Shown here: piece after piece, positions 1 to 64,000 of the stretch
Layout: each line of letters begins with the position of its first letter
Numbering within the stretch: the stretch's first letter is position 1
DNA from: Candidatus Doudnabacteria bacterium
GTDB taxonomy: Bacteria; Patescibacteriota; Doudnabacteria; UBA920
Assembly (NCBI GenBank): GCA_963837465.1
Contig: CAWINB010000004.1
Coordinates: 10,853 to 74,852 of the forward strand
DNA length: 64,000 nucleotides
Direction of reading: 5' to 3'
The notes under the pieces: generated by a model
Databases searched by the model: none
What the model was told of the DNA's origin: nothing
The model's input: only the letters and a program-made list of their open reading frames with translations
Position numbers and translations under genes: made by a program

Positions 1-226
1 CGGGGATCCGGTCGAGAAGTCCTGCCACTATCTGGCCGTCGCTGCGGGTCTCGATCACGTCGTTGTCCATGCCCACAGGTGAGGGACGGCGCTGTCGTTC
101 TGGTGATCGGGGACTGTCCAGCCCCTGTTGAACCGCTGACGACCCTGTCGAGGGGTTTCTCAAAGGCAACCCTTCACCACCCGTAAGCAACCGCGGGGCT
201 TGACCCGACCCCCGGTAGCGTTTCGG

Positions 227-1005
227 ATGGCGAGAGTTCTGGTAACCGGGTCGAGTGACGGCATCGGGCTGATGGCCGGCCGGCTGCTGCTGCAAGAGGG
301 CCACGAGGTGACGTTCCACGCCCGCAACGAGGAGCGGGCGGCCGACCTGCGCCGGGCCGTTCCGGGCGGGGGCCCTACCGTCGTCATCGGGGATCTGGCG
401 TCGCTCGAGCAGACCCGCTCGGTGGCGGAACAAGCCAACCGCATCGGCCGCCACGACGCGGTCATCCACAACGCCGGGATCGGCTTCCGCCGCCCGGCCC
501 GGGAGACCAGCGAGGACGGCCACGAGCTCACCTTCGCGGTCAACGTGCTGGCCGCCTACGTGCTCACCGCTCTGGTCGATCGGCCGGGGCGGCTGGTCTA
601 TCTCAGCTCGGGCATGCACCGAGGCGGGACGCCCAGCCTCGACGACGTCGAGTGGACCAAGCGGCGGTGGAACGGGACGCAGGCGTACTCGGACACCAAG
701 CTGTTCGACGTGGCGCTGGCCTTCGGGATGGCCCGGCGGTGGCCGGATGTGCTGAGCAACGCCGTCGAGCCGGGGTGGGTGGCCACCAAGATGGGCGGGC
801 CTGGGCGCCCCCGACGACCTGGCGGCGGCGCCGGTCACGCAGTGCTGGCTGGCCGTCGAGCGAGGACCCGGAGGCGAAGACGACCGGCGGTTACTGGTAC
901 CACCAGCGGCGGCGGGACGCCCACCCGGCTACCTCCGATCCCCGGTTCCAGGACGAGCTGATCGACCGCTGCGCGTCGCTCAGCGGGGTGCCGCTGCCCG
1001 GTTGA
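227..1005 (+). CDS. short-chain dehydrogenase/reductase (SDR); apparent frameshift around 820-870
   Basis: ORF 200..961 has the Rossmann motif VLVTGSSDGIG and catalytic YSDTK. The C-terminal continuation (GYWYHQRR...GVPLPG) is in the +1 frame (ORF 652..1005). Very high GC. Confidence 0.6.
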
Positions 1006-1014
1006 CCCGGGCGG

Positions 1015-1531
1015 CTACCAGTGGTCCCGGTGGACGACCTCGTCGAAGGGGCGGCGGTCGGGGTGGGCGATCGGCTTGAGGGGCCGGTCGGCCGGATAGC
1101 CCAGGGCCAGCATGTAGGCGCAGATCCGGTCCTCGGGTATGCCGAGAATGCGCCGGCAGGCCTCCTGGTCGCCGATGGCCGAGTGGCCCGAACCGATGCC
1201 CAGGTCGGTGGCGGCCAGCATCATCGCCATGGTCGCCTGGCCCAGGTCGTACTGGTCGATGGTGAGGTAGCGCTCCTCCTCCGGCTGGCCGGAGGGTCAT
1301 CACGACCGCGGCGGCCGCCTCGGCCAGGTGCCGGGCTCCCATCCACACCGTGGTGAGCTCCTGCAGCTGGGACCGGTCGGTCACCAGCACGAAGTCCCAC
1401 GGCTGCCGGTTGGACGCCGATGGTGATCGCCAGCCGGCTTCGAGGATCCGGTCGAGGTCGTCGGCCGCGATGGGCCGGTCCTGGTAGGTGCGGACGTTGC
1501 GGCGGGCCCTGATGGCGTCCCATGTCTCCAT
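1015..1531 (-). CDS. nitroreductase-family protein, frameshifted near 1290-1300
   Basis: N-terminal part RRNVRTYQDRPI...SPSASNRQPWDFVLV in ORF 980..1531. C-terminal part MAMMLAATDLGIGSGHSAIGDQEA...YPADRP in ORF 1015..1230 in another frame. Together they form a typical nitroreductase. Confidence 0.55.
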
Positions 1532-2517
1532 GGCCCAGGCTACGTGCTCGACATCGTCTCGGTGTTCATCTCGTGGCGTGGTGCCCGGACCGTCGAGTCC
1601 CCAGGCTTCCTCTTTTCTGATTTCATAGTCGCCGATGCGGAAAGATCAATCGGCGTATCGGCACTTCTTACGGGGTTGGGCTGCTCCTCGCGACGTGAAC
1701 GTCGCCGCTCCATCGGTTCTCGTGCCCGAGATCCCGGACCTAGGGAATTCCACGCGGAGTCGTCCGTCTCGCTCCGCTGGTTCCGAGAGACGACGCTGCA
1801 GCGGTGACCGCCGCCTCCAGGACGAAGAGTACCACCGCTGGACAGCGACCATCCCGTGCCCTACGAGAGCGACATGCCCAAGATGGACCGCGACACACGA
1901 AGACATTGACGATCCGGCACGGGCGTCGCTTCGCCGTCGTCGACGCAGAATCCGATGTGCTGCTCGGCTCGCTCGGCATTGGGCAGCTCGATGGAAGCAG
2001 TGAGGGCTGCATCCCGGAACTGGATCGCCGACCAAATCGCGGCCACGGAATCGCGAGCACCGCCTCGTTCTCGGGTGCGACTGGCTCCATCGAGTTGTCG
2101 GCTTTACGTGCTTCGAGCTCGTGACGATGCTCGGCAACGGTGTCGACGGCAACGGTCGCCGGGACGGCGGTTAGTCGAAGACAGGGATGGTGTCTCGTTA
2201 CGGCTTACCCGAGGCCCAGGACATCGTTTTCGACGTCACGCAATGGGTCTTAACCTATTGAAGTGTGATCGCGGACTGGTGATGCTGGATTCAGCTGATT
2301 CGCTCGCTGCCCCCGACCGCCGCTTACGTCGCTGCCCAAGGGTCAAGCCGCGAGTCGGAAATGTTGACGTCGGCCTTGCGACTACTGGTCTGAACTGGGG
2401 CTCTTATTGTCGCGTCAATCGCCATCGATATCACCGATCAGACCGATTGAGGGTTGGTGCCTCATTGCAGGGGACACATTCGCGATCGGCGACACTCAGA
2501 TCGATGCTTCGGCTCTG

Positions 2518-2835
2518 CTAACTTTCGTCGCCAACCGAGTCCTGATCGTCCCGTTCGAACTGGCGAGTGGCGTGCACCTCGTAGTGCATGCCATAGACCT
2601 GCCTCAGCTGGGCTATCGCCTTGAGATCAGCCTTGCTGTGGGGGCTCGCGGTTGCCTCACCCTCCTCGCCTTCGACCGGCTCAAAGGAATGCACAACTAT
2701 CTTTTCTAGAAGTTCCCCGAGTGTTATGCCCTTGAATTCCGCGAGTCCTTTCAGGACTTGCACCATATGCTTTTCCATCCGCACGCCGAGTTGTACCCGC
2801 TCGACACGCGACCCTTCAACCGTCTCGGCCATCAT
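2518..2835 (-). CDS. small ribbon-helix-helix-like DNA-binding protein (possible antitoxin/regulator)
   Basis: ORF 2518..2892. The segment MAETVEGSRVERVQLGVRMEKHMVQVLKGLAEFKGITLGELLEKIV resembles an RHH/Arc-type fold. Weak call. Confidence 0.3.
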   Translation of the reverse strand: MMAETVEGSRVERVQLGVRMEKHMVQVLKGLAEFKGITLGELLEKIVVHSFEPVEGEEGEATASPHSKADLKAIAQLRQVYGMHYEVHATRQFERDDQDSVGDES

Positions 2836-3214
2836 CCCTCCCTTATCTGTGTCCCTTGGTCCCAAGGTAACAAAACGGGAGGCATTCGTCAATCAACAGC
2901 AGCCTTCCGCTTCGCCGTCGGTCGCTAGCGGGGCTGATTCATGTTGACGAGCCCACCCAAGCAAGATCATCTGGCACTCTGATCGCATGCGTTCCTCCCG
3001 GCTGCGCAGGCGGCTCGGGACTTATCCGTCGCCGTGGACACACTAAAGCGCGGCGCGCTGCGGAGTTCGCCAAGTCGGATGTCGACTGGTACAACCCTGT
3101 CTTCGACCCGTCGTCTTCGGAAGCGGCGGCTGAACTGCTATCGCTCTGAACGAACTGATCGGGCTCGGATGGCCGTAGTACGAGGTAGTCGGAAGTCCCC
3201 CCTCCGACACGTAA

Positions 3215-3829
3215 CTAACAAGGACTTCGAGAGTCAGCGTCTTCGACAGCAGATGCATGGGTGTGGTCCACGTCGATGGCTACTCCGACCGAGTTGTCAT
3301 TTTCGATTAGTGATAACTCCCGGTCGAGGCAAGCAAGGATCCGGCGCTCTGGCCAGCCTTCCGGATCCACCGTTGCCCGAAGCCCGAGCCCATCCACGAC
3401 TGTCATCAACAGGTCGGCCGCGGCTGCCGGCTGAATTCCCTCGCGGAGTCGGCCACTATTTCGGAGGTTGTGAGCATGCTCTCGATGATGTGGTCCGCGG
3501 TAGTGCCGTCGCTGCTCTGCCCCGAGCCTCCCGCTCGTAGCCGCCGTTGCCCAGTAGTTGACCCAGATCGCCCACTCGAGGCGAACTTGCGCGTTGAGGG
3601 GAAGTGACTCACGCAATACAGCTCGTAGGTTCAGGGGATCGGCCATCGCCCGTCTCAAGAGGCGCTCATGGCACTCTTCCGTTGCGGTTGTCAGGGCGGC
3701 GACGAGTAGCGATTCCTTATCAGCAAAGTAGTGAGTCACCATGCCTGTGCTGCGACCAGCCTCTGCGGCGACATCGCGGATCGTCACCCGCTCGATTCCC
3801 TTCGAGGCGATCGGCGACACGCAGCCCAT
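3215..3829 (-). CDS. TetR-family transcriptional regulator (C-terminal half possibly frame-disturbed)
   Basis: N-terminal HTH ERVTIRDVAAEAGRSTGMVTHYFADKESLL is a classic TetR_N. The overlapping -strand ORF 3406..3612 suggests a local frame problem. Confidence 0.55.
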   Translation of the reverse strand: MGCVSPIASKGIERVTIRDVAAEAGRSTGMVTHYFADKESLLVAALTTATEECHERLLRRAMADPLNLRAVLRESLPLNAQVRLEWAIWVNYWATAATSGRLGAEQRRHYRGPHHREHAHNLRNSGRLREGIQPAAAADLLMTVVDGLGLRATVDPEGWPERRILACLDRELSLIENDNSVGVAIDVDHTHASAVEDADSRSPC

Positions 3830-4031
3830 GCCACCTCGAGGCGTTGTTGGTCACGATCGACAAGCTTAGGCACGGCACGACCGTAACCTTCCACGTGATA
3901 GAAAACAAATGTTCTATATCCGTGGCTCTGGAGCTAACTCCTGCATCTGCTGTCAGCTTCTTTATTCCTCTTGACGACGGCACCTCTGCTGTTAGGATGC
4001 ACAACAGATGTTTTGTTAGGTTCTAGGTTCG

Positions 4032-5679
4032 ATGCCGATCCGCCGCCAAGGCGGGCTGAGAGGGGGAAGGGCATGCGAGAGCCGTGAAGGCCATCACCCC
4101 GGGACGGGCGAGTTCCGGAGAGCCCTCAGCCGCCGAACGGTCCTCAAGGGACTCACATACGGCGGAGTTTTGGCTGCAGGTGGAGGAGTGCTGTCCTCCT
4201 GCGGTGCCTCACATAGCTCGCCCCCCAAGCAGGAAGCCCGAAAGCCGAGGCGAGGTGGGGTCCTTCGCGTTGGCCTTACGGGTGGAACCTCATCGGACAC
4301 CCTTGATCCCGATAATACGATCAATAACGTCGACTTTGCTCGTGCGTTCAACGTCTTCAACAGCTTGGTCGAGCTGAATCTTGACGCGCAGCCGCAGCTT
4401 TCTCTCGCTGAGGAGGTGACACCGAACAGCTCAGCCACCGCATGGACGATCCGTGTGCTACCAGACGTCACGTGGCACAACGGAAAGAGCCTCGGTGCTG
4501 ACGATGTCATCTTCACGCTCCGGCGCATTGCGAATCCGAAGAGCCCTCTCGAGGGTGCCTCGCAGATTGCAGCGCTTGACCTCAGCAACATCGAGAAGCT
4601 CGATGCCCGGACCATCCGGATCCATTGTCACACGCCGTTCTCAACCTTCGCCGAGACGCTTGCGGGCAACTTCTTCTTCGTCGTCCCAGTCGGCTTTGAC
4701 GTGAAGCATCCAGTCGGGACTGGCCCCTTCAGATTTGGCACTTTCTCGCCTGGGGTGGAGAGCAGTTTTCCGAGATTCGAGAATTATCTGGCAGCGCTCG
4801 CTACCTTATGTTGACAGCCTCCTCATCACCGAGTACGCGAATGAGACGAGCCAACTCGACGCCCTGCAGAGCGGTCAAGAGGACGTGATTCGTCTCCTAT
4901 CGCCGTCCAGTATTACTTCTGCCAGAACAAATGGAGGACAGGTAGTTGTCTCGCGTGGCGAAGGGTGGAATCCGTTCACTATGCGGGTCGATGTGCCTCC
5001 CTTTCACGACAACCGGGTTCGTGAGGCCATGCGGCTGATCGTGAATCGGGAGGAGATGTTAGGGGCGGTCTTCAGTGGCTACGGCACACTGGGCAACGAT
5101 GTCTTTACGATCTTCGACTCAACCTACGACCACTCCCTGCCGCAACGTCACCAGGACATCCCGCGGGCGAAGGCGCTTCTCAAGGCGGCCGGGGCTGAGG
5201 GCCTGCACGTGCAGCTCGTCACTTCTGCGATCGCCCAAGGCGTGGTCCAGTCAGCTCAGGTGTTCGCTCAACAGGCGCAAGCGGCAGGAGTGACGGTGTC
5301 GCTGAATAATGTGACACCGACTGCCTTTTACGGAGCGAACTACCTGAAATGGACCTTTGCGCAGGATGACTGGGTGTACGTTCCTTACCTTGTCCAGGTG
5401 TCGCAGGCGACTCTCCCATCGGCTCCGTTCAACGAGTGCCATTTCGACGACCCGCAGTACAACTCGCTCTACCAGCAGGCGCTCGCCACCACCGATGACG
5501 CCAAGCGCACGGAGTTGATCCACGAGATGCAGGTCATCGACTACACGAGCGGCGGATACATCATTCCGTACTTCCCCCCCGTGATTGATGCGCACTCTCA
5601 GAAGGTGCAAGGCATCGAGACCTCGAGGACGGGGCTGCCGCTTTCGAACTACGGATTCAAGTCGATGTGGTTTGCGTGA
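4032..5679 (+). CDS. ABC transporter substrate-binding protein, family 5 (peptide/nickel type), Tat-lipoprotein signal; frameshift near 4790-4830
   Basis: RRTVLKG twin-arginine motif plus lipobox-like LSSCGAS. The two ORFs 4032..4814 and 4735..5679 together read as one SBP_bac_5-like protein (RVGLTGGTSSDTLDP ... YVPYLVQ ... IIPYFPP). Confidence 0.6.
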
Positions 5680-5689
5680 GCCATTGAGG

Positions 5690-6600
5690 CATAGCCCGGC
5701 GGCCGAACTGAATCCTCGAGAGGAGATCGAGCTCGACGGGGCATCGCTGTCCTTGGAGGGATTGGCCGCCGTCGTCAGTGGCGAAAGGTCGGCTGTGCTT
5801 GCCCCGCGGGCAACGGTGCGGATGCGGGCCGCGAGGAACGTCCTTGTGAAAGAGATGGAACGTGGAATCGCCGTGTATGGCACGACGACGGGAGTTGCCG
5901 AGCGCAAACGCGTGTCAGTCGACGGTCCCCGCCAATCGGCCTTCAATCGAAGGCTCATCTCGGGTCATCGCGTCGCTCAGGGGCCGCCAGCGTCGCCGTT
6001 AATCGTGCGGGCGGCGATGCTTTGCCTCGCGAACAGTCTCGCAAAAGGGATGTCGGGTGTCCGCCCTGAGATCGTGGAACTCTTTCTCGAAGCTCTAGAC
6101 GACGGGTTCGTGCCGCTGGTGGGCAGCCTCGGCTCTGTCGGCGAAGGGGACATCGGGCCGCTCGCCGACCTTGCTCATGGCCTGCTCGATCGCAGCGGGC
6201 TTGTTCTTGAAGCTGGCGAGGGACTCGCGCTCATGAATAGCAACGCCTTCTCCACGGGATGGTCGGCACTTGCGCTGCTCAGAGCCGAGAGGTTGCTCGA
6301 CTCAACGGACGTGGCTGCCGCAATGGATCTTGAGGCGTTCGCTGCGAATCTCAGCCCTTGGCACGACATCGTTGTGGCCTGTCGCTCCTCGCCGGGCATC
6401 GAGACGACGATCGGAACAGTTCGCCAGCTGCTCTCCGGAAGTGTCCTTTGGGAGCCCGGCGGGCGCGCAATCTGCAGGATCCCATGACATTCCGCTGCAT
6501 TCCTCAGGTGCATGGCGCAGCCGCGAAGCCCTCACCTACGCCCGGGCGATCGTCGAGGCGGAGATCAACGCAGTCCAAGGGAATCCGGTGGTGGTGGTCG
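5690..6600 (+). pseudogene. histidine/phenylalanine ammonia-lyase-like (aromatic amino acid lyase family), multiply frameshifted and truncated after about 300 aa
   Basis: IAVYGTTTGVAE, GSLGSVGEGDIGPLADLAH (position of the MIO-forming GSVGASGDLAPLAH), RCIPQVHGAA and AIVEAEINAVQGNPVVV lie in three different frames (ORFs 5585..6487, 6358..6828, 6270..6647). The C-terminal ~200 aa of a normal HAL are absent. Confidence 0.55.
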
Positions 6601-7054
6601 AGGAGCAATATTTTTGCCCTGGACAACGGGCAAATCCTGGAAATTAATTCCGCCAAGGAAGCGCGCGCCACGCAGGACAGCAAAATTGCCAGCGGCTATG
6701 TATTTATAGACGGCCTCGGCGTAGGCGATGTCGGCGAAGTCGTCATTCGCGACAGGCAGGTTATGGCCCAGGGACGGAATGTTCGTGATTATAATGACTT
6801 TGGAACGACGCAGCGGCAAGCTGGTTAACCAGCCGGATATAATTTCGCGGGGGTTTATTTACATGAAGGGTAACGACAAACTCATTCGCGAAGTCAAGCA
6901 CGAAGTGCGCAAGCTGGTGGAAAGCAAAGGCAAGGAAAAACTGGAACCCAACTACGCCTTCCTGCGCAACATCGTCCGCGACGAAATCGGCGAATATCTC
7001 TACCAAAAAACCGAAAGGCGTCCGATGGTGCTGCCGGTGGTAATTGAGGTTTAA
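6600..7054 (+). pseudogene. 3' fragment of an RNase J-like ribonuclease gene, frameshifted
   Basis: ILEINSAKEARATQDSKIASGYVFIDGLGVGDVGEVVIRDRQVMAQ ... PDIISRGFIYMKG ... TERRPMVLPVVIEV spans ORFs 6358..6828 and 6728..7054. This matches my recollection of the C-terminal region of RNase J. Only the last ~150 aa are present, with no upstream beta-lactamase domain. Confidence 0.45.
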
Positions 7055-7065
7055 GCCGCAAACTT

Positions 7066-7100
7066 AACACAAAGGGGAATCCTAACAAGGATTCCCCTTT
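7066..7100 (+). terminator. hairpin AAAGGGGAATCCT-aaca-AGGATTCCCCTTT (terminator / REP-like palindrome)
   Basis: Perfect 13-bp inverted repeat directly after the RNase J fragment stop. It shares the GGGGAATCC core with the hairpin at 7757-7797. Confidence 0.6.
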
Positions 7101-7139
7101 AATTATGACCAATTATGGTATAATAAATAAAATTAAACC

Positions 7140-7754
7140 ATGGGAGGAATTATGCAATATAGGGATTATAAAATTTTTAGGGCCGGCGAAATTTATCATA
7201 TTTACAATCGAGGCAACCATAAAGAACAGATATTCTTCGATGAACAGGATTATTTAAACTACATTAAACGTATAAAATTAGCACTGGGAAAAGGCTCCCT
7301 ATCCAATCTTAAGATCCGGCCATTTCCTGCAAATACTTTTAGTATCCTATGCTATTGTTTAATGCCTAACCATTTTCACTTAATGGTTAAACAAAATAGC
7401 GATATACCAATTAGCCAGCTTATCAGCAAAGTTTCCATCAGCTACGCAATGTATTTTAATAAAAGATACAATAAAGTTGGCAATATTTTTCAAGATGCCT
7501 TTAAGGCAAAGCTAATAGACAGTGATTCTTACCTGACTTATTTATCCGCCTATATTCATAACAATCCAGAAAATCCTCAAACTTACCCTTACTCAAGTTT
7601 TCCGGACCTTGCCGGAGATAGAAACGGAACAATATGCGATAAGTACTTATTATCCTTTTTTGAAAATAATAAGGAAACTTATAAAAAATTTATATTATCT
7701 TACAATAATTCTGACTATCAAAAGATTCAGCACCTGACTTTTGAAGAGGGCTAA
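7140..7754 (+). CDS. IS200/IS605-like HUH tyrosine transposase, REP-associated (RAYT)-like
   Basis: HUH motif CYCLMPNHFHLM and catalytic-Tyr region YLSAYIHNNP. About 200 aa, AT-rich relative to neighbours, flanked by related palindromes. Confidence 0.6.
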   Translation: MGGIMQYRDYKIFRAGEIYHIYNRGNHKEQIFFDEQDYLNYIKRIKLALGKGSLSNLKIRPFPANTFSILCYCLMPNHFHLMVKQNSDIPISQLISKVSISYAMYFNKRYNKVGNIFQDAFKAKLIDSDSYLTYLSAYIHNNPENPQTYPYSSFPDLAGDRNGTICDKYLLSFFENNKETYKKFILSYNNSDYQKIQHLTFEEG

Positions 7755-7756
7755 CA

Positions 7757-7797
7757 AAAAAGGATTCCCCTAGTGCTGCACTAGGGGAATCCTTTTT
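7757..7797 (+). repeat. REP-like palindrome / terminator AAGGATTCCCCTAGTGC-TGC-GCACTAGGGGAATCCTT
   Basis: Inverted repeat with A-run and T-run flanks. It shares the core GGATTCCCC/GGGGAATCC with the hairpin at 7066-7100 on the other side of the RAYT gene. Confidence 0.55.
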
Positions 7798-7839
7798 TGA
7801 GTAGGCGGATGGGGAGTTTTTTGGTATAATCTAAATACT

Positions 7840-8820
7840 ATGAACAAACAAGAAACTTACCTTGCCGGCTGCAGGGTTAGCGGGAAGCTGCATATTGGCA
7901 ATTATTTAGGGCTGGTAAAAGATTTGCTGGAAACACAACAGCGCGACAATTTACAGCGCTTTTATTTCATTGCGGATTTACACGGATTAACCACGCCGTT
8001 TGTGCCCAAAGAAATGAAGGCAAACGCGCTGGATGTGGCGGCCAGTTATTTGGCGGCCGGGATTGACCCAAACAGGACGGTATTTTTTTTACAAAATCAT
8101 GTCCAGGAACACGCTTCTTTGGCCTGGATTTTTAACTGCATTACTCCGCTTGGGGAACTGGAAAGAATGACCCAATACAAAGATAAAACCTCCCAGCACA
8201 AAGAAAATATTAACGCCGGGCTGCTTACTTATCCCACTTTAATGGCAGCGGATATTTTACTATATAAGCCAACCTCAATCCCTGTAGGCGAAGATCAGGT
8301 CCAGCACGTGGAACTTGCCCGTTTTGCAGCGCGGAAATTTAACCATCATTTTGGCAAAACTTTTCCCGAGCCGCAAACCTATTTAACCAAACCCCTGCGC
8401 ATTATGTCCTTAACCGACCCAACAAAAAAAATGAGCAAGACCGGGGATGAGGCTTTGTTGCTTGATGATGAACCAAAGGAAATAATGAGAAAATTAAAAA
8501 AGGCTGTTACGGCCAGCGAGCCGGGTAAAAAATCCCCGGGTGTGGAAAATTTATTTTTATTAATGGAGCATTTCGGACAAAAAGAACAAGTTAACTATTT
8601 CCGCGACCAGCAAAAAAACAACACTCTTAAATTCAGTGAACTTAAGGAAACTTTGGCCAAAGATATTGCCGAATATTTTGTCGAATTCCGCGAAAAACGA
8701 AAAGAGCTTCTATCCAGACCCGAATACCTGGCCGAAGTCCTGGGAGAAGGCAGCCACAAAGCCAGGCAAGTTGCCAGCCAGACATTACTGGAAGTAAAAC
8801 AAAAAATCGGCCTGCTGTAG
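7840..8820 (+). CDS. trpS: tryptophanyl-tRNA synthetase
   Basis: Class I HIGH-type motif GKLHIGNY and KMSKS motif KMSKT. Length 326 aa. Confidence 0.85.
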   Translation: MNKQETYLAGCRVSGKLHIGNYLGLVKDLLETQQRDNLQRFYFIADLHGLTTPFVPKEMKANALDVAASYLAAGIDPNRTVFFLQNHVQEHASLAWIFNCITPLGELERMTQYKDKTSQHKENINAGLLTYPTLMAADILLYKPTSIPVGEDQVQHVELARFAARKFNHHFGKTFPEPQTYLTKPLRIMSLTDPTKKMSKTGDEALLLDDEPKEIMRKLKKAVTASEPGKKSPGVENLFLLMEHFGQKEQVNYFRDQQKNNTLKFSELKETLAKDIAEYFVEFREKRKELLSRPEYLAEVLGEGSHKARQVASQTLLEVKQKIGLL

Positions 8821-8833
8821 CGGGCCGATTTTT

Positions 8834-10218
8834 TTATTTTATGTGGTTAATTAAAGAAGTTACTTCGTCAATTTTTTGTTTCAGCAACTCGGCGCTGTCA
8901 GCCTCCACGTTTATACGCAACAGGTTTTGCGTATTGGAAGACCTTAAATTAAATCTCCAATTGGGATAGTTAAAATCATAACCATCTATGCTGTCTATTT
9001 GAGCATCGCTGTATTTGGATTTTACCGTTTCCAAAACATCCTGATTTTTAAACTCAAAATTTATTTCCTCGGAAATATAAAATTTTTCCCTAAGCGACTT
9101 TAAAACTTCTGAAAAAAGCTTGTCAGCGGCGGATAAAATTTCCAGCATGGCCAAAAACGGCATCAGTCCATTGTCCAGATAAAAATTATCCTTAAAATAA
9201 TAATGGCCGGAAGTCTCGCTGCCAAAAACTGCTCCTTCCTGAATCATCCGCTCTTTAATAAAAGAGTGCCCGGCTTTGGTCATTACCGCGATACCACCAT
9301 TTTGCTCAATAACATAATCTATAACCCGCACCACGCGCGTATCGTGCACAATTTTGCCGCCCGGATATTTTTTTAAATAATATTGCGAGAGCAAAGCATT
9401 AATATAAGCCGGGGTAACGAACTGGCCGTTTTCGTCAAAAAAGAAACAACGGTCGCCGTCGCCGTCCCAAGCCACCCCCAAATCCGGCTTCAGTTGCTTT
9501 ATGGACTCAATGGTTTCCGGCCGGTTGGTTGGCAGCAGAGGATCCGACGGTCCTTTGGGAAAATTTCCGTCCAAATGGCCATTCAAAACTTTTATAAATT
9601 CTATTGGCAACAAGGTTTTTAATTTTTCTATGGCCGGATTAGCCATACCAAAATTGGCATTGGCCACAACCTTAAAAGCCTTAAACTTGCTAACATCAAA
9701 AGTCTTAAGTACGTGCTTATAGTAAGCGTCTTTGATGTCCTGTTTTTGAGCCGCACCTTTTTTATTGGAAATTGGAAATTGGAAATTGGAAATTACCAAA
9801 TCTCTAATCTCATATATCCCGCTGTCCCCGGAAACGGGAGCCGATTTCTCCTTCACCAATTTTAAGCCGCCATATTGTTTGGGGTTATGGCTGGCCGTGG
9901 CCATAATGCCGCCATCCAGGTCCAGATGAACAACGCCAAAATACATTTGGTCCGTAGAAATTAAACCCAAATCCAACACATTCACCCCGGCATTGTAAGC
10001 CCGCGCTCGGCCGCGTCCCTGAATTCTTTCCCGCATAAGCGCATATCATGACCCACTGCAATGTTTAATTTTCGCATCGGCCCGTCTTTGAGATCATTCA
10101 TTTGCAATAACTTTACATAAGCCTGCGCAATCTTATAAACCAACTCGGCATTAATCTGCGTAGGATAAATTCCCCGGATGTCATAGGCTTTAAAAATTGA
10201 CTGATCTATTTGTTCCAT
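8834..10218 (-). CDS. phosphomannomutase/phosphoglucomutase (alpha-D-phosphohexomutase), frameshift near 10020-10040
   Basis: N-terminus (MEQIDQSIFKAYDIRGIYP ... IAVGHDMRL) is in ORF 9982..10218. The remainder (TASHNP phosphoserine loop, GDGDR metal loop) is in ORF 8834..10036. Confidence 0.75.
9764..9797. repeat. heptanucleotide tandem repeat (GGAAATT)x4.5 inside the phosphomannomutase CDS
   Basis: attggaaattggaaattggaaattggaaatt. On the coding strand it encodes ISNFQFPISN. The unit length is not a multiple of 3. Confidence 0.8.
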
Positions 10219-10227
10219 AAAATACTT

Positions 10228-10665
10228 TTAACGAAGTTTTATCTGATGAGTATTGCCTGAGGTGCCTGCCTTTTTATTTAAAAATTCTTGATAAAGAAAG
10301 TAAACTTGCGCAAAGTGACCTAATTTACCTGTAAAAATAGTGCTGGGCTTACCTGGACCATTATTAATTTTTAGCGTTAGCCCGCTTCTATTAGACCCGC
10401 TGGCTTCTTCGCAAATATTTAAAGATAAAAGTTTAGCGGCAATTTCATTAACCGCAGGAAGTTTTTGGGATTTTTCCAAGGCGATACCGCCCGCAACAAT
10501 TTTAGAGAACATCTCATAAATTAATCTTTTTTGATCTGGCGTTAAAATACCCTCGCCTGCTAAAATTATTTTTGGCTTCATCTCACTTGCTGTTTTCTCA
10601 ACTTCCTTAGCGTATCTAATCCTTTTTTGATAATCCGCTTCTCTCTGGTCTATATATCTTGGCAT
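10228..10665 (-). CDS. hypothetical protein
   Basis: 145-aa ORF with no motif I can recognise. Confidence 0.3.
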   Translation of the reverse strand: MPRYIDQREADYQKRIRYAKEVEKTASEMKPKIILAGEGILTPDQKRLIYEMFSKIVAGGIALEKSQKLPAVNEIAAKLLSLNICEEASGSNRSGLTLKINNGPGKPSTIFTGKLGHFAQVYFLYQEFLNKKAGTSGNTHQIKLR

Positions 10666-10862
10666 ATTTTTAATAACTTTTAGTTTAGATGTAGCTACAG
10701 TTTAGCACAAAATAAAAAGCTCCGGTAACGGAGCTGCTTATTTTACTTTTTGTTTCATAGATATTTTGTCAGTGGTGGGCTGCGGATTTTAACTCGCGGC
10801 CCGCCACTTAGGCCTTAAGGCGGACGCTATTTAAATTAATTAATAGAGTCGGAAGTTGATGG

Positions 10863-10898
10863 AACGGAAGGGCTGAAAAAAATCCAGCCCTTCCGGTT
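10863..10898 (-). terminator. hairpin CCGGAAGGGCTG-aaaaaaat-CAGCCCTTCCGG downstream of the TonB-like gene
   Basis: Perfect 12-bp inverted repeat. Located 3' of the minus-strand ORF ending at 10975. Confidence 0.55.
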
Positions 10899-10974
10899 AC
10901 AGCCGCCGCTGGAGGCCGCTGTCTGGGTAGAAGGCGCCGGGAATATCCCAACTTAAAGGCCTTCAAGGAAGAAC

Positions 10975-11745
10975 TTACTGGGCCAGGGTGAAGACCACCT
11001 GGATAGTGGTGGCGACCTGGACAGGTTGCTCGTTAAGAAGCGTAGGTTGGTAAACCCACTGCTTTACCGCATCAAGAGCGGCCTGGCGCAGCAATGGGTG
11101 CCCGCTGACAACCTTGAGCTCCTGGATGCGACCATCTTCGCCGATGATGGCCGATAGCTCCACCACTCCCGAAATCCGGGTGTTCCTGGCGAGCTGCGGG
11201 TAGACGGGATCCGGATGGCGAACCAGCTTGGCGTTCTGCACACGCCCGCCGACGGGGATAATGTTGGGTCGGGGTGGTTTTGGCGCCGGGGCTTTGGGGG
11301 GTGGAGGTGCTACGTTGACGCCACCGGAGCCGTTGCCGATTAGGCAGTCCAGGCATACGCCCGTTCCGCCGGATCCAGGTCCAGGGTTGCCGGGTCCGCC
11401 GTAAACTGCGGGCGGAACTTCGGCAATTTCCGCTACCGCGATCTTGGGGATCGCGCTTGGGAAAGCAAACTTTCTGATCGCAACCCTAGGAGCGGGTTGC
11501 GGGTTAGTAGTTTGCGGGGTCGCCGTCTTGCTAGCCGTTGCCGGCTGTTGCTTGGGCAATCTTACAACCACCTCAGCCGGCTGTACCAGCGTAGGCCGGG
11601 CCAGCTTAACCTCAAGCATGGCCGATTTTCCCTTGGTCGTAAAAACCAAGAGAGTGATGATGGCGGCTACAACAGGGACGCCAATCATCAAAGATTTTAA
11701 AGTTGGAGAGAGTCCTTGTCTCTTCTCCGTAAATTGCCCGAACAT
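10975..11745 (-). CDS. TonB-family protein (Pro-rich spacer plus TonB C-terminal domain)
   Basis: N-terminal TM helix, Pro/Ala-rich linker (PPPPKAPAPKPPRP). C-terminal PVYPQLARNTRISGVVELSAIIGEDGRIQELKVVSGHPLLRQAALDAVKQWVYQP is typical of TonB_C. Markedly higher GC than flanks. Confidence 0.65.
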   Translation of the reverse strand: MFGQFTEKRQGLSPTLKSLMIGVPVVAAIITLLVFTTKGKSAMLEVKLARPTLVQPAEVVVRLPKQQPATASKTATPQTTNPQPAPRVAIRKFAFPSAIPKIAVAEIAEVPPAVYGGPGNPGPGSGGTGVCLDCLIGNGSGGVNVAPPPPKAPAPKPPRPNIIPVGGRVQNAKLVRHPDPVYPQLARNTRISGVVELSAIIGEDGRIQELKVVSGHPLLRQAALDAVKQWVYQPTLLNEQPVQVATTIQVVFTLAQ

Positions 11746-11942
11746 CTGTTTGTTACTTGTTTGCCCTCCTTAAGGGTTTGTTTTGAACGAGATGCTCACC
11801 GTTATTCCACCTTATCGCTTAACCATTAATGGTACGGGTAGATAAAGTAGTCGCAAGCGGATTGGGTATTACCCCTTTCTACCTTAGGCATACACCCGCG
11901 TTAAAACCAGGTCAAATAACTAAAGCACCCGTTATCCACCGA

Positions 11943-11963
11943 CTGTATGAAAGTTTCATACAA
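11943..11963. promoter_or_regulatory. perfect palindrome TGTATGAAA-G-TTTCATACA in the 480-bp region upstream of the zeta-toxin-like gene
   Basis: 9-bp arms, perfect. Candidate operator. Confidence 0.3.
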
Positions 11964-12233
11964 TTATAAAGGCCGATAAATCCCCACGCTACGCCACTCT
12001 TGGCTAAACCCCGCATTTGCCTTATACTACTCACTAATCCCTAACCCCTAATTCATGTCCTTCCAAATCGGCATTGTATGAACACAACCCGACATTCGGT
12101 GCTGGACGAAAGTGTTAAGTTCATTCCATTTTCCTGTATAATAAAAATGCCGCCGTGGCAAAAGGCACGGGCTATAACGGCCCGTGACCGGTATGGCAAA
12201 ATTGTTCATTCATCTCCCATTCCCGCCTAAATT

Positions 12234-12938
12234 ATGGAAACCCAAAACGACCAACAACAAATTGACGCCGCCTACCAGTACCTCAAAGAACATAAACACG
12301 AATTGATCGAACGTTTTGCAGACCCTAAAATTTATAAGCCTGATAGCGAGCCAGTAACTCTATTTATGGCTGGTTCGCCCGGTGCGGGCAAAACCGAATC
12401 TTCCAAACGATTAATTGAGCTGTTTACTGGTAATCCTCCGGTGCGCATTGATGCCGACGACATCCGCAGTATCTTTCCCAATTATACTGGCTTCAATTCT
12501 CATATTTTTCAGCGTGCCTGCACTTTAGGAGTGAACTTACTTTTTAACCATGTCATGCATAATAATATTAACGCTATTTTGGATGGGACATTTGCTTACG
12601 AACGCGCTATGGAAAATATAGAGCGGTCGCTAAATCATAAGCGTGAAGTCATTATTTACTATTTGTTTCAAGACCCTAAAGTGGCTTGGGACTTTACCCA
12701 AATTCGCGAAGCCAAGGAAGGTCGCAGAGTTTCCAAAGAGGTTTTCATCAATGCTTTCCTGCGAGCCCGCGAAAATGTAAGCCAGGCCAAAGCCCACTAT
12801 GGCGATAAAATAATGCTTAACTTAATTATCAAAGATTTTACCAAAAATTTTGAGCAAGCCTACCCCAATGTCGGTCGTCTTGATAAGTATCTGCCAACAG
12901 TGTATACTAAAGAAAAACTGGAGAAATTACTATCATGA
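12234..12938 (+). CDS. zeta-toxin-like P-loop kinase (PezT/zeta family)
   Basis: Walker A MAGSPGAGKTES in the zeta-toxin arrangement. About 234 aa, typical of the family. Confidence 0.6.
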   Translation: METQNDQQQIDAAYQYLKEHKHELIERFADPKIYKPDSEPVTLFMAGSPGAGKTESSKRLIELFTGNPPVRIDADDIRSIFPNYTGFNSHIFQRACTLGVNLLFNHVMHNNINAILDGTFAYERAMENIERSLNHKREVIIYYLFQDPKVAWDFTQIREAKEGRRVSKEVFINAFLRARENVSQAKAHYGDKIMLNLIIKDFTKNFEQAYPNVGRLDKYLPTVYTKEKLEKLLS

Positions 12939-13120
12939 TGAAAAAATTTAAAGCGGTATTTAGCCCTCACAAAGAAGAGAAAAAGAATTTTTCCTCGTTT
13001 TTTAGACATGCCTCGCCGGAAGATCAAAAACGGCTGATGGAAGACGTTGCCCGCAAGGCTAACCAAGACCAAAGGGAACTGGTTGAAGCATATCACCAAG
13101 CAAACCAAAAGTTGATGTAA
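12935..13120 (+). CDS. small ORF translationally coupled (ATGATG overlap) to the zeta-toxin-like gene; possible cognate partner
   Basis: 61-aa ORF overlapping the toxin stop by 4 nt. Charged and helical (EDQKRLMEDVARKANQDQRELVEAYHQANQKL). Confidence 0.3.
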   Translation: MMKKFKAVFSPHKEEKKNFSSFFRHASPEDQKRLMEDVARKANQDQRELVEAYHQANQKLM

Positions 13121-13466
13121 AAAGCCGGTTTTTGTAACGACCCGGTATCAATTTTCGTCTTTATATTCAGGTCTCGGCGAAGGCCTGCCCTTTTTTGGCA
13201 GAGATTGGTTTAGCTAAGTTGGTATACCGACTTATTAAAATAGCCGAAGACCAGTCCGAATACAGACCGTATGGCTGGTGTCCGTGGCGTATCTACGGAA
13301 TAGGAACAGCCAACCTCTTATTACAATGTTGGATCACTAAGTCAAAAGACAGCTTAGGACAGAAAAACCGGAGAGTCCTCCAAGGACATCGCCGGTTTTT
13401 TTTGATATTTAAAGAAAACCGGCTTTAGTGAACCGTACCCTCTTTAGTGGACAGAGGATAAAACCG

Positions 13467-14033
13467 CTAAGTTTGTAAAGATAAAAGATGATTCCGGTAA
13501 TTAACCGGGGTCATCTTTTTTAAATCCCATTGTTGTCTCTCGTTGTTGTAGTATCGCACATATTCGGTGATTAGCATAAGAAGTTCTTCAAAAGTCTTGC
13601 AGTCCTGGTAGTCTACGTCGTCTTTTAAATGGCCAAAGAACGATTCCATTGGCGCATTGTCGATGCGCCGGCCTTTACGGGACATAGATTGTACCATGCC
13701 AAGGCTTTTTACCATATTAATATACTGCGGGCTGGTGTAGTGGAACCCCTGGTCAGAATGAATAATGGTTTTGGTAAGCGGCAGTCTGGCATTGGTCTTC
13801 ATCTGCTCTAAGCTGTCCATGACCACCTCCATGCCGATATGCCTGGACAAGTTCCAGCCCACGACCTCGCCGCTGGCAATGTCCTTAATGGCTGAAAAGT
13901 AGGCTAGGCGGTGATTGAAAGGCAGATAGGTGATGTCCGTACAGAAGACTCTGTAGGGCACAGATTGGGTAAAGTTCCTGTTCAGGATATTGGCAAAACT
14001 TTTGTGCCCCCTGGTCTTTTTCATAATAGCCAT
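13467..14033 (-). pseudogene. IS3-family transposase OrfB remnant (integrase-core/rve domain only)
   Basis: DDE-region signatures HSDQGFHYTS, NAPMESFFG, YYNNERQQ. The N-terminal ~100 aa and OrfA are missing. Confidence 0.6.
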
Positions 14034-14332
14034 TTGTGGAGCATTACTCTCGCTTGGTCAGAGAACTGTATGTTAAGCATATTCACGAAACCCCAACACG
14101 CCTAAAATGGATAATCAAGCTTATGGACGTAACCTCCCTAATAAACCTCACTTTCAGAAAACTGGCTATTGATAATAAGTGGAAAAAGCTCGAACCGATG
14201 ATACTCGACGAACAAACACTAAAAAACGTGGCACAAGTTACCGAGCGAACCAATTTTTTGAAAGGTTTCGCTCATAAGTAAAAAGTATTATAATTAAGAG
14301 GCTTAAAGCCTCTTTTTTATTTAAACCCCTCT

Positions 14333-15928
14333 ATGCCTAAGTCCGATAATTATTTGGAGAAAACCCAACAATGGCAACCACTGTTGGATGTTTTGATTAA
14401 AAATAAAGACCTGCAATGGAAAACAACCAGTGATATTAAGCAACTGGTTAAGTATATCGATAGTGAGTATGAGGCATTTTGCCACGAAGCCGAGGATTTA
14501 AAAGAAGCCTTGGTGATTTGTTTATTCCCTACCGATGGCTATATAAACAGAGATTTTCAAAATGAAAACGTTTGGAGATTTTTGGCCAGTTTATACGTGC
14601 AAAAAATTATCACCGACTTGCATTTACCAATTTATATCAAAAGAAAAAATCAGCAAATGGTTGAAGTCCAAGGGCTGCCGGTTTATTTTGACCCAAACAG
14701 TGCTTTAAAGGAAGCTATAACAAATCCGGAAAAATTTAAAAGGTCTTTTGTTCGCTTTAAAATTCCAGACTGGAATAAGTTTGAAAAAATAAGAGACAAA
14801 GTTTACGCTGACAAACAAACTTTGGTTTTGGAGAACAAAACGGGTGAACCAGTAGTAATACAGCCTACGGATTTAGATTTGGCATTGGCGTATTTAAAAC
14901 CTTCCGTATTAAAATCAAGACACTCCGGCGAGTGGGTTTTTGGAGACATTGAGTTAGGAGCTGTTAGCGATGGGTTAGAAGGAGAAGAAACCAAAAAAAT
15001 GTTATGTGTGGCTGATTTCCTAAAATCGGAAAGAGTTATTGATAGCTATCAGGTTATAGAAAGAGAAGACACTATAATTTATAAAAATAAAAACAAGGAT
15101 ACGTCGGAGCCAATTCCTTTCGTTGGCTATGTTGCCCGCTGCAAGTTCAAACCAAGCGAAGCTTTAGAATTTATGAAGCAGCATTGGCACCCAACGCACC
15201 TAAAAATCAAACAGATTGCTGATTTATATTTAAAGCTAATTAAGGTTGTAGAGGCTTATTTTAAACAACCCGAACCAGATGTGCAGCTCAATGCTTACTA
15301 TGTTCAAATTGATACTCAAATCAAAGATTTATTGACTGGCGACCTACCGCCACGACTGCGGCTGGATTACGATAAGCCTTTTGCTGACCTACTCTCAGCC
15401 CACAAGCAAATAGAGCAGACAAAAACAACGCTGCAAAGTCACCTCAATTCTGTATATGCTTTCTATGGCGTTTTGCAGGACTTTTTAAATTTTTATAATC
15501 TAAACCCTGAATTAGCTAAGGTAGAAGGGCTGGAAGATTACCTGTCAGACTTAAATGCAAAACAGGAAGAACCAAAATTTTTGCCAAGTCCACAAGAAAC
15601 CCAACCAAGAACTGAAAGTCCAAAAAAGGCAGTTTTTATATCCACTGACTACGGTATTTATTTGAATAAGGCCACCATAAAGCCTAACTATGCCATTAAA
15701 GGAAAGCGGGCAAAATTGCTCTGGCTGCTAAAAGATGGCCGGAAACTTACAGGTAAATTTATGGCGGAAACTTTGGGTCAAACCTTACCTTTGGTAAGTA
15801 AGGAACTGGAAGCTGTAAATACAAATTTTAAAGAAATTTTAAAACTGCAAGATGACTTGGTTATTCGTGTGGACACTGGCGGGCATCGTTTGAACAAGGA
15901 ATTATTTGAAGTTAAATTTTTAGAATAA
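14333..15928 (+). CDS. hypothetical 531-aa protein with C-terminal winged-helix-like region
   Basis: Long intact ORF in a low-GC mobile island. No recognisable catalytic motif. C-terminus KRAKLLWLLKDGRKLTGKFMAETLGQTLPLVSKELEA looks HTH-like. Confidence 0.4.
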   Translation: MPKSDNYLEKTQQWQPLLDVLIKNKDLQWKTTSDIKQLVKYIDSEYEAFCHEAEDLKEALVICLFPTDGYINRDFQNENVWRFLASLYVQKIITDLHLPIYIKRKNQQMVEVQGLPVYFDPNSALKEAITNPEKFKRSFVRFKIPDWNKFEKIRDKVYADKQTLVLENKTGEPVVIQPTDLDLALAYLKPSVLKSRHSGEWVFGDIELGAVSDGLEGEETKKMLCVADFLKSERVIDSYQVIEREDTIIYKNKNKDTSEPIPFVGYVARCKFKPSEALEFMKQHWHPTHLKIKQIADLYLKLIKVVEAYFKQPEPDVQLNAYYVQIDTQIKDLLTGDLPPRLRLDYDKPFADLLSAHKQIEQTKTTLQSHLNSVYAFYGVLQDFLNFYNLNPELAKVEGLEDYLSDLNAKQEEPKFLPSPQETQPRTESPKKAVFISTDYGIYLNKATIKPNYAIKGKRAKLLWLLKDGRKLTGKFMAETLGQTLPLVSKELEAVNTNFKEILKLQDDLVIRVDTGGHRLNKELFEVKFLE

Positions 15929-15968
15929 CTTGTAGTTGACTTCCTGTTGTTGTTAATAAGTTTTAACT

Positions 15969-15992
15969 AAACGGCTCAAATGAGCCGTTTTA
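15969..15992 (+). terminator. hairpin AAACGGCTCA-aat-GAGCCGTTT
   Basis: Perfect stem directly after the 531-aa ORF, followed by T-rich sequence. Confidence 0.55.
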
Positions 15993-16160
15993 ATTTTGTC
16001 CAAGGTTAAGCAAGTGCTAATTACAGGTATTTTCCATTTCTCCTATGCTTAGAGTAGGAAGAGTTAATCAGGCTGCTGCCTTGGAATTAGGTTCAACTCA
16101 TAGAGGGGTTTTCCTAAAACTTGGGCAGCGACCTGATTACCTCTAAACTTTAACTCCTCT

Positions 16161-16580
16161 ATGGCCAGCAGATACAATACCAGACTAATACGTAAGCGTC
16201 GCACCTATACCACTAAAGAGATAGCGGCATTGTTTGGTATGCATATACGCAGCGTTTTGCAGTGGGTGGCAAAACAAGGCCTGTCACCCATAGAGGGTAG
16301 TTCCAATCCCTATTTATTCTACGGGGAAGTATTATACGATTTTTTGACCAAAAAGAAACAAAAACGCAAATGTTCATTGCTTAAAGATGAATTTTATTGC
16401 CTTAAGTGCAAGTGCGGCAGAAAAGGACTGGCTACTGAATTTTCCATAAACAAAACCGAAACCAAGATTGGAAGCAAGGGAAAATTTAAGGCCATTAAAA
16501 TTAGCAGGTGCGAAGTATGCGGCATAAAACTTTACCGGTTTGCAACGTATCAGAAGGAAGTGCCGGATAGGATTAACTGA
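16161..16580 (+). CDS. HTH DNA-binding protein with C-terminal Cys4 zinc-ribbon
   Basis: TTKEIAALFGMHIRSVLQWV (MerR/Xis-like HTH), then CLKCKC...CEVCG. Confidence 0.45.
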   Translation: MASRYNTRLIRKRRTYTTKEIAALFGMHIRSVLQWVAKQGLSPIEGSSNPYLFYGEVLYDFLTKKKQKRKCSLLKDEFYCLKCKCGRKGLATEFSINKTETKIGSKGKFKAIKISRCEVCGIKLYRFATYQKEVPDRIN

Positions 16581-16625
16581 CGATTATTACCCTCTCTTAA
16601 ACATTCACTTAAACGCTACAAAAAT

Positions 16626-17726
16626 ATGACAAAAATCAATCTCAAAAATGAACAAATAAAACGCAAGTATTTTGACTGGCTCAAGGAAGCCGATGGCCTT
16701 TCTGACAGTAGTATTGAAAAAGTGGAGCGGTCAATTGCATTATGGGACGACTTTACCCACGCTGCCGACTACAAAACCTTTAACCCCGAAACTGTTAAGG
16801 GCTTTAAGAAATGGTTGTTTGAACGCAAAAATGCTGCCACAAACCAGCCAATTACCCTAACCACCTGCCACCATTACCTTATAAGCCTTAATGAATTTTT
16901 TAAGTGGCTGGCGGCGCAGGCTGGCTATAAGTCTAAGATTTCCCTAAACGACGTTGCCTATTTGCAGCTTGATAAAAAGCAAACCAAAATCGCATTAAAT
17001 CCTACACGGAAACGCTACCCAACTTTGGCAATAATCGAAAGGCTGGTTAATTCCATTGAAGTAAAAACCGAGGTAGACCGACGGGACAGGGCACTAATTT
17101 GTTTTACCTTACTTTCCGCAATGCGGGACGAAGCTATTTCAACCCTACCGCTGGGCTGCCTTAACGTAGAAAAACAGCAAGTTCACCAAGACCCTGAACG
17201 TGGGGTAAAGACTAAATTTTCTAAGGATATTTTAACCACGCTGTTTATTTTTGACCCTACCTTTTGGGAAATTATAAAAGACTGGGTTGATTACCTGAAA
17301 AAAGAAAAGCTATTTACTGACCAAGACCCTATATTCCCTGCTACAAAAAATGAGCAGGAAGGCGGCGACAGTAGCTCATTTATTGCCGACAATGTTGAGC
17401 GGCGATTTTGGAAAACCACTGGCGGTATTCGGGCAGTGTTCAAAAAGCGTTTTGAAGCTGCGGGCTTGGAATACTTTTCGCCGCACTCGTTCCGCCATTC
17501 GGCAACCAAAATAGCATTAGAACTTTGCAAAACTCCAGCGGAATTTAAGGCAGTAAGCCAGAACTTAGGCCACGAAAATATGGCTACCACAATGTTTGAT
17601 TATGCTGCCCTACCAGATGAAGAAGTCGAAAAGAAAGTTAAAAGTATAGGGCAAGCCGACCAAGACACGCAGCAGGCCGACATTGTTCAGCGACTACTTA
17701 GGGATTATAAAATAACTCCTAAATAA
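16626..17726 (+). CDS. tyrosine site-specific recombinase / phage-type integrase
   Basis: C-terminal catalytic region HSFRHSATKIALE and LGHENMATTMFDYA (R..H..R..Y pattern). Confidence 0.7.
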   Translation: MTKINLKNEQIKRKYFDWLKEADGLSDSSIEKVERSIALWDDFTHAADYKTFNPETVKGFKKWLFERKNAATNQPITLTTCHHYLISLNEFFKWLAAQAGYKSKISLNDVAYLQLDKKQTKIALNPTRKRYPTLAIIERLVNSIEVKTEVDRRDRALICFTLLSAMRDEAISTLPLGCLNVEKQQVHQDPERGVKTKFSKDILTTLFIFDPTFWEIIKDWVDYLKKEKLFTDQDPIFPATKNEQEGGDSSSFIADNVERRFWKTTGGIRAVFKKRFEAAGLEYFSPHSFRHSATKIALELCKTPAEFKAVSQNLGHENMATTMFDYAALPDEEVEKKVKSIGQADQDTQQADIVQRLLRDYKITPK

Positions 17727-17734
17727 TTTTTGTT

Positions 17735-17971
17735 ATGCAGCCAAACTACCAAGAATTAACCAAATTGTCACAGATAGACCTTCCACAATTAGCGGATGGC
17801 CAAATTCTTGGATTGGCTAAAAAGGCAAAGACTAAAAGTAACGAACCGAGCTTAACATACCAGCTGACCAACGAACCGAACCAGTCCCAAATTGATAAAG
17901 CCTTTGATATTTTATTTGAGGAAACTTTAAAGAAAAACGGCGATTTGACATCTTATGACAATTTGGTATAA
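17735..17971 (+). CDS. hypothetical small protein
   Basis: 78-aa ORF immediately after the integrase. Confidence 0.25.
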   Translation: MQPNYQELTKLSQIDLPQLADGQILGLAKKAKTKSNEPSLTYQLTNEPNQSQIDKAFDILFEETLKKNGDLTSYDNLV

Positions 17972-17978
17972 TGGACTT

Positions 17979-18158
17979 ATGGAATTTTACACATTGGAAG
18001 AAGTAGCAAAAGAGCTTAGGGTTAACCCCCGCACCATAATGCGCTGGCTTAAAAGTGGCCAGTTGAAAGGTTATAAACTTGGCAATAGCCAGACGTCATT
18101 ACTCCGTATCCCAAAGGCCGAGGTTAATAAATTTTTAGCAAAACATAAAATTAAATGA
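17979..18158 (+). CDS. excisionase-family / MerR-like HTH DNA-binding protein
   Basis: MEFYTLEEVAKELRVNPRTIMRWLKSGQLKGYKLG matches the Xis/AlpA-type HTH pattern. Confidence 0.55.
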   Translation: MEFYTLEEVAKELRVNPRTIMRWLKSGQLKGYKLGNSQTSLLRIPKAEVNKFLAKHKIK

Positions 18159-19780
18159 ACGACCTAACAGACAAACAATTCAAGCTGATTGCCACCTATG
18201 CCCGTGTGTCCAAAAATCAGGACGAGCAAGAGCAGACAATAAAAAACCAGTCTATGGTTTTTACGGAATTGGCAGGTAAAAATAACTGGCAGATAGTGGA
18301 GGAGTATAAAGACGACGATTGGAGCGGCGATATTTTAGAACGACCTGCACTTGATAGGCTACGGCTTGATGCAAAAAATAAAAACCGAGCTTGGGAAGCG
18401 GTGCTTATTTATGACCCTGACCGTTTGGCTCGTCGCTATTCGTATCAAGAGCTTGTGATGGATGAGTTGCGGGAAGCAGGGGTTGAAGTAATGTTTGTTA
18501 CTGTTTCCGCTCCAAAAAACAGTGAAGATAAAATTTTGCACGGCGTGAGAGGATTGTTTGCTGAATATGAAAGAGCAAAAATAGCAGAAAGATTTAGACT
18601 TGGCAAACTTCGCAAAGTCAAAGAAGGTCACATTTTAACTACCGAAGCCCCCTATGGCTATCGCTACATTCGTAACAATAAAGAAACCAAACAGCACGGC
18701 TATTATGTAATTGAAGAGGAAGAAGCTAAAGTTGTTAAAATGATTTTCTCTTGGGTTGCCAATCACGGACTAACTTTGAGGACGATCGTAAGGAAACTTC
18801 AAGACATGGGACTTAAGCCGCGCAAAAGCAAGCGCGGGGTCTGGAGTACCAGCACTTTGAGCACTCTATTGCGGGCCCGCGTATATATCGGGGAGGCGCA
18901 TTGGGGTAGCTCGTATGCGGTTGTGCCGGAAAATCCACTCAATAAGGAAAAATATAAAAAGATGAAAAAGTCCAGCCGCAGAAAAAGGCCCATGGAAGAA
19001 TGGATAACCATACCTGTTCCTGCTATAATAGACTTTGAACTATTTGAGAAAGCCGGAAGACAGCTAAAAACAAACTTTGCGCTTTGCCAACGCAATAAGA
19101 AAAAAGAATACCTTTTATCAGGAATACTTGAATGCGCTTGCGGCAGGACACGAGTTGGTGAAGGATATTGCAACAAACCAAATTTATACTACCGTTGCAC
19201 CGACCGAGTTTCGAGCTTCCCTCTACCGCCCAAGTGTGCGGAAAAAGGCATTAATGCCAGAATATCCGATGATCTGGTTTGGCAAAAAATTGCCGAGCTC
19301 ATGAGTTCAGAAGAACTTATGTCCGAACAAGTAAACCGTTGGTTTAACAGCAGGCAGGACAAAAGCAAGGCAACCTTAGTTGATACGGGAAACTTAAAAA
19401 AAGAAGTTGAAAAATTACGGGCCCAAGTAGAGCGCTATAATAAAGGCTATGGCGCTGGAGCTTTTACCCTGGAAGAGCTTAAAAATTATACGACCCCAAT
19501 TCGAGATAGAATCAGCCAACTGGAAATACAGATTGCCAATTCCACCAATGAAGCTAACCAAATCAGATTAGAAGCGCCGACCCAGATAGAAATAGCGGAC
19601 TTCGCCAAAAAAGCAAAAGAGACCCTGCAAGATTTAAAATTTGCAGCCAAGCGGGCTATTGCGCTAAACGTCGTAGAAAAAGTTATCGGCACGAGGGAGC
19701 ATTTACAAGTAATCGGAAATATTCCAATCAATCAAAATGTCGGGTTCTTCTCATTCAATCGGCATCGTCGGTTTGCCTAA
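18155..19780 (+). CDS. large serine recombinase (resolvase/integrase family) no. 1
   Basis: N-terminal resolvase domain with catalytic Ser in ATYARVSKNQDEQ. Central recombinase domain. Zinc ribbon CACGRT...YYRC. C-terminal coiled-coil. The last 44 nt overlap the ychF start. Confidence 0.75.
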   Translation: MNDLTDKQFKLIATYARVSKNQDEQEQTIKNQSMVFTELAGKNNWQIVEEYKDDDWSGDILERPALDRLRLDAKNKNRAWEAVLIYDPDRLARRYSYQELVMDELREAGVEVMFVTVSAPKNSEDKILHGVRGLFAEYERAKIAERFRLGKLRKVKEGHILTTEAPYGYRYIRNNKETKQHGYYVIEEEEAKVVKMIFSWVANHGLTLRTIVRKLQDMGLKPRKSKRGVWSTSTLSTLLRARVYIGEAHWGSSYAVVPENPLNKEKYKKMKKSSRRKRPMEEWITIPVPAIIDFELFEKAGRQLKTNFALCQRNKKKEYLLSGILECACGRTRVGEGYCNKPNLYYRCTDRVSSFPLPPKCAEKGINARISDDLVWQKIAELMSSEELMSEQVNRWFNSRQDKSKATLVDTGNLKKEVEKLRAQVERYNKGYGAGAFTLEELKNYTTPIRDRISQLEIQIANSTNEANQIRLEAPTQIEIADFAKKAKETLQDLKFAAKRAIALNVVEKVIGTREHLQVIGNIPINQNVGFFSFNRHRRFA

Positions 19781-20903
19781 TGTCGGCAAGTCAACATTGT
19801 TTAATGCTATTACCAAAAGCAAGGTTGAAGCGGCTAATTATCCGTTCGCGACTATTGACCCCAATGTGGGGGTAGTCGCGGTTCCCGATGATCGTTTGGC
19901 AAAACTTGCGGCGCTGGAAAAGAGCGAAAAAGTTGTGCCAACCACGATTGAATTTGTGGATATTGCCGGCTTGGTTAAAGGCGCGTCCACGGGCGAAGGT
20001 TTGGGCAATAAATTTTTAAGCCACATCCGCGAAGTCGACGCCATTATGGAAGTCACGCGTTTTTTTGAAAGCAAAGATATTATTCATGTTAACGGTAACG
20101 TAGACCCACAGCGCGATATGGAAACCATAGGCATAGAACTGCAGCTGGCCGATTTACAGAACGTGGAAAACAGATTGGCAACAGTAGCGCGGCAGGCCAA
20201 AAGCGGCGACCGTGAAATGACTATTAAAAAAACTGTCCTTGATAAATATAAAACGGCGCTGGAAGCCGGGCAAATGGCCAACACCGTACGGTTAACCGAC
20301 GAGGAAAAAGACAACGCCAAAGACATCCAACTTCTTACTACCAAGCCGTTTTTATTTGTGGCCAATTCCAAATTTGATTTGGATAAAAAGCAGTTTGTGT
20401 CTGCCATCCCGGAATTTTTGAGTGCATCCGAAAAAATATCCGGGACCCAGGACAAAGAGGATACTGGATCCCGGCTCTCGGGTGCACTCGGCCGGGATGA
20501 CACAACCATGATTACCATTGACGCTCAACTGGAATCGGAGCTTTCCGAGTTAAACGACGACGAACACGCGGAGTATCTTAAAGAATTGGGGTTGCCCCAA
20601 AGCGGCCTGGATAAAATTATAAAAAAAGCTTATGAGACTTTGGGTCTGATAACTTTTATTACAGCCGGACCCAAAGAAAGCAAAGCCTGGACCTGCAAAG
20701 CCGGCACTAAAGCGCCGCAGGCGGCGGGCGTAATCCATACCGATTTTGAAAAAGGTTTCATTCGCGCGGAATGCATCCAGTGGGACAAACTTTTGGAAGC
20801 CGGCGGCTATCCCGAAGCCAGAAACAAAGGCTGGCTAAGGACAGAAGGCAAAAACTATACAATAGAAGATGGTGATGTAGTCCATTTCCTATTCAACATT
20901 TAA
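19737..20903 (+). CDS. ychF: ribosome-binding ATPase YchF
   Basis: G1 motif IGIVGLPNVGKSTLFNA. C-terminal TGS-like region GLITFITAGPKESKAWT...GKNYTIEDGDVVHFLFN. Confidence 0.85.
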   Translation: MSGSSHSIGIVGLPNVGKSTLFNAITKSKVEAANYPFATIDPNVGVVAVPDDRLAKLAALEKSEKVVPTTIEFVDIAGLVKGASTGEGLGNKFLSHIREVDAIMEVTRFFESKDIIHVNGNVDPQRDMETIGIELQLADLQNVENRLATVARQAKSGDREMTIKKTVLDKYKTALEAGQMANTVRLTDEEKDNAKDIQLLTTKPFLFVANSKFDLDKKQFVSAIPEFLSASEKISGTQDKEDTGSRLSGALGRDDTTMITIDAQLESELSELNDDEHAEYLKELGLPQSGLDKIIKKAYETLGLITFITAGPKESKAWTCKAGTKAPQAAGVIHTDFEKGFIRAECIQWDKLLEAGGYPEARNKGWLRTEGKNYTIEDGDVVHFLFNI

Positions 20904-20959
20904 AAAAAGACTAAAGACTGTCGTAGGCAGTTTTTTTACTATCCCCTAAACCCTATTCC

Positions 20960-21607
20960 CTAACCCCTTTTCCTGTCCCCGCAACTCGGGCAAATAACCG
21001 GGCTGTGAATATGAAACGTATAGGCCACGCCGTTTTTAAGGTGATGGCCTTTTAGTTCGTCGCTGAACTGCCCGTGGGCGATTTGTTTTAAGGAATGTAA
21101 AATTATTTCCGAAGATACAATAGCCACGGTTTGGCCGCTGTAGCATTTTATTAAATCTTCCAAAAAACTTTTCAGCCGCCTGGCCACGTGGTTGCCGGTT
21201 TCGGATCCTTTAACAGAGCGGTGAATATCCCCGGTCAGCTTCCGAAATTCCAAAATCGGAATACCTTCCAGGCCGCCGGCGTGAATATCATTTAATCGCC
21301 TGTCTATTTGCACAAGCAATTTTTTTACCTTTGCCAAAGGCGCGGCGGTCTCCTGCGTACGTTTCATTTCCGAAGCAATTATTTCTTTTATTTCCTTATT
21401 TCCCAATTTCTTTGCCAACCCCTCCGCCTGCTTTTTGCCCTCAGCCGTTAAATGAAAAATCTTTTTCGGATCCCCGTTCACCACCCCCAAAACATTATGC
21501 TCGCTCTCCCCGTGCCGCATGGCTATAATGGTAATCCTTTGCTTGCCGAGGACTTTGGTCTTGCCGCAATTACAGCGCCAGTAACTAGTTTTGGATGATT
21601 TGTTCAT
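20960..21607 (-). CDS. histidine-phosphatase (phosphoglycerate-mutase-like) superfamily protein with Cys-rich N- and C-terminal ribbons
   Basis: RHG motif IIAMRHGESEHN. CxC...C motifs WRCNCGKTK and CPSCGD. Confidence 0.55.
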   Translation of the reverse strand: MNKSSKTSYWRCNCGKTKVLGKQRITIIAMRHGESEHNVLGVVNGDPKKIFHLTAEGKKQAEGLAKKLGNKEIKEIIASEMKRTQETAAPLAKVKKLLVQIDRRLNDIHAGGLEGIPILEFRKLTGDIHRSVKGSETGNHVARRLKSFLEDLIKCYSGQTVAIVSSEIILHSLKQIAHGQFSDELKGHHLKNGVAYTFHIHSPVICPSCGDRKRG

Positions 21608-21638
21608 AATGGGGTTATTATAACAACCAGCCCGGGCT

Positions 21639-21667
21639 TTGACAAAAATCCCCTGTTTTGCTATAAT
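21639..21667 (+). promoter_or_regulatory. sigma70-like promoter TTGACA-17 nt-TATAAT upstream of rpsF
   Basis: ttgacaaaaatcccctgttttgctataat. Consensus hexamers with 17-nt spacer, about 65 nt upstream of the rpsF ATG. Confidence 0.6.
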
Positions 21668-21733
21668 CTTTTTAACTTAATAATTATCATATTCGCCCTG
21701 ACTTTACGGAAGGGTGATTAAGGAAACTCCTTA

Positions 21734-22210
21734 ATGCCTCAATATGAGCTTATGTATTTGCTCGGCTCTCACGTAGCCGACGACGATGTGCCTAAAATTT
21801 CCCAGGCAGTGTTAAAGTTCGCGGAAGACTTCGGCGCCACCGAAGTCAAAGAAAGCCAGCTGGGCAAAAAAAAGTTAGCCTATCCCATAAAAAAAACCCG
21901 CAACGGACATTATGTTGTGGTTGATTTTACTATGGACACCAAAAATATTAACACTTTTGACGCCAAAATCCGCACGCAGGACCAGAGCATTATCCGCTAT
22001 TTGATTGTTAATCTGGACGAGCATTACGGCAGGATGGCCAAAGACAAAGCCGCGCAGGCTAAAATTGTGCGCAAAGGCCCTCCGGCCGAAGCCGCTGGAT
22101 TGCCGGCGCAGGAAACGGCAAAAAAAGGCCAAGGGCCGCTGATGGAAATAAACCAGGAAGATTTGGACAAGAAGATAGAAGCGGCGTTAAGCGAAGATTT
22201 AACAAAATAG
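21734..22210 (+). CDS. rpsF: 30S ribosomal protein S6 with C-terminal extension
   Basis: MPQYELMYLL start typical of S6. Gene order rpsF-ssb-rpsR. Confidence 0.8.
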   Translation: MPQYELMYLLGSHVADDDVPKISQAVLKFAEDFGATEVKESQLGKKKLAYPIKKTRNGHYVVVDFTMDTKNINTFDAKIRTQDQSIIRYLIVNLDEHYGRMAKDKAAQAKIVRKGPPAEAAGLPAQETAKKGQGPLMEINQEDLDKKIEAALSEDLTK

Positions 22211-22262
22211 CGTTTAGCGTTAAGTGATTAGCGTATAGACAAGCTAAACGCTAAACGCTACT
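22210..22262 (+). other. long hairpin between rpsF and ssb (AGCGTTTAGCGTT ... AACGCTAAACGCT)
   Basis: 13-bp perfect inverted arms around a 22-nt loop. Intra-operon structure, possibly an attenuator or processing site. Confidence 0.4.
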
Positions 22263-22304
22263 CACTATCCGCTTTAAAAAATTAAACATTAATTTTTTAA
22301 ACCT

Positions 22305-22841
22305 ATGGACTTAAATAAAGCAATGATAATCGGGCGGCTGACCCGGGATCCGGAATTAAAAACCACGGCCAGCGGCATCAGCGTTTGCCAAATCGGCGTG
22401 GCCACTTCCTACGTTTATACCAACCAGCAAAGCGGCCAAAAAGTGGAGCAGACGGAATTTCACAACGTGGTGCTGTGGCGCAAGCTGGGAGAAATCGCCG
22501 CGCAATACTTAAAAAAAGGCACCCAGGTTTTTATTGAAGGCCGTTTGCAAACCCGCAGCTGGGAAGGGCAGGACGGCAAAAAAAATTACCGCACGGAAAT
22601 TGTAGCCGATAATATGATTATGCTGCAGCGCGCCGGCCAGGGCGGCTCAACAAGCTCAACATCTTCAGGCAGCGCGGGCGGCTCGCATCAACAGTCATCC
22701 GCGGCTCCATCTCCCATAGCTGCCAAACCTTCAGCCGCCCAACTGCCGCCGACCGATTCATCTTCCGCTCCATCAGTGGAAGAAAACCTTCCCACCATCC
22801 AGCAAGGCGAAGATATAAGCGTTGAAGACATTCCATTTTAG
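22305..22841 (+). CDS. ssb: single-stranded DNA-binding protein
   Basis: OB-fold N-terminus MIIGRLTRDPELKTTASG. Gly/Ser/Gln-rich tail ending in the acidic EDIPF tip. Confidence 0.85.
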   Translation: MDLNKAMIIGRLTRDPELKTTASGISVCQIGVATSYVYTNQQSGQKVEQTEFHNVVLWRKLGEIAAQYLKKGTQVFIEGRLQTRSWEGQDGKKNYRTEIVADNMIMLQRAGQGGSTSSTSSGSAGGSHQQSSAAPSPIAAKPSAAQLPPTDSSSAPSVEENLPTIQQGEDISVEDIPF

Positions 22842-22956
22842 CCGCGGGCTAAAATGGAATTGACAAAACTAAGTAAAATTTAAATAATTGCCATAATTCT
22901 TGGGCCGCTAATTTTGCTCAATTATGTCAATCCTGATCAATCATTTAAATTATTCT

Positions 22957-23199
22957 ATGAGACCATCCAACAATAACAGAGACAACAAACCTGTGGAAAA
23001 AAAGCAGTGCTATTTTTGCAGCAACAAAATCAGCACCGTGGACTACAAAGACGCGCAAACCCTGCGCCGCTTTATGTCGCCGCACGCCAAAATCTTAAGC
23101 CACAACCGCACCGGCACCTGCCCAAAACACCAACGCATGGTGACCAAAGCTCTCAAGCACGCCAGACATATGGCCCTGTTGCCGTTTGTCGCGGCATAG
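22957..23199 (+). CDS. rpsR: 30S ribosomal protein S18
   Basis: CYFC...IDYKD...LRRF...TGTCPKHQR...ALLPF pattern of S18. Start moved to the internal Met of ORF 22924..23199. Confidence 0.8.
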   Translation: MRPSNNNRDNKPVEKKQCYFCSNKISTVDYKDAQTLRRFMSPHAKILSHNRTGTCPKHQRMVTKALKHARHMALLPFVAA

Positions 23200-23291
23200 C
23201 GACAAACGAGTTAAAAGTTATAAAGTAACCGCAACCTTAAACTGCTCTTACTTGATAACTTTATACTTGATAACTTTATAACTCATTTTAT

Positions 23292-23852
23292 ATGGATTTA
23301 AATGATATGAAAATCGGCACTGTCATCCTCTGGGAAAAACAACCAGTGATGATTATTTGGTCCAACCGTATGCGCACGGCCCAGAGAAAGCCGGTAATGC
23401 AAACCAAAATGCGCAATGTAATTACAGGAAAAGTTTACGAATACTCCTTTAAGTTCGGCGAAAGCATTAAGGAAGCCGATGTGGTGCGCGAAAAAGCCAA
23501 CTTCCTTTACGCCGACGGCGAGGGTACCCACTTTATGAATCCGGAAACTTTTGAAACCGTGGATATTCCCAAGGAAGTTACTCAGGAGCAGGAAAGCTTC
23601 CTGAAAGAAGGCATGCCTGTTTCCATTCTACGCTTTAACGATAAACCCGTTTCCATAGAACTGCCCATTAAAGTTGAACTTAAAGTTACGGAAAGTCCTC
23701 CCGACACCAAAGGCAACAGCGGCGGCAACGTCACCAAACCCGTCACCCTGGAAACCGGCCTCCAGGTAAACGCGCCGATGTTTATAAAAGAAGGCGATAT
23801 TATAAGAGTAGACACCCGCGATGGACAATACGTGGAACGGGTGGCGCAATAA
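23292..23852 (+). CDS. efp: elongation factor P
   Basis: About 186 aa with a KPGKG-like loop (PVMQTKMRNVITGKV) and the C-terminal OB pattern of EF-P. The call is partly by size and context. Confidence 0.65.
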   Translation: MDLNDMKIGTVILWEKQPVMIIWSNRMRTAQRKPVMQTKMRNVITGKVYEYSFKFGESIKEADVVREKANFLYADGEGTHFMNPETFETVDIPKEVTQEQESFLKEGMPVSILRFNDKPVSIELPIKVELKVTESPPDTKGNSGGNVTKPVTLETGLQVNAPMFIKEGDIIRVDTRDGQYVERVAQ

Positions 23853-23872
23853 TAACCACAGCCGTACCTAAT

Positions 23873-23905
23873 TAATCCCCGCGAGCCAGACTGGCCTCGC
23901 GGGGA
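23873..23905 (+). terminator. hairpin CCCCGCGAGCC-agact-GGCCTCGCGGGG followed by T-rich run
   Basis: Near-perfect GC-rich stem just after the efp stop. Confidence 0.6.
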
Positions 23906-24097
23906 TTTTAAAATTTGGCAGGTTTTGGGGAATTTACAGTCTCCAAATTTCAAGTTTAGATGGAGCGCCCGTTACCCCGCGGAAGCCAAGCTTGGATGGT
24001 TGCAAAACTCATTGAAGCGGCTGATTTTATGGATCAAACTATAGTTTTGTAACCGCCACGCTGTCTCCAAAAGATCTGTTTTTCATACGCGCCTGTT

Positions 24098-26563
24098 TTA
24101 GCGGCTCAGCACCCGGGGAGCCACCAGACTGCCGATAGGAAGGGATAAATCGGCGGCATTGGCCGGCACAACCCAGGAAAAGTCATTGTCATGATGCCAG
24201 GTGTTGTATACCGACAGGGAAGGATAGCCGTGCAATTGGCTGTCGTTGCCAACCCAGTAAACCGTGCCTTTTTCGTTAATATCCAACCCGGACAAATGCT
24301 GCGACTTGCCATTGTTAACAAGCGGACCCAGCGGCATCTCATTCAGCTCCGGCGTTGTTACCACCAGCACAGAGCTGAATTTAAAACCCAACGATAAAAA
24401 TACCTGGCTGGAAGTAAAGCCATACTTATTGCCTTCGGAAATCAGGTAGACGGTCGGGTCAACAGGATCTTTAACCAAAGCGCCGTTGCCGGGGAGAAGC
24501 AAGTTACCTTCCGGCAAAACCACATCCGAAGCATTAGCCGTAAACGCGTCCGTCCAGTCATAGCCGTAAGAAAATAAAATCCCCGGACTGGTTATGCCGT
24601 GCCGCACTCCATTTTGCACCAAGTAAAAAGTCCCGTTATCATTAATCAAGTATTGATCGGTTGCTGATACCGGCAAAACCGACGCGCCGTTCGGCACCAC
24701 CGAGCCTGTAGCCACGTACTGCGCGTAACTACCGGAGCTATTAAAAGCGAAAGCGGAGTAAGAATAAGCAACGTCGTTGGTTAAACCGGTGTCAGTGTAT
24801 GATTGTCCGGTTCCGTTGTAAACCTGGGTGCCGTCAGTCGGGCTTATCGGAGCGCTGTTGCCTACCTTCCGCACAATAACGGTCGCGGTCCAACCGGAAC
24901 TCGCTATGGGATTTACCCAAGTAATTAAGGCTTGTCCATTGCCGGGCTGTACGGAGAAATTAGTAATAACTGTACTCCCCGCGGAAAAACCACCACCACC
25001 ACCACCACCTCCACCACCACCACCACCACCACCTCCACCACCACCTCCACCTGAAGAAGCTGCCTGGGTAGAGGCCGAAACAGTTGTTGAAGTCGCGGAA
25101 GTGTTGCCTACGCCATCAAAAGCGTCAATATAATAGCTGTAGCCGGTGCCGGCGCCAAGGCCAGTGTCATTGTAAGAAGCGACGGAACTGGTGGCAATAT
25201 TAGCGCCATTTCTGTAAATATCATATCCCGCGAGGCCGGAGCCGCCGGTATCAGTGCTGGTAGCCCAGGATAAATCTATTTCCGAAGTTGAAACAGCAAT
25301 GGCCGAAAGGCTGGCGGGGACAGAAGGCGCCACATTATCAATCGTTACCGTGGTTTGGGCAGTAGTAGTCCCTGCGCTATTGACTGCGGTTAATGTATAT
25401 GTGGTAGTGGTAGCCGGGGAGACGGAAACCGAGCCTGTGGAAGTCGCTGTTTGATTGCCTAATCCATTATTAATGCTGACAGTGGTGGCGGTGGCGGTAG
25501 TCCAGGATAAAGTTGAGGTGGAAGAGGGACCAATAACCGAGGGCGACGCGATAAAAGAACCGATAACAGGCTTTACCGGCACGATTGTTAAAGCGCTGCC
25601 GGTGGCAAAAATTGTGATTGGGTCCGAGCTTGCGTCACTGCCGAGCACGCCTGAAAACTGAACAGACGAAGAAGTCGCCAAGGTGGAAGTGGCGGCGGTG
25701 AAACTTATAACTGACAGCACTCCGCTGCCAATGGAATTCTCGTTGAACCCCGAATCTACGCAGCGATAATCACCGGCAGCGACAAGATTACATGAAGTGC
25801 TTTTGCCCGCGGCAATCGATGCCGCGCCGTTGGCGGTAGACGAAGCGCTAAGCGCGGTAGGATCAAAAAGCATATCCCATTGCAGCATGGTAGTGCTGGC
25901 TAACGCCTGGCTGACATCAAGGGAAACATTCAGCGGGGTGGAACTGCCTGTGGCCACAGTACCGCCGGACAGCGACAGTTGCGGTGAATTGGAAGGCTGG
26001 GCAATGGTCACGGTGCCGCTATTTCCCAGCGCGGGAAGACTATCATAAACGGGCGAGGTTCCGGTGGCCGTAACATTGCTTATTGAAACTACTGAAGAGG
26101 TAGCCGGAGTACCGCTGGCAACAGACACAATACCTATTAAGACAATCGGGCTGGATGTGGGTATGGGATTGGAGTCGTCTCCGGAAATCTGGCAATTATA
26201 AACAGATTGGGAAACTGCCAAACAGCCCACGGTTTTGGCGCTGCCGCTTAGCGCCGCGCCCGGACTTATGCTAAAGCCCTGTAAAGCAGTATTGTCAATG
26301 GTTATCTGAAAACCTATGGCCGCCGGGGTTTCACTGGCCAAGCTGGCATCCATGGTCATATTCAGTTCCCCCGGATATCCCACGGCAGCTGGAACCGGCG
26401 GATTATTTAAAGTTAAAGTCACGGGGCCAAAAGCAAAAACCGGCTTAAAAAAGCCAATAACCAAAAAGGTTGTCGCTACGCAGGCAAGCAAAAGTGCCCA
26501 TATTTTAAAGCTTTTATAGTAAAAGTTTAGTTTCAATGACGGATGACAATATAAATTATTCAA
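24098..26563 (-). CDS. large secreted surface protein (N-terminal beta-sandwich domain, FN3-like domains, poly-Gly tract, C-terminal ~50-aa repeat module)
   Basis: N-terminal hydrophobic anchor/signal. FN3-like segment IDLSWATSTDTGGSGLAGYDIY. A run of 21-23 Gly. Three C-terminal repeats of type YLISEGNKYGFTS..VFLSLGF. Confidence 0.6.
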   Translation of the reverse strand: MNNLYCHPSLKLNFYYKSFKIWALLLACVATTFLVIGFFKPVFAFGPVTLTLNNPPVPAAVGYPGELNMTMDASLASETPAAIGFQITIDNTALQGFSISPGAALSGSAKTVGCLAVSQSVYNCQISGDDSNPIPTSSPIVLIGIVSVASGTPATSSVVSISNVTATGTSPVYDSLPALGNSGTVTIAQPSNSPQLSLSGGTVATGSSTPLNVSLDVSQALASTTMLQWDMLFDPTALSASSTANGAASIAAGKSTSCNLVAAGDYRCVDSGFNENSIGSGVLSVISFTAATSTLATSSSVQFSGVLGSDASSDPITIFATGSALTIVPVKPVIGSFIASPSVIGPSSTSTLSWTTATATTVSINNGLGNQTATSTGSVSVSPATTTTYTLTAVNSAGTTTAQTTVTIDNVAPSVPASLSAIAVSTSEIDLSWATSTDTGGSGLAGYDIYRNGANIATSSVASYNDTGLGAGTGYSYYIDAFDGVGNTSATSTTVSASTQAASSGGGGGGGGGGGGGGGGGGGGGFSAGSTVITNFSVQPGNGQALITWVNPIASSGWTATVIVRKVGNSAPISPTDGTQVYNGTGQSYTDTGLTNDVAYSYSAFAFNSSGSYAQYVATGSVVPNGASVLPVSATDQYLINDNGTFYLVQNGVRHGITSPGILFSYGYDWTDAFTANASDVVLPEGNLLLPGNGALVKDPVDPTVYLISEGNKYGFTSSQVFLSLGFKFSSVLVVTTPELNEMPLGPLVNNGKSQHLSGLDINEKGTVYWVGNDSQLHGYPSLSVYNTWHHDNDFSWVVPANAADLSLPIGSLVAPRVLSR
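24966..25060. repeat. homopolymeric-codon tract (CCA/CCT on + strand) encoding poly-Gly inside ORF 24098..26563
   Basis: ccaccaccaccacctccaccacc..., about 95 nt of GGN codons on the coding strand. Confidence 0.85.
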
Positions 26564-26614
26564 TCACCAGCTAATTTTAACAAATTTTTTAAATATCTTA
26601 AATAGTACCGCAAA

Positions 26615-28600
26615 CTACACGCCGGGCCAAAACATCTGGGGAACAAAGTCGTTTACTGAATTTTGACTGCTATTGTATCCGCTGTCGCGGGAATTATTAA
26701 CGCAATTCTCGTTGCTGTTGGTAATGGTGTTGTTGTTGCCGTTGACATTGTTGTTGTTATTCTGGTTGGAGCTGTTGGTGCCGGAGCTGGTATCGTTATT
26801 GGTGTTAGTATTGTTGTTACAGGAACTGGAATCGTTGTCGCAGTTACCAGTGCTTTGGGTTTGGGCGGGATTTACCGAAGAGACCGCTGGACAGTTGTTC
26901 GCGGCTTCCGCCTGGGCCTGACTTTGCGCCTGAGCCTGGGCTTGATTCTGGGCTTGATTCTGGGCATCCTGCTGGCTGACAGAACTGGTGGCAGTAGCGG
27001 TAGCAGTGGCCGTGGCTGAAGCAGTTGAACCGCCGGCACACTGAGCGTTGGCCGTTGCGGTAGCCGTAGCAGTGTCGGTAAAGGTAGCGGGGGCGGCCTG
27101 GGTGACGGTTACGGTTCCGCAGCTGGCCTGGTTTCCGGAAGAGTCACTTAAGGAAACCGGGTAGTTGCCCGCGGCATTAAAAACCACGGACAATCCACTC
27201 ACACTGCCGCCAAGAGCGCTTAAGCTATAATTTCCACTGCCCCCGCTGCCTTGGAAACTTGCGGAGCCCCCAACATCAATGTTAAGAGAAGATGTCGGCT
27301 GGCAGCTTAAGCCAACAGGAGCCGGACACTCGGCTTGCGCCTGACTTTGCGCCTGAGCCTGGGCTTGATTCTGGGCTTGATTCTGGGCATCCTGCTGGCT
27401 GACAGAACTGGTGGCAGTAGCGGTAGCAGTAGCCGTAGTTGCGGTTCCGTTCGAACAATTGGCCGTTGCGGTAGCCGTAGCAGTGGCGGTAAAGGTAGCG
27501 GGGGCGGTCTGGGTGACGGTTACGGTTCCGCAGCTGGCTGTTTGGCCTGAACTGTCAGTGGCTGTAACTGGATAGCTGCCGCTGCTATTGTAAGTGGCGG
27601 TAAGGCCGCTGATATTGGAAGCGCCGGAAGCGTTAAGAGTATAAGGGCTTTGGCCGCCGCTCACCAAAAAGCTGACGCTGCCCCCCGAACTGATATTAAG
27701 GGCGCTCGTTGGCTGGCATTGTAAAGGACTAATGACGGGGTTATTTATGTTGATTGTGACCTGCGGGGAAGTTCCCACTAAACCCTGGGAGTCGGTGGCT
27801 TGGGCGGTTAAAATATGGGTGCCGTTGCTAAAACCGGTGGAATTCCAGGAAATCGAATAAGGCGCGACACTGGCAGTGCCCAACAAAGAACTGCCATCCA
27901 GATAAAACCCGACACTGGAAATTGTGTCCCCGTTTGCCGGCGTAGCCGAAGCCGTAATGGTAACAGATGGTCCGGAAACCGAGGCTTGACTGCTTGGGGC
28001 CGTTATGGAAACTGTCGGAGGGGTGTTATTGGACTGATTTTGCCGCACCCCAATGCTGCCATTATTGGCGGTCATTTCTATTGAGTTGGCCGACACGTCC
28101 GCCGCTGACAGGTTAGAAAATTGCAATGGGATACTGGTAGCCAACGTAGTAGCGGTTAAAGTCACGGTAATAGTCCCGAGTGTTCCCTGGCCTATGGTAT
28201 TTTCATTAAACCCGACAATCAGGCAGCGGAAATCGCCCGGAGAAGGAGTGGCGCAGTCGCCGGATTTTCCCGCCGCGGTGGCGGCTGCTCCGTCGGCGTT
28301 CCAGGCAATGGAAGCCACATCGGCCGTATTGTACAGAATATCCCAGCCAAGCGCGGCCGGCTGTTCGGGAGCATTGCTGGGATTAATATAAATATTCAAA
28401 TTAACCGAAGCGCCAGGAGTGACACCGGAAGCGGAATCCATACTCAGGACAATTGAGCTGTCGGCACGGGCTAAATTAAAGGGGCCAAATAATTGCTGCA
28501 GGGTAAAAGCTGTCAAAAAACCCAATACCAAACAAGCGGTTAAATTGCGCCAGGTAGGGGCGGGAAATAAGGCAGGCTGATTTATTTGGTGGCTGTCCAT
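26615..28600 (-). CDS. secreted surface protein with N-terminal domain shared with the 821-aa protein, tandem ~140-aa repeats and Asn-rich tail
   Basis: Signal/TM region. GWDILYNTADVASIAW...GDFRCLIVGFNENTIGQG is similar to the 821-aa protein N-domain. Internal duplicated module CQPTS..LNI..GGS.SF...GG...Y.L...G ... QNQAQAQAQSQAQAE. Confidence 0.55.
   Translation of the reverse strand: MDSHQINQPALFPAPTWRNLTACLVLGFLTAFTLQQLFGPFNLARADSSIVLSMDSASGVTPGASVNLNIYINPSNAPEQPAALGWDILYNTADVASIAWNADGAAATAAGKSGDCATPSPGDFRCLIVGFNENTIGQGTLGTITVTLTATTLATSIPLQFSNLSAADVSANSIEMTANNGSIGVRQNQSNNTPPTVSITAPSSQASVSGPSVTITASATPANGDTISSVGFYLDGSSLLGTASVAPYSISWNSTGFSNGTHILTAQATDSQGLVGTSPQVTININNPVISPLQCQPTSALNISSGGSVSFLVSGGQSPYTLNASGASNISGLTATYNSSGSYPVTATDSSGQTASCGTVTVTQTAPATFTATATATATANCSNGTATTATATATATSSVSQQDAQNQAQNQAQAQAQSQAQAECPAPVGLSCQPTSSLNIDVGGSASFQGSGGSGNYSLSALGGSVSGLSVVFNAAGNYPVSLSDSSGNQASCGTVTVTQAAPATFTDTATATATANAQCAGGSTASATATATATATSSVSQQDAQNQAQNQAQAQAQSQAQAEAANNCPAVSSVNPAQTQSTGNCDNDSSSCNNNTNTNNDTSSGTNSSNQNNNNNVNGNNNTITNSNENCVNNSRDSGYNSSQNSVNDFVPQMFWPGV
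26900..27440. repeat. tandem direct repeat (~430-bp period) within ORF 26615..28600
   Basis: Near-identical ~100-bp stretches at ~26905-27003 and ~27335-27432 (gcctgggcctgactttgcgcctgagcctgggcttgattctgggcttgattctgggcatcctgctggctgac...). Confidence 0.7.
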
Positions 28601-28782
28601 GAAAAAATTGGCTTGATGGTAAATTTAGAAACATATGATTTTTATTTTATTTTTACAGTTATTGGCTATAAATAAGCCATAAACTAACATGCAATACATT
28701 TATGATAATATAAAAAAAGAACTTTCGCAATAGGGGAAAAGAGGCGGCCGCCGGGATGAAAACACCGGCGGCCTGGCAAAGA

Positions 28783-29286
28783 TTAGGGATACGGGATAGT
28801 TGCAATACAGAACGCTGAATAGGCGCTCTCGTTGCTCTTGTTATCCACGTCCACGGCGGTCACTACATAATAGTAGGTCTGCCCCGCTGTAACAGCCGCA
28901 TCAGTATACGTTATCGCGCTCCCGACGGTGGGTGCCAGAAATGTATACGGCCCCACGACCGATACCGTAGAACGGTATACCTTATATGTACAACAAGTCA
29001 CACCATCATCATCGGTGCTCGCCACCCAATTAAGGGTCACATAGTGCGCCGGGGTTACGACGCACGGACCGCCCAGTGCGGCATTTATAACACGCTGCAC
29101 CATGATAACGTTACAGTTGTTGCCAACAATTTGCGCCGTACATAGCGCGCCGTTGGCCATGTTCATGGCCATTTGGACGTCCAAGATGTTAACCTGGCCA
29201 TCCGAATTGAGATCACAGGCGTTGAGCGCCTGCGCGTTAGCCGGAGCGGCTAACAGGATTGCTGCGATCAGTATCTTCTTTTTCAT
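28783..29286 (-). CDS. small secreted protein with dockerin-like Ca-binding repeat and FN3-like domain
   Basis: Signal peptide MKKKILIAAILLAAPANA. CDLNSDGQVNILDVQMAMNMANG fits the dockerin/EF-hand loop D-x-N-x-D-G-x-V-N-x-x-D. Then a beta-rich FN3-like domain. GC higher than neighbours. Confidence 0.45.
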   Translation of the reverse strand: MKKKILIAAILLAAPANAQALNACDLNSDGQVNILDVQMAMNMANGALCTAQIVGNNCNVIMVQRVINAALGGPCVVTPAHYVTLNWVASTDDDGVTCCTYKVYRSTVSVVGPYTFLAPTVGSAITYTDAAVTAGQTYYYVVTAVDVDNKSNESAYSAFCIATIPYP

Positions 29287-29382
29287 CCCACTCGTCCTCC
29301 TTGGACGAATAAGCTATTTTACCAAATCATCCAAAAATAGACAACCGCCAAAAAAGCCGCTCTAATCCGCTGATTATAACTA

Positions 29383-29412
29383 AAACCCCTCCGGCGCGCG
29401 AGGGGTTTTAGG
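29383..29412 (-). terminator. hairpin AAAACCCCTC-cggcgcgc-GAGGGGTTTT
   Basis: 10-bp perfect stem with A/T flanks, 3' of the 957-aa gene. Confidence 0.6.
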
Positions 29413-29430
29413 GTTTATGTTGATTTGACT

Positions 29431-32304
29431 TTATTGCAACCGGCTATCGCCTATTGTCATCGGGGTTAGGATAGACAGGCGGAAGTCCCATTGGTTGGCC
29501 GGGACTATCAGGTTTTGCTGGCCGCCGTTTTGGATGAAGGTGTTCCAGTTGGGAACCGGGATGAGGCCGGTGGAATCGACAAAGTATATGGTTGAACCGC
29601 TCTTTATCCAGCTGCCCCAGGGATGCTGGCTGTATCTGGTTGTTACGGTATAGCCTGAATTCTGCAGACCGGGATTGGCGACCGGAATCACGTTGCTAAA
29701 ACTAAAACCCAGACCCAAAAATGCCGCGGCATTGGAAAATGGAGTTTCCAAATTTTTGTAGACAATATAAACCGTGCCGCCCTGGGAAATTAGTTCGCCG
29801 TTTGGGTAAGTGCTGGCGCCCAATACGCCCCCGCCGGGATACTGCAGGCCACTGCCTGGGTTGGAACCGGAATTGCCCAGGCTGAAATTCTGCGTGGCGC
29901 TGTGGCCATAGCTGTCGTTAACCGTAACGGTAAATGTCTGATAGCCGCCGTAAACCGGAGCGCCTGAAATCAATCCGCCCGAAGACAGCGACAGGCCGCC
30001 TGGAAGACTGCCGCCGCTTAAGGTGTAATAGTAGGGAGCCTGGCCGCCGCTTACCTGCAACTGGTAGTTGTAATATTGTCCTACTGTCATTAAGGGCAAA
30101 GGAGTCGTGGTTGTAAAATACAAACCGCCGTTGCCGTTACCACTGCCGTTATATCCCGCGGTCGTTACATATAAACTGGCGCAGCCGTTGCCGCTGCTTT
30201 GGCAAACCGTGACGGTGCTGGTGCCGGCGCTGGTAGAAGGATAGAGATTTAAGACATTGCCGGAAATGGCGGCGCTGACTATGGCAGGATTGGAGTTGGT
30301 GGAAATATAGTAACTGCCGCTGCCGTAAATATTAACGCTGTCAGTTTGTCCAGACGTCAGCGTCAAACTGGTCTGACTAAGCGTAATGCTGCCGCTATAA
30401 TAACCGGTGCCTACAGTTACATACAAGGTGCCGCAACCTCCGCCGCTGCTTTGGCAAACGGTAATACTGCTGTTACCCGCGGTCTGGCCGTACAAGTTCA
30501 GGCTGCTGCCGGAAATGGTGGCGGTAACTACGTAAGAATTGGAGTTGTTGGAAATATAGTAACCATTATAGCCGTTGTTATAGGAGCTGGAAATGACAAC
30601 GCTGGTATTCTGGCCCGTGCTTAAGCTGACGGAACCGGGACTGAAATAAACCGCCGAACCGCCGCTGCCGCCGTTAACCGTGACGTAAACGCTGGCGCAG
30701 CCGGAGTAACCGGAGCTTTGGCAAACGGTTACCGTGCTGCTGCCCGATTCAAGGGCGCTTAAAAATAAACTGCTGCCGGAAATGGTGGCGCTGACCACGG
30801 ACAGGTTGGAGTTGGTGGAAATATAATAACTGCCGCTGCCGCTGATAATAATATTTGAACTCTGGCCCTGGTTTAAGCTTAAATTGGTTTGGCTTAAATA
30901 AAGACTGCCGCTGGATCCTGAGCCATTTACAGTTACATAAATACTGCCGCACTGGCTGGAACTGCCTCCGCAGACTATTACTGTGGAGCTGCCGGAGCCT
31001 AAGGCATATAAAGTAATTACCGAGCCGCTGACGCTGGCCAATGCTACTCCCGAATTGCTGTTGCTGGAAATATACAGGTAGCCGCCGCTGTAATTATAAG
31101 CGCTGACTGTGGCGCTTTGGCCGGTGGACAAGTTCAGGCTGGTCTGGCTAAGTGAAAGGCCGCCGGTTCCAGTACCATTAACTGTCACATAAACACTGGC
31201 ACAGACAGAAGATCCGGAGCTCTGACAAACGGTAATCGTACTGCCGCCCGTATAAATTCCGGTCAGCAGCAGGGTACTGCCCGAAATAGAGGCGCTGACC
31301 GCGGAGGAGTTGGAATTGCTGGATATGTAATAACTGCCGCCGCCGCTGATAATGACATCTGAACTCTGGCCCTGGCCCAAGTTCAGGCTGGTCTGGCTGA
31401 GCGAGAGCGTGCCGCAGCCGTAATAACCGCAGGAGCCCAAAGAAACCGTAACGTACAAACTGACACACTGGCTGTTTGAATTTTGACAGACGGAAATTGT
31501 GGTATTGCCGGCCGCCAAGGCGCTGACCAAAACACTGCTGCCGGAAATAGAGGCGCTGGCCACGGAGATATTGGAATTGTTGGAAATATAATAGTTGCCG
31601 TAACTGTTCCCGTTGTTATAAATAGCAACATTGGAAGTTTGACCCTGGGATAAACTCAGGCTGGTCTGGCTTAAAGAAAGACTGCCGCTGCCGCAGTTAT
31701 AGCTGTCATATATACAAGAAGAGCCGGTGACAGTAACATATAAAGTGGCGCAAACCCCGTCGGCGCCGCTTGAACAAATGCTGATACTGCTGCTGCCGGA
31801 CGTCTCGCCGTAAACAGCAATCTGGCTGCCGCTAAGAGTTACCGAAGCTATAGAGGAATTGGAATTGCCGGAAATATAGTAACTGCCGCTGCCGTAAACA
31901 GCTATGGAGGAGCTTTGCCCCACGCTTAAACTTAAACTGGTCTGGCTAAGCGACAACCCGTAAGAGGTACCGCAATTATAAGTACAGCCTTCATTGTTAC
32001 CGTTGTTCACCACTTGCTGGCCTGCTACCGTGGCGGTAATTTGCGAACTTACGGAACCGACATCCGTGGTAAAATTACCGTTAACATCGGTAGTACCGGT
32101 AATGGTAGTCGGCAGGCTGCTGCCGGAAGGAGTGAAGTTTATGACCACGGCCGCGTCAGGTTGACCCCCGCTTATGGTTATGGAGTTGTCGCTACCTGAA
32201 CTATAAACACTCATGGTAGGATAATAGGCCAAGACAGGAGCCGCTGATCCTATTAAAAGGCTGACAGATAAGATCAAAATCAAGTTTTTTACCAGCTTCT
32301 TCAT
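29431..32304 (-). CDS. giant secreted adhesin-like protein with >8 tandem Ig-like (Big_2-type) repeats, a putative Ig domain, and the shared C-terminal repeat module
   Basis: Signal peptide. About 85-aa repeats LSLSQTSLSL..GQ.....I.G.GSYYIS.NSN.S......SGS.L.L...GSSTITVCQSSG..CASLYVTV. Then GGQAPYYYTLSGGSLPGGLSL. C-terminal GTVYIVYKN...FLGLGFSF and GSTIYFVDSTGL modules. Confidence 0.6.
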   Translation of the reverse strand: MKKLVKNLILILSVSLLIGSAAPVLAYYPTMSVYSSGSDNSITISGGQPDAAVVINFTPSGSSLPTTITGTTDVNGNFTTDVGSVSSQITATVAGQQVVNNGNNEGCTYNCGTSYGLSLSQTSLSLSVGQSSSIAVYGSGSYYISGNSNSSIASVTLSGSQIAVYGETSGSSSISICSSGADGVCATLYVTVTGSSCIYDSYNCGSGSLSLSQTSLSLSQGQTSNVAIYNNGNSYGNYYISNNSNISVASASISGSSVLVSALAAGNTTISVCQNSNSQCVSLYVTVSLGSCGYYGCGTLSLSQTSLNLGQGQSSDVIISGGGSYYISSNSNSSAVSASISGSTLLLTGIYTGGSTITVCQSSGSSVCASVYVTVNGTGTGGLSLSQTSLNLSTGQSATVSAYNYSGGYLYISSNSNSGVALASVSGSVITLYALGSGSSTVIVCGGSSSQCGSIYVTVNGSGSSGSLYLSQTNLSLNQGQSSNIIISGSGSYYISTNSNLSVVSATISGSSLFLSALESGSSTVTVCQSSGYSGCASVYVTVNGGSGGSAVYFSPGSVSLSTGQNTSVVISSSYNNGYNGYYISNNSNSYVVTATISGSSLNLYGQTAGNSSITVCQSSGGGCGTLYVTVGTGYYSGSITLSQTSLTLTSGQTDSVNIYGSGSYYISTNSNPAIVSAAISGNVLNLYPSTSAGTSTVTVCQSSGNGCASLYVTTAGYNGSGNGNGGLYFTTTTPLPLMTVGQYYNYQLQVSGGQAPYYYTLSGGSLPGGLSLSSGGLISGAPVYGGYQTFTVTVNDSYGHSATQNFSLGNSGSNPGSGLQYPGGGVLGASTYPNGELISQGGTVYIVYKNLETPFSNAAAFLGLGFSFSNVIPVANPGLQNSGYTVTTRYSQHPWGSWIKSGSTIYFVDSTGLIPVPNWNTFIQNGGQQNLIVPANQWDFRLSILTPMTIGDSRLQ

Positions 32305-32465
32305 ATAGCTTATATATTAATTATAGCTCTATATTATTATAGATTTTATGGGATTTGTCAACTCGCGTCTGTCGGGTGAAGCTCCTACGGATAATACGGG
32401 CCAATTAACGAAAAAAGTCCTGTTTTTTAAGCTTCCGTCCAATCTGAAAATTCCCGCGAAACTAA

Positions 32466-32496
32466 AGCGCGCGGCTTTATGCCGCGCGCCTGAAAC
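32466..32496 (-). terminator. hairpin GCGCGCGGC-tttat-GCCGCGCGC downstream of gdh
   Basis: 9-bp GC stem, 3' of the minus-strand gdh stop at 32518. Confidence 0.5.
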
Positions 32497-32517
32497 TTTA
32501 GATGTTTTTAACAGTTG

Positions 32518-33747
32518 CTACTTCATTGCTTCAATAATTCTTTCCGCGGCCAGAATATAAGCGCCGTTGCGAAAGGACGTTTGATATTTGTTTCTTTTTT
32601 CCAGGACATCGGCAAACGCCAGCTTAATTTGTCTGGACAACTTTTCCAAAACTTGTTCCTTGCCCCATGTCTCCCGGTGCATGTTCTGATACCATTCAAA
32701 ATAACTGGCGCAAACGCCGCCGCTGTTGGCCAAAATATCGGGAATAACCACTGCGCCGTTTTTATCAAAAACCGCGTCGGCTTCGGGAGTGGTCGGGCCG
32801 TTGGCCATCTCCATAACCAACTTAGCCCTAATTTTTTCCGCGTTATCTTTGGTCAGAACATTTTCCAAAGCCGCGGGCACCAAAACATCCACAGGCAATT
32901 CCAGCAATTCCTCGTTGCTGATATTTTTGGCGCCGCTAAAATCTTTTAGCGCCCCTGAACTTTTTTTATGGGACATGACTTTTTCAAAGTCCAAGCCCTC
33001 CGGATTATAAATGCCGCCTTTGGAATCAGACAAAGCCACGACTTTGTAACCCAGCTTTTCCGCGGCTTTGGCAAAAAAAGTCGCCACGTTGCCAAAACCC
33101 TGAATGGCAATTGTTGAGCCTTCGGGCAAATCCACCACTTTATTTTTCACCACTTCCTCAAACACGTACACGCCGCCAAAACCCGTGGCTTCTTCGCGGC
33201 CCTGGCTGCCGCCGTTGTCCAAGGATTTTCCGGTAAAGGTGGCCATGGATTTGTTGCCGGTAATTTTTTGGTATTCGTCCAGCATCCAGCCCATAATCTG
33301 CCCGTTGGTGTTAACGTCCGGCGCGGGCACATCCGTTTCCGGGCCAAATACCGGGTAAAGTTTTTTTACGTAACCGCGCGACAGTTTTTCCAGCTCGCCT
33401 TCCGACAGCTGCCTGGGATTTACGATAATGCCGCCTTTGCCGCCGCCAAAGGGCACATTCACCACCGCGTTTTTAAACGACATCCAAAAACTCAGGGCCC
33501 GGACTTCGTCCAGGTTAACATCCTGATGGTAGCGGATACCGCCTTTGTAAGGCCCGCGCGCGTTATTGTGCTGGCTGCGGAAACCGGTAAAAATTTTCCG
33601 CTCCCCGTTGTCCATTTTTACCGGAATGGAAACTTCCACGTAGCGGTCGGGGGTTTTTAACTGCTGGACTTTGTCTTTATCCAGTCCGGCCAGCTTAGCC
33701 GCGGCTTCCAGCTGGGCCTGGGCGGTTTGAAATGGGTTTACGTTCAT
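32518..33747 (-). CDS. gdhA: glutamate dehydrogenase (Glu/Leu/Phe/Val dehydrogenase family)
   Basis: Catalytic Lys region GGGKGG. Dinucleotide-binding GFGNVATF. 409 aa. Confidence 0.8.
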   Translation of the reverse strand: MNVNPFQTAQAQLEAAAKLAGLDKDKVQQLKTPDRYVEVSIPVKMDNGERKIFTGFRSQHNNARGPYKGGIRYHQDVNLDEVRALSFWMSFKNAVVNVPFGGGKGGIIVNPRQLSEGELEKLSRGYVKKLYPVFGPETDVPAPDVNTNGQIMGWMLDEYQKITGNKSMATFTGKSLDNGGSQGREEATGFGGVYVFEEVVKNKVVDLPEGSTIAIQGFGNVATFFAKAAEKLGYKVVALSDSKGGIYNPEGLDFEKVMSHKKSSGALKDFSGAKNISNEELLELPVDVLVPAALENVLTKDNAEKIRAKLVMEMANGPTTPEADAVFDKNGAVVIPDILANSGGVCASYFEWYQNMHRETWGKEQVLEKLSRQIKLAFADVLEKRNKYQTSFRNGAYILAAERIIEAMK

Positions 33748-33749
33748 AT

Positions 33750-34136
33750 TTATTGTGCGAGTCGCTTAATTTTTATAATGTCCTGCTTAATTTGCTTTTT
33801 TAATTGTTCCCCGGATTTAAATTTCTTGAACGGACGGAGGTATTTTTTTAAACTGATGGTAATTTTTTTGCCGTACAAGCTGCCTTTAAAATTTAACAGA
33901 TGGGCTTCAAGTTTCGGTAATTGGTTTTTATCAACGGGCCCGATTATGACAGCCGCGTGATATATCTTTGGCGGGCGGCTAAAGCCCGTCCCCACAACCG
34001 CGGACCCCTGCCAAATCCCGAATTTAATGTTTAACTTTTTTCTGGCATACGCGCGACGATCAAGATTGGCGGTGGGAAAACCCAAACTCCTGCCGTAATG
34101 GTCGCCGTGGATGACTTTGCCGCTGATTTCCGCCAT
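33750..34136 (-). CDS. riboflavin kinase domain protein
   Basis: GKVIHGDHYGRSLGFPTANL matches the flavokinase G.V..G...G..LGFPTAN motif. Monofunctional size. Confidence 0.6.
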   Translation of the reverse strand: MAEISGKVIHGDHYGRSLGFPTANLDRRAYARKKLNIKFGIWQGSAVVGTGFSRPPKIYHAAVIIGPVDKNQLPKLEAHLLNFKGSLYGKKITISLKKYLRPFKKFKSGEQLKKQIKQDIIKIKRLAQ

Positions 34137-34137
34137 A

Positions 34138-34545
34138 TTAACGGCTTTCTCCGCGGTAAGGGATTCCAAAAAAGGTATCGCCGAGCAATTTTTGTATGGC
34201 TGACCTCTGCGCGCGGCTGTGATATTGGATTAAAATGTCGCCTTTTATAAAATACATGCCTCCCGCGCTGCTTGCGCAATTGGTTTCCTGACCCAAAACC
34301 TCCAGCGCTCCGGCATTTTTTAGTTTTGCCACCATATCCTGATGCCTGGCCAGAGCCCTTGTAACCTGGGGGTAAAAAGGCAGCTGCTCGCAGGGCAAAA
34401 AGTGTTCGCGGTCATCTTTGACTACGCTGTAGTAAAGAATTTTGGCAGGCCTGTAATTGACCAAAAAATAAACTCCGGCGCAAACAGCGGCCGCGCCCAC
34501 AATAACCCCTACAACTTTGGCAACTCTTTTCCAGGAAAATTCCAT
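34138..34545 (-). CDS. hypothetical membrane-anchored protein
   Basis: N-terminal TM helix VVGVIVGAAAVCAGVYFLV. No recognised domain. Confidence 0.3.
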   Translation of the reverse strand: MEFSWKRVAKVVGVIVGAAAVCAGVYFLVNYRPAKILYYSVVKDDREHFLPCEQLPFYPQVTRALARHQDMVAKLKNAGALEVLGQETNCASSAGGMYFIKGDILIQYHSRAQRSAIQKLLGDTFFGIPYRGESR

Positions 34546-34554
34546 AGTTAAAAA

Positions 34555-35520
34555 TTATTTATCCTCTGTATCCGCCAGATATTTTTCCACGTCCAAAGCC
34601 GCCATACTGCCCATGCCGGCGGCAACCACGGCCTGGCGGTAACGCGGATCGTTGACATCGCCAGCCACAAACACTCCCCCTATATTAGTGCGGGTAAAAT
34701 TATTAACGATGATGTAGCTTTTTTGGTCAATCTCAATGCCGGCCGCAGCGAAAATTTTGGTATTGGGCGTATGGCCAATGGCGGAAAAGTAACCTTGGGC
34801 TTTTATAACCCTTTCTTCGCCCGTCTTGTTATCCCTGATTTTTATACCCTCAACTGTATTTTCCCCAAGGATGTCCGTGACAGTAACATTGGTAATAAAT
34901 GTAATTTTAGGATTATCCTGGGCTCGCTTGAGCATAATTTTGGAAGCCCGGAATTCGTCGCGGCGATGGATAATGCTAACCTTGGAAGCAAAGCGCGTCA
35001 AGAAAGTGGCTTCTTCCATAGCCGTATCGCCGCCGCCAATAACCACGACTTCTTTTCCCTTAAAAAAGAATCCGTCACAGGTGGCGCAGGCGCTTACGCC
35101 CTTGCCGCGCAGCCTCTGTTCATTGGGCAAATCCAGCCACTTGGCTTCGGCGCCCGTGGCAATAATAACCGTACGCGATTGATATTCGGCTTTTTCTGTT
35201 TTTATCGTAAATGGTTTTTTCTTGTCCGCCGTAGCTTCAGCGAAGGCCGAGGAAAAATCCACGGACTCAACATTTTCCATAAGCAATTCGGCGCCAAAAC
35301 GCTTTACCTGCTTCATCATATTGTCCATAAGTTCCGGCCCCAAAATCCCATTAACAAAACCCGGATAGTTCTCGACTTCCGTGGTCTGCATCAACTGGCC
35401 GCCCGGAGTCAGCCCGGCAATAACCAGGGGTTTTAACTCGGCGCTGCGCCGCGTAAAGCGCGGCCGTCAGTCCGGCCGGCCCGCTGCCTATAATTATAGT
35501 ATTGTAAATTTTTGAACTTT
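34555..35520 (-). CDS. trxB: thioredoxin reductase, frameshift near 35440-35450
   Basis: Redox-active CATCDG and second FAD/NADPH GxGxxA motifs are in ORF 34555..35394. The N-terminal FAD motif IIIGSGPAGLTAALYAA is read from ATG at 35520 in a different frame. Confidence 0.7.
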
Positions 35521-35631
35521 CCATAAACAAACTTTTTTATGACCGTATTTTAAATTGTACCAAACGCGCAAAGTAAATAGCAAGCTATTTACTTTGACTC
35601 GCTCTGCGTCGCGAATAAAAGTCAAAAAATC

Positions 35632-36714
35632 CTACATCTGCTCGCCCAAAATAACCTGGAGCTGTAAAGTGCCGCTGCCGCGGGTTACGGTCAGAGTCAC
35701 CTGCGCGCCGGCCTGGAAAGAATCTATGCTGTCGTCCAGGGATTGATTGGGGGTAATGGCACTGCCGTTGACCGAGGTAATAATATCGCCGGGCTGAAGC
35801 CCCGCGACCGCCGCAGGACTGCCGGGCACTACCGCGCTGACCAAAGCCCCGGAGTTAACGCTCAAACCCTGGGTGATTTGCGCCGCGGGATCTATATTTA
35901 AAAACTCCACTCCCAAAAACGGCCGGGAAACTTTGCCGAAGGTTTTAATCTGCTGAACCGCGTCTTTAATGGTATTAACCGGAATGGCAAAACCCAAACC
36001 CGCGCCGCCGGCATCTATTAAAGTGTTCATTCCTATTACCTGGCCGGACAAATTTATCAGCGGGCCGCCGCTGTTGCCGGGGTTTATGGCCGCGTCGGTC
36101 TGGATTAAGTTGTGCAGGCGGCTGTCCTGGCCGCTGTCGTCGGCCACGTCCACGGAACGGCCCAGAGCCGAGACCACGCCGCGGGTAACCGTATACTGAT
36201 ACTGGCCAAGCGAATTACCGATGGCAAAAACACTCTGTCCTGTTTCCAGGGCGCTGGAATCTCCCAACTGGGCCGGCACCAGATTTTGAGCGTTAACCTG
36301 TAAAAGCGCGATGTCATCAAATTTGTCCAAGTCCAAAATTTTAGCCGGATATTCGCTGCCATCCGGCAAAATAACCGTGTAGTTCATAGTGGGATCGGAA
36401 ACTACGTGGTTGTTGCTGACTATCATGCCGTCGCTGTCCAGCACAAAACCGGTGCCGTAAACGGCGTCCTGGTCAGCTATGGAAGCCTGGCTGGAGCTGG
36501 AATTCTGAGGCGCGGTTACGCCCACAATGTCCACCACCGAAGCTTTAACGGTCCGCACGGCCAAAATTCCCTGCTGTTCGTCGCTAAGCGGAGTAACGCT
36601 GCCGGGCTTGGCGGCCAAGAGCCTGGCTCCCTGGGCCAGTCCGGACAAAATTAAAATTGACAAAATCACGCCGGGAACCAGAAATCTTTTGTTCATCGTT
36701 TTAAAATTTTGCAT
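35632..36714 (-). CDS. htrA: HtrA/DegP-family serine protease with PDZ domain
   Basis: Signal/TM region. Trypsin-like catalytic GNSGGPL. C-terminal PDZ-like GLQPGDIITSVNG. Confidence 0.8.
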   Translation of the reverse strand: MQNFKTMNKRFLVPGVILSILILSGLAQGARLLAAKPGSVTPLSDEQQGILAVRTVKASVVDIVGVTAPQNSSSSQASIADQDAVYGTGFVLDSDGMIVSNNHVVSDPTMNYTVILPDGSEYPAKILDLDKFDDIALLQVNAQNLVPAQLGDSSALETGQSVFAIGNSLGQYQYTVTRGVVSALGRSVDVADDSGQDSRLHNLIQTDAAINPGNSGGPLINLSGQVIGMNTLIDAGGAGLGFAIPVNTIKDAVQQIKTFGKVSRPFLGVEFLNIDPAAQITQGLSVNSGALVSAVVPGSPAAVAGLQPGDIITSVNGSAITPNQSLDDSIDSFQAGAQVTLTVTRGSGTLQLQVILGEQM

Positions 36715-36912
36715 GGATTATTTTAGATTACTAATTTAGAACCTATTTGAAAAATAACGAAGTTGGGGGAGTAAACCTGTTTATAACCTGACGCTGACAA
36801 ACACCGATTATGGCATCCTGTCGGCTTTATCTGTTTCCCGGTCTGTGTTAATCCGTTTCCAAAAACCGGTTCTCAGTTATTTATAGCATTAAACGCGGAA
36901 GTTCAGGAAGCC

Positions 36913-37866
36913 CTAATCTATATCCCGGACTTTCAGATCATCCATAACTTCCTGCGTGGCCAAAAGCCAGTTTGGGTTGCAGGGCTGGACGTAAACTCCG
37001 CACATTTGCTTTAAGGTCCAATCGTTGTATTTTTTATCCAGCAGCCGGTTAAAATCCACCACCCAGTCCTGATAGCTGCCGTACTGCCGCCAGGAGGGCG
37101 CGCCCGGCTTTACCCCAATATTACTGCAGTTGTCGTCGCTGCAATTTTTTCCCAGGGTGCTTTCCGCGAAAGCGATGGCCAAAATAAGCTGCCAGTGAGG
37201 CTGTTCGGCAATAGTTGCCGCGGCCGAAGCCAGTGGCGACTTTTGATCCTGTAAATACTTGGTCAAAGCCTGGGTTCTCTGTTCTATAATATCAGGTTGG
37301 GCCACGGTGGCCAGGTAATTTTTTAAGTACTGGATGGGGGTATTAAACAAAATATCATTGCCTGCGTTGGTAGCAGCGGCAGAAATCTGCGCATTGGGCA
37401 GCAGGGTTTGATAATTGGCAGGCGGCTCGACAGGCTGTTCCACAGCCGCGGTTTTTGCCGCGGAAAGGGTGGTCAAAACTCCTCCGCCGAAAGCCAAAAA
37501 TAAGGCGGCTACGGCCGCCAGCAAAGTAACTTTTTGCCCGACAATGAACTTAGAGTATGTTTGGGAAGCATTTTTAAAACCGGCTTTTAAATTCAGACCA
37601 AAAGCCGATTCTTGGCCTGCTGTCTTAAAGCTGGCTTTAAAGGGGGTGATGTAAACGGGCCGGGTCAGGGAAGCCACTTTACTAAAATGCTTTTTAAGGG
37701 TGGCGGGCGGGCGGGCGGGCTTATTTGGCCGAACCACAGAGCCGGATAACCATCGTGGCGGACGATAAATATCATCTATTTTAAAAACCCTCTTTGGCTT
37801 TGGCGCAACTGTAAATTTAACACGCCTGGTGGAATTTTTAGTTTTTTTTATGCCGTCAATACTCAT
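36913..37866 (-). CDS. hypothetical membrane protein
   Basis: Basic N-terminus, central TM helix LLAAVAALFLAFGGGVLTT. C-terminal Cys-containing domain of unknown function. Confidence 0.35.
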   Translation of the reverse strand: MSIDGIKKTKNSTRRVKFTVAPKPKRVFKIDDIYRPPRWLSGSVVRPNKPARPPATLKKHFSKVASLTRPVYITPFKASFKTAGQESAFGLNLKAGFKNASQTYSKFIVGQKVTLLAAVAALFLAFGGGVLTTLSAAKTAAVEQPVEPPANYQTLLPNAQISAAATNAGNDILFNTPIQYLKNYLATVAQPDIIEQRTQALTKYLQDQKSPLASAAATIAEQPHWQLILAIAFAESTLGKNCSDDNCSNIGVKPGAPSWRQYGSYQDWVVDFNRLLDKKYNDWTLKQMCGVYVQPCNPNWLLATQEVMDDLKVRDID

Positions 37867-37892
37867 GTCTAATCATTATAGCAGAGAGCATT

Positions 37893-37913
37893 AAAAAGGC
37901 CACGCCACAGGCG
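37893..37913 (-). terminator. hairpin GGCCACGCC-aca-GGCGCGGCC 3' of the SDR gene
   Basis: 8/9-bp GC stem. Run of A on the + strand (U-run on the minus transcript) follows. Confidence 0.45.
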
Positions 37914-37917
37914 CGGC

Positions 37918-37951
37918 CTTAGAGGCTGTCTGAAAAGATCCATTTTGCCGG
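37918..37951. repeat. dispersed 34-bp motif copy A (TTAGAGGCTGTCTGAAAAGATCCATTTTGCCGG)
   Basis: Near-identical copy at 56714-56747. Truncated copies at 40211-40230 and ~63686-63702. Confidence 0.7.
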
Positions 37952-37952
37952 C

Positions 37953-38657
37953 TTACATCTCCGCTTCCGGATTTTCGGAGACTATAAGCCCGGCGATTTT
38001 TTCCGCCACCTGCTCCGGCGTGTCTATTTCCATTGGCGGTCTGCCGGAAGCGGCGTTTTGGGTCCAATCCGGCCGCGCGCCCACGGAATGCCTGCCGAAA
38101 TCCGTGGCAGTCATTTTGGGATGAAAAACGCTGACCACAATTTTGTCTTTTTCCAGCTCTGCCCGCGCCGTTAACGACAGGGCGTTAAGCGCGTACTTGG
38201 TGGAGGCGTAAGCGGCCAGCCCGGGAAAATAATTTTTGGAAACGCGGGAGCTGATATTTAAAATTATCCCCCCGCCCTGCTTTCGCATTTGCGGAATTAC
38301 CGCCTGCATACCGAGCAGCGGCCCGTAAACATTAAGCTCCATAATTTCCTTATAATTTTCCAGGTCGATTTTTTCCACCGGGCCATACATTCCCCGGCCG
38401 GCGTTGTTAATCATAACGTCCACGCGCCCGTATTTTTCCATGGTCCGGCTGACTAAATTTTTAATGTCCGCGGCTTTGCGCGTATCGGTAACTACGGCAA
38501 AAGCATTGGATATGGTTTTGGCCAGTTGGTTTATTTTATCGGCCGAACGGGCGGCCAGCACGACTTTGGCGCCAAGGTCCGACAAATGTTTGGCCGTGGA
38601 CAGGCCAATCCCTGCCGAAGCTCCGGTTATAATTATAACTTTATCTTTTATGTCCAT
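37953..38657 (-). CDS. short-chain dehydrogenase/reductase
   Basis: TGASAGIG cofactor motif and catalytic YASTK. Confidence 0.8.
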   Translation of the reverse strand: MDIKDKVIIITGASAGIGLSTAKHLSDLGAKVVLAARSADKINQLAKTISNAFAVVTDTRKAADIKNLVSRTMEKYGRVDVMINNAGRGMYGPVEKIDLENYKEIMELNVYGPLLGMQAVIPQMRKQGGGIILNISSRVSKNYFPGLAAYASTKYALNALSLTARAELEKDKIVVSVFHPKMTATDFGRHSVGARPDWTQNAASGRPPMEIDTPEQVAEKIAGLIVSENPEAEM

Positions 38658-38712
38658 AAAAATATTTTTAATTATTATGTTTTGATTATAACAGAAAGTT
38701 GTTTAATAGATA

Positions 38713-38750
38713 TTAAAAACACGTAGGACACGGAGCTTCGTGATCCGTGT
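38713..38750 (-). terminator. hairpin ACGTAGGACACGGA-gcttcgtga-TCCGTGTCCTACGT
   Basis: Perfect 14-bp inverted repeat, 3' of the IS transposase gene. Confidence 0.55.
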
Positions 38751-38854
38751 CCTACGTTTGTTCTGTCCGTGTTTTCCGTGTTGATTATTAAATAAAACCT
38801 GTCTAAAAAATAATTTGCGCGCAGATAGAGTAGTTTCTAATCAAGACATGGCCC

Positions 38855-40141
38855 CTATCCGCCAGCGGCCATTTTTTGATGTTCCTTAAGTTTAATGTTT
38901 TTAAATACTGCTGACTTTGCTTCCTGCATAAGTTTTGCCCATCCGTTATGGCTGTGGCCGGTGCTGATGTCATCCAGTTGTTTTTCCGTCCGTCCTGGGG
39001 CAAGGTAGCGTGTCCAATTATCCAGAGTCTTCAGTTTGGCATAGGGAGTTAAGTAAATATCATATTTTTTCTTTTCCTTGCCCTTATGGTCAACCGTGGT
39101 GGTGGCAAAGCCGCAGGGTCTGTGGAAGTTCAGGTAAGGGTTAAAAAACTTCTGGTAAAATTCGTTAATCTCCTGCGCGTAGGTTTTCGGGATATGAGTG
39201 TAGCCCATATACTTTCTGATGACACTGCCGTTCTTGCTTTCCACTAAGGCATTGTCATTGCAGTGCCTGCTTCGTGATTTTGTCTGTTTAATAACTAACC
39301 TTCTAAGAATATCAGCTACCGTGTAATTAATGTTCTCGCTACCGTTGTCAGAGTGGAAGTTAATTACTGTAAAGGGAAACATTTGCTGCAACTGTTCAAA
39401 TATGGGTTTTAAATGCAGCTCGGAAATCGTTTCCACACAGAAGACCATTTCCCATTGGGTGACTTCATCCACCAGGTTTAAGTGGTAAATACCTTTCTCA
39501 TACTTGCCCAAAGCCAGCTTACGGTCGCCCTGATGCACGGTATCCACCCGCAGATAGCCCGGAATGCCCATATTGTCGGGTCTTCTTCTAATACCAATCG
39601 GGGTGCTTACTGGATCGGTTATGGTAAAGGTGGTGGAGTGGCTGGTGTAAATTCTTTTAACTCGCAGATTGTAGATATGGGAAACGGAAATATCTTTTAG
39701 TCTTTTAAACCGTTCGTCACCGAATATTTCATATTCAGCCATTAGGATCTGTTTGGTGGCATGGGCATTCATTCGTTGGTGCAGATTATCGGTTTCAGCC
39801 AGCAATAGTATTTCTGCCGGGCCATAAACAGTAACAAACCGGTTTTTCTTGCCCCAATTCGGGGACAAGGCCACTAACCCACTTCCTCTCTTGTTGGTAA
39901 TCAGTCGTTTTAGCTGTCTGCCCGACATGCCGGTCATCCGTTGGATATATTCCTTAATCTGCCCCTTGTCTTTTTTGCCTTTAAGCCGGACATAGCCAAA
40001 CTTGTTTAAGACGTTGTTAATCCATTCATATTTCTCCTTTCTGGAAACTGAGGTAAAATTAATTGCTGTATTGACCTTTAGAAATTCCTTGATTTGAGCT
40101 ATGCTCGTAACGCTTAAGTCTGTCATATCGATTGTCATCAA
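38855..40141 (-). CDS. DDE transposase, integrase catalytic core (IS481/ISNCY-like)
   Basis: FHSDNGSE and CNDNALVESKN motifs of the rve fold. 428 aa. Confidence 0.65.
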   Translation of the reverse strand: MMTIDMTDLSVTSIAQIKEFLKVNTAINFTSVSRKEKYEWINNVLNKFGYVRLKGKKDKGQIKEYIQRMTGMSGRQLKRLITNKRGSGLVALSPNWGKKNRFVTVYGPAEILLLAETDNLHQRMNAHATKQILMAEYEIFGDERFKRLKDISVSHIYNLRVKRIYTSHSTTFTITDPVSTPIGIRRRPDNMGIPGYLRVDTVHQGDRKLALGKYEKGIYHLNLVDEVTQWEMVFCVETISELHLKPIFEQLQQMFPFTVINFHSDNGSENINYTVADILRRLVIKQTKSRSRHCNDNALVESKNGSVIRKYMGYTHIPKTYAQEINEFYQKFFNPYLNFHRPCGFATTTVDHKGKEKKKYDIYLTPYAKLKTLDNWTRYLAPGRTEKQLDDISTGHSHNGWAKLMQEAKSAVFKNIKLKEHQKMAAGG

Positions 40142-40210
40142 GTCAGTGTGGCAGGCTTATGCTCTTTGTACAGCTTCCGGGCAACCCTCCGGTTTCAGCA
40201 ATTGGGGTAC

Positions 40211-40230
40211 CGTCCTCCTTTAGAGGCTGT
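40211..40230. repeat. truncated copy C of the dispersed motif (TTAGAGGCTGTCTCAAAGAT) abutting the IS end
   Basis: Matches the first 20 nt of copies A/B. It then runs straight into the IS inverted repeat AGGGGCCATGT. Confidence 0.55.
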
Positions 40231-40353
40231 CTCAAAGATAGGGGCCATGTTCCATTGTATAAGACTGATAGTTTACAAACCATCTTAAATATGCTATAAT
40301 CAGTATATCAACATTTAATGGCCCGTTAAATGGGCTGGAAATAAAAAATAAAA

Positions 40354-40677
40354 ATGGACACGAATATGCAAGGCCAACACCCACAAAGCGGCTGCAATTG
40401 CGGCATGTGCCAGATGCACCGCAACTTTTTTTTGCGCTGGATTTTGGGACTAATAATCCTGGCTATGGTTTTTTGGGTCGGGGTTAAAATAGGCGAATTT
40501 AAAGCCGGCTATTTTGAATACCAAAACTATCCGATGATGATGAATTCCTACTCCCCCGGCATGATGACGCGTCACAGCTACGGCGGCAGCGGTATGATGC
40601 AAACCGGATCTGGCGGCATGGATGGAATGGGCAACATGGATATGGGTACTGCGCCCGCCACTTCAACAGGAAAATAA
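40354..40677 (+). CDS. small Met/Gly-rich membrane protein
   Basis: One TM helix (WILGLIILAMVFWVGV), then GMM/GSG-rich tail. Confidence 0.35.
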   Translation: MDTNMQGQHPQSGCNCGMCQMHRNFFLRWILGLIILAMVFWVGVKIGEFKAGYFEYQNYPMMMNSYSPGMMTRHSYGGSGMMQTGSGGMDGMGNMDMGTAPATSTGK

Positions 40678-40697
40678 TCTCTGCTTAATTTTGCAAT

Positions 40698-40730
40698 AAA
40701 ATACCTCCCGCTAAGGCGGGAGGTATTTTA
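40698..40730 (+). terminator. hairpin AATACCTCCCGC-taag-GCGGGAGGTATT plus T-run
   Basis: Perfect 12-bp stem followed by TTTATTAT. Confidence 0.7.
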
Positions 40731-40957
40731 TTATCCTAAAACCCCAATACCCTTAAACCCTTGAAAAAACTAGCTTCTTATGATAAAATTGCCTAAGTTG
40801 ACTGGGTTTGGGGTTTTTAAATCTTATTACAATCATCTACCATCTACGCCGAAACGTTCCCGGATAAAACATCGGCCAGGAAAAGGGAAATATTTTTAAA
40901 AAAGAGTTTTAAGGCACGGGAAAATATTTTGAAAAATTTATAAATATTTTCTTTTGC

Positions 40958-41032
40958 GGCGCTATCATCTAACGGTTAGGATAAGTGGTTTTCATCCACT
41001 AAATCGGGGTTCGACTCCCCGTAGCGCTACCA
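40958..41032 (+). tRNA. tRNA-Glu (anticodon TTC)
   Basis: Hand-folded cloverleaf. Acceptor GGCGCTA/TAGCGCT (one G-U). D-arm ATCT/GGAT with GG in the loop. Anticodon stem AGTGG/CCACT, loop TTTTCAT (U33, anticodon TTC, A37). T-arm CGGGG-TTCGACT-CCCCG. Discriminator A, encoded CCA. Confidence 0.8.
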
Positions 41033-41049
41033 AAGAAAATATTTATAAG

Positions 41050-41146
41050 CTAACGGTTAGGATAAGTGGTTTTTCCGCCGGAGGCGGACCCGCCTCCGGC
41101 GGGCATCCACTAAACCTGGGGTTCGATTCTCCGTACCGCTACCAAG
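41050..41146 (+). pseudogene. partial duplicate of tRNA-Glu (D-loop to 3' end) carrying a 30-nt palindromic insertion in the anticodon loop; probable att-site remnant
   Basis: TAACGGTTAGGATAAGTGG-TTTTT-[CCGCCGGAGGCGGACCCGCCTCCGGCGG]-GCAT-CCACT...GGTTCGATTCTCCGTACCGCTACCA. The 5' acceptor strand is absent. T-arm diverged from the intact copy 17 nt upstream. Confidence 0.65.
41074..41103. repeat. 30-nt GC-rich palindromic element, copy 1 (in pseudo-tRNA)
   Basis: TCCGCCGGAGGCGGACCCGCCTCCGGCGGG. 28/30 identical to copy 2 at 57030-57059. Confidence 0.8.
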
Positions 41147-42630
41147 ACCAAACTTTCAGACAATTTAGATTTATTTTCCAGGGCTGCCTTAAGGGCAGCC
41201 CATTGTGTCTGCGGGACAAATTCAATTTTTTGATTTTTTAAAAACAGGTTCGAACCGAAAATTTTTTGTGCAGCCGATTTTTTGGGGTGCAGTTCGGGCG
41301 AAAGCGTTATTTCGCCCAATTTTTCTGCGTCTTTGAGCCATTGCGTCAGGGGTTCAAACCAGGCAGCCCGCTTTTGTTCAAGACGAGCTATTTGCTCCTC
41401 CAAAGACTTCTTTTCCAAGACCAGGCCATTCTTCTGTTCCCGGTAGTTATCCCTCTCAATATCCTGGTCTAAATACATATCCTGAAGTCTTTGGAGCCTG
41501 TGGTCAATGTCCCCAATTTTTGACCGCAGCTCTTGAACAAAAGCCGCCGTGGATTGTGTTGATTCCTGCCGTTTTTTCTCGGCCATAATTAACAATTTTT
41601 CTGCCCAATCTTTGGGCATGACAAATTGCTTTAAAGTTTCTGAAAGCTTGCTGATTAATACCTCGTCCCTGACAAACGGCTGGGAGCAAACAACATTTCT
41701 TTTAGTGCAATGGTAATAGACATAACGGTGGATATTGCCATTTTTTTGTTGTTTAGTCCTTTGCTCGGCCGTAACCCCACGGCCGCATTCGCCACAGTGG
41801 AATAAACCACAGAGTAGCTGGGGATTATTTTTAGTTTCCTTATGCGGCCGACCCCGATAGGCTAAAACCTCTTGGACTTTATCAAACAATTGTTTGCTAA
41901 CAATCGGCTCGTGCTTACCTTGGTATAATTCTCCGCCAAAACGGAATAAGCCACAGTAGATAGGATTAGACAAAAGGTAGGAAATTTTATCCCGTTTGAA
42001 AAGCTTATTGCCTCTAGAAATTAATCCATGACTTTTAAAAAATTCCCCTATATCCTCCAAACGGGATTGATCTTTGGCGTACAGCTCGAAAGCGGCCTTA
42101 ACAATTAGGGTTTTTCTTTGGTCAATAGCTATTTTTTTAGTTCTTAAATCATTAATGTAGCCAATGGGAGCAAGTCCCGGATATTCGCCCCGTTTGGCTT
42201 TTTCGTGCATGCCACGTTTAGTGTTTGCGCTTAAGTCACGTACGTATTGGTTAGCTATTCCAAACTCCATTTGCATCATTAAAACATTATCAGCCGAGTA
42301 ATAGCTTTTATCATGGGTTTGAATGTGCTGGATTATACCCTCTTGCAACATCCAGCTAATTTGGGCGGCATCCACAGGATTGCGGGCTAACCTGTCCAGC
42401 TTCCAGCAAACTATGCCTTGAGCTTCACCTTTGTTAATGCGGACAAGCATATCAGTAAATACAGGGCGACCTGGTCTTTTGGCCGACTGTTTTTCAACAA
42501 ATTCGGAGGCAATATTTAAGCCCTGTTCTTTTGTTAAGGCCCTCAAAACAGCAAGCTGATCTTCAATAGACCGGACTTGCTTGTCTTCTACATCTGTGGA
42601 TTTACGGGCGTAGAGGAAATAATTTGGCAT
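41110..42630 (-). CDS. large serine recombinase no. 2
   Basis: Catalytic-Ser motif YARKSTDVEDKQ. Recombinase domain. Zinc ribbon CGLFHCGECG...YYHC. Coiled-coil. The last ~37 codons lie inside inverted repeat IR1, and the ORF runs into the pseudo-tRNA. Confidence 0.75.
   Translation of the reverse strand: MPNYFLYARKSTDVEDKQVRSIEDQLAVLRALTKEQGLNIASEFVEKQSAKRPGRPVFTDMLVRINKGEAQGIVCWKLDRLARNPVDAAQISWMLQEGIIQHIQTHDKSYYSADNVLMMQMEFGIANQYVRDLSANTKRGMHEKAKRGEYPGLAPIGYINDLRTKKIAIDQRKTLIVKAAFELYAKDQSRLEDIGEFFKSHGLISRGNKLFKRDKISYLLSNPIYCGLFRFGGELYQGKHEPIVSKQLFDKVQEVLAYRGRPHKETKNNPQLLCGLFHCGECGRGVTAEQRTKQQKNGNIHRYVYYHCTKRNVVCSQPFVRDEVLISKLSETLKQFVMPKDWAEKLLIMAEKKRQESTQSTAAFVQELRSKIGDIDHRLQRLQDMYLDQDIERDNYREQKNGLVLEKKSLEEQIARLEQKRAAWFEPLTQWLKDAEKLGEITLSPELHPKKSAAQKIFGSNLFLKNQKIEFVPQTQWAALKAALENKSKLSESLVLVAVRRIEPQV
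41140..41252. repeat. inverted repeat IR1, left copy (113 bp)
   Basis: taccaagaccaaactttcagacaattt...aaaaacaggttcg. Reverse-complement identical to 44463-44575. Confidence 0.85.
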
Positions 42631-42854
42631 AAATTTTACTCTTAAAAATTAAAGGGGCAGTCCTGGCTACCCAGCTCCACCAAAACGAGTTTGGATTTGC
42701 TGGCAGGACTGCCACCTCAATAGCAAAAGGGCAAAATAAAATCGCTTTGGGATATAGAACTGGGTAGCAAGGATATTATACCATATATAAAATTTTCAGC
42801 AATTATTTCAGTTAGTTTTTGGCAATTTCGTCCTAAAAAGAGTAAAATTTTAGC

Positions 42855-44375
42855 ATGAGTCTTTACGATAACTATAAACCACTAAGAAATAACCTAAGAC
42901 GGCTTGAACTTTTTGATTCACTGTACGTAATTTGGGCGTACGCCCAACATCTACAATTTGGCAATCCATTCCCAGACAATATTCAAGTATGGAATAAATT
43001 TGTAAATAATGCCACGGAAATGCCACGAGAGACGTACCTATCCCCTTGGGACTTAGAGACTTTAACACGCGAATTAATACTACACGCCCCTATTGGCAAC
43101 AACTTATCAGATAAAAGCTTGCGCAAATGGGATAATTTAGCTAATACAAAAAATAAATTCAGGGAACTAGAGAATCAAATAGGCGCAGAATTTGTGAATA
43201 AAGATAATATATTAATGGAAATGTTTCGAATTGCCCACCGGCAGTTTTTGTGGCAAATTCACCCAAGCCAAATTTATATGTACAGGTACTACAGAATTTT
43301 TGGTTCTGAGGAAATGGGAAAAATTGTAGAAAATAAACTGGGTGTCACTACATACAAATTACACCTCGTTGGTACGGCCCTATTGGGCCATTTTTTGGGA
43401 AGCAATATTTTACGTTACCCAATAAGGGTTGAAATTCCCAGCGTAAACGCTGACATGCTAAAAGAGGTAATAGCCTTAAGTTCTTCCGAATTAGAAAATA
43501 TACGGGAAAAACTTCAGGGAGAATCCACGTTGGATGAAAAATTTTCTTATGCAAATTACGCGTTACGGGCTCACCCACTTATCAAAACTAAAATTCAAGG
43601 TCAGGATGTACTAATTTGCCCATTGCCCACCCTTTTATATTGGCGGTATACTAGCGGGCTTTATTATGAACTTTACAATGAAAACGGGTTTGATAACGCT
43701 TTTGGTGGTTCATTCCAAAACTACGTTGGAGAAGTGCTCAGAAAAGCAAACCCCAACCAACAAGTTATCCCATCAATGAAATTTGATAAGACATCAAAAG
43801 AAACAATTGACTGGATTTTGTCTGAAGACGAATCGGCTTTATTCATTGAATGCAAAATGAAACGGTTGCCTGTTCCGGTCAAGATGGAGTTAAACAACAC
43901 TGGCCCGCTGGATGGACAACTGGACACAATAACAAATATAATTTTGCAAGTTTACAAAACTATTAAGGACTACAAAGAAAATAAATACCCAAATTTTCCA
44001 TACCAAAAAGATAGGGTTATATTCCCTTTAATTTTAACCTTGGAGGACTGGTACTGGTTTCCTGATGTCATAGAGGCAAAATTAAACACCATGCTTGAAG
44101 ACAAATTTAAAGCGAGCGGTATCCCTATAGAATGGCTGGACGAAATACCTTATTCACTTTGCTCAATAAATGAATTTGAGAACATGGCGCAAATTATTAA
44201 CAAAGTAGGTATTAAAAATTTTATGGACAAAAAGCTTACCAATAAAGAAAAGAGGCGCTGGCATTTTGGCCCGTTTATGGTTAAGGAATTTCCAAAAGAA
44301 TATTCTGCCAAAAAATTCTTGTTTGAAAAGGAATTTAACAATGAATTTCCAGTAAAGGGAAGCGATGTAGTCTAA
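42855..44375 (+). CDS. hypothetical 506-aa cytoplasmic protein with PD-(D/E)xK-like motif (candidate nuclease cargo)
   Basis: No signal peptide. The segment IDWILSEDESALFIECKMK fits D-x13-E-x-K spacing of the restriction-endonuclease-like fold. Otherwise unrecognised. Confidence 0.4.
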   Translation: MSLYDNYKPLRNNLRRLELFDSLYVIWAYAQHLQFGNPFPDNIQVWNKFVNNATEMPRETYLSPWDLETLTRELILHAPIGNNLSDKSLRKWDNLANTKNKFRELENQIGAEFVNKDNILMEMFRIAHRQFLWQIHPSQIYMYRYYRIFGSEEMGKIVENKLGVTTYKLHLVGTALLGHFLGSNILRYPIRVEIPSVNADMLKEVIALSSSELENIREKLQGESTLDEKFSYANYALRAHPLIKTKIQGQDVLICPLPTLLYWRYTSGLYYELYNENGFDNAFGGSFQNYVGEVLRKANPNQQVIPSMKFDKTSKETIDWILSEDESALFIECKMKRLPVPVKMELNNTGPLDGQLDTITNIILQVYKTIKDYKENKYPNFPYQKDRVIFPLILTLEDWYWFPDVIEAKLNTMLEDKFKASGIPIEWLDEIPYSLCSINEFENMAQIINKVGIKNFMDKKLTNKEKRRWHFGPFMVKEFPKEYSAKKFLFEKEFNNEFPVKGSDVV

Positions 44376-44462
44376 AGCCACGCGGTGGGTTGGGTGGGTC
44401 AAGTGGCTTTGCGTTTTGGTGTTAATTGCGTTCTGCGGCCCCCAAAAAATCTTCCCTGTTCC

Positions 44463-44575
44463 CGAACCTGTTTTTAAAAAATCAAAAAATTGAATTTGTC
44501 CCGCAGACACAATGGGCTGCCCTTAAGGCAGCCCTGGAAAATAAATCTAAATTGTCTGAAAGTTTGGTCTTGGTA
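44463..44575. repeat. inverted repeat IR1, right copy (113 bp)
   Basis: cgaacctgtttttaaaaaatcaaaaaattgaatttgtcccgcagacacaatgggctgcccttaaggcagccctggaaaataaatctaaattgtctgaaagtttggtcttggta. Exact reverse complement of 41140-41252 as far as I can align by eye. Confidence 0.85.
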
Positions 44576-44934
44576 CCTTTATTCGATATTTTACAAACCT
44601 ATTATACCCAAAACAGCTAATTTTGGCCACCCAATTTAGCCTGTTTTAGCTGCCAAAATTAGCCAGCTAGGTGGTAGAACGGGTAGTAGAACAGGGTTCT
44701 ACCACTAAAACTCATAAACCCCTTGATTCTATTGACTCTGTCCCAAACAAAAACCGCGGACTACCTACCACCAGGTAATCAACTGAACGACCAATACTAC
44801 TACTAACTCTAATACTAAAATACCTTAAAAATACTACTCAAAATACATAAATCTTAACCAACTAACTAAACTAATCTAAACCAAAACACAAAAAACATCA
44901 AAACCTAAAAATCAATACAAAAGGGTGTGGGGGG
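44572..44934. repeat. inverted repeat IR2, left copy (~362 bp), contiguous with IR1 right copy
   Basis: ggtacctttattcgatattttacaaacc...aaaagggtgtggggg. Reverse complement of 50620-50981 with at least one mismatch (T/C at ~44676). Confidence 0.8.
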
Positions 44935-45015
44935 TTATACGTCTAAAACCCCAAGGAAACAAAAAAGGATTGTTAAATTAGCGCCAAACGATTTATCATC
45001 AACATAGAAAAAACT

Positions 45016-45036
45016 ATCCATTGCTGGATAGTTTTT
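45016..45036 (-). terminator. hairpin CTATCCA-ttgc-TGGATAG with A-run/T-run flanks (bidirectional)
   Basis: Perfect 7-bp stem, 40 nt 3' of the giant gene stop. Confidence 0.5.
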
Positions 45037-45072
45037 TCTTACGCGCTCAAGCGAGACGTTTTTATTCTTTTG

Positions 45073-48000
45073 TTATCTTAAGTTGTTAATAAAACTTCTG
45101 GTTAGAGTGTCTAGTGCCCCATTATCGGCCTTAATCCCAATTTGCGTTTTGTACTTGTTTTGGAAACTCTTTAAAGCTGCTTTAGTCGCAAGGCCAAACA
45201 AAGTAGTTTCGTGTCCAGGAGAACCAATTGCTCCATTTGGGGCAACAGCGAAGTTATTATTGTTTAAGAACTGCTGCAAAGCCGTAACGTCCACCCCTTT
45301 GCTTAAGTAGCCAAGGTTTCGGGTAAAGATTATGGTGGCAGGAATGAGGCCAGTAGATTGGTTAGTTGCGGCCGGAGCTGGACTGGACAGAGCGGTTTGG
45401 CCCAGGACCTGGCTGGCTGTTTCTGACTCTATGGTATACGGGGCTTTGGAGCCTCTTAGTACAGTTAATTTCTCCCCACTTTGGCTTTGATATTGCTGGA
45501 AGCTCAAGAAAGTATCAAAAGGATATAAGCCATTAGGCTTAACCAGGTAGATAGTCGGGTTGCCTTTAAACTGTAATAGCTGGCCATCGTGGACATTGTA
45601 TGGTAGGACTACGGTAACAGAGGGTGATATATTGGTTGTTGGTGGAGTTGGTAATATTAGGTATGGAATGGATGTCGGAGTCGAAGTTGGCGATGGTGCC
45701 ACAGTTCCTGCCAAGGTCAGGGTGGTGAATGTATAATCTCCGGAAACATTAAACTGTAAGTTAGGGTCTTTAACCCTAAAATGGTACAAAGTGGCCGGGT
45801 TTAGGCTGGTTAAGATAAGGCTATGGCTTGTTGCGGGTGTAGAACTAGAAACAGTTGAACCGTAAGAGGAGGTTGTGCCATAGTCTACAGAGGAGCCAAT
45901 TTGATAATTGGTTTGCCAGGACACAATTATTGAAGTAGGTGTTGTATTGGAAACCTGGACGTTGCTGAAACTGGCATAAATAGCACCTCCGCCTCCGCCG
46001 GAACTCACTACATTCGTGGAGCAGGATACGGACACATTGGTAATGTTAGATGAGGCTACCGTACCGCTGCCATTAGTTACGTTACAGGTTTGGCCTGATG
46101 GCTGAGTTAAAACCGTAACATTGTATGTGCCGCCGGTGCTGGTGGCTGTGGCGAAAATAAAGCTAGTATTAGTTGTAGTGCTTATATTATTTCCGCCATT
46201 ATTCTGTAAAACAACAGTCCCAGTTAAGCCAGAAATATTACCGCCAATTGTGTAGGTAGGATTATTGGAACACGAAACTGAAACGTTGCTCACGTTCGCG
46301 GAAGATACTGTGCCACTACCATTGGTGACACTACAGGTTTGACCGCTAGGCTGGGTCAAAACAGTTACAGAATAACTGGCACTATTGTTTAAAGCTGTGG
46401 CAAAAATAAATGAGCCATTGGTGGAAGTGCTGTAGTTATCTCCCCCGTTATCCTGGAGGACCACGGTGCCGGACAGGCCAGAAATGGTGCCACCGATGGT
46501 GTAGGTTGTAGAAGAAGATTGATAAGCGCCAATATCGGGGGATGAACTGTAAAGGACTTGAGTACCGCTAGAATTTTTATAGAGATAAACCGGATTTCCC
46601 GAAGACCTAGTTATTGGACTAGCCAATGTTATAACATTGGTTGAATAATTAATTGAGGAGATTTGTACTGTAGTGGCTGAGCCTACCCTAATCCAGTCGG
46701 CATTTACTATCCCTGAACCATCGGAAAAGAACCCGGCGTCATTAACAACCAACGAAGTTCCAGAGCCTGTGTCAGAGTTCGCTACTGTTGTAAGGTAAGT
46801 TCCAGCGCCGCGGGCTGGGGAAGAATTTTGCAGTTGAAAATTCCCTGATGGTGGAGTGGCTACGTTTGTCAAAAGTGGATCTTGGTTAAGTACAACTCCT
46901 GATTCTGAAGACAAACTGCTCTGCCATGAGCCAGAATAGCCTTGGTTAAAAACAAGTGTGTTACCACTAATTGTAGGCGAAGAGCTGGCATCAGTTAAAA
47001 TATCATAATATCCATTTACAATATCGTTGTACAGAAGATTATTAAGCCACGCCCCACCGGTAGCTCCTACTCCAGGCATATAGTTCCAAGAAGCTGTATA
47101 GTCTGGTGGTAAGACTGTATTAATAATATCATTATTATAAACTTTTGATTGTGGTATGCCCTGACTAAGTACGAAGTAACCACCGCTTCCATAATAGGTA
47201 TTAAATCTGGTAATTACTCCTGTTGGATTATCAACAGTTGGAGTCTCGGCCTGTAGTAAAGAAAAATGAGTATTGTACTCAGGGGTGTTATACATGACGT
47301 TATTCTCCATCAGCAGATGAATTAATGGCGTCCCTGTAACGTCCCATGTTTGCATTCCGTCAAGATGGGCGGTTGTTGTCGCCGCATATGAATATGTTCC
47401 AGTAGTTCCGGCAAATGGGGTATAAAGAGTCAAGGATGTGCTACTGCTTATTGATAAAATAGAATATACAAGGCTACCAATTGAAATTGCGTATACATTA
47501 CCACCAGCCCAACTGGAATCAAATACTGTTCCCGATGCCCATGTGACTGTAGTGCTGCCATTAGTAACATTCACAGTACCCATGGTTGAAACAAAATCTG
47601 TGCTGGCGCTATCATGCCAAGTATTATTGCGCAACACATCGTAAGAGCCATGAACATGCGTGTAATCTAAAACATGCGAAATATCGTTTGAGTCAATCAA
47701 ATTATAGTTTCCATATACATCAATTCCATATGTACCGGACGCGTTATACCCTGCCCAAGAAATTGTGTTGTTGGAAATTGTACAGTAATTCGAATTATTG
47801 CTTGGGTTATACGGCGATTGGTTAAATCCTACACCAAATCCTCCGGTATAGCTTATAATATTATTGCTGACAATGACGTGTGATGCGGCGATAAGCTGTA
47901 CACCTCTCAACCCAGCCGCATTATGATTACCAATATAAAATCCTTGAATTGCAATATAATTTTGGCCTGACACTACAAAAGCATTAACTAGCACGGTGTC

Positions 48001-50040
48001 TCCGGTATGGGCTTGAAAAACAATAGGGTTACCCGAAATACCCGAGGCAGGAACACTGACTGTCTCTGAATATGTGCCCGCGTAAACCGTGCAGGTGTCT
48101 CCTGCTAAAGCAGCATTCGCACACGCCTGAATTGTTGTAAAATCACCTCCACCGGCTGATTTAACAGCGTACATAATGCCGCTTGGGGTTGCCTGACTTT
48201 GCATTGTATAGGCAGCCTTGTTGCCAGCCTCATCTTTGACCACAACATTAAAGTAATAGGTCGTAGATGGATACAAACCTGTCACGTTGAATGTGCTGAT
48301 GTTTTGGGTAAACGACTGAATAATACTACCATTTGTTTCGGCATTAGCTACTGTACTAATGTTACTACTGGTAGATTCAATAACTTCATACTGGAGGTTG
48401 GCTTGCAGCGAAACATTGTCCGTAGCCGCTGTCCAGTTAAGAGTAAGGCTGTGAGCCGCGACACTAGCTGCGCTGATTGCCCCGCTACTGCCCGGGACAG
48501 GTGGGGTGGTATCTGGCGCAGTAGTGGTAAAGGTTAAGTCCGTAGATGTAGCAACGTTACCCGAAGAATCAGAAGAAGCTACCTGAAAATGATAAAGGGT
48601 ACTTGTAGCCAGGCCAGTTAAAGTTATGGAGTGAGAAGTCACAAATGAGGCCGATGATGAAGCTGTTCCGTAACCGGAGGTTAGCCCATAATTAACTGTA
48701 GATGTTGCGCTTTCGTCAGTAGTCCAAGTTATAATGGCAGTAGTTTGAGTTGTTGATGAGGCTATAGAAGAAATTACGGGAGGGGTGACGTCGGCGCTTG
48801 TTTGACCGATGTAAGACAAAAGCATACGAGTAGATTGCGGCGTACTGGAAGGAGTGACTTGAGTATCATACAATGCTCCATTTGTGGGAGTAAATGAGCC
48901 TGAGGCCGATCCAGTAGTTGTCGCTGCGCCGGATATGCTAATTGGAAAAGTGGTTGAAGCATTGCCACCGTTCTCGCGCAATACAGTGGCCCAAGATTTA
49001 GTGTTACCTGGGGCACCAATAACTTTGGCATAAAGACCTACTAGGTTGTAGTCGGACCAGCCAAGTGTTTGTGTTTGAGTTTCAGTGGCTGAAATTGTGT
49101 TTGTGCCTGATAATCCTAAGTAATTAACAGCCGAATTTGAAGGCGTAGTATTGGCGATGGGAATGATAAAATCCCCGGTGGTGTTTGGAACGAAAACTAA
49201 ACCAAAAGCTCCTTGAGCAGAAGTAGGGGTACCGGAGGCTGTTTGGACAATATCTATAAGATCGCCTGGTACGACCGACACATTATCACCGGAATTTGTG
49301 TCCGAGAGAACGCCAGTACTGGCGGCATTAAATGTCGTAGCTAAAGTTGTGGTCGCTCCATTTTTTCTCAGAGCAAAAGACTCGCCATTACCAGAGCCAG
49401 GAGCAGCGGATAAGTAAGTGTATAAATGTTCCAAAGTCCCGGTCGCCGGAACTACAATTTGAACATTGCCCTCTGTCGCACTACCTGCAACACCTACTAA
49501 ACCATAGTATGTCGTGCTTGTAGCAAAATTTCCGCCTGTTCCTGACATAAGCACGGTCTCGCCAGCAGTTGTCGGAAGGAAATCCAACATGAACGAAACG
49601 CGCGCACCAGTAGCAGGAGTTCCACTTGGTGTAACTGAGACCGAGACTCGGTTACCGGCTGTAATGTTCACAGTGTCGTTTGTATCGGAACAACTTGTTG
49701 CCAAATCACTTATCGTGCAAGTTAAAGCCGTATTTGCAAGTTCATCGCGAAAAGTTATAACATAAGATTTGCCGGTACCTGGAGCAGTGTCAAGTTGCAC
49801 ACGTAATTTCTGTACAGTTCCGCTAGACGGAGCAATCTGATAAGCATTGATTTCAGCGTTCTGCGGGGGAAGAGCCCCAAAAGGAGAAAAATAGCGAACT
49901 GCTCCGGTACTAGTCTGGCCATCATATGACCCAAACCATTTAGACGGCAAACTGGCTGCCGAGGCTTTACCGACAAAGCTAAAAGCACACACCACAAAAA
50001 ATGCCAGTAAGGTTAATTTGTTGTTTAAAAATTTAGTCAT
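45073..50040 (-). CDS. giant (1655 aa) secreted surface protein: FN3 domains, right-handed beta-helix region, tandem ~80-aa repeats, C-terminal repeat module and peptidoglycan-binding (PG_binding_1-like) domain
   Basis: Signal peptide MTKFLNNKLTLLAFFVVCAFSFVGKASA. FN3-like IITWTTDESATSTVNYG...LYHFQV and IIVSWQTNYQIGSSVDYG...LYHFRV. Beta-helix repeats NNIISYTGGFGVGFN...ISNNTISWAG...IDSNDISH. Duplicated YTIGG.ISGL.GTVVLQ.NGG.N.ST.TN.SFIFATA modules. C-terminal LQQFLNNNNFAVAPNGAIGSPGHETTLFGLATKAALKSFQ. Confidence 0.65.
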   Translation of the reverse strand: MTKFLNNKLTLLAFFVVCAFSFVGKASAASLPSKWFGSYDGQTSTGAVRYFSPFGALPPQNAEINAYQIAPSSGTVQKLRVQLDTAPGTGKSYVITFRDELANTALTCTISDLATSCSDTNDTVNITAGNRVSVSVTPSGTPATGARVSFMLDFLPTTAGETVLMSGTGGNFATSTTYYGLVGVAGSATEGNVQIVVPATGTLEHLYTYLSAAPGSGNGESFALRKNGATTTLATTFNAASTGVLSDTNSGDNVSVVPGDLIDIVQTASGTPTSAQGAFGLVFVPNTTGDFIIPIANTTPSNSAVNYLGLSGTNTISATETQTQTLGWSDYNLVGLYAKVIGAPGNTKSWATVLRENGGNASTTFPISISGAATTTGSASGSFTPTNGALYDTQVTPSSTPQSTRMLLSYIGQTSADVTPPVISSIASSTTQTTAIITWTTDESATSTVNYGLTSGYGTASSSASFVTSHSITLTGLATSTLYHFQVASSDSSGNVATSTDLTFTTTAPDTTPPVPGSSGAISAASVAAHSLTLNWTAATDNVSLQANLQYEVIESTSSNISTVANAETNGSIIQSFTQNISTFNVTGLYPSTTYYFNVVVKDEAGNKAAYTMQSQATPSGIMYAVKSAGGGDFTTIQACANAALAGDTCTVYAGTYSETVSVPASGISGNPIVFQAHTGDTVLVNAFVVSGQNYIAIQGFYIGNHNAAGLRGVQLIAASHVIVSNNIISYTGGFGVGFNQSPYNPSNNSNYCTISNNTISWAGYNASGTYGIDVYGNYNLIDSNDISHVLDYTHVHGSYDVLRNNTWHDSASTDFVSTMGTVNVTNGSTTVTWASGTVFDSSWAGGNVYAISIGSLVYSILSISSSTSLTLYTPFAGTTGTYSYAATTTAHLDGMQTWDVTGTPLIHLLMENNVMYNTPEYNTHFSLLQAETPTVDNPTGVITRFNTYYGSGGYFVLSQGIPQSKVYNNDIINTVLPPDYTASWNYMPGVGATGGAWLNNLLYNDIVNGYYDILTDASSSPTISGNTLVFNQGYSGSWQSSLSSESGVVLNQDPLLTNVATPPSGNFQLQNSSPARGAGTYLTTVANSDTGSGTSLVVNDAGFFSDGSGIVNADWIRVGSATTVQISSINYSTNVITLASPITRSSGNPVYLYKNSSGTQVLYSSSPDIGAYQSSSTTYTIGGTISGLSGTVVLQDNGGDNYSTSTNGSFIFATALNNSASYSVTVLTQPSGQTCSVTNGSGTVSSANVSNVSVSCSNNPTYTIGGNISGLTGTVVLQNNGGNNISTTTNTSFIFATATSTGGTYNVTVLTQPSGQTCNVTNGSGTVASSNITNVSVSCSTNVVSSGGGGGAIYASFSNVQVSNTTPTSIIVSWQTNYQIGSSVDYGTTSSYGSTVSSSTPATSHSLILTSLNPATLYHFRVKDPNLQFNVSGDYTFTTLTLAGTVAPSPTSTPTSIPYLILPTPPTTNISPSVTVVLPYNVHDGQLLQFKGNPTIYLVKPNGLYPFDTFLSFQQYQSQSGEKLTVLRGSKAPYTIESETASQVLGQTALSSPAPAATNQSTGLIPATIIFTRNLGYLSKGVDVTALQQFLNNNNFAVAPNGAIGSPGHETTLFGLATKAALKSFQNKYKTQIGIKADNGALDTLTRSFINNLR

Positions 50041-50130
50041 CGTAAAAGTAAAAAATAAAAAGCGCCGTCAAAAACGGAGCTTAAATAAAAATATTAAGTT
50101 TGTATAATCGCAAAACTGGCGAGCGTGTTT

Positions 50131-50148
50131 TACTCTCTCTCTCTCTCG
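50131..50148. repeat. dinucleotide microsatellite (CT)8 about 90 nt upstream of the giant gene start
   Basis: tactctctctctctctcg in the 5' region shared by the giant gene and ORF 50176..50478. Confidence 0.8.
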
Positions 50149-50175
50149 TTGTCAGCTTTTAAAATTTTAGGCATT

Positions 50176-50478
50176 TTAGTTTTTTTCTGGTAGCCGCCGT
50201 AAGGCTTGGGATGTAATTTCTTCTAGGGTGTCGGCCGGTACTGGCTTGCCAAGTATTCTTTCAGCTAGTTCCAGCATTTTGTTTAAACTTGGTTGACTTT
50301 TAAATTTATTCGCTATAATTTCCTGAGCGCCTTCTTGGGCAGGGGTTTTATCCTCAGCAGTTATTCTGGATAGATGAAGCATTGTGACATAGGCGGATAA
50401 AAGTCTTGCACATTCTTCCAGATAAGCCTGGTTATCTTCCGGCCTGCGAACCAATTCTAGCCTCTTAGGATAATCCAT
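50176..50478 (-). CDS. hypothetical 100-aa protein, co-oriented upstream of the giant gene
   Basis: Intact helical-looking ORF (MDYPKRLELVRRPEDNQAYLEE...). No known motif. Confidence 0.3.
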   Translation of the reverse strand: MDYPKRLELVRRPEDNQAYLEECARLLSAYVTMLHLSRITAEDKTPAQEGAQEIIANKFKSQPSLNKMLELAERILGKPVPADTLEEITSQALRRLPEKN

Positions 50479-50619
50479 AATTACTACAACTATTTATACA
50501 AATATTATACTATAGTTTACGATTAAAGACCAGCATTTAATAGCTAAGGGTATTATGGTATAGTGTTTTGGTAATTTGGTCAGTATTTTTGGTCTTTGTT
50601 TCCTGTTTTCTGTCTTCCA

Positions 50620-50981
50620 CCCCCACACCCTTTTGTATTGATTTTTAGGTTTTGATGTTTTTTGTGTTTTGGTTTAGATTAGTTTAGTTAGTTGGTTAAG
50701 ATTTATGTATTTTGAGTAGTATTTTTAAGGTATTTTAGTATTAGAGTTAGTAGTAGTATTGGTCGTTCAGTTGATTACCTGGTGGTAGGTAGTCCGCGGT
50801 TTTTGTTTGGGACAGAGTCAATAGAATCAAGGGGTTTATGAGTTTTAGTGGTAGAACCCTGTTCTGCTACCCGTTCTACCACCTAGCTGGCTAATTTTGG
50901 CAGCTAAAACAGGCTAAATTGGGTGGCCAAAATTAGCTGTTTTGGGTATAATAGGTTTGTAAAATATCGAATAAAGGTACC
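50620..50981. repeat. inverted repeat IR2, right copy (~362 bp)
   Basis: cccccacacccttttgtattgatttttagg...ggtttgtaaaatatcgaataaaggtacc. Reverse complement of 44572-44934. Confidence 0.8.
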
Positions 50982-51336
50982 AAAAAAAATGCCTATAAAT
51001 TAAAAATACCGGACTCATTCCGGTATTTTTAATTACCCGGGCAACAACCTTTGGGTCAAAATCAATAATCCATTGAATACCGCATTTGTCTCTAAACATT
51101 CCAAGATATAAAATTTAAAGGTTCCTATAAAATTTAAAGGTTCCTGACACCTTTGAATTCCTCCTTACATGAATGGTTGTCAGCCGTGCCAGAATTAGCA
51201 AATTGTATTCTTTTAAAAAATAAACAGCGTCCATGGATTAGTAAAAATAATTTGCCGAATGATAACTTCGACAAAATTTTTACAGAATAGCTAGTTGGGG
51301 GCAGTTATTATAAAAACCAATTTTTTATAGAGCGAC

Positions 51337-51594
51337 TCACTCCTCTCCTAATAATTTTTCTAATTCAGAAACTATATCCTCAATTAGATCGCTATCAGAC
51401 CGTTTAGCTAGCCTGTCTGCCAAAGTAGGGCTATATTTAGCCATATCGTCTTTTGTAATATTGTGCCAAACAGGTAATACTACTTTTCTGCCATTTCTCT
51501 CTTGAGCAACCAAGCCATTTAACTCATATTCTGTCCATTGTTTCTTTGTCAAAAAAGCTTTAGAAAAAACGACAATCCCATAAGTAGAATTTTT
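51337..51594 (-). pseudogene. 3' fragment of a TIR-domain-like protein gene
   Basis: VVLPVWHNITKDDMAKYSPTLADRLAK resembles the conserved C-terminal half of TIR domains. The ORF opens only 14 codons upstream of a TTG and lacks the N-terminal half. Confidence 0.3.
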
Positions 51595-51717
51595 TCAACC
51601 ACTGTGCACTGGAAGTGCACAGACTGGTCGCCGACTGGAAGTCGAGAACAGCGAAGGAATTATCTATTATTTTTTACTGAAGTGACCGCCTGAAGGCGTG
51701 GGAACTCACCGCCCCAA

Positions 51718-51903
51718 ATGGAGGCCTTAGAAGGTCAAGGCATTATGCATATAGATTCAGAATCAGCTCCAGTCCATCCTGGGCAGGCAATTTATATTCC
51801 ACCAAGCTCCAAACGATATATTGAAAATAACGGTAAGGCTGATTTAAAATTTTTATGTATTGTCGACCCTGCATGGAGAGTTGAGGATGAAGAGGTGCTT
51901 TAA
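51718..51903 (+). pseudogene. cupin-barrel fragment
   Basis: GQAIYIPPSSKRYIENNGKADLKFLCIV is a typical cupin_2 C-terminal strand pattern. Only 61 aa. Confidence 0.3.
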
Positions 51904-51960
51904 CCCAAAGTAGACTGGAAAACCTTTCCAGCTTAAAAATAACAGTTTTCCAAAAGCACC

Positions 51961-53379
51961 TTGCTCAAGCAAATAAATCTGGAAAACTTTTTTGTTTTAA
52001 ATATAACCAAATTGGAGTATAATATAAAAAACTCATGTTTTATGAACAAACTTTTTTCTCAAAACCCAACTGCTGAAAGCCAAAATTCAGATCAGTCTAT
52101 TAAGAAACCCATGATTCCTTGGGCCATATTGATTTTAGTAGTTTTGGCAGTAATTGGTTCCTTTGTTTACATACAGGGTAGAACAAACCCAAATCAAAGT
52201 AACAAAATTGCAAACAAAAATATTTTCCAAAATAATACAACTGAGAAAAATTCCTCCGCCAATATTTCCAAAAATAAGGAATTCAGCCCCACAAAGGTAT
52301 TAGTGACCACCGACTCAGAAATAGCACTTTATGACATACTGGCTCAAAAAATAATTGCTTCCACAACTGAGCCAAATGCTTTTTCTAACGTAGCCGGATC
52401 CAGTGCCGCAATACAATATAATGATAAAACCGGAGATATTTTTTATTTTATTGCAGGCGGTGTGGACTATGATGGAACATGTGATCCCGGCGGCACTTGT
52501 ACCAACGGATTATATAAGACAAATATTTATACCCATAAAACAAGTTTTTTATGGCGGACAGCGGATTGGCCGCCAAGCCAATGGGTTATTGATACAAATA
52601 ATAACTCAGTACTTGTTGGATTTGGGTTAGGCAGCAACCTTGAATCTACCAGCACCGTACGATCAATCTTAGATATTATGAAAATTGATGCCGAGAATGG
52701 GGCAACTTCAACAATTTTTAGCCAAACCTTTCCCGGTAATACTGGGTTTGGAAGTTTCGCTTTATCAAACGATGGCACGAAACTGTATATGACGGCTATA
52801 CAAGATTTTTTTAATCCACGGAGTCCCACCGAATTAAGCGCCAATTATTTAGATTTAACAAGTAATAAACTTTACGGGTTGGCTAAAATCACGGCTTCGT
52901 CTTTAAATGATATCCTCGATATGTCTGCGTCATATTATTCCTACGACGACAAATACCTACTTTATTTTAATAATAGTATTAACCCTATTATTTTAGATAT
53001 TAACAATTTAAAGAATATCCCAATCAATGGCATACCATACGCTGATTTGCTTAACGCCAGTTTTGTATGGGCTACTGACAATGCCGGATTATATTATAGC
53101 AATGATACTGTAATTTCTGGCGACAAACAGATGCGTTATTATTCCTTGGCGACTCAAAGCAGCTCAACTTTAGCATTTCTTCCACCCTATCAAACAGAAC
53201 CCATTGCGGCATCGGACAAATATTTGTTTTACACAGCATATGTGTCGGCGAAGACAAATGGAACTCATTATAATGAATGGGAAACAAAGGGTTATGATTT
53301 AGCCAATAACAGAGATCTTGATTTATCAAATTTTCCCATGTCGACCGATCCGCCAGGAATCACTTTTGTAAATGATTAA
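51961..53379 (+). CDS. hypothetical membrane-anchored extracellular protein, very AT-rich (possibly beta-propeller)
   Basis: TM helix IPWAILILVVLAVIGSFVYI. Repeated beta-rich segments. Composition much lower in GC than the surrounding genes. Confidence 0.4.
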   Translation: MLKQINLENFFVLNITKLEYNIKNSCFMNKLFSQNPTAESQNSDQSIKKPMIPWAILILVVLAVIGSFVYIQGRTNPNQSNKIANKNIFQNNTTEKNSSANISKNKEFSPTKVLVTTDSEIALYDILAQKIIASTTEPNAFSNVAGSSAAIQYNDKTGDIFYFIAGGVDYDGTCDPGGTCTNGLYKTNIYTHKTSFLWRTADWPPSQWVIDTNNNSVLVGFGLGSNLESTSTVRSILDIMKIDAENGATSTIFSQTFPGNTGFGSFALSNDGTKLYMTAIQDFFNPRSPTELSANYLDLTSNKLYGLAKITASSLNDILDMSASYYSYDDKYLLYFNNSINPIILDINNLKNIPINGIPYADLLNASFVWATDNAGLYYSNDTVISGDKQMRYYSLATQSSSTLAFLPPYQTEPIAASDKYLFYTAYVSAKTNGTHYNEWETKGYDLANNRDLDLSNFPMSTDPPGITFVND

Positions 53380-53460
53380 CATGGGCAAGTTTTGTGATTT
53401 AAGCATTCGCCATAGAAGAATGTAAAATTAGGGGGTTATTTAGTGAATTATAAATCTCCC

Positions 53461-53922
53461 TTACAAGAGCCAAATAAGTTTTCCACCTGTCTCGAGGTGC
53501 GCTACCAAATTAGATTTTTTTCCTCCGTACTCCTTGTTTATCTTATAGACTTGCGGTAATTTGGCGGTTCCAAACTTCTTACCGTCAAACTTTATTTTTT
53601 CTTTGAATATCATTTTCTGGAAACGTAATCGTGCAGGATAATCAGCTTCATTCCACGTTTTTGCTGTGGTTCTAACATACTCAAAACAATAGCTTAAAGA
53701 TTCCTCCATATTAAACTCTTCAACCCTGCTCTCTTGCACGAGCAGGCGTTTTGCGCCTATGGCAGAATTTATTTTATTTTTCTGGTCTAAAAATTCTTCA
53801 TCTGAATATTTACCGCTTCTATGAAAATCAAAAACTTTTTGTCGTTCCTGTTCCAGCTTGGTGGTGTTTTTGTTTCTGTCGGCAGCTGTTTTTATTTCTT
53901 TTCTCAGGCAATCGACAGGTTT
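53461..53922 (-). CDS. hypothetical protein (open frame extends upstream of the listed GTG start to a stop at 53923-53925); possible recombinase C-terminal remnant
   Basis: Hand translation shows no stop between 53739 and 53922. Lys/Glu-rich coiled-coil-like N-part. Assignment uncertain. Confidence 0.2.
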   Translation of the reverse strand, partial: KPVDCLRKEIKTAADRNKNTTKLEQERQKVFDFHRSGKYSDEEFLDQKNKINSAIGAKRLLVQESRVEEFNMEESLSYCFEYVRTTAKTWNEADYPARLRFQKMIFKEKIKFDGKKFGTAKLPQVYKINKEYGGKKSNLVAHLETGGKLIWLL

Positions 53923-54058
53923 TTATTCTCAAATCAGGCTTCTGTTTACACAATTGAGCCGTATAGTGTAAAATATAATCTCCTCGGTTAGTTCCTGTCT
54001 TGCGGGATGGCCCAAGTTGTGTTGTTAATAAAATAATAATTAATAATTAGCCTTAAAT

Positions 54059-56590
54059 ATGAGATTTTTTAAAATACTCCTGCCTGTTTTAGCGCTGGCC
54101 TGTTTTGCTTTTGGCGCCGCTCCACGGCTTGCCCAGGCCGCCGGTACCTTAAATTTTGATGTAGAGGGCCCGTCCGGGACAATATATAACAACAGTATTG
54201 ACCCGTCCGCAATCTCCCCCTGCGCCACGCCGGATAACGCGACTTCCACCGTAAATGGATACTGCCTGTTTGCCGCCGCGGGACTTAGCAATGTAAACGC
54301 GACATCAACGGCTTCCGGTTTGCAGATAACCTCCGTTAACGGCATTAGCGGCAACTGGCAGTGGTTTTTAAACGGCAGTTTCCAGGCAGGCAGCATTGAA
54401 AGCTACACTCCTCAGGCAGGCGACAGCATTTTGTGGGCGGAGGGAGTAGAGCCTTTGCAGGTTACCCTGTCAACAACCACTCCGGCGGTTAACGCCAGCA
54501 CTACCGTGACCGTGCTGGGCTTTGCCACCAGCACTTCCGATTTTTTGCCGGTCGCGGGCGCGACCATAGTAGGAACCTCGGCAACCACCAACATTAACGG
54601 CGCCGCGGCCATAGTAGCCACATCCACCAATCCATTGACAATTTCAGTTACTGCTCCCGGGTTTATTTCCAGCCAGCAGTTTACCATTACACCCCAGCCT
54701 GAAAGCATAACACTGATCGTCCGCGATGGCAGCGCTACCGCATTCTCCGGCAGTGTCAATTTACCCGACCAAAGCTCTCCGGATATTATGGTTACGCCTG
54801 CCAACAGCACCAGCAGTATAGCGGTTTCTCCCCGCAGCGTGCTGGGTATCCTGGAAGCAACTGAAGCATCATCCACTGGTTTTAATATTACAAATCTATC
54901 TTACTCAACCAGCACCAATTCCTTTACCATTAACTGCGTCGCGGTTCCCTCTGCCACCTCCACACCGGACTGTTCCAACTGGACTTACGCCGTTAATGGC
55001 GCTTACCCTCAAACCGGAATCAACCAGCAGCTGCTCAACAATGGCGATATTGTTTACCTTTTCTTTGGCACGCCCCACCAAACCGCGCTGTCTCAAAGTT
55101 CAACAACCGCGGGCCAGCCCTTTACCGCGACCGCGGAACAGTATAACTTAAGCTCCGGAGCCTATCAACCGCTGACCGGGGTAACTTTGGGAATAATAAC
55201 CTTTAACCCCGATTCCTCTTATACCGAACTGGCAACATCCACCGTGGACGCAAGCGGCAACGCGGTGTTTACGCTCAACAACGCGGGAACATACGCGGTC
55301 GGCATTCAGGAAGATTCCTATTCCCCCAGCGCTACCATAACAGTTACCAGCGCCGCGTCGTCCGGCGGCGGAGGCCTTAGCCACAGCACCTTTAACATTC
55401 CAAACGCGTTGAGCTTTATCTCGGCCCAGCAGAATATCAACGGTTCCTTCGGCTCGACTTCCAATACCGACTGGACGGCAATCGCGCTGGCGGCTGTAAA
55501 TCCCGGAGCCGCCAAAACAAAACTCACAAATTATCTGCTCAGCACCACGCCCGCGCTTTCCGGCATTTTAGATTATGAACAGCAAGCCATGGCCTTGGAA
55601 GCCCTGGACATCAACCCTTATTCCGGCACTTCGGTTAATTACATAACCGCCATCACCACCGCGTTTAACGGCGCTCAAATAGGCAGCTCCGGCGACACTG
55701 ACGACATTTTCGCCCTTCTTCCCCTTGAGCACGCGGGCTTTACGTCCGGCGATTTAATTATCCAAAAAGAAGCGGCGTTTGTGCTTTCCACCCAGCAACC
55801 CGATGGCTCATGGGACGAATCTCCGGCTATGACCGCGGCGGCCATACAAGCCTTAGGTCCGCTTTTTGATATTTCCGGCGTTAACAACGCGCTCGGGCAG
55901 GCGGCCGGATATCTGGCGTTCACCGAACTACCCAACGGCGGCTGGGGCAATATAGATTCCACCAGCTGGGTCCAAGCGGCGATTAACGGCATAATCCAGG
56001 CTCAAACTCCCGGCTTTGAAACAGAAACTCCCTGGACTTCCACAGCCGGATACTTACCCACCGATGCCATAGCCAGCGCGCAACAATCCAACGGAGCCAT
56101 CCAGTCCGCAAATCCCCTGTTAAGCACCAGCTATGCCGTAACCGCGGCCTCGGGCCAAAGCTGGGTATCAATTCTAAATTCGTTCCCGCAGCCCAACTCT
56201 CCGGGTTCGGGCGGAGGAGGAGGCAGTTCATCGAGCGGAGAAGTTTTGGGAACCGCGACTTCAACGCCCAGCGTTTTAACGGCTCCGGAAGCGACTACAA
56301 CACCGGCAACCGCCACATCCACCAAAATCGTTACTATCCTGCTGCCGACTTTAACCATAAACCGGGCGACCTCTACAGTAACAACACTTAGGCCAAACAC
56401 AAAATTCCGCGGAAAACCAGGGGCCAAAACAAAAAAACCCTCCCATACCTCGGCCAAAGAAGCAAAGCCGGAAGCCGTCCACCCAACCATATCCCAAGCG
56501 CCGGCCGCGACCATGACATCACCGGAAAATCGAGGCTTCCTCGGACGCACCTGGCACGCAATCACCTCTTTTTTCCACCGCCTGTTTTAA
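54059..56590 (+). CDS. secreted 843-aa protein with DUF4430-like beta domains and prenyltransferase/terpene-cyclase-like alpha/alpha-toroid repeats (transcobalamin-like architecture)
   Basis: Signal peptide MRFFKILLPVLALACFAFGAAPRLAQA. GDSILWAEG and NGDIVYLFFG beta-domain signatures. Repeats QQPDGSWDESPAMTAAAIQAL, ELPNGGWGNIDSTSWVQAAINGI, QQSNGAIQSANPLLSTSYAV. Lys/Pro-rich C-terminal tail. Confidence 0.45.
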   Translation: MRFFKILLPVLALACFAFGAAPRLAQAAGTLNFDVEGPSGTIYNNSIDPSAISPCATPDNATSTVNGYCLFAAAGLSNVNATSTASGLQITSVNGISGNWQWFLNGSFQAGSIESYTPQAGDSILWAEGVEPLQVTLSTTTPAVNASTTVTVLGFATSTSDFLPVAGATIVGTSATTNINGAAAIVATSTNPLTISVTAPGFISSQQFTITPQPESITLIVRDGSATAFSGSVNLPDQSSPDIMVTPANSTSSIAVSPRSVLGILEATEASSTGFNITNLSYSTSTNSFTINCVAVPSATSTPDCSNWTYAVNGAYPQTGINQQLLNNGDIVYLFFGTPHQTALSQSSTTAGQPFTATAEQYNLSSGAYQPLTGVTLGIITFNPDSSYTELATSTVDASGNAVFTLNNAGTYAVGIQEDSYSPSATITVTSAASSGGGGLSHSTFNIPNALSFISAQQNINGSFGSTSNTDWTAIALAAVNPGAAKTKLTNYLLSTTPALSGILDYEQQAMALEALDINPYSGTSVNYITAITTAFNGAQIGSSGDTDDIFALLPLEHAGFTSGDLIIQKEAAFVLSTQQPDGSWDESPAMTAAAIQALGPLFDISGVNNALGQAAGYLAFTELPNGGWGNIDSTSWVQAAINGIIQAQTPGFETETPWTSTAGYLPTDAIASAQQSNGAIQSANPLLSTSYAVTAASGQSWVSILNSFPQPNSPGSGGGGGSSSSGEVLGTATSTPSVLTAPEATTTPATATSTKIVTILLPTLTINRATSTVTTLRPNTKFRGKPGAKTKKPSHTSAKEAKPEAVHPTISQAPAATMTSPENRGFLGRTWHAITSFFHRLF

Positions 56591-56713
56591 CCAACTTACC
56601 GACCTTTAGCGCATGGTTTATTAGAACCTATTCGCAAAATAGATTCTAATCAGATATGTCGCAAAGCCTGCAAAAACCAAGCATTTTCGATCAATATCTC
56701 CATCAACTTAAAT

Positions 56714-56747
56714 CTTAGAGACTGTCTGAAAAGATCCATTTCTGCCG
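56714..56747. repeat. dispersed 34-bp motif copy B (TTAGAGACTGTCTGAAAAGATCCATTTCTGCCGG)
   Basis: 32/34 identical to copy A at 37918-37951. Lies upstream of engB. Confidence 0.7.
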
Positions 56748-56808
56748 GAAATTCTGAAATTTCGCGACGAAAGCGACTTTCCGGACAGCCCTTAAAGGTC
56801 AACAGGAC

Positions 56809-57423
56809 TTGCGCGCAAATCCCGCAACCATGAACATAATATCTGCCAAATTTCTAAAAGGCGTAACCGGGCCGGACGAAAGCCTGGCGGACGGAATCCC
56901 GCAGGTGGCTTTTATCGGGCGTTCCAACGTGGGCAAGTCCAGCGTCATTAACACTTTAGCCAATAAAAAAGGTCTGGCCCGTACCAGTTCAATGCCCGGA
57001 CGCACCCAGGAAATAAATCTATTTTTGGTTTCCGCCGGAGGCGGATCCGCCTCCGGCGGAAATTTTTACCTGGTGGATTTACCGGGCTATGGTTTTGCCA
57101 AAGCCCCCAAAGATTTACAGGAACAAATCCAAAATTTGATTTACTGGTATTTTTTTGCTTCCGGTTACGGGCAAAAAAAAGTTGTCCTGATTATAGACGC
57201 CAACGTTGGCGCGACCAACAACGACATGGAAATGTTATTCAGCCTTAAGCAAGCCGATAAAGACATAATTATCGTGGCCAATAAAATTGATAAAGTAAAA
57301 AAAACCGCTCTTCAAAAACGGTTAAAAGAAATCCAAAATGTCGTCGGAGATTATAAAGTCATCCCCTACTCGGCTGAAAAAAGAACCGGGATAAACGAAC
57401 TGGCCAATGAAATTCTAAAATAA
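56809..57423 (+). CDS. engB: ribosome-biogenesis GTPase EngB/YsxC/YihA with a 10-aa palindrome-encoded insertion
   Basis: G1 VAFIGRSNVGKSS. DLPGYGFAK. NKIDK G4. The SAGGGSASGG insert between the LF and NFYLVDLPGYG segments is absent from typical EngB. Alternative start at 56830. Confidence 0.8.
   Translation: MRANPATMNIISAKFLKGVTGPDESLADGIPQVAFIGRSNVGKSSVINTLANKKGLARTSSMPGRTQEINLFLVSAGGGSASGGNFYLVDLPGYGFAKAPKDLQEQIQNLIYWYFFASGYGQKKVVLIIDANVGATNNDMEMLFSLKQADKDIIIVANKIDKVKKTALQKRLKEIQNVVGDYKVIPYSAEKRTGINELANEILK
57030..57059. repeat. 30-nt perfect palindromic element, copy 2 (in-frame within engB)
   Basis: TCCGCCGGAGGCGGATCCGCCTCCGGCGGA. Self-complementary over all 30 nt, centred on GGATCC. 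Confidence 0.85.
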
Positions 57424-57424
57424 A

Positions 57425-57452
57425 AATCCTGCCAATGCCGGCAGGATTTTTA
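57425..57452. terminator. bidirectional hairpin ATCCTGCC-aatgcc-GGCAGGAT between convergent engB and ORF 57470..57685
   Basis: Perfect 8-bp stem flanked by A-run and T-run. Confidence 0.65.
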
Positions 57453-57469
57453 TTTTAGAATTTCATTTT

Positions 57470-57685
57470 TTACATTTCCGGCAAGGCATCAAACTTAATC
57501 TTGAAGCCGGCCCACCATTTAGCCGTGTCGTCTGAGCTCATTTTCTTTATTTGCTCAGCAAGGTCAGGATGATTCTGCGTTACGTGGTCGGTGCCGTTTT
57601 TAACCATCTCCTCGGCAGTGTTGCCGGTAAGGACAACGCCGCAAGTCGCCGGGCCGCCCATTTGGGCACAAGTCATTTGTTTCAT
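57470..57685 (-). CDS. small DUF1059-like protein
   Basis: 71 aa. MKQMTCAQMGGPATCG start with paired Cys, as in small metal-binding DUF1059 proteins. Weak call. Confidence 0.35.
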   Translation of the reverse strand: MKQMTCAQMGGPATCGVVLTGNTAEEMVKNGTDHVTQNHPDLAEQIKKMSSDDTAKWWAGFKIKFDALPEM

Positions 57686-57739
57686 ATTTGATGATTGCTT
57701 TCTTTAAATTATTAATGTCTGCGATAACCTGCCTGTCAG

Positions 57740-57976
57740 CTACATTTGTTGTCGGTTTGGGCCGTTTGCGCCCTTCTTGCTAAAACCAAAAATATAAATA
57801 ATTTCCAGAATCCCGACTGTGTTAATTATCAACAACACCACATACCAGCCCGTATGGGAATTACGGGCCGCTTTCCATAAAGCTATGCCTTTCCAGATTA
57901 CGCTCCATATTAAAAGAACCAGCAGCAAAAGCTTTACGCGAAGAGAAATGACAAAAACCGGATAATTATGCCACAT
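57740..57976 (-). CDS. small two-TM membrane protein
   Basis: Two hydrophobic helices (LLLLVLLIWSVIW, VVLLIINTVGILEIIYIF). Confidence 0.35.
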   Translation of the reverse strand: MWHNYPVFVISLRVKLLLLVLLIWSVIWKGIALWKAARNSHTGWYVVLLIINTVGILEIIYIFGFSKKGANGPNRQQM

Positions 57977-58112
57977 ATAATTTTTCCTTTCATTTTAATT
58001 TTAATGCTTTAATTATATACCCATTTTTTATAACAAGCTATTTTTAAAACACCTCCCCGGTTTTGGGAAGGTGTTTTAAATTTAACCGCTTTGGTTAATT
58101 ACTGCGCCTGCT

Positions 58113-59087
58113 TTATTTTGCGGGAGCGGCAACCGGCTTGTTGCGGCCGTGGCCGAAATTGCCGCGCGCAAAAGTCCCGTCCATAATTTTAGTCGCTGTA
58201 ACGTTATCGCCTGAGGCTGTACCCTGGACTACCAAAGTATCGCCGGTCTGTATTTGGGATACTGTGATGGTCGCGCTGGTACCGCGGCTGCCGCTGGTTC
58301 CCGGAGTAAATTTGGTAACAGTAGCGCTTGAGGCGTCAACCGTGTAGGTGGCGCCGTTTTTGCCGGTCAGGGTAATGGTATTACCGCTGACTGAGGCAAC
58401 AGTCCCTACGGCCGCGGGTTTGGCGACAGGGCCTCTGCCATACCAGTTACCGAACACTCCATCGGTAATGCTGGTGGCGGTTATGTTATTTCCGGAAGCC
58501 GTACCCTGAACCACAACAGTGTCGCCAACCAAAATACCCGAAACGCTTATAGAACTCCTCGTGGGCTTGGCTCCGCTGGAACCGGGGGTAATTTTATTGA
58601 TTTTGGCGTTGGCGGCATCCACAGTATATGTAACGCCGTTTTTGCCGGTAACCGTCAGGCTGTTGCCATTAACCGCGGCAACTGTTCCGCTGGCCGCTGG
58701 CTTGGCCATTTTTCCCCGGCTCATGGACATCCCGTCCATAATTTTAGTCGCTGTAACGTTATCGCCTGAGGCTGTACCCTGGACTACCAAAGTATCGCCG
58801 GTCTGTATTTGGGATACTGTGATGGTCGCGCTGGTACCGCGGCTGCCGCTGGTTCCCGGAGTAAATTTGGTAACAGTAGCGCTTGAGGCGTCAACCGTGT
58901 AGGTGGCGCCGTTTTTGCCGGTCAGGGTAATGGTATTACCGCTGACTGAGGCAACAGTCCCTACGGCCGCGGGCGGAGTAAAAGACTTTGCCGTTTTACC
59001 GGCTGCCATGGCCGTGCCTCCGGCGACCAAGATCAGGGCAACAGCACCGGCTCCCATGCCCATTAAATATTTATTTCGCGTAGTCAT
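58113..59087 (-). CDS. secreted protein with three tandem ~100-aa repeats (DUF5666-like); repeats 1 and 3 identical at DNA level
   Basis: Signal/TM. Repeat unit AVGTVASVSGNTITLTGKNGATYTVDASSATVTKFTPG...GDTLVVQGTASGDNVTATKI. About 235-bp identical direct repeats at ~58157-58391 and ~58742-58973. Confidence 0.55.
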   Translation of the reverse strand: MTTRNKYLMGMGAGAVALILVAGGTAMAAGKTAKSFTPPAAVGTVASVSGNTITLTGKNGATYTVDASSATVTKFTPGTSGSRGTSATITVSQIQTGDTLVVQGTASGDNVTATKIMDGMSMSRGKMAKPAASGTVAAVNGNSLTVTGKNGVTYTVDAANAKINKITPGSSGAKPTRSSISVSGILVGDTVVVQGTASGNNITATSITDGVFGNWYGRGPVAKPAAVGTVASVSGNTITLTGKNGATYTVDASSATVTKFTPGTSGSRGTSATITVSQIQTGDTLVVQGTASGDNVTATKIMDGTFARGNFGHGRNKPVAAPAK

Positions 59088-59399
59088 ACTATTAAGTTCC
59101 TTTCTTAATTTTAATGATGGATATAAGACTTACAGGCTTGAGGCAACGATAAATATAATTATTTTGCCCCAAACGCGTAAGTCCTATATTTTAAACTTGT
59201 TGCTTAATTTGTTCTTCTACTTAGTAATACAACAGTGGCGGCGGTTATCTTTCATTCAGAATTAATTATACCCGCTCAAGAACCCCGCAAAAGTCTAATC
59301 AAAATTCACCGATACTCCCTGGTATCGACTCATTTTTCTTCAACTTTTTCGCTCCAATTCCTGAAATTTCGCTTCAAAAGCAATCTATTAAACGGGCTC

Positions 59400-59918
59400 T
59401 TAATAATCTTTGATTCTGGGATTGCGATATTGGCCATAGAATTGCCTGATTACCGGCAACCGGTGCTGGGCGGAAAAATGATAAAGCCTGTCGTGGAAAG
59501 ATGTAACATGCAGAACAAACGTAGCGGCGGCCAGCACGGCAATTATGCCCAGCAGAAGATAAACCAGCGGCTGGCGGTAAACAAAGGAATATTGCTGGAG
59601 CATAAAACCTAAAATTACTATAAGCAAAATACCGCCGAACACCGGGATCCAGGGAAACATCTCCAGATAAAAACCGAACCCCTGCTTACCTGCGTATGGG
59701 AAAAAAGAAAAGCTTTGCGATACCAGTAATTCAAAAACAAAACTGATTAAAAAAATAGCGGCCATAAGCAACAGCGCCGTACCCAAAGCGGCTAAAGCAG
59801 TCTGCAGCAAAAATTGCCGTCTGGACTTTTTTTTCAGCTCGCCGCTTTCAATTTTTTCCAAAATATCATTGGGTTGACTATCCATATTCTTAAATTCCGC
59901 CCGCAAATTATTTTTCAA
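59400..59918 (-). CDS. membrane anti-sigma factor (putative)
   Basis: 4-nt overlap with the upstream ECF sigma gene. Cytoplasmic N-domain, then multiple TM helices. Confidence 0.45.
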   Translation of the reverse strand: MKNNLRAEFKNMDSQPNDILEKIESGELKKKSRRQFLLQTALAALGTALLLMAAIFLISFVFELLVSQSFSFFPYAGKQGFGFYLEMFPWIPVFGGILLIVILGFMLQQYSFVYRQPLVYLLLGIIAVLAAATFVLHVTSFHDRLYHFSAQHRLPVIRQFYGQYRNPRIKDY

Positions 59919-60523
59919 ACAGGTTCTTTAGTGATTGAATCTTCATAGTATTTTTTTAATAATTTTCTTCCCCGCAGCAACCGCACTCCCACCGTATCAA
60001 TGGGAACATGCAGAATGTCCGCTATCTCCCTGTAATCAAAGCCTTCCATATAGTAAAGCAAAAGCGGTTCTTTGTATTTAAGGTCCAATTTATCCACGCA
60101 CAAACCCAGCAGTTCCTTTAACTGCCCGGCGTTTAATTCATCCTTATATTTTTCCCGCGGCAAATGGGGGAATAAAACGTCCAGGTCGAAAAACGGGATT
60201 TTTTCCAGCTTTCTCTTCTTAAGGAAATTAACGCATTCATTGTGGGCAATGCGGTAAAGCCAGGAGGAAAATTTGCGCCCGGTATCAAAGCTTTCAATAT
60301 TCCGGTAAGCTTTGATAAATGTTTCCTGGACAATATCCCTTCTGTCTTCCGCGTCGCTTAAAAACCTTCCGGCGTAGCGGGAAATTTTACCTTCGTAGCG
60401 TTCAAGCAGCCTGCCGAACAGTTCATTTTGCCCGGCTTGGATTTGGCCGGCGATATATTCGTCGCTTTGTTCACCGCTTTGTCCGTCATTATGGATTCCT
60501 TCTGGCAGAGAGTTGGGCTCCAT
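59915..60523 (-). CDS. ECF-type RNA polymerase sigma factor (sigma-70 regions 2 and 4)
   Basis: Region 2 FSSWLYRIAHNECVNFLKKRK. Region 4 HTH YREIADILHVPIDTVGVRLLRGRKLL. Confidence 0.75.
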   Translation of the reverse strand: MEPNSLPEGIHNDGQSGEQSDEYIAGQIQAGQNELFGRLLERYEGKISRYAGRFLSDAEDRRDIVQETFIKAYRNIESFDTGRKFSSWLYRIAHNECVNFLKKRKLEKIPFFDLDVLFPHLPREKYKDELNAGQLKELLGLCVDKLDLKYKEPLLLYYMEGFDYREIADILHVPIDTVGVRLLRGRKLLKKYYEDSITKEPV

Positions 60524-60919
60524 AGGCGCTTTGATTCCGATAGTTAATACAGTTAACCTGGGGCTTTTCTTTCATCCGGCCCGCCAAGAAACTCTCCGGA
60601 AAGTCGCTTTCGTGATGAAATTTCAGAATTTTATGATGATTGAGGGGGGAATTTTTTTATGACAATCGGCCAAAATTATGGAATTTAAGCCGAAATGGGC
60701 TTTGTGGAGCAGTTTCTTAACAAGCAGGGAATGGGCTATAACGGCCGCATTCCCTGCTTTATACCGGACTCTGCAATTCTTTGCTATATTTATAATACGC
60801 CGAAGGTAAACAGCTTGGTGCTTTTTTTGCCATACGATAAGTGGCCAAAAAGCCCATTTTACTAATTCCCATTTATGGATTAAAGTCATAAGTATAAGAT
60901 CATAATTTTAACTTGCTTT

Positions 60920-61606
60920 ATGGAAGCAAAATTTTTAGGCAAAAAGCTGTTGTTTTTGATCGCCCATCCCGACGATGAAAGTTTTGCCGCTGCGGGAACT
61001 ATGTTTAAAAATTTCCTGGCCGGCGGGCAAAATTATATTGTTTGCGCGACTTTGGGCGAGCGCGGCAAATCCCATATGGGCAGGAGTGTAACCCAAAAAG
61101 AGCTGAGAAAAATCCGCAAAAATGAACTTATTAAAGTTGCCGAATTTTTAAAGGTAAGCGGTTTGTATTTTTTTAAATTCCCCGATGCCGGGCTTAAAGC
61201 CCACGGCCGGGACTTGGAGGCAAAAACCAAAAAATTGGCAAAAAAAATTAAGCCGGATTATATTTTCAGCTTTGGCCCCGATGGCATGTCCGGCCACCTG
61301 GATCACATCGCGGCCGGCAAAGCCGCGCGTCAAGTAAGCAAAAAGCTCGGCATTCCTTTTGTGGCTTTTGCCGCTTCCCCGGGCCTGGTAAAAAGGTTTA
61401 AGGGGATTAAATCGCGCCGCGCCTACGGCAAGTACGCCAAAACCGTAACCCATCGAGCGCCCAACCTAAAAGTTAAAATTGATTTTAAAAATAAACTTAA
61501 AGTCCTCAGCTTCCACAAATCCCAATTCGGCCAAAGCACCATGCTGGCCGACGTACCCAAGCAAGTTAAGGATGGGTTTATGGATTATGAGTATTTTGTT
61601 GTTTGA
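60920..61606 (+). CDS. PIG-L/LmbE-family N-acetylglucosaminyl deacetylase
   Basis: AHPDDE metal-binding motif near the N-terminus, HxDH downstream (GHLDHIAAG). Confidence 0.7.
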   Translation: MEAKFLGKKLLFLIAHPDDESFAAAGTMFKNFLAGGQNYIVCATLGERGKSHMGRSVTQKELRKIRKNELIKVAEFLKVSGLYFFKFPDAGLKAHGRDLEAKTKKLAKKIKPDYIFSFGPDGMSGHLDHIAAGKAARQVSKKLGIPFVAFAASPGLVKRFKGIKSRRAYGKYAKTVTHRAPNLKVKIDFKNKLKVLSFHKSQFGQSTMLADVPKQVKDGFMDYEYFVV

Positions 61607-61633
61607 TTTGGAAACTATTTTAAAACGAATTTT

Positions 61634-62725
61634 TTGAACGATTTTGACAAAAAAACCATCCTGGCCATAGAAACCAGCTGCGACGAAACGGCCGCGGCGG
61701 TTTTGGAATTTTATAACGGCGGCAAATGGCCAAAAATCAAAACTCTGTCTTCGGCCGTCAAATCCCAAATTTCAATCCACAAAGCCTTTGGCGGCGTGGT
61801 GCCGGAAGCGGCCGCGCGCGCCCACGTAAAGAACATAAGACCGGTCGTGGAAAAAGCTTTGTCGGCATCAAGCTGTCGGCTGTCGGCAGTCAGCTGCATT
61901 GCTGTGACGACGGGTCCCGGACTCATCCCGTCATTAATAATAGGCGTGGAGTTCGCCAAGGCATTGTCTATGGCCACGGGCAAACCTGTAATCCCGGTCA
62001 ACCACATGCTTGGACATCTTTACTCGCCGTTTAAGGATAAAATGTTAAGGATTAAGGATTTTTTTCCGATTATCAGCCTGATAGTCAGTGGCGGACATAC
62101 GATGCTGGTGCTAATGCGGGATGAAAAAAACTACAGAGTTTTGGGGCAGACCGTTGATGACGCGGCGGGCGAGGCTTTTGATAAAGTGGCAAAGTTGCTG
62201 AAACTGCCTTATCCGGGCGGACCGGAAGTTGCCAAACTGGCGGAAAAAGGGAAACCGGATTTTGAATTTCCCAGGCCGATGGTAAATTCCAAAAATTACG
62301 ATTTTTCTTTCTCCGGACTCAAAACAGCTGTTTTATATTATCTTCGCGATAATGTAGGGGCTGGCTTTAGCCGCCCGAACCCTAAAACGGACGAGCAGGC
62401 TCTGCCCCTACAATTAAAGGCAAATATCTGCGCGGCTTTCCAGGACGCGGCCGTGGACGTTTTAGTTGCCAAAACCGTGCGCGCCGCAAAAGAGTTCAAC
62501 GCGAAATCCGTTTCCCTTTCCGGCGGCGTTGCGGCCAACCAAGCCTTGCGGAAAAAGCTGAAAGCGGAAAGCAAAAAGCTGAAAGCGGAATTCTTTGTTC
62601 CGCCAATAAATTTATGCGCCGACAACGCCGAAATGATAGGTTTGGCCGCGGGGTTTATGCTGCATAATGGATTTAAGCCAAAAATTTATAAATCCATAAA
62701 GGCTGACCCTAATTTGGAACTTTAA
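61634..62725 (+). CDS. tsaD: tRNA N6-adenosine threonylcarbamoyltransferase TsaD (Kae1/Gcp family)
   Basis: ILAIETSCDETAAAV, VPEAAARAH, TTGPGLIPSLIIGV, HMLGHLY signature motifs. Confidence 0.85.
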   Translation: MNDFDKKTILAIETSCDETAAAVLEFYNGGKWPKIKTLSSAVKSQISIHKAFGGVVPEAAARAHVKNIRPVVEKALSASSCRLSAVSCIAVTTGPGLIPSLIIGVEFAKALSMATGKPVIPVNHMLGHLYSPFKDKMLRIKDFFPIISLIVSGGHTMLVLMRDEKNYRVLGQTVDDAAGEAFDKVAKLLKLPYPGGPEVAKLAEKGKPDFEFPRPMVNSKNYDFSFSGLKTAVLYYLRDNVGAGFSRPNPKTDEQALPLQLKANICAAFQDAAVDVLVAKTVRAAKEFNAKSVSLSGGVAANQALRKKLKAESKKLKAEFFVPPINLCADNAEMIGLAAGFMLHNGFKPKIYKSIKADPNLEL

Positions 62726-62778
62726 CTGTTTTTTAATTACCTCTTGATATAATCCGGTTATATATAATTTATAATATT

Positions 62779-63561
62779 ATGCTTACCTTAAATAAATTTA
62801 GCGCCTTTTGGGCATCGGTCCTGCTGCTGGGTTTTACCGCGACTTTTTTGCTCATACCCAGGAGCGCCGATGTCCTTCTTGCCAGGTATAATCAAAATTA
62901 TCCCTACTACAACAATTATTATCCTAACAACAATAACGGCAACTATTATAATTATAATTCCCAGCCCAGTGGCAGCATTTACCAGCAGGCGCCGGTTACT
63001 TATTTAAATGTAAACCCGAACCCCGTGTATCCAAGTTATCCCAATTATCCTGTTTACGGCACCGCCCCGACTTCCGGATCCGGCAATAATTTAAGCGGCA
63101 ACTTTAGCCTGACATCCAACAATGATTACCGCGTGGGACAAACGCCGACTTACACTATTTCCGCGCCATCAAACTGGGACGGACAAATTATTAATTGGAC
63201 CAGTTCCCACAACGGCATAAGCAGCCAAACTACTTTTAGCTTAAACTCGAGCGGACAATGGACCGCTTCGGGCAACACCTGGGGCTACGGCGATGTGGGC
63301 TCGTGGCAAAAAACCGCGAACATTAACGGCGTCTCCCAAACTTTAAGCTTCAGCGTGCAAAATTGTGGCGGCACTCCGGTTGTTAATAACCCCTATCCCA
63401 GTAATAACGATGGCTTTGGTAATACCATTGGCGGCTCAACCGTAAGCTCAGGCGGCGGGCTAATTGGCGGGTCCGTAGGCGGCTACGGCCTCCAGACAAT
63501 AGGCGGCTCGGTTTACGGCTCAGGCTACCAAACTATTGGCGGCTCCACTGCTTTTAATTAG
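62779..63561 (+). CDS. secreted Tyr/Asn/Gly-rich low-complexity protein
   Basis: Signal/TM. YYNNYYPNNNNGNYYNY and GGS.GGYGLQTIGGS repeats. Confidence 0.4.
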   Translation: MLTLNKFSAFWASVLLLGFTATFLLIPRSADVLLARYNQNYPYYNNYYPNNNNGNYYNYNSQPSGSIYQQAPVTYLNVNPNPVYPSYPNYPVYGTAPTSGSGNNLSGNFSLTSNNDYRVGQTPTYTISAPSNWDGQIINWTSSHNGISSQTTFSLNSSGQWTASGNTWGYGDVGSWQKTANINGVSQTLSFSVQNCGGTPVVNNPYPSNNDGFGNTIGGSTVSSGGGLIGGSVGGYGLQTIGGSVYGSGYQTIGGSTAFN

Positions 63562-63689
63562 GGTTTGATTCGGTGGACTTGCCACTTTTCACTTTTCACT
63601 TTATACTACAAACAAGCTTATGTTCCGGCTGTCACCGGAATTCATCGTTGAGGTGAAAGCATTGGAAGAAATTGCGGCTGTCTGAATCC

Positions 63690-63806
63690 AAAGCTGCAAA
63701 ACTAGATCCAATCGGGGTTGCCCGTTAACAGCAAGAAACCAAGTATACTTCACGATGGTACCGCCAGCGATGGCTTGTGAACACCAATTTTTGGTGTTTT
63801 TTGTTT
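63690..63806 (+). promoter_or_regulatory. possible T-box-like leader / attenuator upstream of valS (low confidence)
   Basis: GATGGTACCGCC resembles the T-box core GGTGGNACCGCG, with UGGU able to pair with the ACCA end of tRNA-Val. It is followed by the ACACCAA-ttt-TTGGTGT hairpin plus T-run at 63783-63806. Confidence 0.25.
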
Positions 63807-63835
63807 TTCTAATCCCTATCCCCTAATCCCTTCCT

Positions 63836-64000
63836 ATGATCGAACTCGAAAAGGCCTACGACCACTCCAAAGTGGAACAAAAAATTTATAAAATTTGGGA
63901 AGACAGCGGATTTTTTAATCCGGATAATTTACCCGGAGACCGCAAAGAGCCATACACCATAATTATGCCGCCGCCCAATGCCAACGCGCCTATGCATTTG
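63836..64000 (+). CDS. valS: valyl-tRNA synthetase, 5' end (runs off window)
   Basis: MIELEKAYDHSKVEQKIYKIWEDSGFF...PYTIIMPPPNANAPMHL. Class I PPPN...HLGH entry motif typical of ValRS. Confidence 0.75.
   Translation, partial: MIELEKAYDHSKVEQKIYKIWEDSGFFNPDNLPGDRKEPYTIIMPPPNANAPMHL

What the first reader, a model, noticed from the sequence alone, without database searches (positions are those of the whole stretch)
24098..32304. Co-oriented cluster of four secreted surface proteins with a shared C-terminal repeat module and a cohesin/dockerin-like pairing
Four minus-strand genes (821, 661, 167 and 957 aa) all start with signal peptides. The 821-aa, 957-aa and the distant 1655-aa protein end with two or three copies of a ~50-aa module (G.VY.V..G..Y.F.S...F.SLGF.FS.V..V). 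This is probably a wall-anchoring or S-layer-binding unit that I cannot name. The 821- and 661-aa proteins share an N-terminal beta domain, and the 167-aa protein carries a canonical dockerin-type Ca-binding loop (DLNSDGQVNILD). This may be a cohesin-dockerin-like assembly system on the cell surface of this lineage, perhaps host-attachment related.
Basis: partly seen in the sequence, partly recalled or inferred. Interest (0 to 1): 0.55.

Follow-up and report, generated by a model that had tools for sequence, protein, structure and literature searches.

The report
Cohesin–dockerin surface island in Saccharibacteria
An ultrasmall, probably parasitic bacterium (Saccharibacteria) carries four neighbouring genes for secreted proteins that appear built to plug into one another through cohesin–dockerin type connectors and to stick to a cell wall through an unnamed repeat with the fold of the EccB repeats; it is a new variant of a known assembly principle, and no binding has been shown.

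Summary
Four minus-strand genes (821, 661, 167 and 957 aa) encode secreted, Ser/Thr/Gly-rich proteins.

- **Cohesins:** the N-terminal domains shared by p821 (two copies) and p661 (one copy) are true cohesins. Pfam scores p821 above threshold, and a subfamily profile hits solved cohesins at E 7e-12.
- **p167:** it has a signal peptide, a dockerin-like module and an FN3 domain. The module has one canonical Ca loop, a degenerate second segment and four invariant Cys.
- **Gene linkage:** p167-like genes sit next to cohesin genes in 8 of 13 genome loci, against 0 of 69 control loci, across Acidobacteriota and Saccharibacteria. One syntenic Saccharibacteria genome has a cohesin plus canonical dockerin protein at p821's position.
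- **C-terminal module:** there are 3 copies in p821 and 2 in p957. The 1655-aa protein has no significant copy. No Pfam or NCBIfam model covers the module. It models at pLDDT 95. Its only structural relatives in the PDB are the EccB repeat domains, which have been proposed to bind peptidoglycan. It is C-terminal in 82% of 143 relatives and matches 3,781 protein clusters.

Most likely this is a wall-anchored scaffoldin-like display system. Binding, wall attachment and any host role are inferred, not shown.

The parts
24098..26563 (-). p821: scaffoldin-like surface protein (signal peptide, 2 cohesins, Ig-like, FN3, poly-Gly linker, FN3-like, 3 EccB-repeat-like modules)
   Evidence: ORF; domains; coordinates. 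The start may instead be the in-frame TTG at 26536.
25994..26425 (-). p821 cohesin 1 (aa 47-190)
   Evidence: Cohesin-subfamily HMM E 2.6e-31. Pfam Cohesin reports 2 stretches in the N-terminal 285 aa, 28.4 bits against a gathering cut-off of 24.1.
25577..25993 (-). p821 cohesin 2 (aa 191-329)
   Evidence: Subfamily HMM E 6.8e-43. 40% identical to the p661 cohesin.
25082..25321 (-). p821 FN3 domain (aa 415-494)
   Evidence: Pfam fn3 27.3 bits, above the cut-off of 25.
24989..25051 (-). p821 poly-Gly linker (aa 505-525), encoded by a 21-copy GGT trinucleotide array
   Evidence: Tandem Repeats Finder: period 3, 21 copies, 90% matches. Homologues also have Gly-rich linkers before the module.
24122..24655 (-). 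p821 C-terminal triple EccB-repeat-like module (aa 637-689, 693-749, 759-814)
   Evidence: HMM E 1.2e-90. AlphaFold2 pLDDT 95.3, pTM 0.88. The top 11 Foldseek PDB hits are all EccB. No Pfam or NCBIfam family covers it.
26615..28600 (-). p661: second cohesin-bearing secreted or membrane-anchored protein (cohesin, Big_7, two ~130-aa repeats, Asn-rich tail); it has no EccB-like module
28034..28462 (-). p661 cohesin (aa 47-189)
   Evidence: Subfamily HMM E 2.9e-49. Pfam Cohesin 18.8 bits, covering positions 3-138 of 139.
28783..29286 (-). p167: small secreted dockerin-like plus FN3 protein
29056..29223 (-). p167 dockerin-like module (aa 22-77): canonical Ca loop DLNSDGQVNILD plus helix, then a degenerate second segment; four invariant Cys (C24, C49, C58, C75)
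   Evidence: Pfam Dockerin_1 18.3 bits, below the cut-off of 22.9. 20 of 34 family members hit Dockerin_1. All 18 PDB hits of the profile are dockerins or dockerin-bearing cellulosomal proteins, but only through profile positions 1-19. Invariant residues.
28792..29049 (-). p167 FN3 domain (aa 80-165)
   Evidence: PDB 3mpc_A (Fn3-like protein), E 7.7e-6; Foldseek names it as from Clostridium thermocellum. Foldseek 5g56 and 3mpc, E about 1e-5.
29431..32304 (-). p957: Ser-rich fibre-like protein with several Big_2 / pilus-N-like repeats of ~85-90 aa (five found by a motif search), a He_PIG Ig domain and 2 EccB-repeat-like modules
29467..29799 (-). p957 C-terminal double EccB-repeat-like module (aa ~836-946), matching modules 2 and 3 of the triple unit
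   Evidence: Triple-module HMM E 3e-14, HMM positions 65-182. blastp against the p821 C-terminus: 32% identity over 157 aa, E 7e-8.

Best explanation
This is a surface-protein island in a Saccharibacteria (Patescibacteria/CPR) genome, lying between the gdh and efp genes. It combines a non-cellulosomal cohesin–dockerin connector set with a non-covalent cell-wall anchor typical of this lineage.

**Proposed roles**
- p821 acts like an anchoring scaffoldin. It has a signal peptide and two N-terminal cohesins held away from the cell by Ig/FN3 domains and a poly-Gly linker. Its C-terminal triple repeat has the fold of the EccB repeat domains and would fasten it non-covalently to the cell wall.
- p661 displays a third cohesin.
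- p167 is the small secreted partner. Its Ca-dependent dockerin-like module would plug into one or more of these cohesins and so display its FN3 domain.
- p957 is an Ig-repeat fibre held on the wall by two copies of the same anchor module.

**Shown here**
- The domain identities.
- The conserved triple-module unit and its predicted fold.
- The conserved linkage between genes for the dockerin-like protein and genes for cohesins.
- Synteny of the island in three Saccharibacteria-type genomes.

**Inferred only**
- That p167 binds these cohesins.
- That the module binds peptidoglycan or another wall polymer of the cell itself.
- That the assembly serves adhesion.
For: **Cohesins**
- Pfam PF00963 scores 28.4 bits (above the 24.1 cut-off) for p821 and 18.8 bits over the full model length for p661.
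- A profile of 16 such domains matched 38 PDB sequences, at least 35 of them cohesin modules. The best are 2vn5_A and 1g1k_A at E 7e-12, aligned end to end.

**Dockerin-like module**
- Dockerin_1 is the only family hit of p167 below E 0.01. 20 of 34 family members hit it, best E 2.7e-5.
- All 18 PDB hits of the profile are dockerins or dockerin-bearing cellulosomal proteins.
- The predicted loop-helix, helix, FN3 layout fits.

**Gene linkage**
- Cohesin genes lie within 4 kb of p167-like genes in 8 of 13 genome loci, against 0 of 69 control loci (Fisher p 3.6e-8; the loci are not phylogenetically independent).
- In an independent metagenome sample the figure is 11 of 27 loci of at least 6 kb.
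- The window holds exactly 3 cohesins and 1 dockerin-like module.

**Synteny**
- Locus L009 (a Ca. Saccharibacteria MAG) is syntenic with the window. At p821's position it carries a 323-aa protein with a cohesin and a canonical Dockerin_1 (41.6 bits, positions 1-55 of 57).
- Locus L166 repeats the layout seen here: a p957-like protein ending in 2 modules, then p167-like, small cohesin, p661-like, and a two-cohesin protein ending in 3 modules.

**Anchor module**
- The unit is 45-67% identical across 38 proteins whose N-terminal parts differ.
- 3,781 cluster representatives match at E <= 1e-3 and 351 at E <= 1e-30.
- The unit ends within 10 aa of the C-terminus in 117 of 143 relatives.
- It is attached to varied passenger domains: FN3, beta-helix, CAP, PA14, LamG.
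- The model is confident (pLDDT 95.3). The top 11 Foldseek PDB hits are all EccB (E from 4.6e-5).
- The Pfam EccB model is the only weak sequence hit.
- The EccB1 repeats resemble the phage wall-binding protein PlyCB and were proposed to bind peptidoglycan (PMC4769845).
- No LPXTG, SLH, LysM or other known anchor is present (C-termini read).
Against: **No binding test.** No co-folding tool was available.

**The dockerin-like module is atypical.**
- p167 is below the Pfam dockerin threshold.
- Its second segment lacks Ca ligands.
- The match to solved dockerins covers only about 19 residues.
- The model of this part is only moderately confident (block pLDDT 57-85).

**The gene linkage is partial.**
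- About half of the p167-like genes have no cohesin gene within 8 kb.
- In Acidobacteriota these genes often sit in exosortase/EPS contexts, so the family may have another primary partner.

**The fold match to EccB is local.**
- TM-scores are 0.23-0.29.
- Sequence-level support is marginal (E 0.09; EccB1 at E 3-4).
- Peptidoglycan binding by the EccB repeats is itself only a hypothesis, according to the paper.

**The four genes are probably separate transcription units.** Each has its own promoter-like site, and hairpins sit between the genes.
Confidence: 0.55

Rival explanations
1. Same proteins and the same cohesin–dockerin pairing, but the EccB-repeat-like modules are not self-anchors. They would instead target the wall of another cell, such as the host bacterium of the epibiont. 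In that case p821 and p957 are adhesins whose C-terminal ends grip the host.
For: - The only structural relatives are EccB of Actinobacteria and small uncharacterised proteins of actinobacteriophages: Rhodococcus phage Weasels2 (TM 0.75 normalised to the target) and Streptomyces phage LukeCage.
- Cultivated Saccharibacteria grow on Actinobacteria (PMC10633639).
- EccB repeats resemble PlyCB, a phage lysin subunit that binds the target cell wall.
- Some relatives fuse the module to a beta-helix/GH141-like domain or a CAP domain.
Against: - The unit is placed at the extreme C-terminus in 82% of relatives.
- It is far better conserved than the variable N-terminal parts.
- Several paralogues per genome carry it.
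- Together these are the usual signature of a self-anchoring module. An adhesin tip would be expected to vary with the host.
- The proteins would also then lack any means of staying on the producing cell.
Confidence: 0.25
2. The four genes are simply a cluster of independent surface adhesins or fibrillar proteins. The p167 loop is a generic Ca-binding loop, and there is no specific binding between p167 and the cohesin-like domains.
For: - p167 is below the dockerin gathering score, and only one Ca loop is present.
- The genes appear to be separately transcribed.
- About half of the p167-like genes elsewhere have no cohesin gene nearby.
- Many non-cellulosomal cohesin and dockerin modules have no known partner (Peer et al. 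2009, as cited in PMC10066038).
Against: - The dockerin-like gene and cohesin genes are linked across distant phyla: 8 of 13 loci against 0 of 69 controls.
- The island layout is conserved in three Saccharibacteria-type genomes.
- The syntenic position in L009 holds a cohesin plus canonical dockerin adaptor-type protein.
- The profile of the module hits only dockerins or dockerin-bearing cellulosomal proteins in the PDB.
Confidence: 0.2
3. The cluster is a miniature cellulosome-like system that degrades polysaccharides.
For: - Cohesin and dockerin modules are best known from cellulosomes.
- The closest solved relatives of the p167 FN3 domain are cellulosomal: 3mpc (Clostridium thermocellum) and 5g56 (CtXyl5A).
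Against: - None of the four proteins has a catalytic or carbohydrate-binding domain.
- The only dockerin-like protein in the 64-kb window carries just an FN3 domain.
Confidence: 0.03

Closest known systems
Anchoring scaffoldins of cellulosomes (for example SdbA/OlpB of Clostridium thermocellum and ScaE of Ruminococcus flavefaciens; named from general knowledge, not tested here)
   Same: - A secreted protein carries N-terminal cohesin modules and a C-terminal module that fixes it to the cell wall.
- A partner protein carries a Ca-binding dockerin-type module.
- A related genome has a cohesin plus dockerin adaptor-type protein.
   Different: - No enzymes are involved.
- The anchor is neither SLH nor sortase/LPXTG but an EccB-repeat-like triple module.
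- The partner's dockerin has only one Ca loop plus a Cys-stabilised degenerate second segment, and its cargo is a single FN3 domain.
- The host organism is an ultrasmall Saccharibacterium.
Non-cellulosomal cohesin- and dockerin-like modules (Peer et al. 2009, FEMS Microbiol Lett 291:1, cited in PMC10066038; also the dockerin-bearing giant proteins of Omnitrophota)
   Same: Cohesin and dockerin modules occur in organisms that do not degrade cellulose and are proposed to act in adhesion or surface assembly.
   Different: - Here the two module types are encoded side by side.
- That linkage is conserved across phyla and is tied to a specific small protein family (dockerin-like plus FN3, about 167 aa).
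- I found no paper in the searched library that reports cohesin domains in Saccharibacteria.
Repeat domains R1-R4 of EccB (ESX type VII secretion, Actinobacteria) and the PlyCB wall-binding subunit of phage lysin PlyC
   Same: - The units are about 55 aa with a small beta-sheet and two short helices.
- EccB chains are the only significant structural hits.
- The Pfam EccB model is the only weak sequence hit.
   Different: - There is no transmembrane helix, no central core domain and no type VII secretion context.
- The modules form a tandem C-terminal triple or double unit on unrelated passenger proteins.
- Sequence similarity is marginal.
- Wall binding is unproven even for EccB.
Non-covalent wall-anchoring repeats of monoderm bacteria (SLH, CWB2, LysM, GW, choline-binding repeats, PG_binding_1)
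   Same: - The logic is the same: 2-3 tandem copies, a terminal position, higher conservation than the passenger, and use by many different secreted proteins in one genome.
- The neighbouring 1655-aa protein uses PG_binding_1 in the same C-terminal position.
   Different: There is no sequence match to any of these families, and the predicted fold is different.

Membership tests
Cohesin (Pfam PF00963) | Score at or above the curated Pfam gathering cut-off (24.1 bits) | tested here: met
   - The p821 N-terminal 285 aa scores 28.4 bits in 2 stretches. The p661 domain scores only 18.8 bits but covers positions 3-138 of 139 and is 40% identical to p821 cohesin 2.
- The hit is lost when full-length p821 is scanned.
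Cohesin (Pfam PF00963) | Sequence homology to cohesins of solved structure over the whole domain | tested here: met
   The profile of 16 domains (A4) matched 38 PDB sequences, at least 35 of them cohesin modules. The best are 2vn5_A and 1g1k_A at E 7e-12, aligning profile positions 4-138 of 142.
Cohesin (Pfam PF00963) | Nine-stranded beta jelly-roll fold | not tested
Cohesin (Pfam PF00963) | Binds a dockerin | not testable with these tools
   No complex prediction or experiment was available.
Dockerin type I (Pfam PF00404) | Score at or above the gathering cut-off (22.9 bits) | tested here: not met
   p167 scores 18.3 bits, E 0.0028, matching only profile positions 22-54 of 57. 20 of 34 family members hit at E < 0.01, best 2.7e-5.
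Dockerin type I (Pfam PF00404) | Two tandem ~22-residue segments, each a Ca-binding loop (D-x-N/D-x-D-G…D) followed by a helix | tested here: not met
   - Segment 1 (aa 25-46) is canonical.
- Segment 2 (aa ~50-72, consensus I-x-G-x-G-V-C-N-V-V-V-V-Q-R-V-x-N-A-A-L-G) keeps the helix, which is predicted at aa 60-70.
- Segment 2 has no Asp/Asn ligands. It is flanked by invariant Cys residues.
Dockerin type I (Pfam PF00404) | Cohesin partner encoded in the same genome | tested here: met
   Three cohesin modules lie within 3 kb in the window. The linkage is conserved in other genomes.
EccB (Pfam PF05108, type VII secretion core component) | N-terminal transmembrane helix, central beta-sheet core flanked by four repeats, and a type VII secretion gene context | tested here: not met
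   Only the repeat fold is shared. The modules are a C-terminal tandem unit on passenger proteins. The Pfam EccB hit is E 0.091, 11.9 bits against a cut-off of 27. None of the window ORFs scanned against Pfam hit a type VII secretion family.
EccB-repeat / PlyCB-like fold (structural class, not a curated family) | A unit of about 55 aa with a small beta-sheet plus two short helices, recognised by fold comparison | tested here: met
   - The AlphaFold2 model has pLDDT 95.3. Each module has three assigned strands, two short helices and short strand or bridge residues between them.
- The top 11 Foldseek PDB hits are all EccB, E 4.6e-5 to 1.6e-2, but with global TM-scores of only 0.23-0.29.
Known wall or S-layer anchors (SLH, LysM, CWB2, choline-binding, PG_binding_1, LPXTG sortase signal) | Match to the family model, or an LPXTG motif followed by a hydrophobic tail | tested here: not met
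   p821, p661, p167 and p957 have no such Pfam or NCBIfam hit. The C-termini end in …APRVLSR, …FWPGV and …GDSRLQ. Only the separate 1655-aa protein has a near-threshold PG_binding_1.
Cellulosome | Dockerin-tagged carbohydrate-active enzymes assembled on a scaffoldin | tested here: not met
   The cluster has no catalytic domain or carbohydrate-binding module. The only dockerin-like protein in the window carries an FN3 domain. The rest of the genome could not be examined.

The most novel reading that the evidence does not exclude
The EccB-repeat-like triple module may be a general, so far unrecognised cell-wall-binding domain of Patescibacteria. It would be used by thousands of secreted proteins to bind either their own wall or the wall of actinobacterial hosts; the fold is otherwise seen only in actinobacterial EccB and in actinophage proteins. 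In this Saccharibacteria lineage it would anchor a cohesin–dockerin display system, possibly shared by lateral transfer with Acidobacteriota, that builds the contact surface of the epibiont.
Probability: 0.2. Interest if true: 0.7.

Novelty: new variant of a known kind. Interest (0 to 1): 0.5.

Why it matters
**Host attachment.** How ultrasmall epibiotic bacteria attach to and recognise their hosts is largely open. So far mainly type IV pili have been implicated, and essential envelope proteins of unknown role have been reported (PMC10633639).

**Testable parts list.** This island offers three cohesins, one dockerin-like ligand, and an anchor module that can be produced on its own.

**Annotation gap.** The module matches 3,781 protein clusters but has no Pfam or NCBIfam model. 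Naming it and finding its ligand would annotate many large "hypothetical" surface proteins of Patescibacteria at once.

**A new dockerin form.** The small dockerin-like plus FN3 protein family, linked to cohesin genes in Acidobacteriota as well, extends non-cellulosomal cohesin–dockerin biology to a one-loop, disulfide-containing form of dockerin.

Tried and rejected
- **Full-length Pfam scans** missed the cohesins. They appeared only when the N-terminal parts were scanned alone.
- **Single-sequence PDB searches** were uninformative for the cohesin domain and the module. Profiles were needed.
- **The word-index homologue search with the p661 cohesin domain** returned nothing, so that search was wasted.
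- **A single-module profile against the PDB** gave spurious hits to designed "Pizza" beta-propellers through a 17-residue hairpin motif. EccB1 scored only E 3-4, so the link to EccB rests on fold, not sequence.
- **phmmer of the 14-module protein P0159 against the PDB** found nothing.
- **The Foldseek search with p167** was dominated by the FN3 domain and said nothing about the dockerin part.
- **The viral contig scan for the module** found nothing.
- **Metagenome scans:** the scan with the cohesin alignment found nothing, and two alignments were too divergent to build search patterns.
- **The window's own 868-kb contig** could not be fetched. The organism is therefore inferred from synteny with L009.
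- **The idea that the 1655-aa protein carries the module** was rejected.
- **The essential "dockerin" protein SEML1_0315 of Southlakia** is a 927-aa protein and does not resemble p167.
Full report
**Observation**

The four minus-strand ORFs exist as described: 24098-26563 (821 aa), 26615-28600 (661 aa), 28783-29286 (167 aa) and 29431-32304 (957 aa). All four begin with a hydrophobic, signal-like segment. This was judged by eye only. p167 and p957 look canonical, p661 may be a signal anchor, and the start of p821 is ambiguous (TTG 26563 or in-frame TTG 26536). The proteins are rich in Ser, Thr, Gly and Ala and poor in charged residues. Each gene has a promoter-like site upstream, and GC-rich hairpins sit in the gaps after gdh, p957 and p167. 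They are probably separate transcription units, except perhaps p661-p821, which are only 51 nt apart.

**Organism and locus**

The window belongs to an 868,218-bp public contig. It is collinear with L009, a MAG labelled Candidatus Saccharibacteria. The flanking housekeeping genes (efp, ssb, rpsF and others) are 60-83% identical, and the surface genes lie between them in the same order. A third genome fragment, L166, has the same island between gdh and efp. I therefore treat the window as Saccharibacteria. This is inferred from synteny, not from a marker-gene phylogeny.

**N-terminal shared domain: cohesin**

- p661 residues 60-178 and p821 residues 203-320 are 40% identical (E 2e-18).
- Scanned alone, the p821 N-terminal 285 aa hits Pfam Cohesin at 28.4 bits (cut-off 24.1) in two stretches. 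The p661 domain scores 18.8 bits but spans the whole model. Full-length scans miss both hits.
- A profile of 16 such domains from the window and related loci matched 38 PDB sequences, at least 35 of them cohesin modules. The best are the Clostridium cellulolyticum scaffoldin cohesins 2vn5_A and 1g1k_A at E 7e-12, aligned end to end.
- The window has exactly three cohesin modules: two in p821 and one in p661.

**p167**

- It has a signal peptide, a 56-aa dockerin-like module and an FN3 domain. The closest solved FN3 relatives are 3mpc and 5g56.
- It belongs to a tight family of ~165-aa proteins that are 45-60% identical.
- D25 and D36 of the loop and four Cys (C24, C49, C58, C75) are invariant; the other loop positions (L26, N27, D29, G30, V32) are at least 90% conserved.
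- Dockerin_1 is the only Pfam hit of p167 below E 0.01, but it is below threshold (18.3 against 22.9 bits). 20 of 34 family members hit it.
- All 18 PDB hits of a profile of the module are dockerins or dockerin-bearing cellulosomal proteins. The match runs only through the first 19 positions, which are the Ca loop and the start of the helix.
- Read directly, the second half (I-x-G-x-G-V-C-N-V-V-V-V-Q-R-V-x-N-A-A-L-G) repeats the helix pattern of the first half (…V-N-I-L-D-V-Q-M-A-M-N-M-A-N-G) but has lost the Asp/Asn ligands.
- AlphaFold2 predicts helices at aa 34-44 and 60-70 with moderate confidence.
- It is therefore a dockerin derivative with one Ca site, not a canonical dockerin.

**Are the two module types linked?**

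- Among genome loci fetched with the p167 family, 13 carry the dockerin-like part. Eight of these have one to three cohesin-bearing genes within 4 kb.
- None of the 69 loci that matched only through FN3 has a cohesin gene (Fisher p 3.6e-8). The loci are not independent, and L002 and L003 are near-duplicates.
- The positive loci are labelled Bryobacterales, Terriglobia, a Treponemataceae MAG and Saccharibacteria.
- Pfam confirms Cohesin above threshold in three of those neighbouring proteins (37.0, 34.3 and 24.4 bits).
- In an independent sample of 80 metagenome loci (GC 0.53-0.64, so not Patescibacteria-like), 21 have a cohesin neighbour, 11 of them among the 27 loci of at least 6 kb.
- The linkage is therefore strong but partial.
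- In L009 the gene at p821's position encodes a cohesin plus a canonical two-segment dockerin (Dockerin_1 41.6 bits, positions 1-55 of 57). That is an adaptor-scaffoldin architecture and shows a real cohesin–dockerin network in this lineage.
- L166 repeats the window's layout, including a two-cohesin protein that ends in three modules but is split by a frameshift.
- The p167 family is mostly acidobacterial. Only one of the 13 genome loci that carry the dockerin-like part is labelled Saccharibacteria. The cassette is therefore probably lineage-specific in Saccharibacteria and may have been exchanged laterally. I did not test the direction of any transfer.

**C-terminal module**

- p821 has three copies (aa 637-689, 693-749, 759-814) and p957 has two (aa ~836-946, matching modules 2 and 3 of the triple unit).
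- The 1655-aa protein has no significant copy. It ends in a near-threshold PG_binding_1 domain.
- The triple unit is conserved as a block. 38 proteins are 45-67% identical to it while their N-terminal parts differ, and none has a Pfam annotation over this region.
- A profile finds 3,781 cluster representatives at E <= 1e-3 and 351 at E <= 1e-30. The profile includes some linker columns, so the weakest hits are less certain.
- Of 143 strong relatives, the unit ends within 10 aa of the C-terminus in 117, follows the N-terminal signal region in 8, and forms arrays of four or more modules in 15.
- Passenger domains vary: FN3, Ig, beta-helix/GH141-like, CAP, PA14, LamG, DUF3472.
- One relative is annotated as coming from a Patescibacteria bacterium. 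One contig carries three consecutive giant proteins that each end in the unit.
- No NCBIfam model matches.
- AlphaFold2 gives a confident model: pLDDT 95.3, pTM 0.88. Each module has three assigned strands, two short helices and short strand or bridge residues between them.
- The top 11 Foldseek PDB hits are all EccB chains of mycobacterial ESX systems (E 4.6e-5 to 1.6e-2). Global TM-scores are low (0.23-0.29), which I take to mean the repeats are arranged differently in space.
- The Pfam EccB model is also the only weak sequence hit, both for the p821 module (E 0.091) and for the 14-module relative P0159 (39.3 bits summed).
- The EccB1 repeats are ~50-57-aa units with a four-stranded sheet and two helices. 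They are similar to the phage wall-binding protein PlyCB and have been proposed, without experimental data, to bind peptidoglycan (PMC4769845).
- In the viral structure library the best matches are small uncharacterised proteins of Rhodococcus and Streptomyces phages.

**Most likely mechanism**

- p821 is an anchoring-scaffoldin analogue. Its cohesins face outward on an Ig/FN3/poly-Gly stalk, and its triple module holds it on the wall.
- p661 presents a third cohesin.
- p167 is the Ca-dependent plug-in ligand that displays an FN3 domain.
- p957 is an Ig-repeat fibre anchored by the same kind of module.
- Shown here: the domain identities, the fold prediction, the gene linkage and the synteny.
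- Inferred only: binding, the wall ligand and the biological role.
- The main rival on a sub-point is that the modules bind the host wall rather than the cell's own wall. A second rival is that there is no specific pairing at all.
- A cellulosome-like degradative role is very unlikely, because the cluster has no enzyme.

**Comparison with known systems**

- The cluster works like cellulosomal anchoring scaffoldins and belongs with the non-cellulosomal cohesin/dockerin modules surveyed by Peer et al. 2009 (cited in PMC10066038).
- The N-terminal domains are members of the cohesin family.
- p167 is dockerin-derived but fails two membership tests: the score threshold and the second Ca segment.
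- The anchor module is not a member of the EccB family. It shares only the repeat fold.
- In the searched library, no paper links cohesin domains or EccB-like domains with Saccharibacteria or Patescibacteria. One paper notes an essential dockerin-domain protein in Southlakia, but that is a 927-aa protein unlike p167.

**Verdict**

The finding is real, and its interpretation is largely right at the level of domain identity. It is a new variant of a known kind. It is moderately interesting as a testable surface-assembly system in an epibiotic lineage, and because it exposes a large, unannotated family of probable wall-binding modules.

Noticed in passing
window 1-6500: GC is 0.59-0.69 here, against 0.37-0.53 in the rest of the window. 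The ORFs are fragments of genes typical of free-living, high-GC bacteria: a short-chain dehydrogenase, a truncated nitroreductase, a TetR regulator, an SBP_bac_5 gene split over two frames, and an N-terminal fragment of an aromatic amino-acid lyase. This could be decaying DNA acquired laterally, possibly from an actinobacterial host, or an assembly chimera.
   Followed up: partly
window 24989-25051: The 21-residue poly-Gly linker of p821 is encoded by a 21-copy GGT trinucleotide array with 90% matches. It is a likely slippage-prone tract that could vary the stalk length. Homologues also have Gly-rich linkers just before the anchor module.
   Followed up: partly
window 45073-50040 (minus strand): The 1655-aa secreted protein has several FN3 / purple-acid-phosphatase-N-like domains. 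Its C-terminus is a near-threshold PG_binding_1 domain (22.8 against 23 bits) rather than the EccB-like module. It is a second type of probable wall anchor in the same genome.
   Followed up: partly
L009 12132-13103 (+): In the syntenic Saccharibacteria MAG, a 323-aa protein carries an N-terminal cohesin and a canonical two-segment C-terminal dockerin (GDFNDDNTINSLD… DINKDGIINSFD…). This is an adaptor-scaffoldin-like architecture. The same locus also has an extra small (~210 aa) cohesin-only protein at 8546-9187 that the window lacks.
   Followed up: yes
L085 1-16594: Three consecutive very large proteins (1032, 2331 and 2197 aa) each end in the same triple EccB-like unit. These are paralogous arrays of module-anchored giant surface proteins.
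   Followed up: partly
L167 203-4204; L002/L003 6585-8504: In high-GC loci the p167-like gene sits directly after VanZ-like genes: in L002 and L003 (Bryobacteraceae) these are LamG_3/VanZ genes, with a polysaccharide-export (Wza-like) gene nearby. In L167 (unlabelled, GC 0.61) it also follows an exosortase EpsH gene and a glycosyltransferase gene. The family may be tied to exopolysaccharide or exosortase systems in those organisms.
   Followed up: no
BFVD entries A0A1I9SA71 (Rhodococcus phage Weasels2) and A0A345MGB2 (Streptomyces phage LukeCage): Small uncharacterised actinophage proteins (115 and 102 aa) are the best viral structural matches to the module (TM 0.75 and 0.70 normalised to the target). 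They could be wall-binding proteins with the same fold.
   Followed up: no
window 54059-56590 (+): This is another large secreted protein (843 aa, with a signal peptide). It has a DUF4430 hit and a Ser/Thr-rich tail ending in a basic, hydrophobic C-terminus. Local GC is 0.53.
   Followed up: no
window 24098-26563: Scanning full-length p821 against Pfam reports only fn3. The two cohesins appear only when the N-terminal 285 aa are scanned alone. The exact 821-aa product is also absent from the public protein collection, so the gene was probably called with a different start. Routine annotation would miss the cohesins.
   Followed up: yes

What the first reader, a model, noticed from the sequence alone, without database searches (positions are those of the whole stretch)
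37918..63702. Dispersed 34-bp motif with one copy truncated by an IS insertion
TTAGAGGCTGTCTGAAAAGATCCATTTTGCCGG (37918-37951) and TTAGAGACTGTCTGAAAAGATCCATTTCTGCCGG (56714-56747) are near-identical and intergenic, but are oriented differently relative to their neighbouring genes. This argues for a DNA-level element rather than an RNA leader. A third copy (40211-40230) stops after ...CTGTCTCAAAGAT exactly where the IS inverted repeat (AGGGGCCATGT) begins, so the IS apparently inserted into this motif. A further partial match (GGCTGTCTGAATCCAAAG) lies at ~63686-63702 in the valS leader. The motif could be a small repeat family, a protein-binding site, or the preferred target of this IS, as some IS families target REP sequences.
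Basis: seen in the sequence. Interest (0 to 1): 0.55.

Follow-up and report, generated by a model that had tools for sequence, protein, structure and literature searches.

The report
Decaying palindromic repeat; promoter-seeking IS
The 34-bp motif is the end-arm of a small, low-copy palindromic repeat scattered in a Candidatus Doudnabacteria (CPR) genome; the supposedly "truncated" third copy is a normal internal part of an insertion sequence, and that insertion sequence turns out to land exactly 5 bp upstream of the -35 box of gene promoters.

Summary
Copies A (37919-37951) and B (56715-48) are real, near-identical and far beyond chance. The claimed fourth copy (~63675-89) is background. The third copy, C (40220-39), is not a motif cut by an IS. 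It lies inside the IS (38829-40266, 1438 bp, 5-bp target duplication GATAG), and IS relatives carry homologous sequence at the same place.

A metagenome contig (L008) shows what the motif is: the 5' arm of a 161-nt nested palindrome. B is an internally deleted copy. 60590-60631(-) and 59353-86 are further fragments, and A is a lone arm. The element is absent from 185,579 species genomes and from orthologous sites in relatives. It has no target duplication and lacks the IS termini.

Best reading: a decaying MITE/REPIN-like repeat whose arm shares a ~21-nt block with this IS lineage.

The IS's real target is more interesting. In seven independent insertions (39-100% transposase identity, four bacterial groups), the transposase-proximal end sits 5 bp upstream of a -35 hexamer followed by a -10 box (six complete flanks; the seventh is cut off after a perfect -35). 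An eighth case is borderline. This resembles the dif-hunting IS1202 family.

The parts
37919..37951 (+). Copy A: a solitary 5' arm of the palindromic element (TTAGAGGCTGTCTGAAAAGATCCATTTTGCCGG). It lies between the stop codon of an SDR gene (37953-38657, -) and a hairpin followed by TTTTT that precedes the 317-aa gene (36913-37866, -).
   Evidence: nhmmer E=1.9e-9; neighbouring genes
56715..56748 (+). Copy B, 5' arm. It is identical over 31 nt to the 5' arm of the complete element in L008.
   Evidence: nhmmer E=5e-11
56749..56790 (+). Copy B, 3' half: AAATTCTGAAAT, then the side hairpin TTCGCGACGAAAGCGA, then a degenerate 3' arm CTTTCCGGACAGCCC. B as a whole (56715-56790) is an internally deleted version of the L008 element. 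It sits 40 nt upstream of the EngB start codon (56830).
   Evidence: (I3); nhmmer E=6e-13
60590..60631 (-). Copy E: the 3' half of the element (90% identical to B's), upstream of the ECF sigma-factor gene (59915-60523, -). A very degenerate 5' arm may follow at about 60632-60690.
   Evidence: (I3); nhmmer E=1.7e-11; sigma-factor domains
59353..59386 (+). Copy F: a fragment of the 3'-half module (…AATTCCTGAAATTTCGCTTCAAAAGC…).
   Evidence: (D19); nhmmer E=3e-6
40220..40239 (+). Copy C: a segment inside the IS (IS nucleotides 28-47, counted from the transposase-proximal terminus). It is the spacer between the terminal repeat and the subterminal repeat that are the likely transposase-binding sites. 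It shares a ~21-nt block with the element's arm.
38829..40266 (-). Insertion sequence, 1438 bp. Termini are AGTCTT… and …AACTACT, with imperfect ~31-bp terminal inverted repeats that include a perfect 14-nt core (38846-38859 / 40237-40250). It is multi-copy.
38855..40138 (-). Transposase gene (427 aa). The protein has an rve/DDE catalytic domain and a TnsB-like multi-domain fold.
38824..38828 (.). Target-site duplication GATAG, left copy.
40267..40271 (.). Target-site duplication GATAG, right copy.
40272..40300 (+). The sigma70-type promoter that the IS abuts: TTTACA-17 nt-TATAAT with TG (11/12). It faces away from the IS towards the small-protein gene at 40354.
63675..63689 (+).
   Evidence: nhmmer E=2.9

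Best explanation
The 33-34-bp motif is the terminal arm of a small, non-coding, palindromic repeat element of the MITE or REPIN kind.

The intact form, seen in contig L008, is 161 nt long. It has:
- terminal inverted repeats TTAGAG(N)CTGTCTGAAAAG / CTTTTCAGACAG(N)CTC;
- an inner inverted repeat;
- a short side hairpin (TCGC-7 nt-GCGA).

In this Candidatus Doudnabacteria genome the family is low-copy and decaying. There is one internally deleted copy (B), one copy with a degenerate arm (E), one fragment (F) and one solitary arm (A).

Copy C is not a family member cut by an IS. It is a native segment of a TnsB-like DDE insertion sequence, the spacer between that IS's terminal and subterminal repeats. 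The element's arm shares a ~21-nt block specifically with this lineage's version of that spacer. The arm and the IS segment are therefore related by descent or by short-patch recombination.

Shown: the inventory of copies, the palindromic structure, the IS boundaries, the homology, and the absence of the element from relatives.

Inferred: the element is or was selfish, spread in trans by an unidentified enzyme, and now has no dedicated function. At most it has incidental effects, such as supplying a -35-like hexamer in L008.
For: - A and B match far beyond chance.
- L008 carries the same arm (31/31 nt) as the 5' end of a 161-nt element. The 3' end of that element is the reverse complement of the arm core. 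It folds as a nested hairpin with dG -39.9 kcal/mol and z = -8.0.
- B contains both modules but is internally deleted and folds weakly, z = -1.5.
- Profile searches recover E and F as further 3'-half copies, at E = 1.7e-11 and 3e-6.
- The element is absent upstream of EngB in three relatives whose EngB proteins are 78-82% identical. Their spacers are 16-87 nt, against 239 nt here. It is also absent from about 60 kb of related DNA.
- An exact-pattern scan found no true copy in 185,579 species genomes or in viral contigs, and only L008 among JGI metagenomes.
- The region is non-coding and has no Rfam match.
- IS boundaries rest on identical IS-sized contigs, a 5-bp target duplication and homology with related IS copies.
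- The arm matches only the window's IS variant: 0 of 500 shuffles reach the score, while p > 0.15 against three other variants.
Against: - No target-site duplication is visible at B or at the L008 copy, and the element's tips do not match the IS termini. The usual hallmark of MITE mobility is therefore missing, and the mobilising enzyme is unknown.
- Only about five copies or fragments are known, from two sources. The rest of the 868-kb source genome could not be searched, so copy number is unknown.
- B, E and the L008 copy all point towards a gene start 40-69 nt downstream, which also fits a regulatory role.
- The direction of the IS-to-element relationship is unresolved.
Confidence: 0.55

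Rival explanations
1. The element is a cis-regulatory module: an operator, a promoter-proximal element or a structured 5' leader shared by a few genes (EngB, the ECF sigma-factor gene, and a glycosyltransferase-like gene in L008).
For: B, E and the L008 copy have the same orientation relative to a downstream start codon 40-69 nt away. In L008 the 3' arm supplies the -35-like CAGACA of a 10/12 promoter with an extended -10. E lies directly upstream of an ECF sigma-factor gene, a class that is often autoregulated (general knowledge).
Against: - A is a lone arm pointing into the 3' end of a convergent gene, and F is a fragment in yet another context.
- The copies are truncated in different ways, not conserved as a unit.
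- Orthologous EngB spacers in relatives lack the element and carry an ordinary TGCTAT(C/G)AT -10 box next to the ATG.
- No promoter-like site is predicted in B or E, and there is no Rfam match.
Confidence: 0.15
2. The arms are relics of former IS copies: transposase-proximal IS ends that lost 12 nt of the terminal binding site and the rest of the IS. On this view they are not parts of an independent element.
For: The arm shares a ~21-nt block with the IS subterminal spacer, specifically with this lineage's variant. If 12 nt (ACATGGCCCCTA) are removed from the IS end, the similarity extends further: TACAATGGA|TCTTTGAGACAGCCTCTAAAGG against CAAAATGGATCTTTTCAGACAGCCTCTAAGG (read directly from the sequences). 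The arms of B, E and L008 point towards a gene start, as the IS's proximal end always does.
Against: - A, B and L008 share identical boundaries on both sides of the arm. They are therefore copies of one another, not independent decay products.
- In L008 the arm forms the outer tip of a palindrome, with the terminus-like side facing inward. This is the opposite of what a remnant IS end would show.
- No promoter follows at the offset typical of this IS (my reading).
- The extra similarity beyond the 12-nt gap was not tested statistically.
Confidence: 0.12
3. A and B are att-like direct repeats bounding an 18.8-kb genomic island. The interval holds the SDR gene, the IS, tRNA-Glu plus a tRNA fragment, a large serine recombinase, a GapS1-like defence gene and a giant surface protein.
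For: A and B are direct repeats 18.8 kb apart. The interval contains a large serine recombinase, a defence-type gene and a duplicated tRNA fragment. Gene order upstream of EngB differs in every relative examined.
Against: - No tyrosine integrase is present. Serine integrases leave only very short shared cores, not 33-bp repeats (established knowledge).
- A and B differ at two positions.
- The same arm occurs in L008 as the tip of a 161-nt palindrome with no island context.
- Further fragments (E, F) lie outside the interval.
Confidence: 0.05
4. The motif is a DNA uptake sequence dialect. AGGCTGTCTGAA resembles the Neisseriaceae DUS GCCGTCTGAA.
For: The only support is the resemblance of the core, recalled from memory.
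Against: GCTGTCTGAA occurs only twice in 64 kb. No DUS-like word is over-represented. The organism is a CPR bacterium, not a member of the Neisseriaceae.
Confidence: 0.01

Closest known systems
Bacterial MITEs and REPIN/BIME-type palindromic repeats (for example Correia elements, ERIC, REP doublets)
   Same: The element is short (76-161 nt), non-coding and intergenic. It has terminal inverted repeats, folds into a long hairpin and is dispersed. It occurs as full, internally deleted and solitary-arm forms, and part of its arm resembles a resident IS. In one case it contributes a promoter hexamer.
   Different: No target-site duplication was found. The tips do not match the termini of the resident IS. 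No RAYT/Y1 transposase was seen in the window. Known copy number is very low. The host is a reduced CPR genome, and three literature searches touching on CPR or MITE repeats turned up no description of such repeats in CPR bacteria.
IS1202 family, ISAjo2/ISAba32 subgroup ('dif hunters'; PMC10132070, bioRxiv 10.1101/2022.12.17.520857). Compared with the IS, not the motif.
   Same: About 1.4-1.5 kb, with a single TnsB-like DDE transposase of about 430-460 aa and imperfect terminal inverted repeats. A second internal copy of the repeat core lies near the end. The target duplication is 5 bp. Insertion is in a fixed orientation exactly 5 bp from a site bound by a host protein complex. No TnsC or TniQ helper genes are present.
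   Different: - The target is a -35/-10 promoter, not a XerC/XerD site. The flanks lack the CATAA-N6-TTATG core.
- The termini are AGT…ACT, not TGT…ACA.
- The residue seven positions after the catalytic E is I (with R at +8), not Q.
- Identity to plasmid proteins annotated as ISNCY is only about 24%.
- NCBIfam gives only weak IS3 and IS481 hits.
Tn7 and other Tn7-like transposons, including CAST elements (TnsB transposase with dedicated target selectors)
   Same: These are the best structural matches for the transposase: TnsB of a type V-K CAST element at E ~1e-7, and Tn7 TnsB is also recovered. They likewise have several transposase-binding repeats at the ends, a 5-bp target duplication and orientation-specific insertion next to a recognised site ('safe haven').
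   Different: The IS has no TnsA, TnsC, TniQ/TnsD or Cas genes. It is 1.4 kb with one gene, so the transposase itself or a host factor must choose the target.
Eukaryotic promoter-targeting retroelements (Ty3 at Pol III start sites, Tf1 at Pol II promoters). An analogy drawn from general knowledge.
   Same: Integration occurs at a fixed position relative to the transcription machinery's binding site, which spares coding sequence.
   Different: The enzymes are related only at the level of the RNase H-fold catalytic core, and the hosts and recognition partners are entirely different.

Membership tests
MITE derived from or mobilised by the resident IS | Terminal inverted repeats that match the termini of the parent IS | tested here: not met
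   The element's tips are TTAGAG…/…CTC(A)TAA. The IS termini are AGTCTTATACAATGG…/…TTAGAAACTACT. The only shared sequence is an internal IS segment, nucleotides 28-47.
MITE derived from or mobilised by the resident IS | A target-site duplication of the same length as the parent IS makes (5 bp) | tested here: not met
   The flanks of B (…AAATC|TTAGAG … CCCTT|AAAGG) and of the L008 copy (…TTACT|TTAGAG … GGCT|CATAA) show no direct repeat.
MITE (generic) | Short, non-coding, with terminal inverted repeats, in multiple dispersed copies and showing presence/absence polymorphism | tested here: inconclusive
   Size, inverted repeats and lack of coding capacity are met. The element is absent at the orthologous EngB spacer in three relatives. 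Only about five copies or fragments are known from two sources, and the source genome could not be scanned beyond the window.
REP / REPIN | Inverted doublets of a short palindromic unit forming a hairpin, also found as singlets | tested here: met
   L008 has two inverted arms and a nested hairpin with z = -8. A is a singlet.
REP / REPIN | An associated RAYT (Y1/IS200-like) transposase in the genome, and high copy number | not testable with these tools
   No Y1 transposase is among the 20 window proteins scanned. The rest of the 868-kb genome was not retrievable.
DNA uptake sequence | Strong genome-wide over-representation (roughly one per kb) of a 10-12-mer | tested here: not met
   Two exact copies in 64 kb; no over-represented DUS-like word.
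Known structured RNA family (Rfam) | A covariance-model match at or near the gathering score | tested here: not met
   The only match in the whole window is a tRNA. Permissive scans of A, B and the L008 element gave nothing above about 20 bits against thresholds of 41-57 bits.
Integrase att repeats of a genomic island | A tyrosine integrase next to identical direct repeats, with an empty site in relatives | tested here: not met
   No tyrosine integrase is present. The repeats differ at two positions. The same arm is part of a palindrome elsewhere. An empty site could not be retrieved.
IS1202 family (for the IS) | Outer ends 5'-TGT … ACA-3' | tested here: not met
   The ends are 5'-AGT…ACT-3' in the window, L009, L026, L027 and L031, and AGC…ACT in L028 and L032.
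IS1202 family (for the IS) | Q at the seventh position after the catalytic E | tested here: not met
   E300-S-K-N-G-S-V-I307-R308: position +7 is I, and R308 is invariant.
IS1202 family (for the IS) | A TnsB-like transposase (N-terminal HTH domains, RNase H fold, beta-barrel, C-terminal domain) with no accessory Tn7 genes | tested here: met
   The AlphaFold model (pLDDT 76.9) has N-terminal helical domains, an RNase H core, a beta-hairpin or barrel at 342-363 and a long C-terminal helix. The best full-length fold matches are TnsB. The IS holds a single ORF.
IS1202 family (for the IS) | A 3-5-bp target duplication, a fixed orientation 5 bp from the target site, and a second internal copy of the repeat core | tested here: met
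   5-bp duplications are seen in the window, L009, L027, L028, L032 and L033. The offset is 5 bp and the orientation is constant. Direct repeats lie about 35 nt apart. The target itself differs: a promoter, not dif.

The most novel reading that the evidence does not exclude
The IS next to the motif belongs to a large, so far undescribed group of single-gene TnsB-like insertion sequences that act as 'promoter hunters'.

They integrate in a fixed orientation into the 5 bp immediately upstream of the -35 hexamer of sigma70-type promoters. They presumably do so by recognising promoter-bound RNA polymerase holoenzyme or sigma region 4, or the two hexamers directly. This would be a bacterial counterpart of Ty3/Tf1 targeting and a sister strategy to the dif-hunting IS1202 family.

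The dispersed motif would then be a by-product, a repeat built from a piece of this IS's promoter-proximal end.
Probability: 0.45. Interest if true: 0.8.

Novelty: new variant of a known kind. Interest (0 to 1): 0.5.

Why it matters
The motif itself matters little. It adds a small, decaying palindromic repeat family to a CPR genome, and it corrects a wrong reading: no motif was interrupted by the IS.

The result worth following up is the target choice of the IS. Every independent insertion examined, across transposases only 39-100% identical and hosts from CPR bacteria to Betaproteobacteria, has its transposase-proximal end 5 bp upstream of a -35/-10 promoter. An actinobacterial relative at 28% identity is borderline.

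If confirmed, this would be:
1. A new kind of 'safe-haven' targeting in bacteria. Insertion just upstream of a core promoter spares both the gene and its promoter, which is valuable in gene-dense CPR genomes below 1 Mb.
2. A one-protein system that reads promoters, useful for asking how a TnsB-like transposase can select a target without TnsC or TniQ.
3. A natural annotator of promoters in uncultivated bacteria.
4. A possible tool for placing DNA next to promoters.

Tried and rejected
- DNA uptake sequence: rejected on density.
- Known RNA family: no Rfam match at gathering or permissive thresholds.
- Genome-wide pattern search with GAGRCTGTCTGAAAAGATCC:
  - viral contigs gave 0 hits;
  - 185,579 species genomes gave 1 chance hit in a GC-rich Acidobacteriota sequence with unrelated flanks;
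  - JGI metagenomes gave 5 hits, of which 4 are chance matches and only L008 is real.
- Retrieving the source genome failed. Exact-protein look-ups for the SDR, the small protein, P0001 and P0122 all returned nothing. Copy number outside the window is therefore unknown, and the empty IS site could not be obtained.
- L008 is not syntenic with the window. Its 427-aa and 317-aa ORFs are unrelated to the window's ORFs of the same lengths.
- Related Doudnabacteria loci (about 60 kb) hold no copies.
- Att-site/island idea: no tyrosine integrase. The gene upstream of B is not orthologous to the one in L023, so synteny could not settle the question.
- MITE of the resident IS: no matching termini and no target duplication.
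- dif-like target for the IS: the flanks lack the conserved XerC/XerD inner palindrome (my comparison with tables in PMC10132070).
- Sequence search of the transposase profile against PDB: no hits. The phage collection also gave no hits, and an IS-terminus pattern found nothing in viral contigs.
- Literature searches for promoter-targeting IS elements or for CPR repeat families found nothing relevant.
- A possible extension of the arm-to-IS similarity across a 12-nt gap, and a possible similarity between the element's 3' half and the IS leader, were noticed by eye. They are not statistically supported (one search gives p = 0.14 for E) and are not relied on.


Full report
**Observation.** The window has 47% G+C. 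Its closest protein relatives are named Candidatus Doudnabacteria (Patescibacteria/CPR), and the source contig is 868,218 bp.

- Copy A is at 37919-37951 and copy B at 56715-56748, both on the + strand. They are identical apart from one substitution and one inserted base. A 27-nt core with up to 3 mismatches occurs twice, against zero in 100 shuffles.
- Both copies are intergenic. A lies between an SDR gene and a 317-aa gene, both on the minus strand. B lies between an 843-aa gene and an EngB-type GTPase gene, both on the plus strand.
- Copy C is at 40220-40239, nine bases to the right of the reported position.
- The reported fourth copy is at 63675-63689. It scores E = 2.9 with a profile of the arm, no better than random hits elsewhere.

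**The DUS lead.** The core AGGCTGTCTGAA resembles the Neisseria uptake sequence. However, GCTGTCTGAA occurs only twice in 64 kb, and no such word is over-represented. I dropped this lead.

**The IS, and why copy C is not a truncated motif.**
- The ORF at 38855-40141 (-) carries an rve/DDE domain.
- A perfect 14-nt inverted repeat lies at 38846-38859 and 40237-40250. Copy C therefore sits on the inner side of the right repeat.
- Two Logan contigs encode the identical transposase and match window 38829-40266 at 100%. One of them continues into a different flank.
- IS relatives with 84-89% transposase identity become homologous exactly at 40266 and stop being homologous exactly at 38829.
- GATAG flanks both termini, at 38824-38828 and 40267-40271. 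Relatives show their own 5-bp duplications: GTTCC and ATCAG.
- The IS is therefore 38829-40266 (1438 bp), and copy C is IS nucleotides 28-47.
- At that position the relatives form a graded series:

| IS copy | Sequence at the copy-C position |
|---|---|
| window | ATCTTTGAGACAGCCTCTAAAGG |
| L026 | ATCTTTGAACCAGCTTCTAACGG |
| L027 | ATCTTTGGACAAGCTTCTAACGG |
| L009 | ATCTTTATCTAGGCTTCTAACGG |

- The segment lies between a terminal repeat (IS nt 17-30) and a subterminal repeat about 35 nt further in. This arrangement is clearer in relatives L009, L028, L031 and L032.
- The IS did not insert into a motif, so there is no distal half to find.

**What the motif is.**
- The genome-wide pattern search found no true copy in viral contigs or in 185,579 species genomes. 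It found one in JGI metagenomes: L008, 45% G+C.
- In L008 the motif (31/31 nt identical to B) is the 5' end of a 161-nt element at 11017-11177. The element's 3' end, CTTTTCAGACAGGCTC, is the reverse complement of the motif core. There is also an inner inverted repeat (CTCCAAAATTCCG / CGGAATTTTGGAG) and a side hairpin (TCGCTACGAAAGCGA).
- The element folds as a nested hairpin at -39.9 kcal/mol, z = -8.0.
- The 40 nt after B (56749-56788) carry the same side hairpin and a degenerate 3' arm. B is thus an internally deleted copy that folds weakly, z = -1.5.
- The same 3' half recurs inverted at 60590-60631, upstream of an ECF sigma-factor gene, and as a fragment at 59353-59386. A is a lone arm.
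- Orthologous EngB spacers in three relatives are 16-87 nt long and lack the element. About 60 kb of related DNA has no copy.
- There is no Rfam match, no target duplication and no IS-type termini. No tyrosine integrase or Y1 transposase is nearby.

**Relation between the arm and the IS.** All arms (A, B, and both arms in L008) align with the window's IS spacer over about 21 nt, and 0 of 500 shuffles reach the score. Against the three other IS variants the alignments are not significant, p > 0.15. The arm and this lineage's IS segment are therefore related, either by derivation of the arm from the IS or by short-patch conversion. Which of the two applies cannot be decided here.

**Best explanation and rivals.** I favour a low-copy, decaying MITE/REPIN-like palindromic repeat (0.55). 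The rivals are:
- a cis-regulatory module (0.15), because B, E and L008 all face a start codon 40-69 nt away, and in L008 the arm supplies a -35-like hexamer;
- independent relics of IS ends (0.12);
- att repeats of an 18.8-kb island (0.05);
- a DNA uptake sequence (0.01).

**The IS's real target.** Reading away from the transposase-proximal terminus, each independent insertion shows the 5-bp duplication, then immediately a -35 hexamer, then 16-17 nt, then a -10 hexamer.

| Site | Flank | Match |
|---|---|---|
| window | GATAG\|TTTACA-17-TATAAT | 11/12, with TG |
| L009 type | GGAAC\|TTGCCA-17-TATAAT | 11/12 |
| L027 | CTGAT\|TTGCTA-17-TATAAT | 10/12 |
| L026 | GGTCA\|TTGACA… | contig ends |
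| L028 (46% identity) | GCTAC\|TTGATT-17-TACAGT | 8/12 |
| L031 (39% identity, GC-rich host) | GCAGC\|TTGACA-16-TATAAT | 12/12 |
| Polaromonas plasmid CP087967.1 (44% identity) | CACAC\|TGGGCA-17-TATGAT | 9/12 |

- The background frequency of such a site at a given position in these loci is 0.0069. That gives P of about 1.5e-11 for the five complete sites tested.
- The last three sites in the table were examined after the hypothesis had been formed, and all three pass.
- A Mycobacterium plasmid relative (28% identity) has TSD GCCAG and CTGGC|TTGCAC-18-TAGACT. This scores 7/12 but fits the actinobacterial TANNNT -10, so I count it as borderline.
- In the window, L009 and L027, the promoter faces a divergently transcribed gene.
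- The flanks do not contain the XerC/XerD inner palindrome (compared with tables in PMC10132070).

**Comparison with known systems.**
- The transposase model (pLDDT 76.9) matches TnsB of Tn7-like/CAST elements best, followed by IstA, retroviral integrases, MuA and Tn7 TnsB.
- The IS1202 family is the nearest known behaviour (PMC10132070; bioRxiv 10.1101/2022.12.17.520857). [quoted passage not shown]
- Two defining features of that family fail here. The ends are AGT…ACT, not TGT…ACA, and the residue at E+7 is I, not Q. I therefore do not file the IS in that family. It works like that family but on a different target.
- Six literature searches found no description of promoter-edge targeting by a bacterial IS or of CPR repeat families. 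This does not prove novelty.

**Verdict.** The motif is real, but it is an ordinary small repeat family. The unexpected and more valuable result is the promoter-edge targeting of the IS family.

Noticed in passing
window 38824-40300; L009 ~3868-5315; L027 ~4943-6390; L028 1408-2780; L031 ~1420; L032 1403-2818; L033 1075-2504: The IS family (1.4 kb, TnsB-like transposase, 5-bp target duplication) is always found with its transposase-proximal end 5 bp upstream of a -35 hexamer followed by a -10 box. The promoter faces away from the IS. This holds for seven independent insertions (six with complete flanks, one cut off after a perfect -35), plus one borderline case. P is about 1e-11 against background.
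   Followed up: yes
window 41072-41102 and 57029-57062; L023 1677-1710: A 31-34-nt GC-rich perfect palindrome (TTTCCGCCGGAGGCGGAyCCGCCTCCGGCGGAAA) occurs twice at 97% identity. One copy is in the anticodon-loop region of a partial second tRNA-Glu copy (41044-41135, not called by ARAGORN). The other is in frame within the EngB gene, where it encodes SAGGGSASGG in a loop whose length varies among relatives. A similar palindrome is intergenic in a relative. It may be a second small palindromic repeat family.
   Followed up: partly
window 41140-41252 / 44463-44575 and 44570-44933 / 50620-50983: Two abutting pairs of 100%-identical inverted repeats (113 nt and 364 nt). The first pair flanks the large serine recombinase and the GapS1-like gene. 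The second flanks a 1655-aa fibronectin/PG-binding surface protein gene. These could be invertible segments or an assembly artefact caused by orientation variants.
   Followed up: no
window 40958-41135: tRNA-Glu(TTC) is followed 12 nt later by a 5'-truncated duplicate of itself, right next to the 3' end of the large serine recombinase gene. This looks like the scar of an element that integrated into the tRNA gene.
   Followed up: no
window 58175-58973: Three tandem ~275-nt repeats, two of them 100% identical over 244 nt, inside the DUF5666 protein gene (58113-59087, -).
   Followed up: no
window 37866 and 40300-40354; L023 ~9985; L025 ~9990; L008 ~11190: Genes in this lineage are typically preceded by an extended -10 box (TGCTATAAT, TGCTATCAT or TGCTATGAT). 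In several cases only about 7-10 nt separate the box from the ATG and there is no Shine-Dalgarno sequence, which suggests leaderless or very short-leader mRNAs.
   Followed up: no
L032 908-1408 (Polaromonas plasmid CP087967.1): The IS relative there has inserted at the 3' end of a gene annotated as a TniQ-family protein. The annotated gene ends exactly at the IS terminus, so the gene is probably truncated or fused by the insertion.
   Followed up: no

Follow-up and report, generated by a model that had tools for sequence, protein, structure and literature searches.

By the evidence of its junctions, the segment 41140-50983 of the window (the whole stretch of DNA analyzed here, 64,000 nucleotides from a Candidatus Doudnabacteria bacterium) is a 9,844-bp mobile island inserted after the CCA end of a degenerate tRNA-Glu copy. 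The preferred explanation, to which a probability of roughly 0.7 is assigned, is that this 9.84-kb island was put at the tRNA 3' end by a self-truncating serine integrase and has retained an inverted spare attachment site. The recombinase has 4,654 homologues at E < 1e-20, with at least 578 matches in species-representative genomes; the relatives come from metagenome-assembled genomes of Patescibacteria. No description of this tRNA-end serine recombinase family was found in the literature, and the family is apparently both large and undescribed. Features of the locus, in window positions:

40958-41032, plus strand: intact tRNA-Glu (anticodon UUC), found by ARAGORN and by Rfam (tRNA, 59.7 bits), located 12 nt before the target pseudo-copy
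41044-41146, plus strand: degenerate second tRNA-Glu copy, a direct repeat of the true tRNA that spans the D-arm to the CCA end
41110-42630, minus strand: large serine recombinase, integrated form, 506 aa (Pfam Resolvase, Recombinase and Zn_ribbon_recom)
41140-41145, plus strand: left-junction core TACCAA (attL), common to all three junctions
41140-41252, unstranded: repeat arm a (outer left), which also encodes recombinase residues about 460-497
42855-44375, plus strand: 506-aa cargo gene, distantly related to the GapS1 antiphage family (NCBIfam NF047931, E 3e-19, under the family cut-off)
44426-44620, plus strand: spare recombinase 3' end, ORF ...LVLVPLFDILQTYYTQNS, in which codons 44576-44620 are a family-type native C-terminal tail (PLFDILQTYYTQNS, then stop)
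44463-44933, unstranded: internal inverted copy of the attachment region, intact (a' 44463-44575, core TTGGTA 44570-44575, b 44570-44933)
45073-50040, minus strand: 1655-aa secreted or surface protein, cargo, with fn3-type repeats and a C-terminal PG_binding_1 domain
50176-50478, minus strand: 100-aa cargo ORF, no family match
50620-50983, unstranded: repeat arm b' (outer right), ending in the core TACCAA at 50978-50983 (attR)
50990-51043, plus strand: strong hairpin with a terminal U-run (MFE -25.4 kcal/mol, z = -7.2), right half of attB

An earlier, sequence-only reading had described two contiguous pairs of inverted repeats, the first bracketing the recombinase and the 506-aa gene (segment X) and the second the 1655-aa and 100-aa genes (segment Y), and this arrangement holds. 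The first pair (IR1, 41140-41252 and 44463-44575) is exact, as claimed, with 0 mismatches over 113 nt. The second (IR2, 44570-44933 and 50620-50983) is real and carries the one mismatch that had been noticed (T at 44687 versus 50866), but it measures 364 nt, the earlier coordinates having missed 2 nt on the core side. The motif GGTACC, at which the inner arms were thought to abut, is present at 44572-44577, but these arms actually overlap by 6 nt (TTGGTA, 44570-44575). The same hexamer stands as TACCAA at 41140-41145 and 50978-50983, so that the view of IR1 and IR2 as lacking a common core does not hold. When 50620-50983 is joined via the core to 41146-41252, the product matches the reverse complement of 44463-44933 in 470 of 471 nt. 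Because TACCAA is shared and the outer arms equal the inverted inner block, the two pairs are a single 471-nt repeat (hereafter ab, arm a joined to arm b at the core), one copy of which was split by the integration crossover, and the suggestion of two independent switches falls away. Repeats of 113 and 364 nt within 64 kb cannot be of chance origin, and neither arm sequence was found a second time elsewhere within the window. As regards the crossover dinucleotide, the junctions of the window and of relatives show shared cores of 3-6 nt; the dyad symmetry of the site, analyzed to locate the crossover, is weak (35% complementary).

The target is best understood from the flanks. The locus had been described as adjacent to tRNA-Glu, and the intact gene is indeed there, but the element abuts the degenerate copy and not this gene. 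The pseudo-copy is devoid of the 5' acceptor strand and contains a 30-nt GC hairpin (41074-41103) inside the anticodon loop; it was not recognized as a tRNA, even with the hairpin taken out. When it was examined for a tRNA intron, only a spurious call resulted, and a tRNA was the sole match in the Rfam scan. The 3' end of the pseudo-copy (..CGCTACCA) forms the left half of attB, and the hairpin at the opposite end of the island is probably the tRNA's own terminator, moved 9.8 kb by the insertion. Removal of the element in silico joins ...CGCTACCA to AAAAAATGCC and the hairpin, that is, a tRNA followed by a terminator, and the reconstructed empty-site junction reads ..CGCTACCAAAAAAAATGCC... The insertion reading follows from this restored order together with the TACCAA shared by the junctions. 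A sensible target is also restored in 11 relatives; in the relative L064 the reconstructed site consists of a tRNA and, after a spacer of 16 nt, the following tRNA gene. Pattern scans gave 0 matches to the attP junction in genome contigs and to the empty site and the a arm in metagenome contigs.

The enzyme is predicted to be an integrase-type large serine recombinase. Its catalytic domain matches PF00239 (E 2.6e-22) and includes a YxRKSTD motif, whose S11 does not vary among 30 relatives; PF07508 and PF13408 score above their own cut-offs, the cysteines C279, C282, C308 and C315 are invariant, and structure models show long helices at 340-420, as expected of the coiled coil inserted in the zinc ribbon. 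The protein matches the A118 and SPbeta integrases, and all its NCBIfam matches lie far under the family cut-offs. Domains, junctions and relatives thus agree with the earlier recognition of a tRNA-associated mobile element carrying such a recombinase. No directionality factor was identified for the element.

The 3' end of the recombinase gene had been placed inside IR1. This is correct for codons about 460-497, but the gene runs on beyond the repeat for another 9 codons and the stop (41110-41139), into the tRNA-like sequence, where the terminal residues AVRRIEPQV are encoded antisense to the T-arm. The alternative coding end reported at the far repeat exists (ORF 44426-44620) and, this spare 3' end being encoded in the inverted copy, a flip of the segment between the IR1 arms would give the recombinase another C-terminus, as had been proposed. 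The core sits within the recombinase frame, 14 codons ahead of the native stop, and in the family the frame runs across the a-b junction into a conserved tail of 13-16 codons, L-Y-N-x-A-R-T-Y-F-x-x-N-x-stop (LYNxARTYFxxN), in which R is conserved in 40/42, T in 41/42 and F in 40/42 sequences. The codons of this tail vary synonymously (CGA/AGA/CGC/CGT, ACC/ACT, TTT/TTC) and conservation drops sharply past the stop; given this codon variation and the conserved stop, the native tail is conserved as protein. It is replaced in all integrated copies, the tRNA-encoded replacements ranging from 8 to >50 aa across the family. AlphaFold models the native tail as a terminal helix (residues 499-517, pLDDT about 90) and the integrated-form tail of the window as coil or unstructured (pLDDT about 50). 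The window's own native tail, PLFDILQTYYTQNS, departs from the family consensus, which suggests that this copy may be decaying. The possibility that a small protein is made from the spare copy was dropped, there being no conserved start codon.

The layout recurs in the relatives. IR1 is found in 60 of 80 GTDB loci and in 25 of the 29 loci with >2.5 kb of upstream sequence, the spare being absent in the other 4; an abutting second pair with a 3-6-nt core (GTG, GAG, GGTG, GTGA, TGGTG or TGGAG) occurs in at least 13 loci. In 42 loci, representing 12 isotypes and 22 anticodons, the arm reaches 0-10 nt into the 3' end of an antisense tRNA; the recombinase gene therefore faces the tRNA in every case. 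The near-100% identity of the repeats, from which recent or ongoing exchange had been argued, is not universal: arm identity among relatives is 86-100%, with 86-93% in 20 loci. Recombinase modules that are 86-90% identical at the nucleotide level lie at different tRNAs with different cargo, which speaks for mobility and not for a fixed switch. The native tail is kept in about 15 of the 120 best homologues, all on contigs of no more than 13.6 kb; among those of the best 120 that are without it, roughly one third are on longer contigs. Thirty-one contigs end within 145 nt past the upstream arm. One of the intact-tail copies (L113) has the organization b'a'-X-ab, with a 288-nt terminal inverted repeat of 100% identity and no branch to a tRNA. 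Degenerate a-like remnants outside b in three others (L042, L058 and L059) point to successive insertions at one tRNA. The spare always lies 5' of the recombinase module, at a distance from the start codon that is often no more than 60-225 nt, and no spare contains a stop codon (pN/pS between the arms is 0.42). About 20 loci share a conserved 9-11-nt insertion in the spare arm, which the proposed model leaves unexplained, and iteron-like repeats directly follow the native stop. The P-type half-site (b) and the tRNA half-site share a TCGAACC motif, which in b stands about 4 nt farther away from the crossover. A phage origin was considered and dropped, IMG/VR containing no close relative (best 32% identity).

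The cargo varies. The 506-aa gene has no tblastn match in the other 80 loci, and a partial homologue of the 1655-aa gene adjoins the element in one locus (L035). Exact-sequence look-ups of the recombinase, of the 506-aa protein and of two other proteins (P0001 and P0014) gave no match. PADLOC detected no defense system in the window cargo; there are no replication genes in X or Y, and genes for Replic_Relax and a coupling protein were present only in one relative (L112). Across elements, Y carries unrelated genes, namely enzymes, transporters, toxin genes and retroelements. Arm b carries a promoter-like site that points at the core.

Under the preferred explanation, the serine recombinase would insert the island at positions about 72-76 (the CCA end) of the tRNA-Glu copy. 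The free form would be a circle with two inverted copies of the 471-bp attachment region, which would split it into X (the recombinase and the GapS1-like gene) and Y (the surface protein and the 100-aa ORF). Integration through the ab copy at the recombinase 3' end would divide that copy between both ends of the element, and it is this splitting of one copy that would create the apparent IR1 and IR2. The same event would put meaningless antisense-tRNA codons in place of the conserved, helical C-terminal tail, and the second ab copy would stay whole inside the element, a complete attachment site and native gene end in inverted orientation. The recombinase would be expected to catalyze recombination between attP and the tRNA end, and the loss of its tail may lock the element in place, by analogy with the archaeal 'suicidal' integrases. 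Recombination between the a arms, whether by host homologous recombination or by the recombinase, could then flip X, rebuild the full-length gene and re-enable excision. Large serine recombinases are not known to recombine attP with attL, with attR or with another attP, so flipping driven by the enzyme itself would be unorthodox. A more general proposal is tentative and somewhat doubtful: across the Patescibacteria, a very large family of minimal cargo islands would use an integrase that targets the universal 3' end of essentially any tRNA gene and loses its terminal helix upon integration, and the spare attachment site and gene end would make the suicide reversible, with the X flip restoring the gene and licensing excision. 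Two identical copies in the circle would predict half of the integrations to have an intact tail. Chromosomal forms with an intact tail were not seen among the best 120 homologues, and the model must assume that they are unstable.

Several features of the locus could also be expected of a resident shufflon-like or phase-variable module, in which X, Y or both are inverted at three alternating sites such that the surface protein and the recombinase C-terminus are switched. Inverted recombination sites flank the segments, the three sites alternate in orientation around one core with identical inner half-sites that inversion would regenerate, and the within-locus similarity of the arms implies exchange between them; moreover, transcription of the tRNA would enter the element, so that orientation could matter, and the promoter-like site in b faces the core. 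Such a switch is nevertheless unlikely. The recombinase faces the tRNA in 42/42 loci with antisense tRNA, and the orientation polymorphism that was to be sought in related genomes did not appear, X being flipped in none of the 60 loci with IR1. No evidence was found for switching of the surface protein. The Y cargo is unrelated between elements, the 1655-aa gene is preceded within Y by 580 nt of its own, and nothing comparable to the swap of the recombinase tail upon X inversion is evident at this gene. Closely similar recombinase modules at different tRNAs indicate mobility, and the enzyme belongs to the integrase type, not to the Hin/Gin-type invertases.

Unlikely, too, is an integrative island in which the internal copy serves not as a spare but as an operator bound by the recombinase, or as a regulatory region, ahead of the recombinase promoter, or else as the second site of a circle that flip-flops in the manner of the 2-micron plasmid. 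The position of the spare close to the recombinase start, the promoter-like site in b and the iteron-like repeats would fit this idea, as would the 9-11-nt insertion that sets the spare apart from the gene arm and the weak constraint implied by the pN/pS value. An operator, however, would need only about 50 bp, whereas here a coding-derived arm of 113-187 nt and a b arm of 120-364 nt are kept near-identical, and either function is hard to reconcile with spares free of stops and a native tail conserved as protein. Each segment of the window can also be written as CC...GG flanked by TA, as if two adjacent transposons with terminal inverted repeats (X with 113-nt and Y with 364-nt ends) had inserted at a TA dinucleotide. 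This is very improbable: the cores of relatives have no palindromic dinucleotide, so that the middle site really has the opposite orientation to both outer ones and two simple insertions could not have produced it, and the arm sequences are absent elsewhere in the window. The near-perfect arms, and the frequency with which related assemblies break at such repeats, might suggest a chimeric or fold-back mis-join that made false inverted duplications. This is barely credible given the recurrence of the architecture in dozens of assemblies made independently, by different laboratories and with different assemblers, the diverged arms of the 20 loci noted above, flanks that rebuild a sensible tRNA-terminator site, and the location of the structure in the middle of the window.

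The island inferred here combines traits of several known systems. The enzyme architecture is that of the large serine recombinase integrases (phiC31, Bxb1, A118 and SPbeta; CcrAB/CcrC of SCCmec; XisF), and, as with phiC31/Bxb1-type elements, insertion leaves a few bases of junction identity. The offset of TCGAACC in b is reminiscent of the rule for attP/attB spacing in the Van Duyne/Rutherford model of large serine recombinases. Unlike phiC31/Bxb1-type elements, those of this family target the generic 3' end of many tRNAs, have their crossover inside the recombinase ORF and carry a second, inverted attP copy as a conserved part. Long inverted repeats that bear the recombination target and cut a circle into two unique segments are also found in the yeast 2-micron plasmid, with FLP/FRT inside 599-bp inverted repeats, and in pSM19035-type plasmids, with long inverted repeats and the beta recombinase; those, however, replicate as plasmids and flip for copy-number amplification or resolution, whereas this element is integrated. 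Myxophage Mx8 has its attP within the int gene, so that IntP acquires a different C-terminus, and its gene a different 3' end, upon integration; the site inside the integrase gene is thus shared, but IntP is a phage tyrosine integrase with a specific target and no inverted spare. An attachment site inside the integrase gene and a tRNA target are likewise features of the tyrosine integrases of SSV1, pTN3 and pT26-2. A review (PMC8371274) describes SSV-type 'suicidal' integration, in which disruption of the integrase gene presumably locks the element in place, and restricts its known occurrence to Archaea. In contrast, the present case involves a serine recombinase and a bacterial host (Patescibacteria), exchanges only the last 13-16 codons instead of splitting the gene in two, and carries an inverted spare. 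Segments between inverted sites, with the recombinase gene nearby or inside and exchangeable C-terminal ends, resemble Hin/Gin/Cin/Pin and the R64 shufflon, but these rely either on small, enhancer-dependent serine invertases or on Rci, a tyrosine recombinase, have sites of 19-34 bp, readily show both orientations and are not mobile via those sites. Tycheposons of Prochlorococcus are small cargo elements at tRNA genes with tandem accumulation and degenerate remnants (10.1101/2020.12.28.424599). The likeness extends to tRNA insertion, cargo, tandem build-up and remnants; tycheposons differ in using mostly tyrosine recombinases, one tRNA each, with partial tRNA flanks and no internal inverted attachment copy.

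The features that stand out are the generic recognition of tRNA 3' ends, the editing of the element's own gene by integration, and the inverted back-up copy. If the preferred explanation is correct, 'suicidal integration', stated to be confined to Archaea (PMC8371274), would extend to bacteria and to serine chemistry. A control of directionality through gene structure is also suggested; under the more general proposal it would be new to large serine recombinases and would need no separate directionality factor. The CPR (Patescibacteria) have tiny genomes in which gene exchange is poorly understood, and the family may be a major vehicle of their accessory genes, including surface proteins, defense genes, diversity-generating retroelements and transporters. 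It would also be a source of compact recombinases whose target is predictable and present universally. The repeats themselves explain why many CPR assemblies break beside tRNA genes.

The region beside tRNA-Glu had been read, in the sequence-only reading, as carrying two contiguous pairs of inverted repeats with no obvious common core, possibly two independent switches. Both pairs exist as claimed: IR1 (41140–41252 and 44463–44575) is exact over 113 nt, and IR2 (44570–44933 and 50620–50983) covers 364 nt, all matching but one position (44687 T vs 50866). Their independence does not hold up, however: the outer arms (50620–50983 and 41146–41252), when joined via a shared core, yield a 471-nt sequence that is the reverse complement, with 1 mismatch, of the internal block 44463–44933, so that there is one 471-nt repeat. 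The core is the 6 nt shared by the inner arms (TTGGTA, 44570–44575), which, as TACCAA, also starts the left outer arm (41140–41145) and ends the right one (50978–50983). A hexamer common to three junctions and the 471-nt match together imply the layout ‘tRNA end, a–X–a'b–Y–b', flank', where a/a' and b/b' are the arms of IR1 and IR2, and X and Y are the segments they enclose. On this layout, the locus is best described as a circle with two inverted copies of a–b, opened within one copy by recombination with the chromosome.

Features of the locus (window positions)
40958–41032: tRNA-Glu(UUC), intact
41110–42630, minus strand: recombinase gene, 506 aa, inside the IR1 bracket
42855–44375, plus strand: gene of 506 aa, inside the IR1 bracket
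45073–50040, minus strand: gene of 1655 aa (surface protein), inside the IR2 bracket
50176–50478, minus strand: ORF of 100 aa, inside the IR2 bracket

When 41146–50983 is removed, ...CCGTACCGCTACCA meets AAAAAATGCC, followed by a hairpin that ends in a U-run (−25.4 kcal/mol, z = −7.2); the rebuilt site is a tRNA 3' end and then its probable terminator. The target is not the intact tRNA-Glu but a second, degenerate copy (41044–41146), which no longer has the 5' acceptor strand and whose anticodon loop contains a 30-nt GC hairpin. This hairpin has a perfect 13-bp stem (CCGCCGGAGGCGG ACC CCGCCTCCGGCGG), and the palindrome, which recurs at 57032–57059, within or beside a GTPase gene (56809–57423), may be a small mobile palindromic repeat. 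An rve/IS481-IS3-like transposase gene (weak matches; 38855–40141, minus) lies directly upstream of the tRNA-Glu pair, which marks the tRNA region as a hotspot of mobile DNA. TCGAACC is present both in the b arm and in the T-loop of the tRNA half-site, but its distance from the core is about 4 nt greater in b, an offset that recalls the attP/attB spacing difference known for large serine integrases.

The same architecture is found across the family. The scan of species-representative genomes detected at least 578 relatives of the recombinase, and the best 80 loci, nearly all labelled as Patescibacteria/CPR MAGs, were fetched. In 60 of these 80, the last 44–187 nt of the gene (median 141) recur inverted upstream of it; 21 loci have arms that are 100% identical, and in 20 the identity is under 93%. 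Where the gene end is complete and over 2.5 kb of sequence is available upstream, 25 of 29 loci show this repeat; the other four lack the internal inverted copy of the attachment region (the ‘spare') and fit the mechanism proposed below poorly. The gene-side arm stops 0–10 nt inside an antisense tRNA 3' end in 42 loci (12 isotypes, 22 anticodons), and a second inverted pair abuts the first, with a 3–6-nt overlap, in at least 13. In 31 further loci, the contig breaks within 145 nt past the upstream arm, often at about the k-mer length of the assembler, as expected from a second, unresolved repeat. An assembly artefact is ruled out by the diverged arms found across many independent assemblies. 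The three junctions of each complete locus share cores (e.g. GTG, GAG, GGTG, GTGA, TGGTG, TGGAG) at tRNA positions ~72–76; most of these lack a palindromic dinucleotide. The internal site therefore has a genuinely opposite orientation to the ends, which also rules out two adjacent TIR transposons. The rebuilt target sites are natural, as in L064, where a spacer of 16 nt separates tRNA-Val from the next tRNA gene. Insertion at the tRNA 3' end is site-specific, and the internal inverted copy of the attachment region is conserved.

In about 20 loci (L014, L022, L036, L042, L044, L048, L075, L079 and ~12 others), the spare arm carries a conserved 9–11-nt insertion compared with the gene arm, of the TTTGTATTGTG or TTTTGAATTTTG type, between TTCGGC(T) and CGAACCTC, with the arms ~100% identical on either side. 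The insertion breaks a T-loop-like GGTTCGA motif on the opposite strand and lies exactly between the F-G and S-N-L codons, where the perfect IR1 of the window also ends (41252/44463); it does not fit neatly with the proposed mechanism.

The window recombinase contains Resolvase, Recombinase and Zn_ribbon_recom domains, all above the Pfam thresholds, with an invariant serine motif (YxRKSTD) and four invariant cysteines. Among solved structures, the A118 and SPbeta integrases are closest, and the best NCBIfam matches (CcrB, CcrC, XisF) are each far under the cut-off. The enzyme is a large serine recombinase in a family of its own, with no named subfamily and 4,654 homologues at E below 1e-20. 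A literature search found no description of this recombinase/element family, and a search of IMG/VR found no close relative. An identical copy (P0001) lies on an 868,218-bp contig alongside a family paralogue with a tRNA-type tail (P0014), so a second recombinase, 66% identical to the first, appears to be present in the source genome.

The C-terminal consensus of the family (...ILVxxxGIEP) is the antisense of the tRNA T-arm, and the tRNA-encoded tails range from 8 to over 50 residues. Past the a–b junction, the frame runs on for 13–16 codons (L-Y-N-x-A-R-T-Y-F-x-x-N-x-stop), with R, T and F conserved in 40, 41 and 40 of 42 loci, respectively. The codons of this ‘native' tail vary synonymously (Arg CGA/AGA/CGC/CGT; Thr ACC/ACT; Phe TTT/TTC; Asn AAT/AAC), and conservation drops off directly past the stop, a protein-coding signature, which indicates that the native C-terminus comes from the b-proximal 45 nt. 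AlphaFold predicts a confident terminal helix for the native tail of the homologue P0006 (residues 499–517, pLDDT ~90), and the structure model of the integrated-form window protein ends in coil (pLDDT ~50); integrated copies lose this conserved helix. The window's own native tail diverges from the family, which is another poor fit to the mechanism proposed below.

Just past the native stop (44616–44705, mirrored at 50848–50937), b contains a 12-bp inverted repeat (GCTAATTTTGGC/GCCAAAATTAGC) and two direct and one inverted copies of GGTAGAAC; the same two-direct-one-inverted pattern, with other sequences, follows the recombinase stop in loci L111–L113, and these repeats may serve to bind a protein or to terminate transcription. 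A promoter-like TGGCCA-17-TATAAT within b (44601–44629, minus; 50924–50952, plus) faces the core, its −10 box (TAAAAT in most relatives) overlapping the T-Y-Y/F tail codons on the antisense strand; transcription would run toward X from the internal copy and leave the element from the outer one.

The native tail is kept in about 15 of the 120 best homologues, every one on a contig of 13.6 kb or less, and about one-third of the proteins with tRNA-type tails are on longer contigs, up to 899 kb (P ~1e-3, a rough binomial estimate). The 5.8-kb L113, arranged b'a'–X–ab with a native-tail recombinase and a 288-nt perfect terminal inverted repeat, and lacking any branch to a tRNA, has the configuration expected of the free circle. 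The 13.6-kb L112 starts exactly at the core and forms the chain a'–X1 (native tail)–ab–Y–b'a'–X2; its Y holds Replic_Relax, coupling-protein (TraG/VirD4-like) and VirB4-like (DUF87) genes (5991–10718), a set suggesting that the family includes mobilisable or conjugative members. In several native-tail loci, the recombinase is preceded by a divergent XRE-type or HTH_17 gene.

We propose that the recombinase integrates the circle via the a–b copy that includes the 3' end of its own gene, truncating itself. The inverted spare would preserve both the native end of the gene and a complete attachment site, and if the a arms recombined, X would flip, restoring the full-length gene; the lack of observed chromosomal native-tail copies fits such states being short-lived. 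A directionality factor was looked for and none was found, and, to our knowledge, known large serine recombinases do not recombine attP with attL or attR; both points fit the mechanism poorly. The truncation would lock the element, much as disruption of the integrase gene is believed to prevent excision in archaeal ‘suicidal' integration (PMC8371274). The logic is like that of the SSV-type suicidal integrases but enzyme type and host domain differ. The element works like the integrative islands of large serine recombinases, the class to which its enzyme belongs; it resembles the 2-micron plasmid in the inferred circle topology, tycheposons in ecology, and shufflons only in site arrangement.

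Recombinase modules with 86–90% nucleotide identity sit at different tRNAs with different neighbours (L034 (Gly) vs L063 (Val); L046 (Lys) vs L066 (Val) and L080 (Ile); L028 (Gln) vs L049 (Asn)), their homology being limited to a'–recombinase–a. In three loci (L042, L058, L059), a decayed a-like remnant lies beyond the outer b arm, which is what successive insertions at a single tRNA should leave behind. The cargo across the family includes an M23 peptidase with CBM96, DUF2207/LemA/RDD membrane proteins, a GNAT giant protein, AbiEii, ABC transporters, glycosyl- and methyl-transferases, and a diversity-generating retroelement. The latter occurs in two unrelated members (L068, 3900–7957; L111, 1133–4175), with RVT_1, bAvd, a Fib_succ_major target gene and, in L111, a 178-nt TR/VR-like direct repeat. 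The window cargo consists of an fn3/PG-binding surface protein and a distant GapS1-like gene, the 506-aa gene at 42855–44375, which is related to the antiphage GapS1 (NF047931, E 3e-19, below the NCBIfam cut-off), faintly matches DUF4143 and is probably defence cargo; no homologue of this gene or of the 100-aa ORF was found in the other fetched loci.

Elsewhere in the window, positions 1–7000 have 59–71% GC, compared with 36–55% in the rest, and fragmented genes (SBP_bac_5 as two ORFs, a truncated aromatic lyase, a partial nitroreductase, TetR), with an IS200-like Y1 transposase gene following at 7140–7754; foreign DNA in decay or a chimeric join could account for these first 7 kb.
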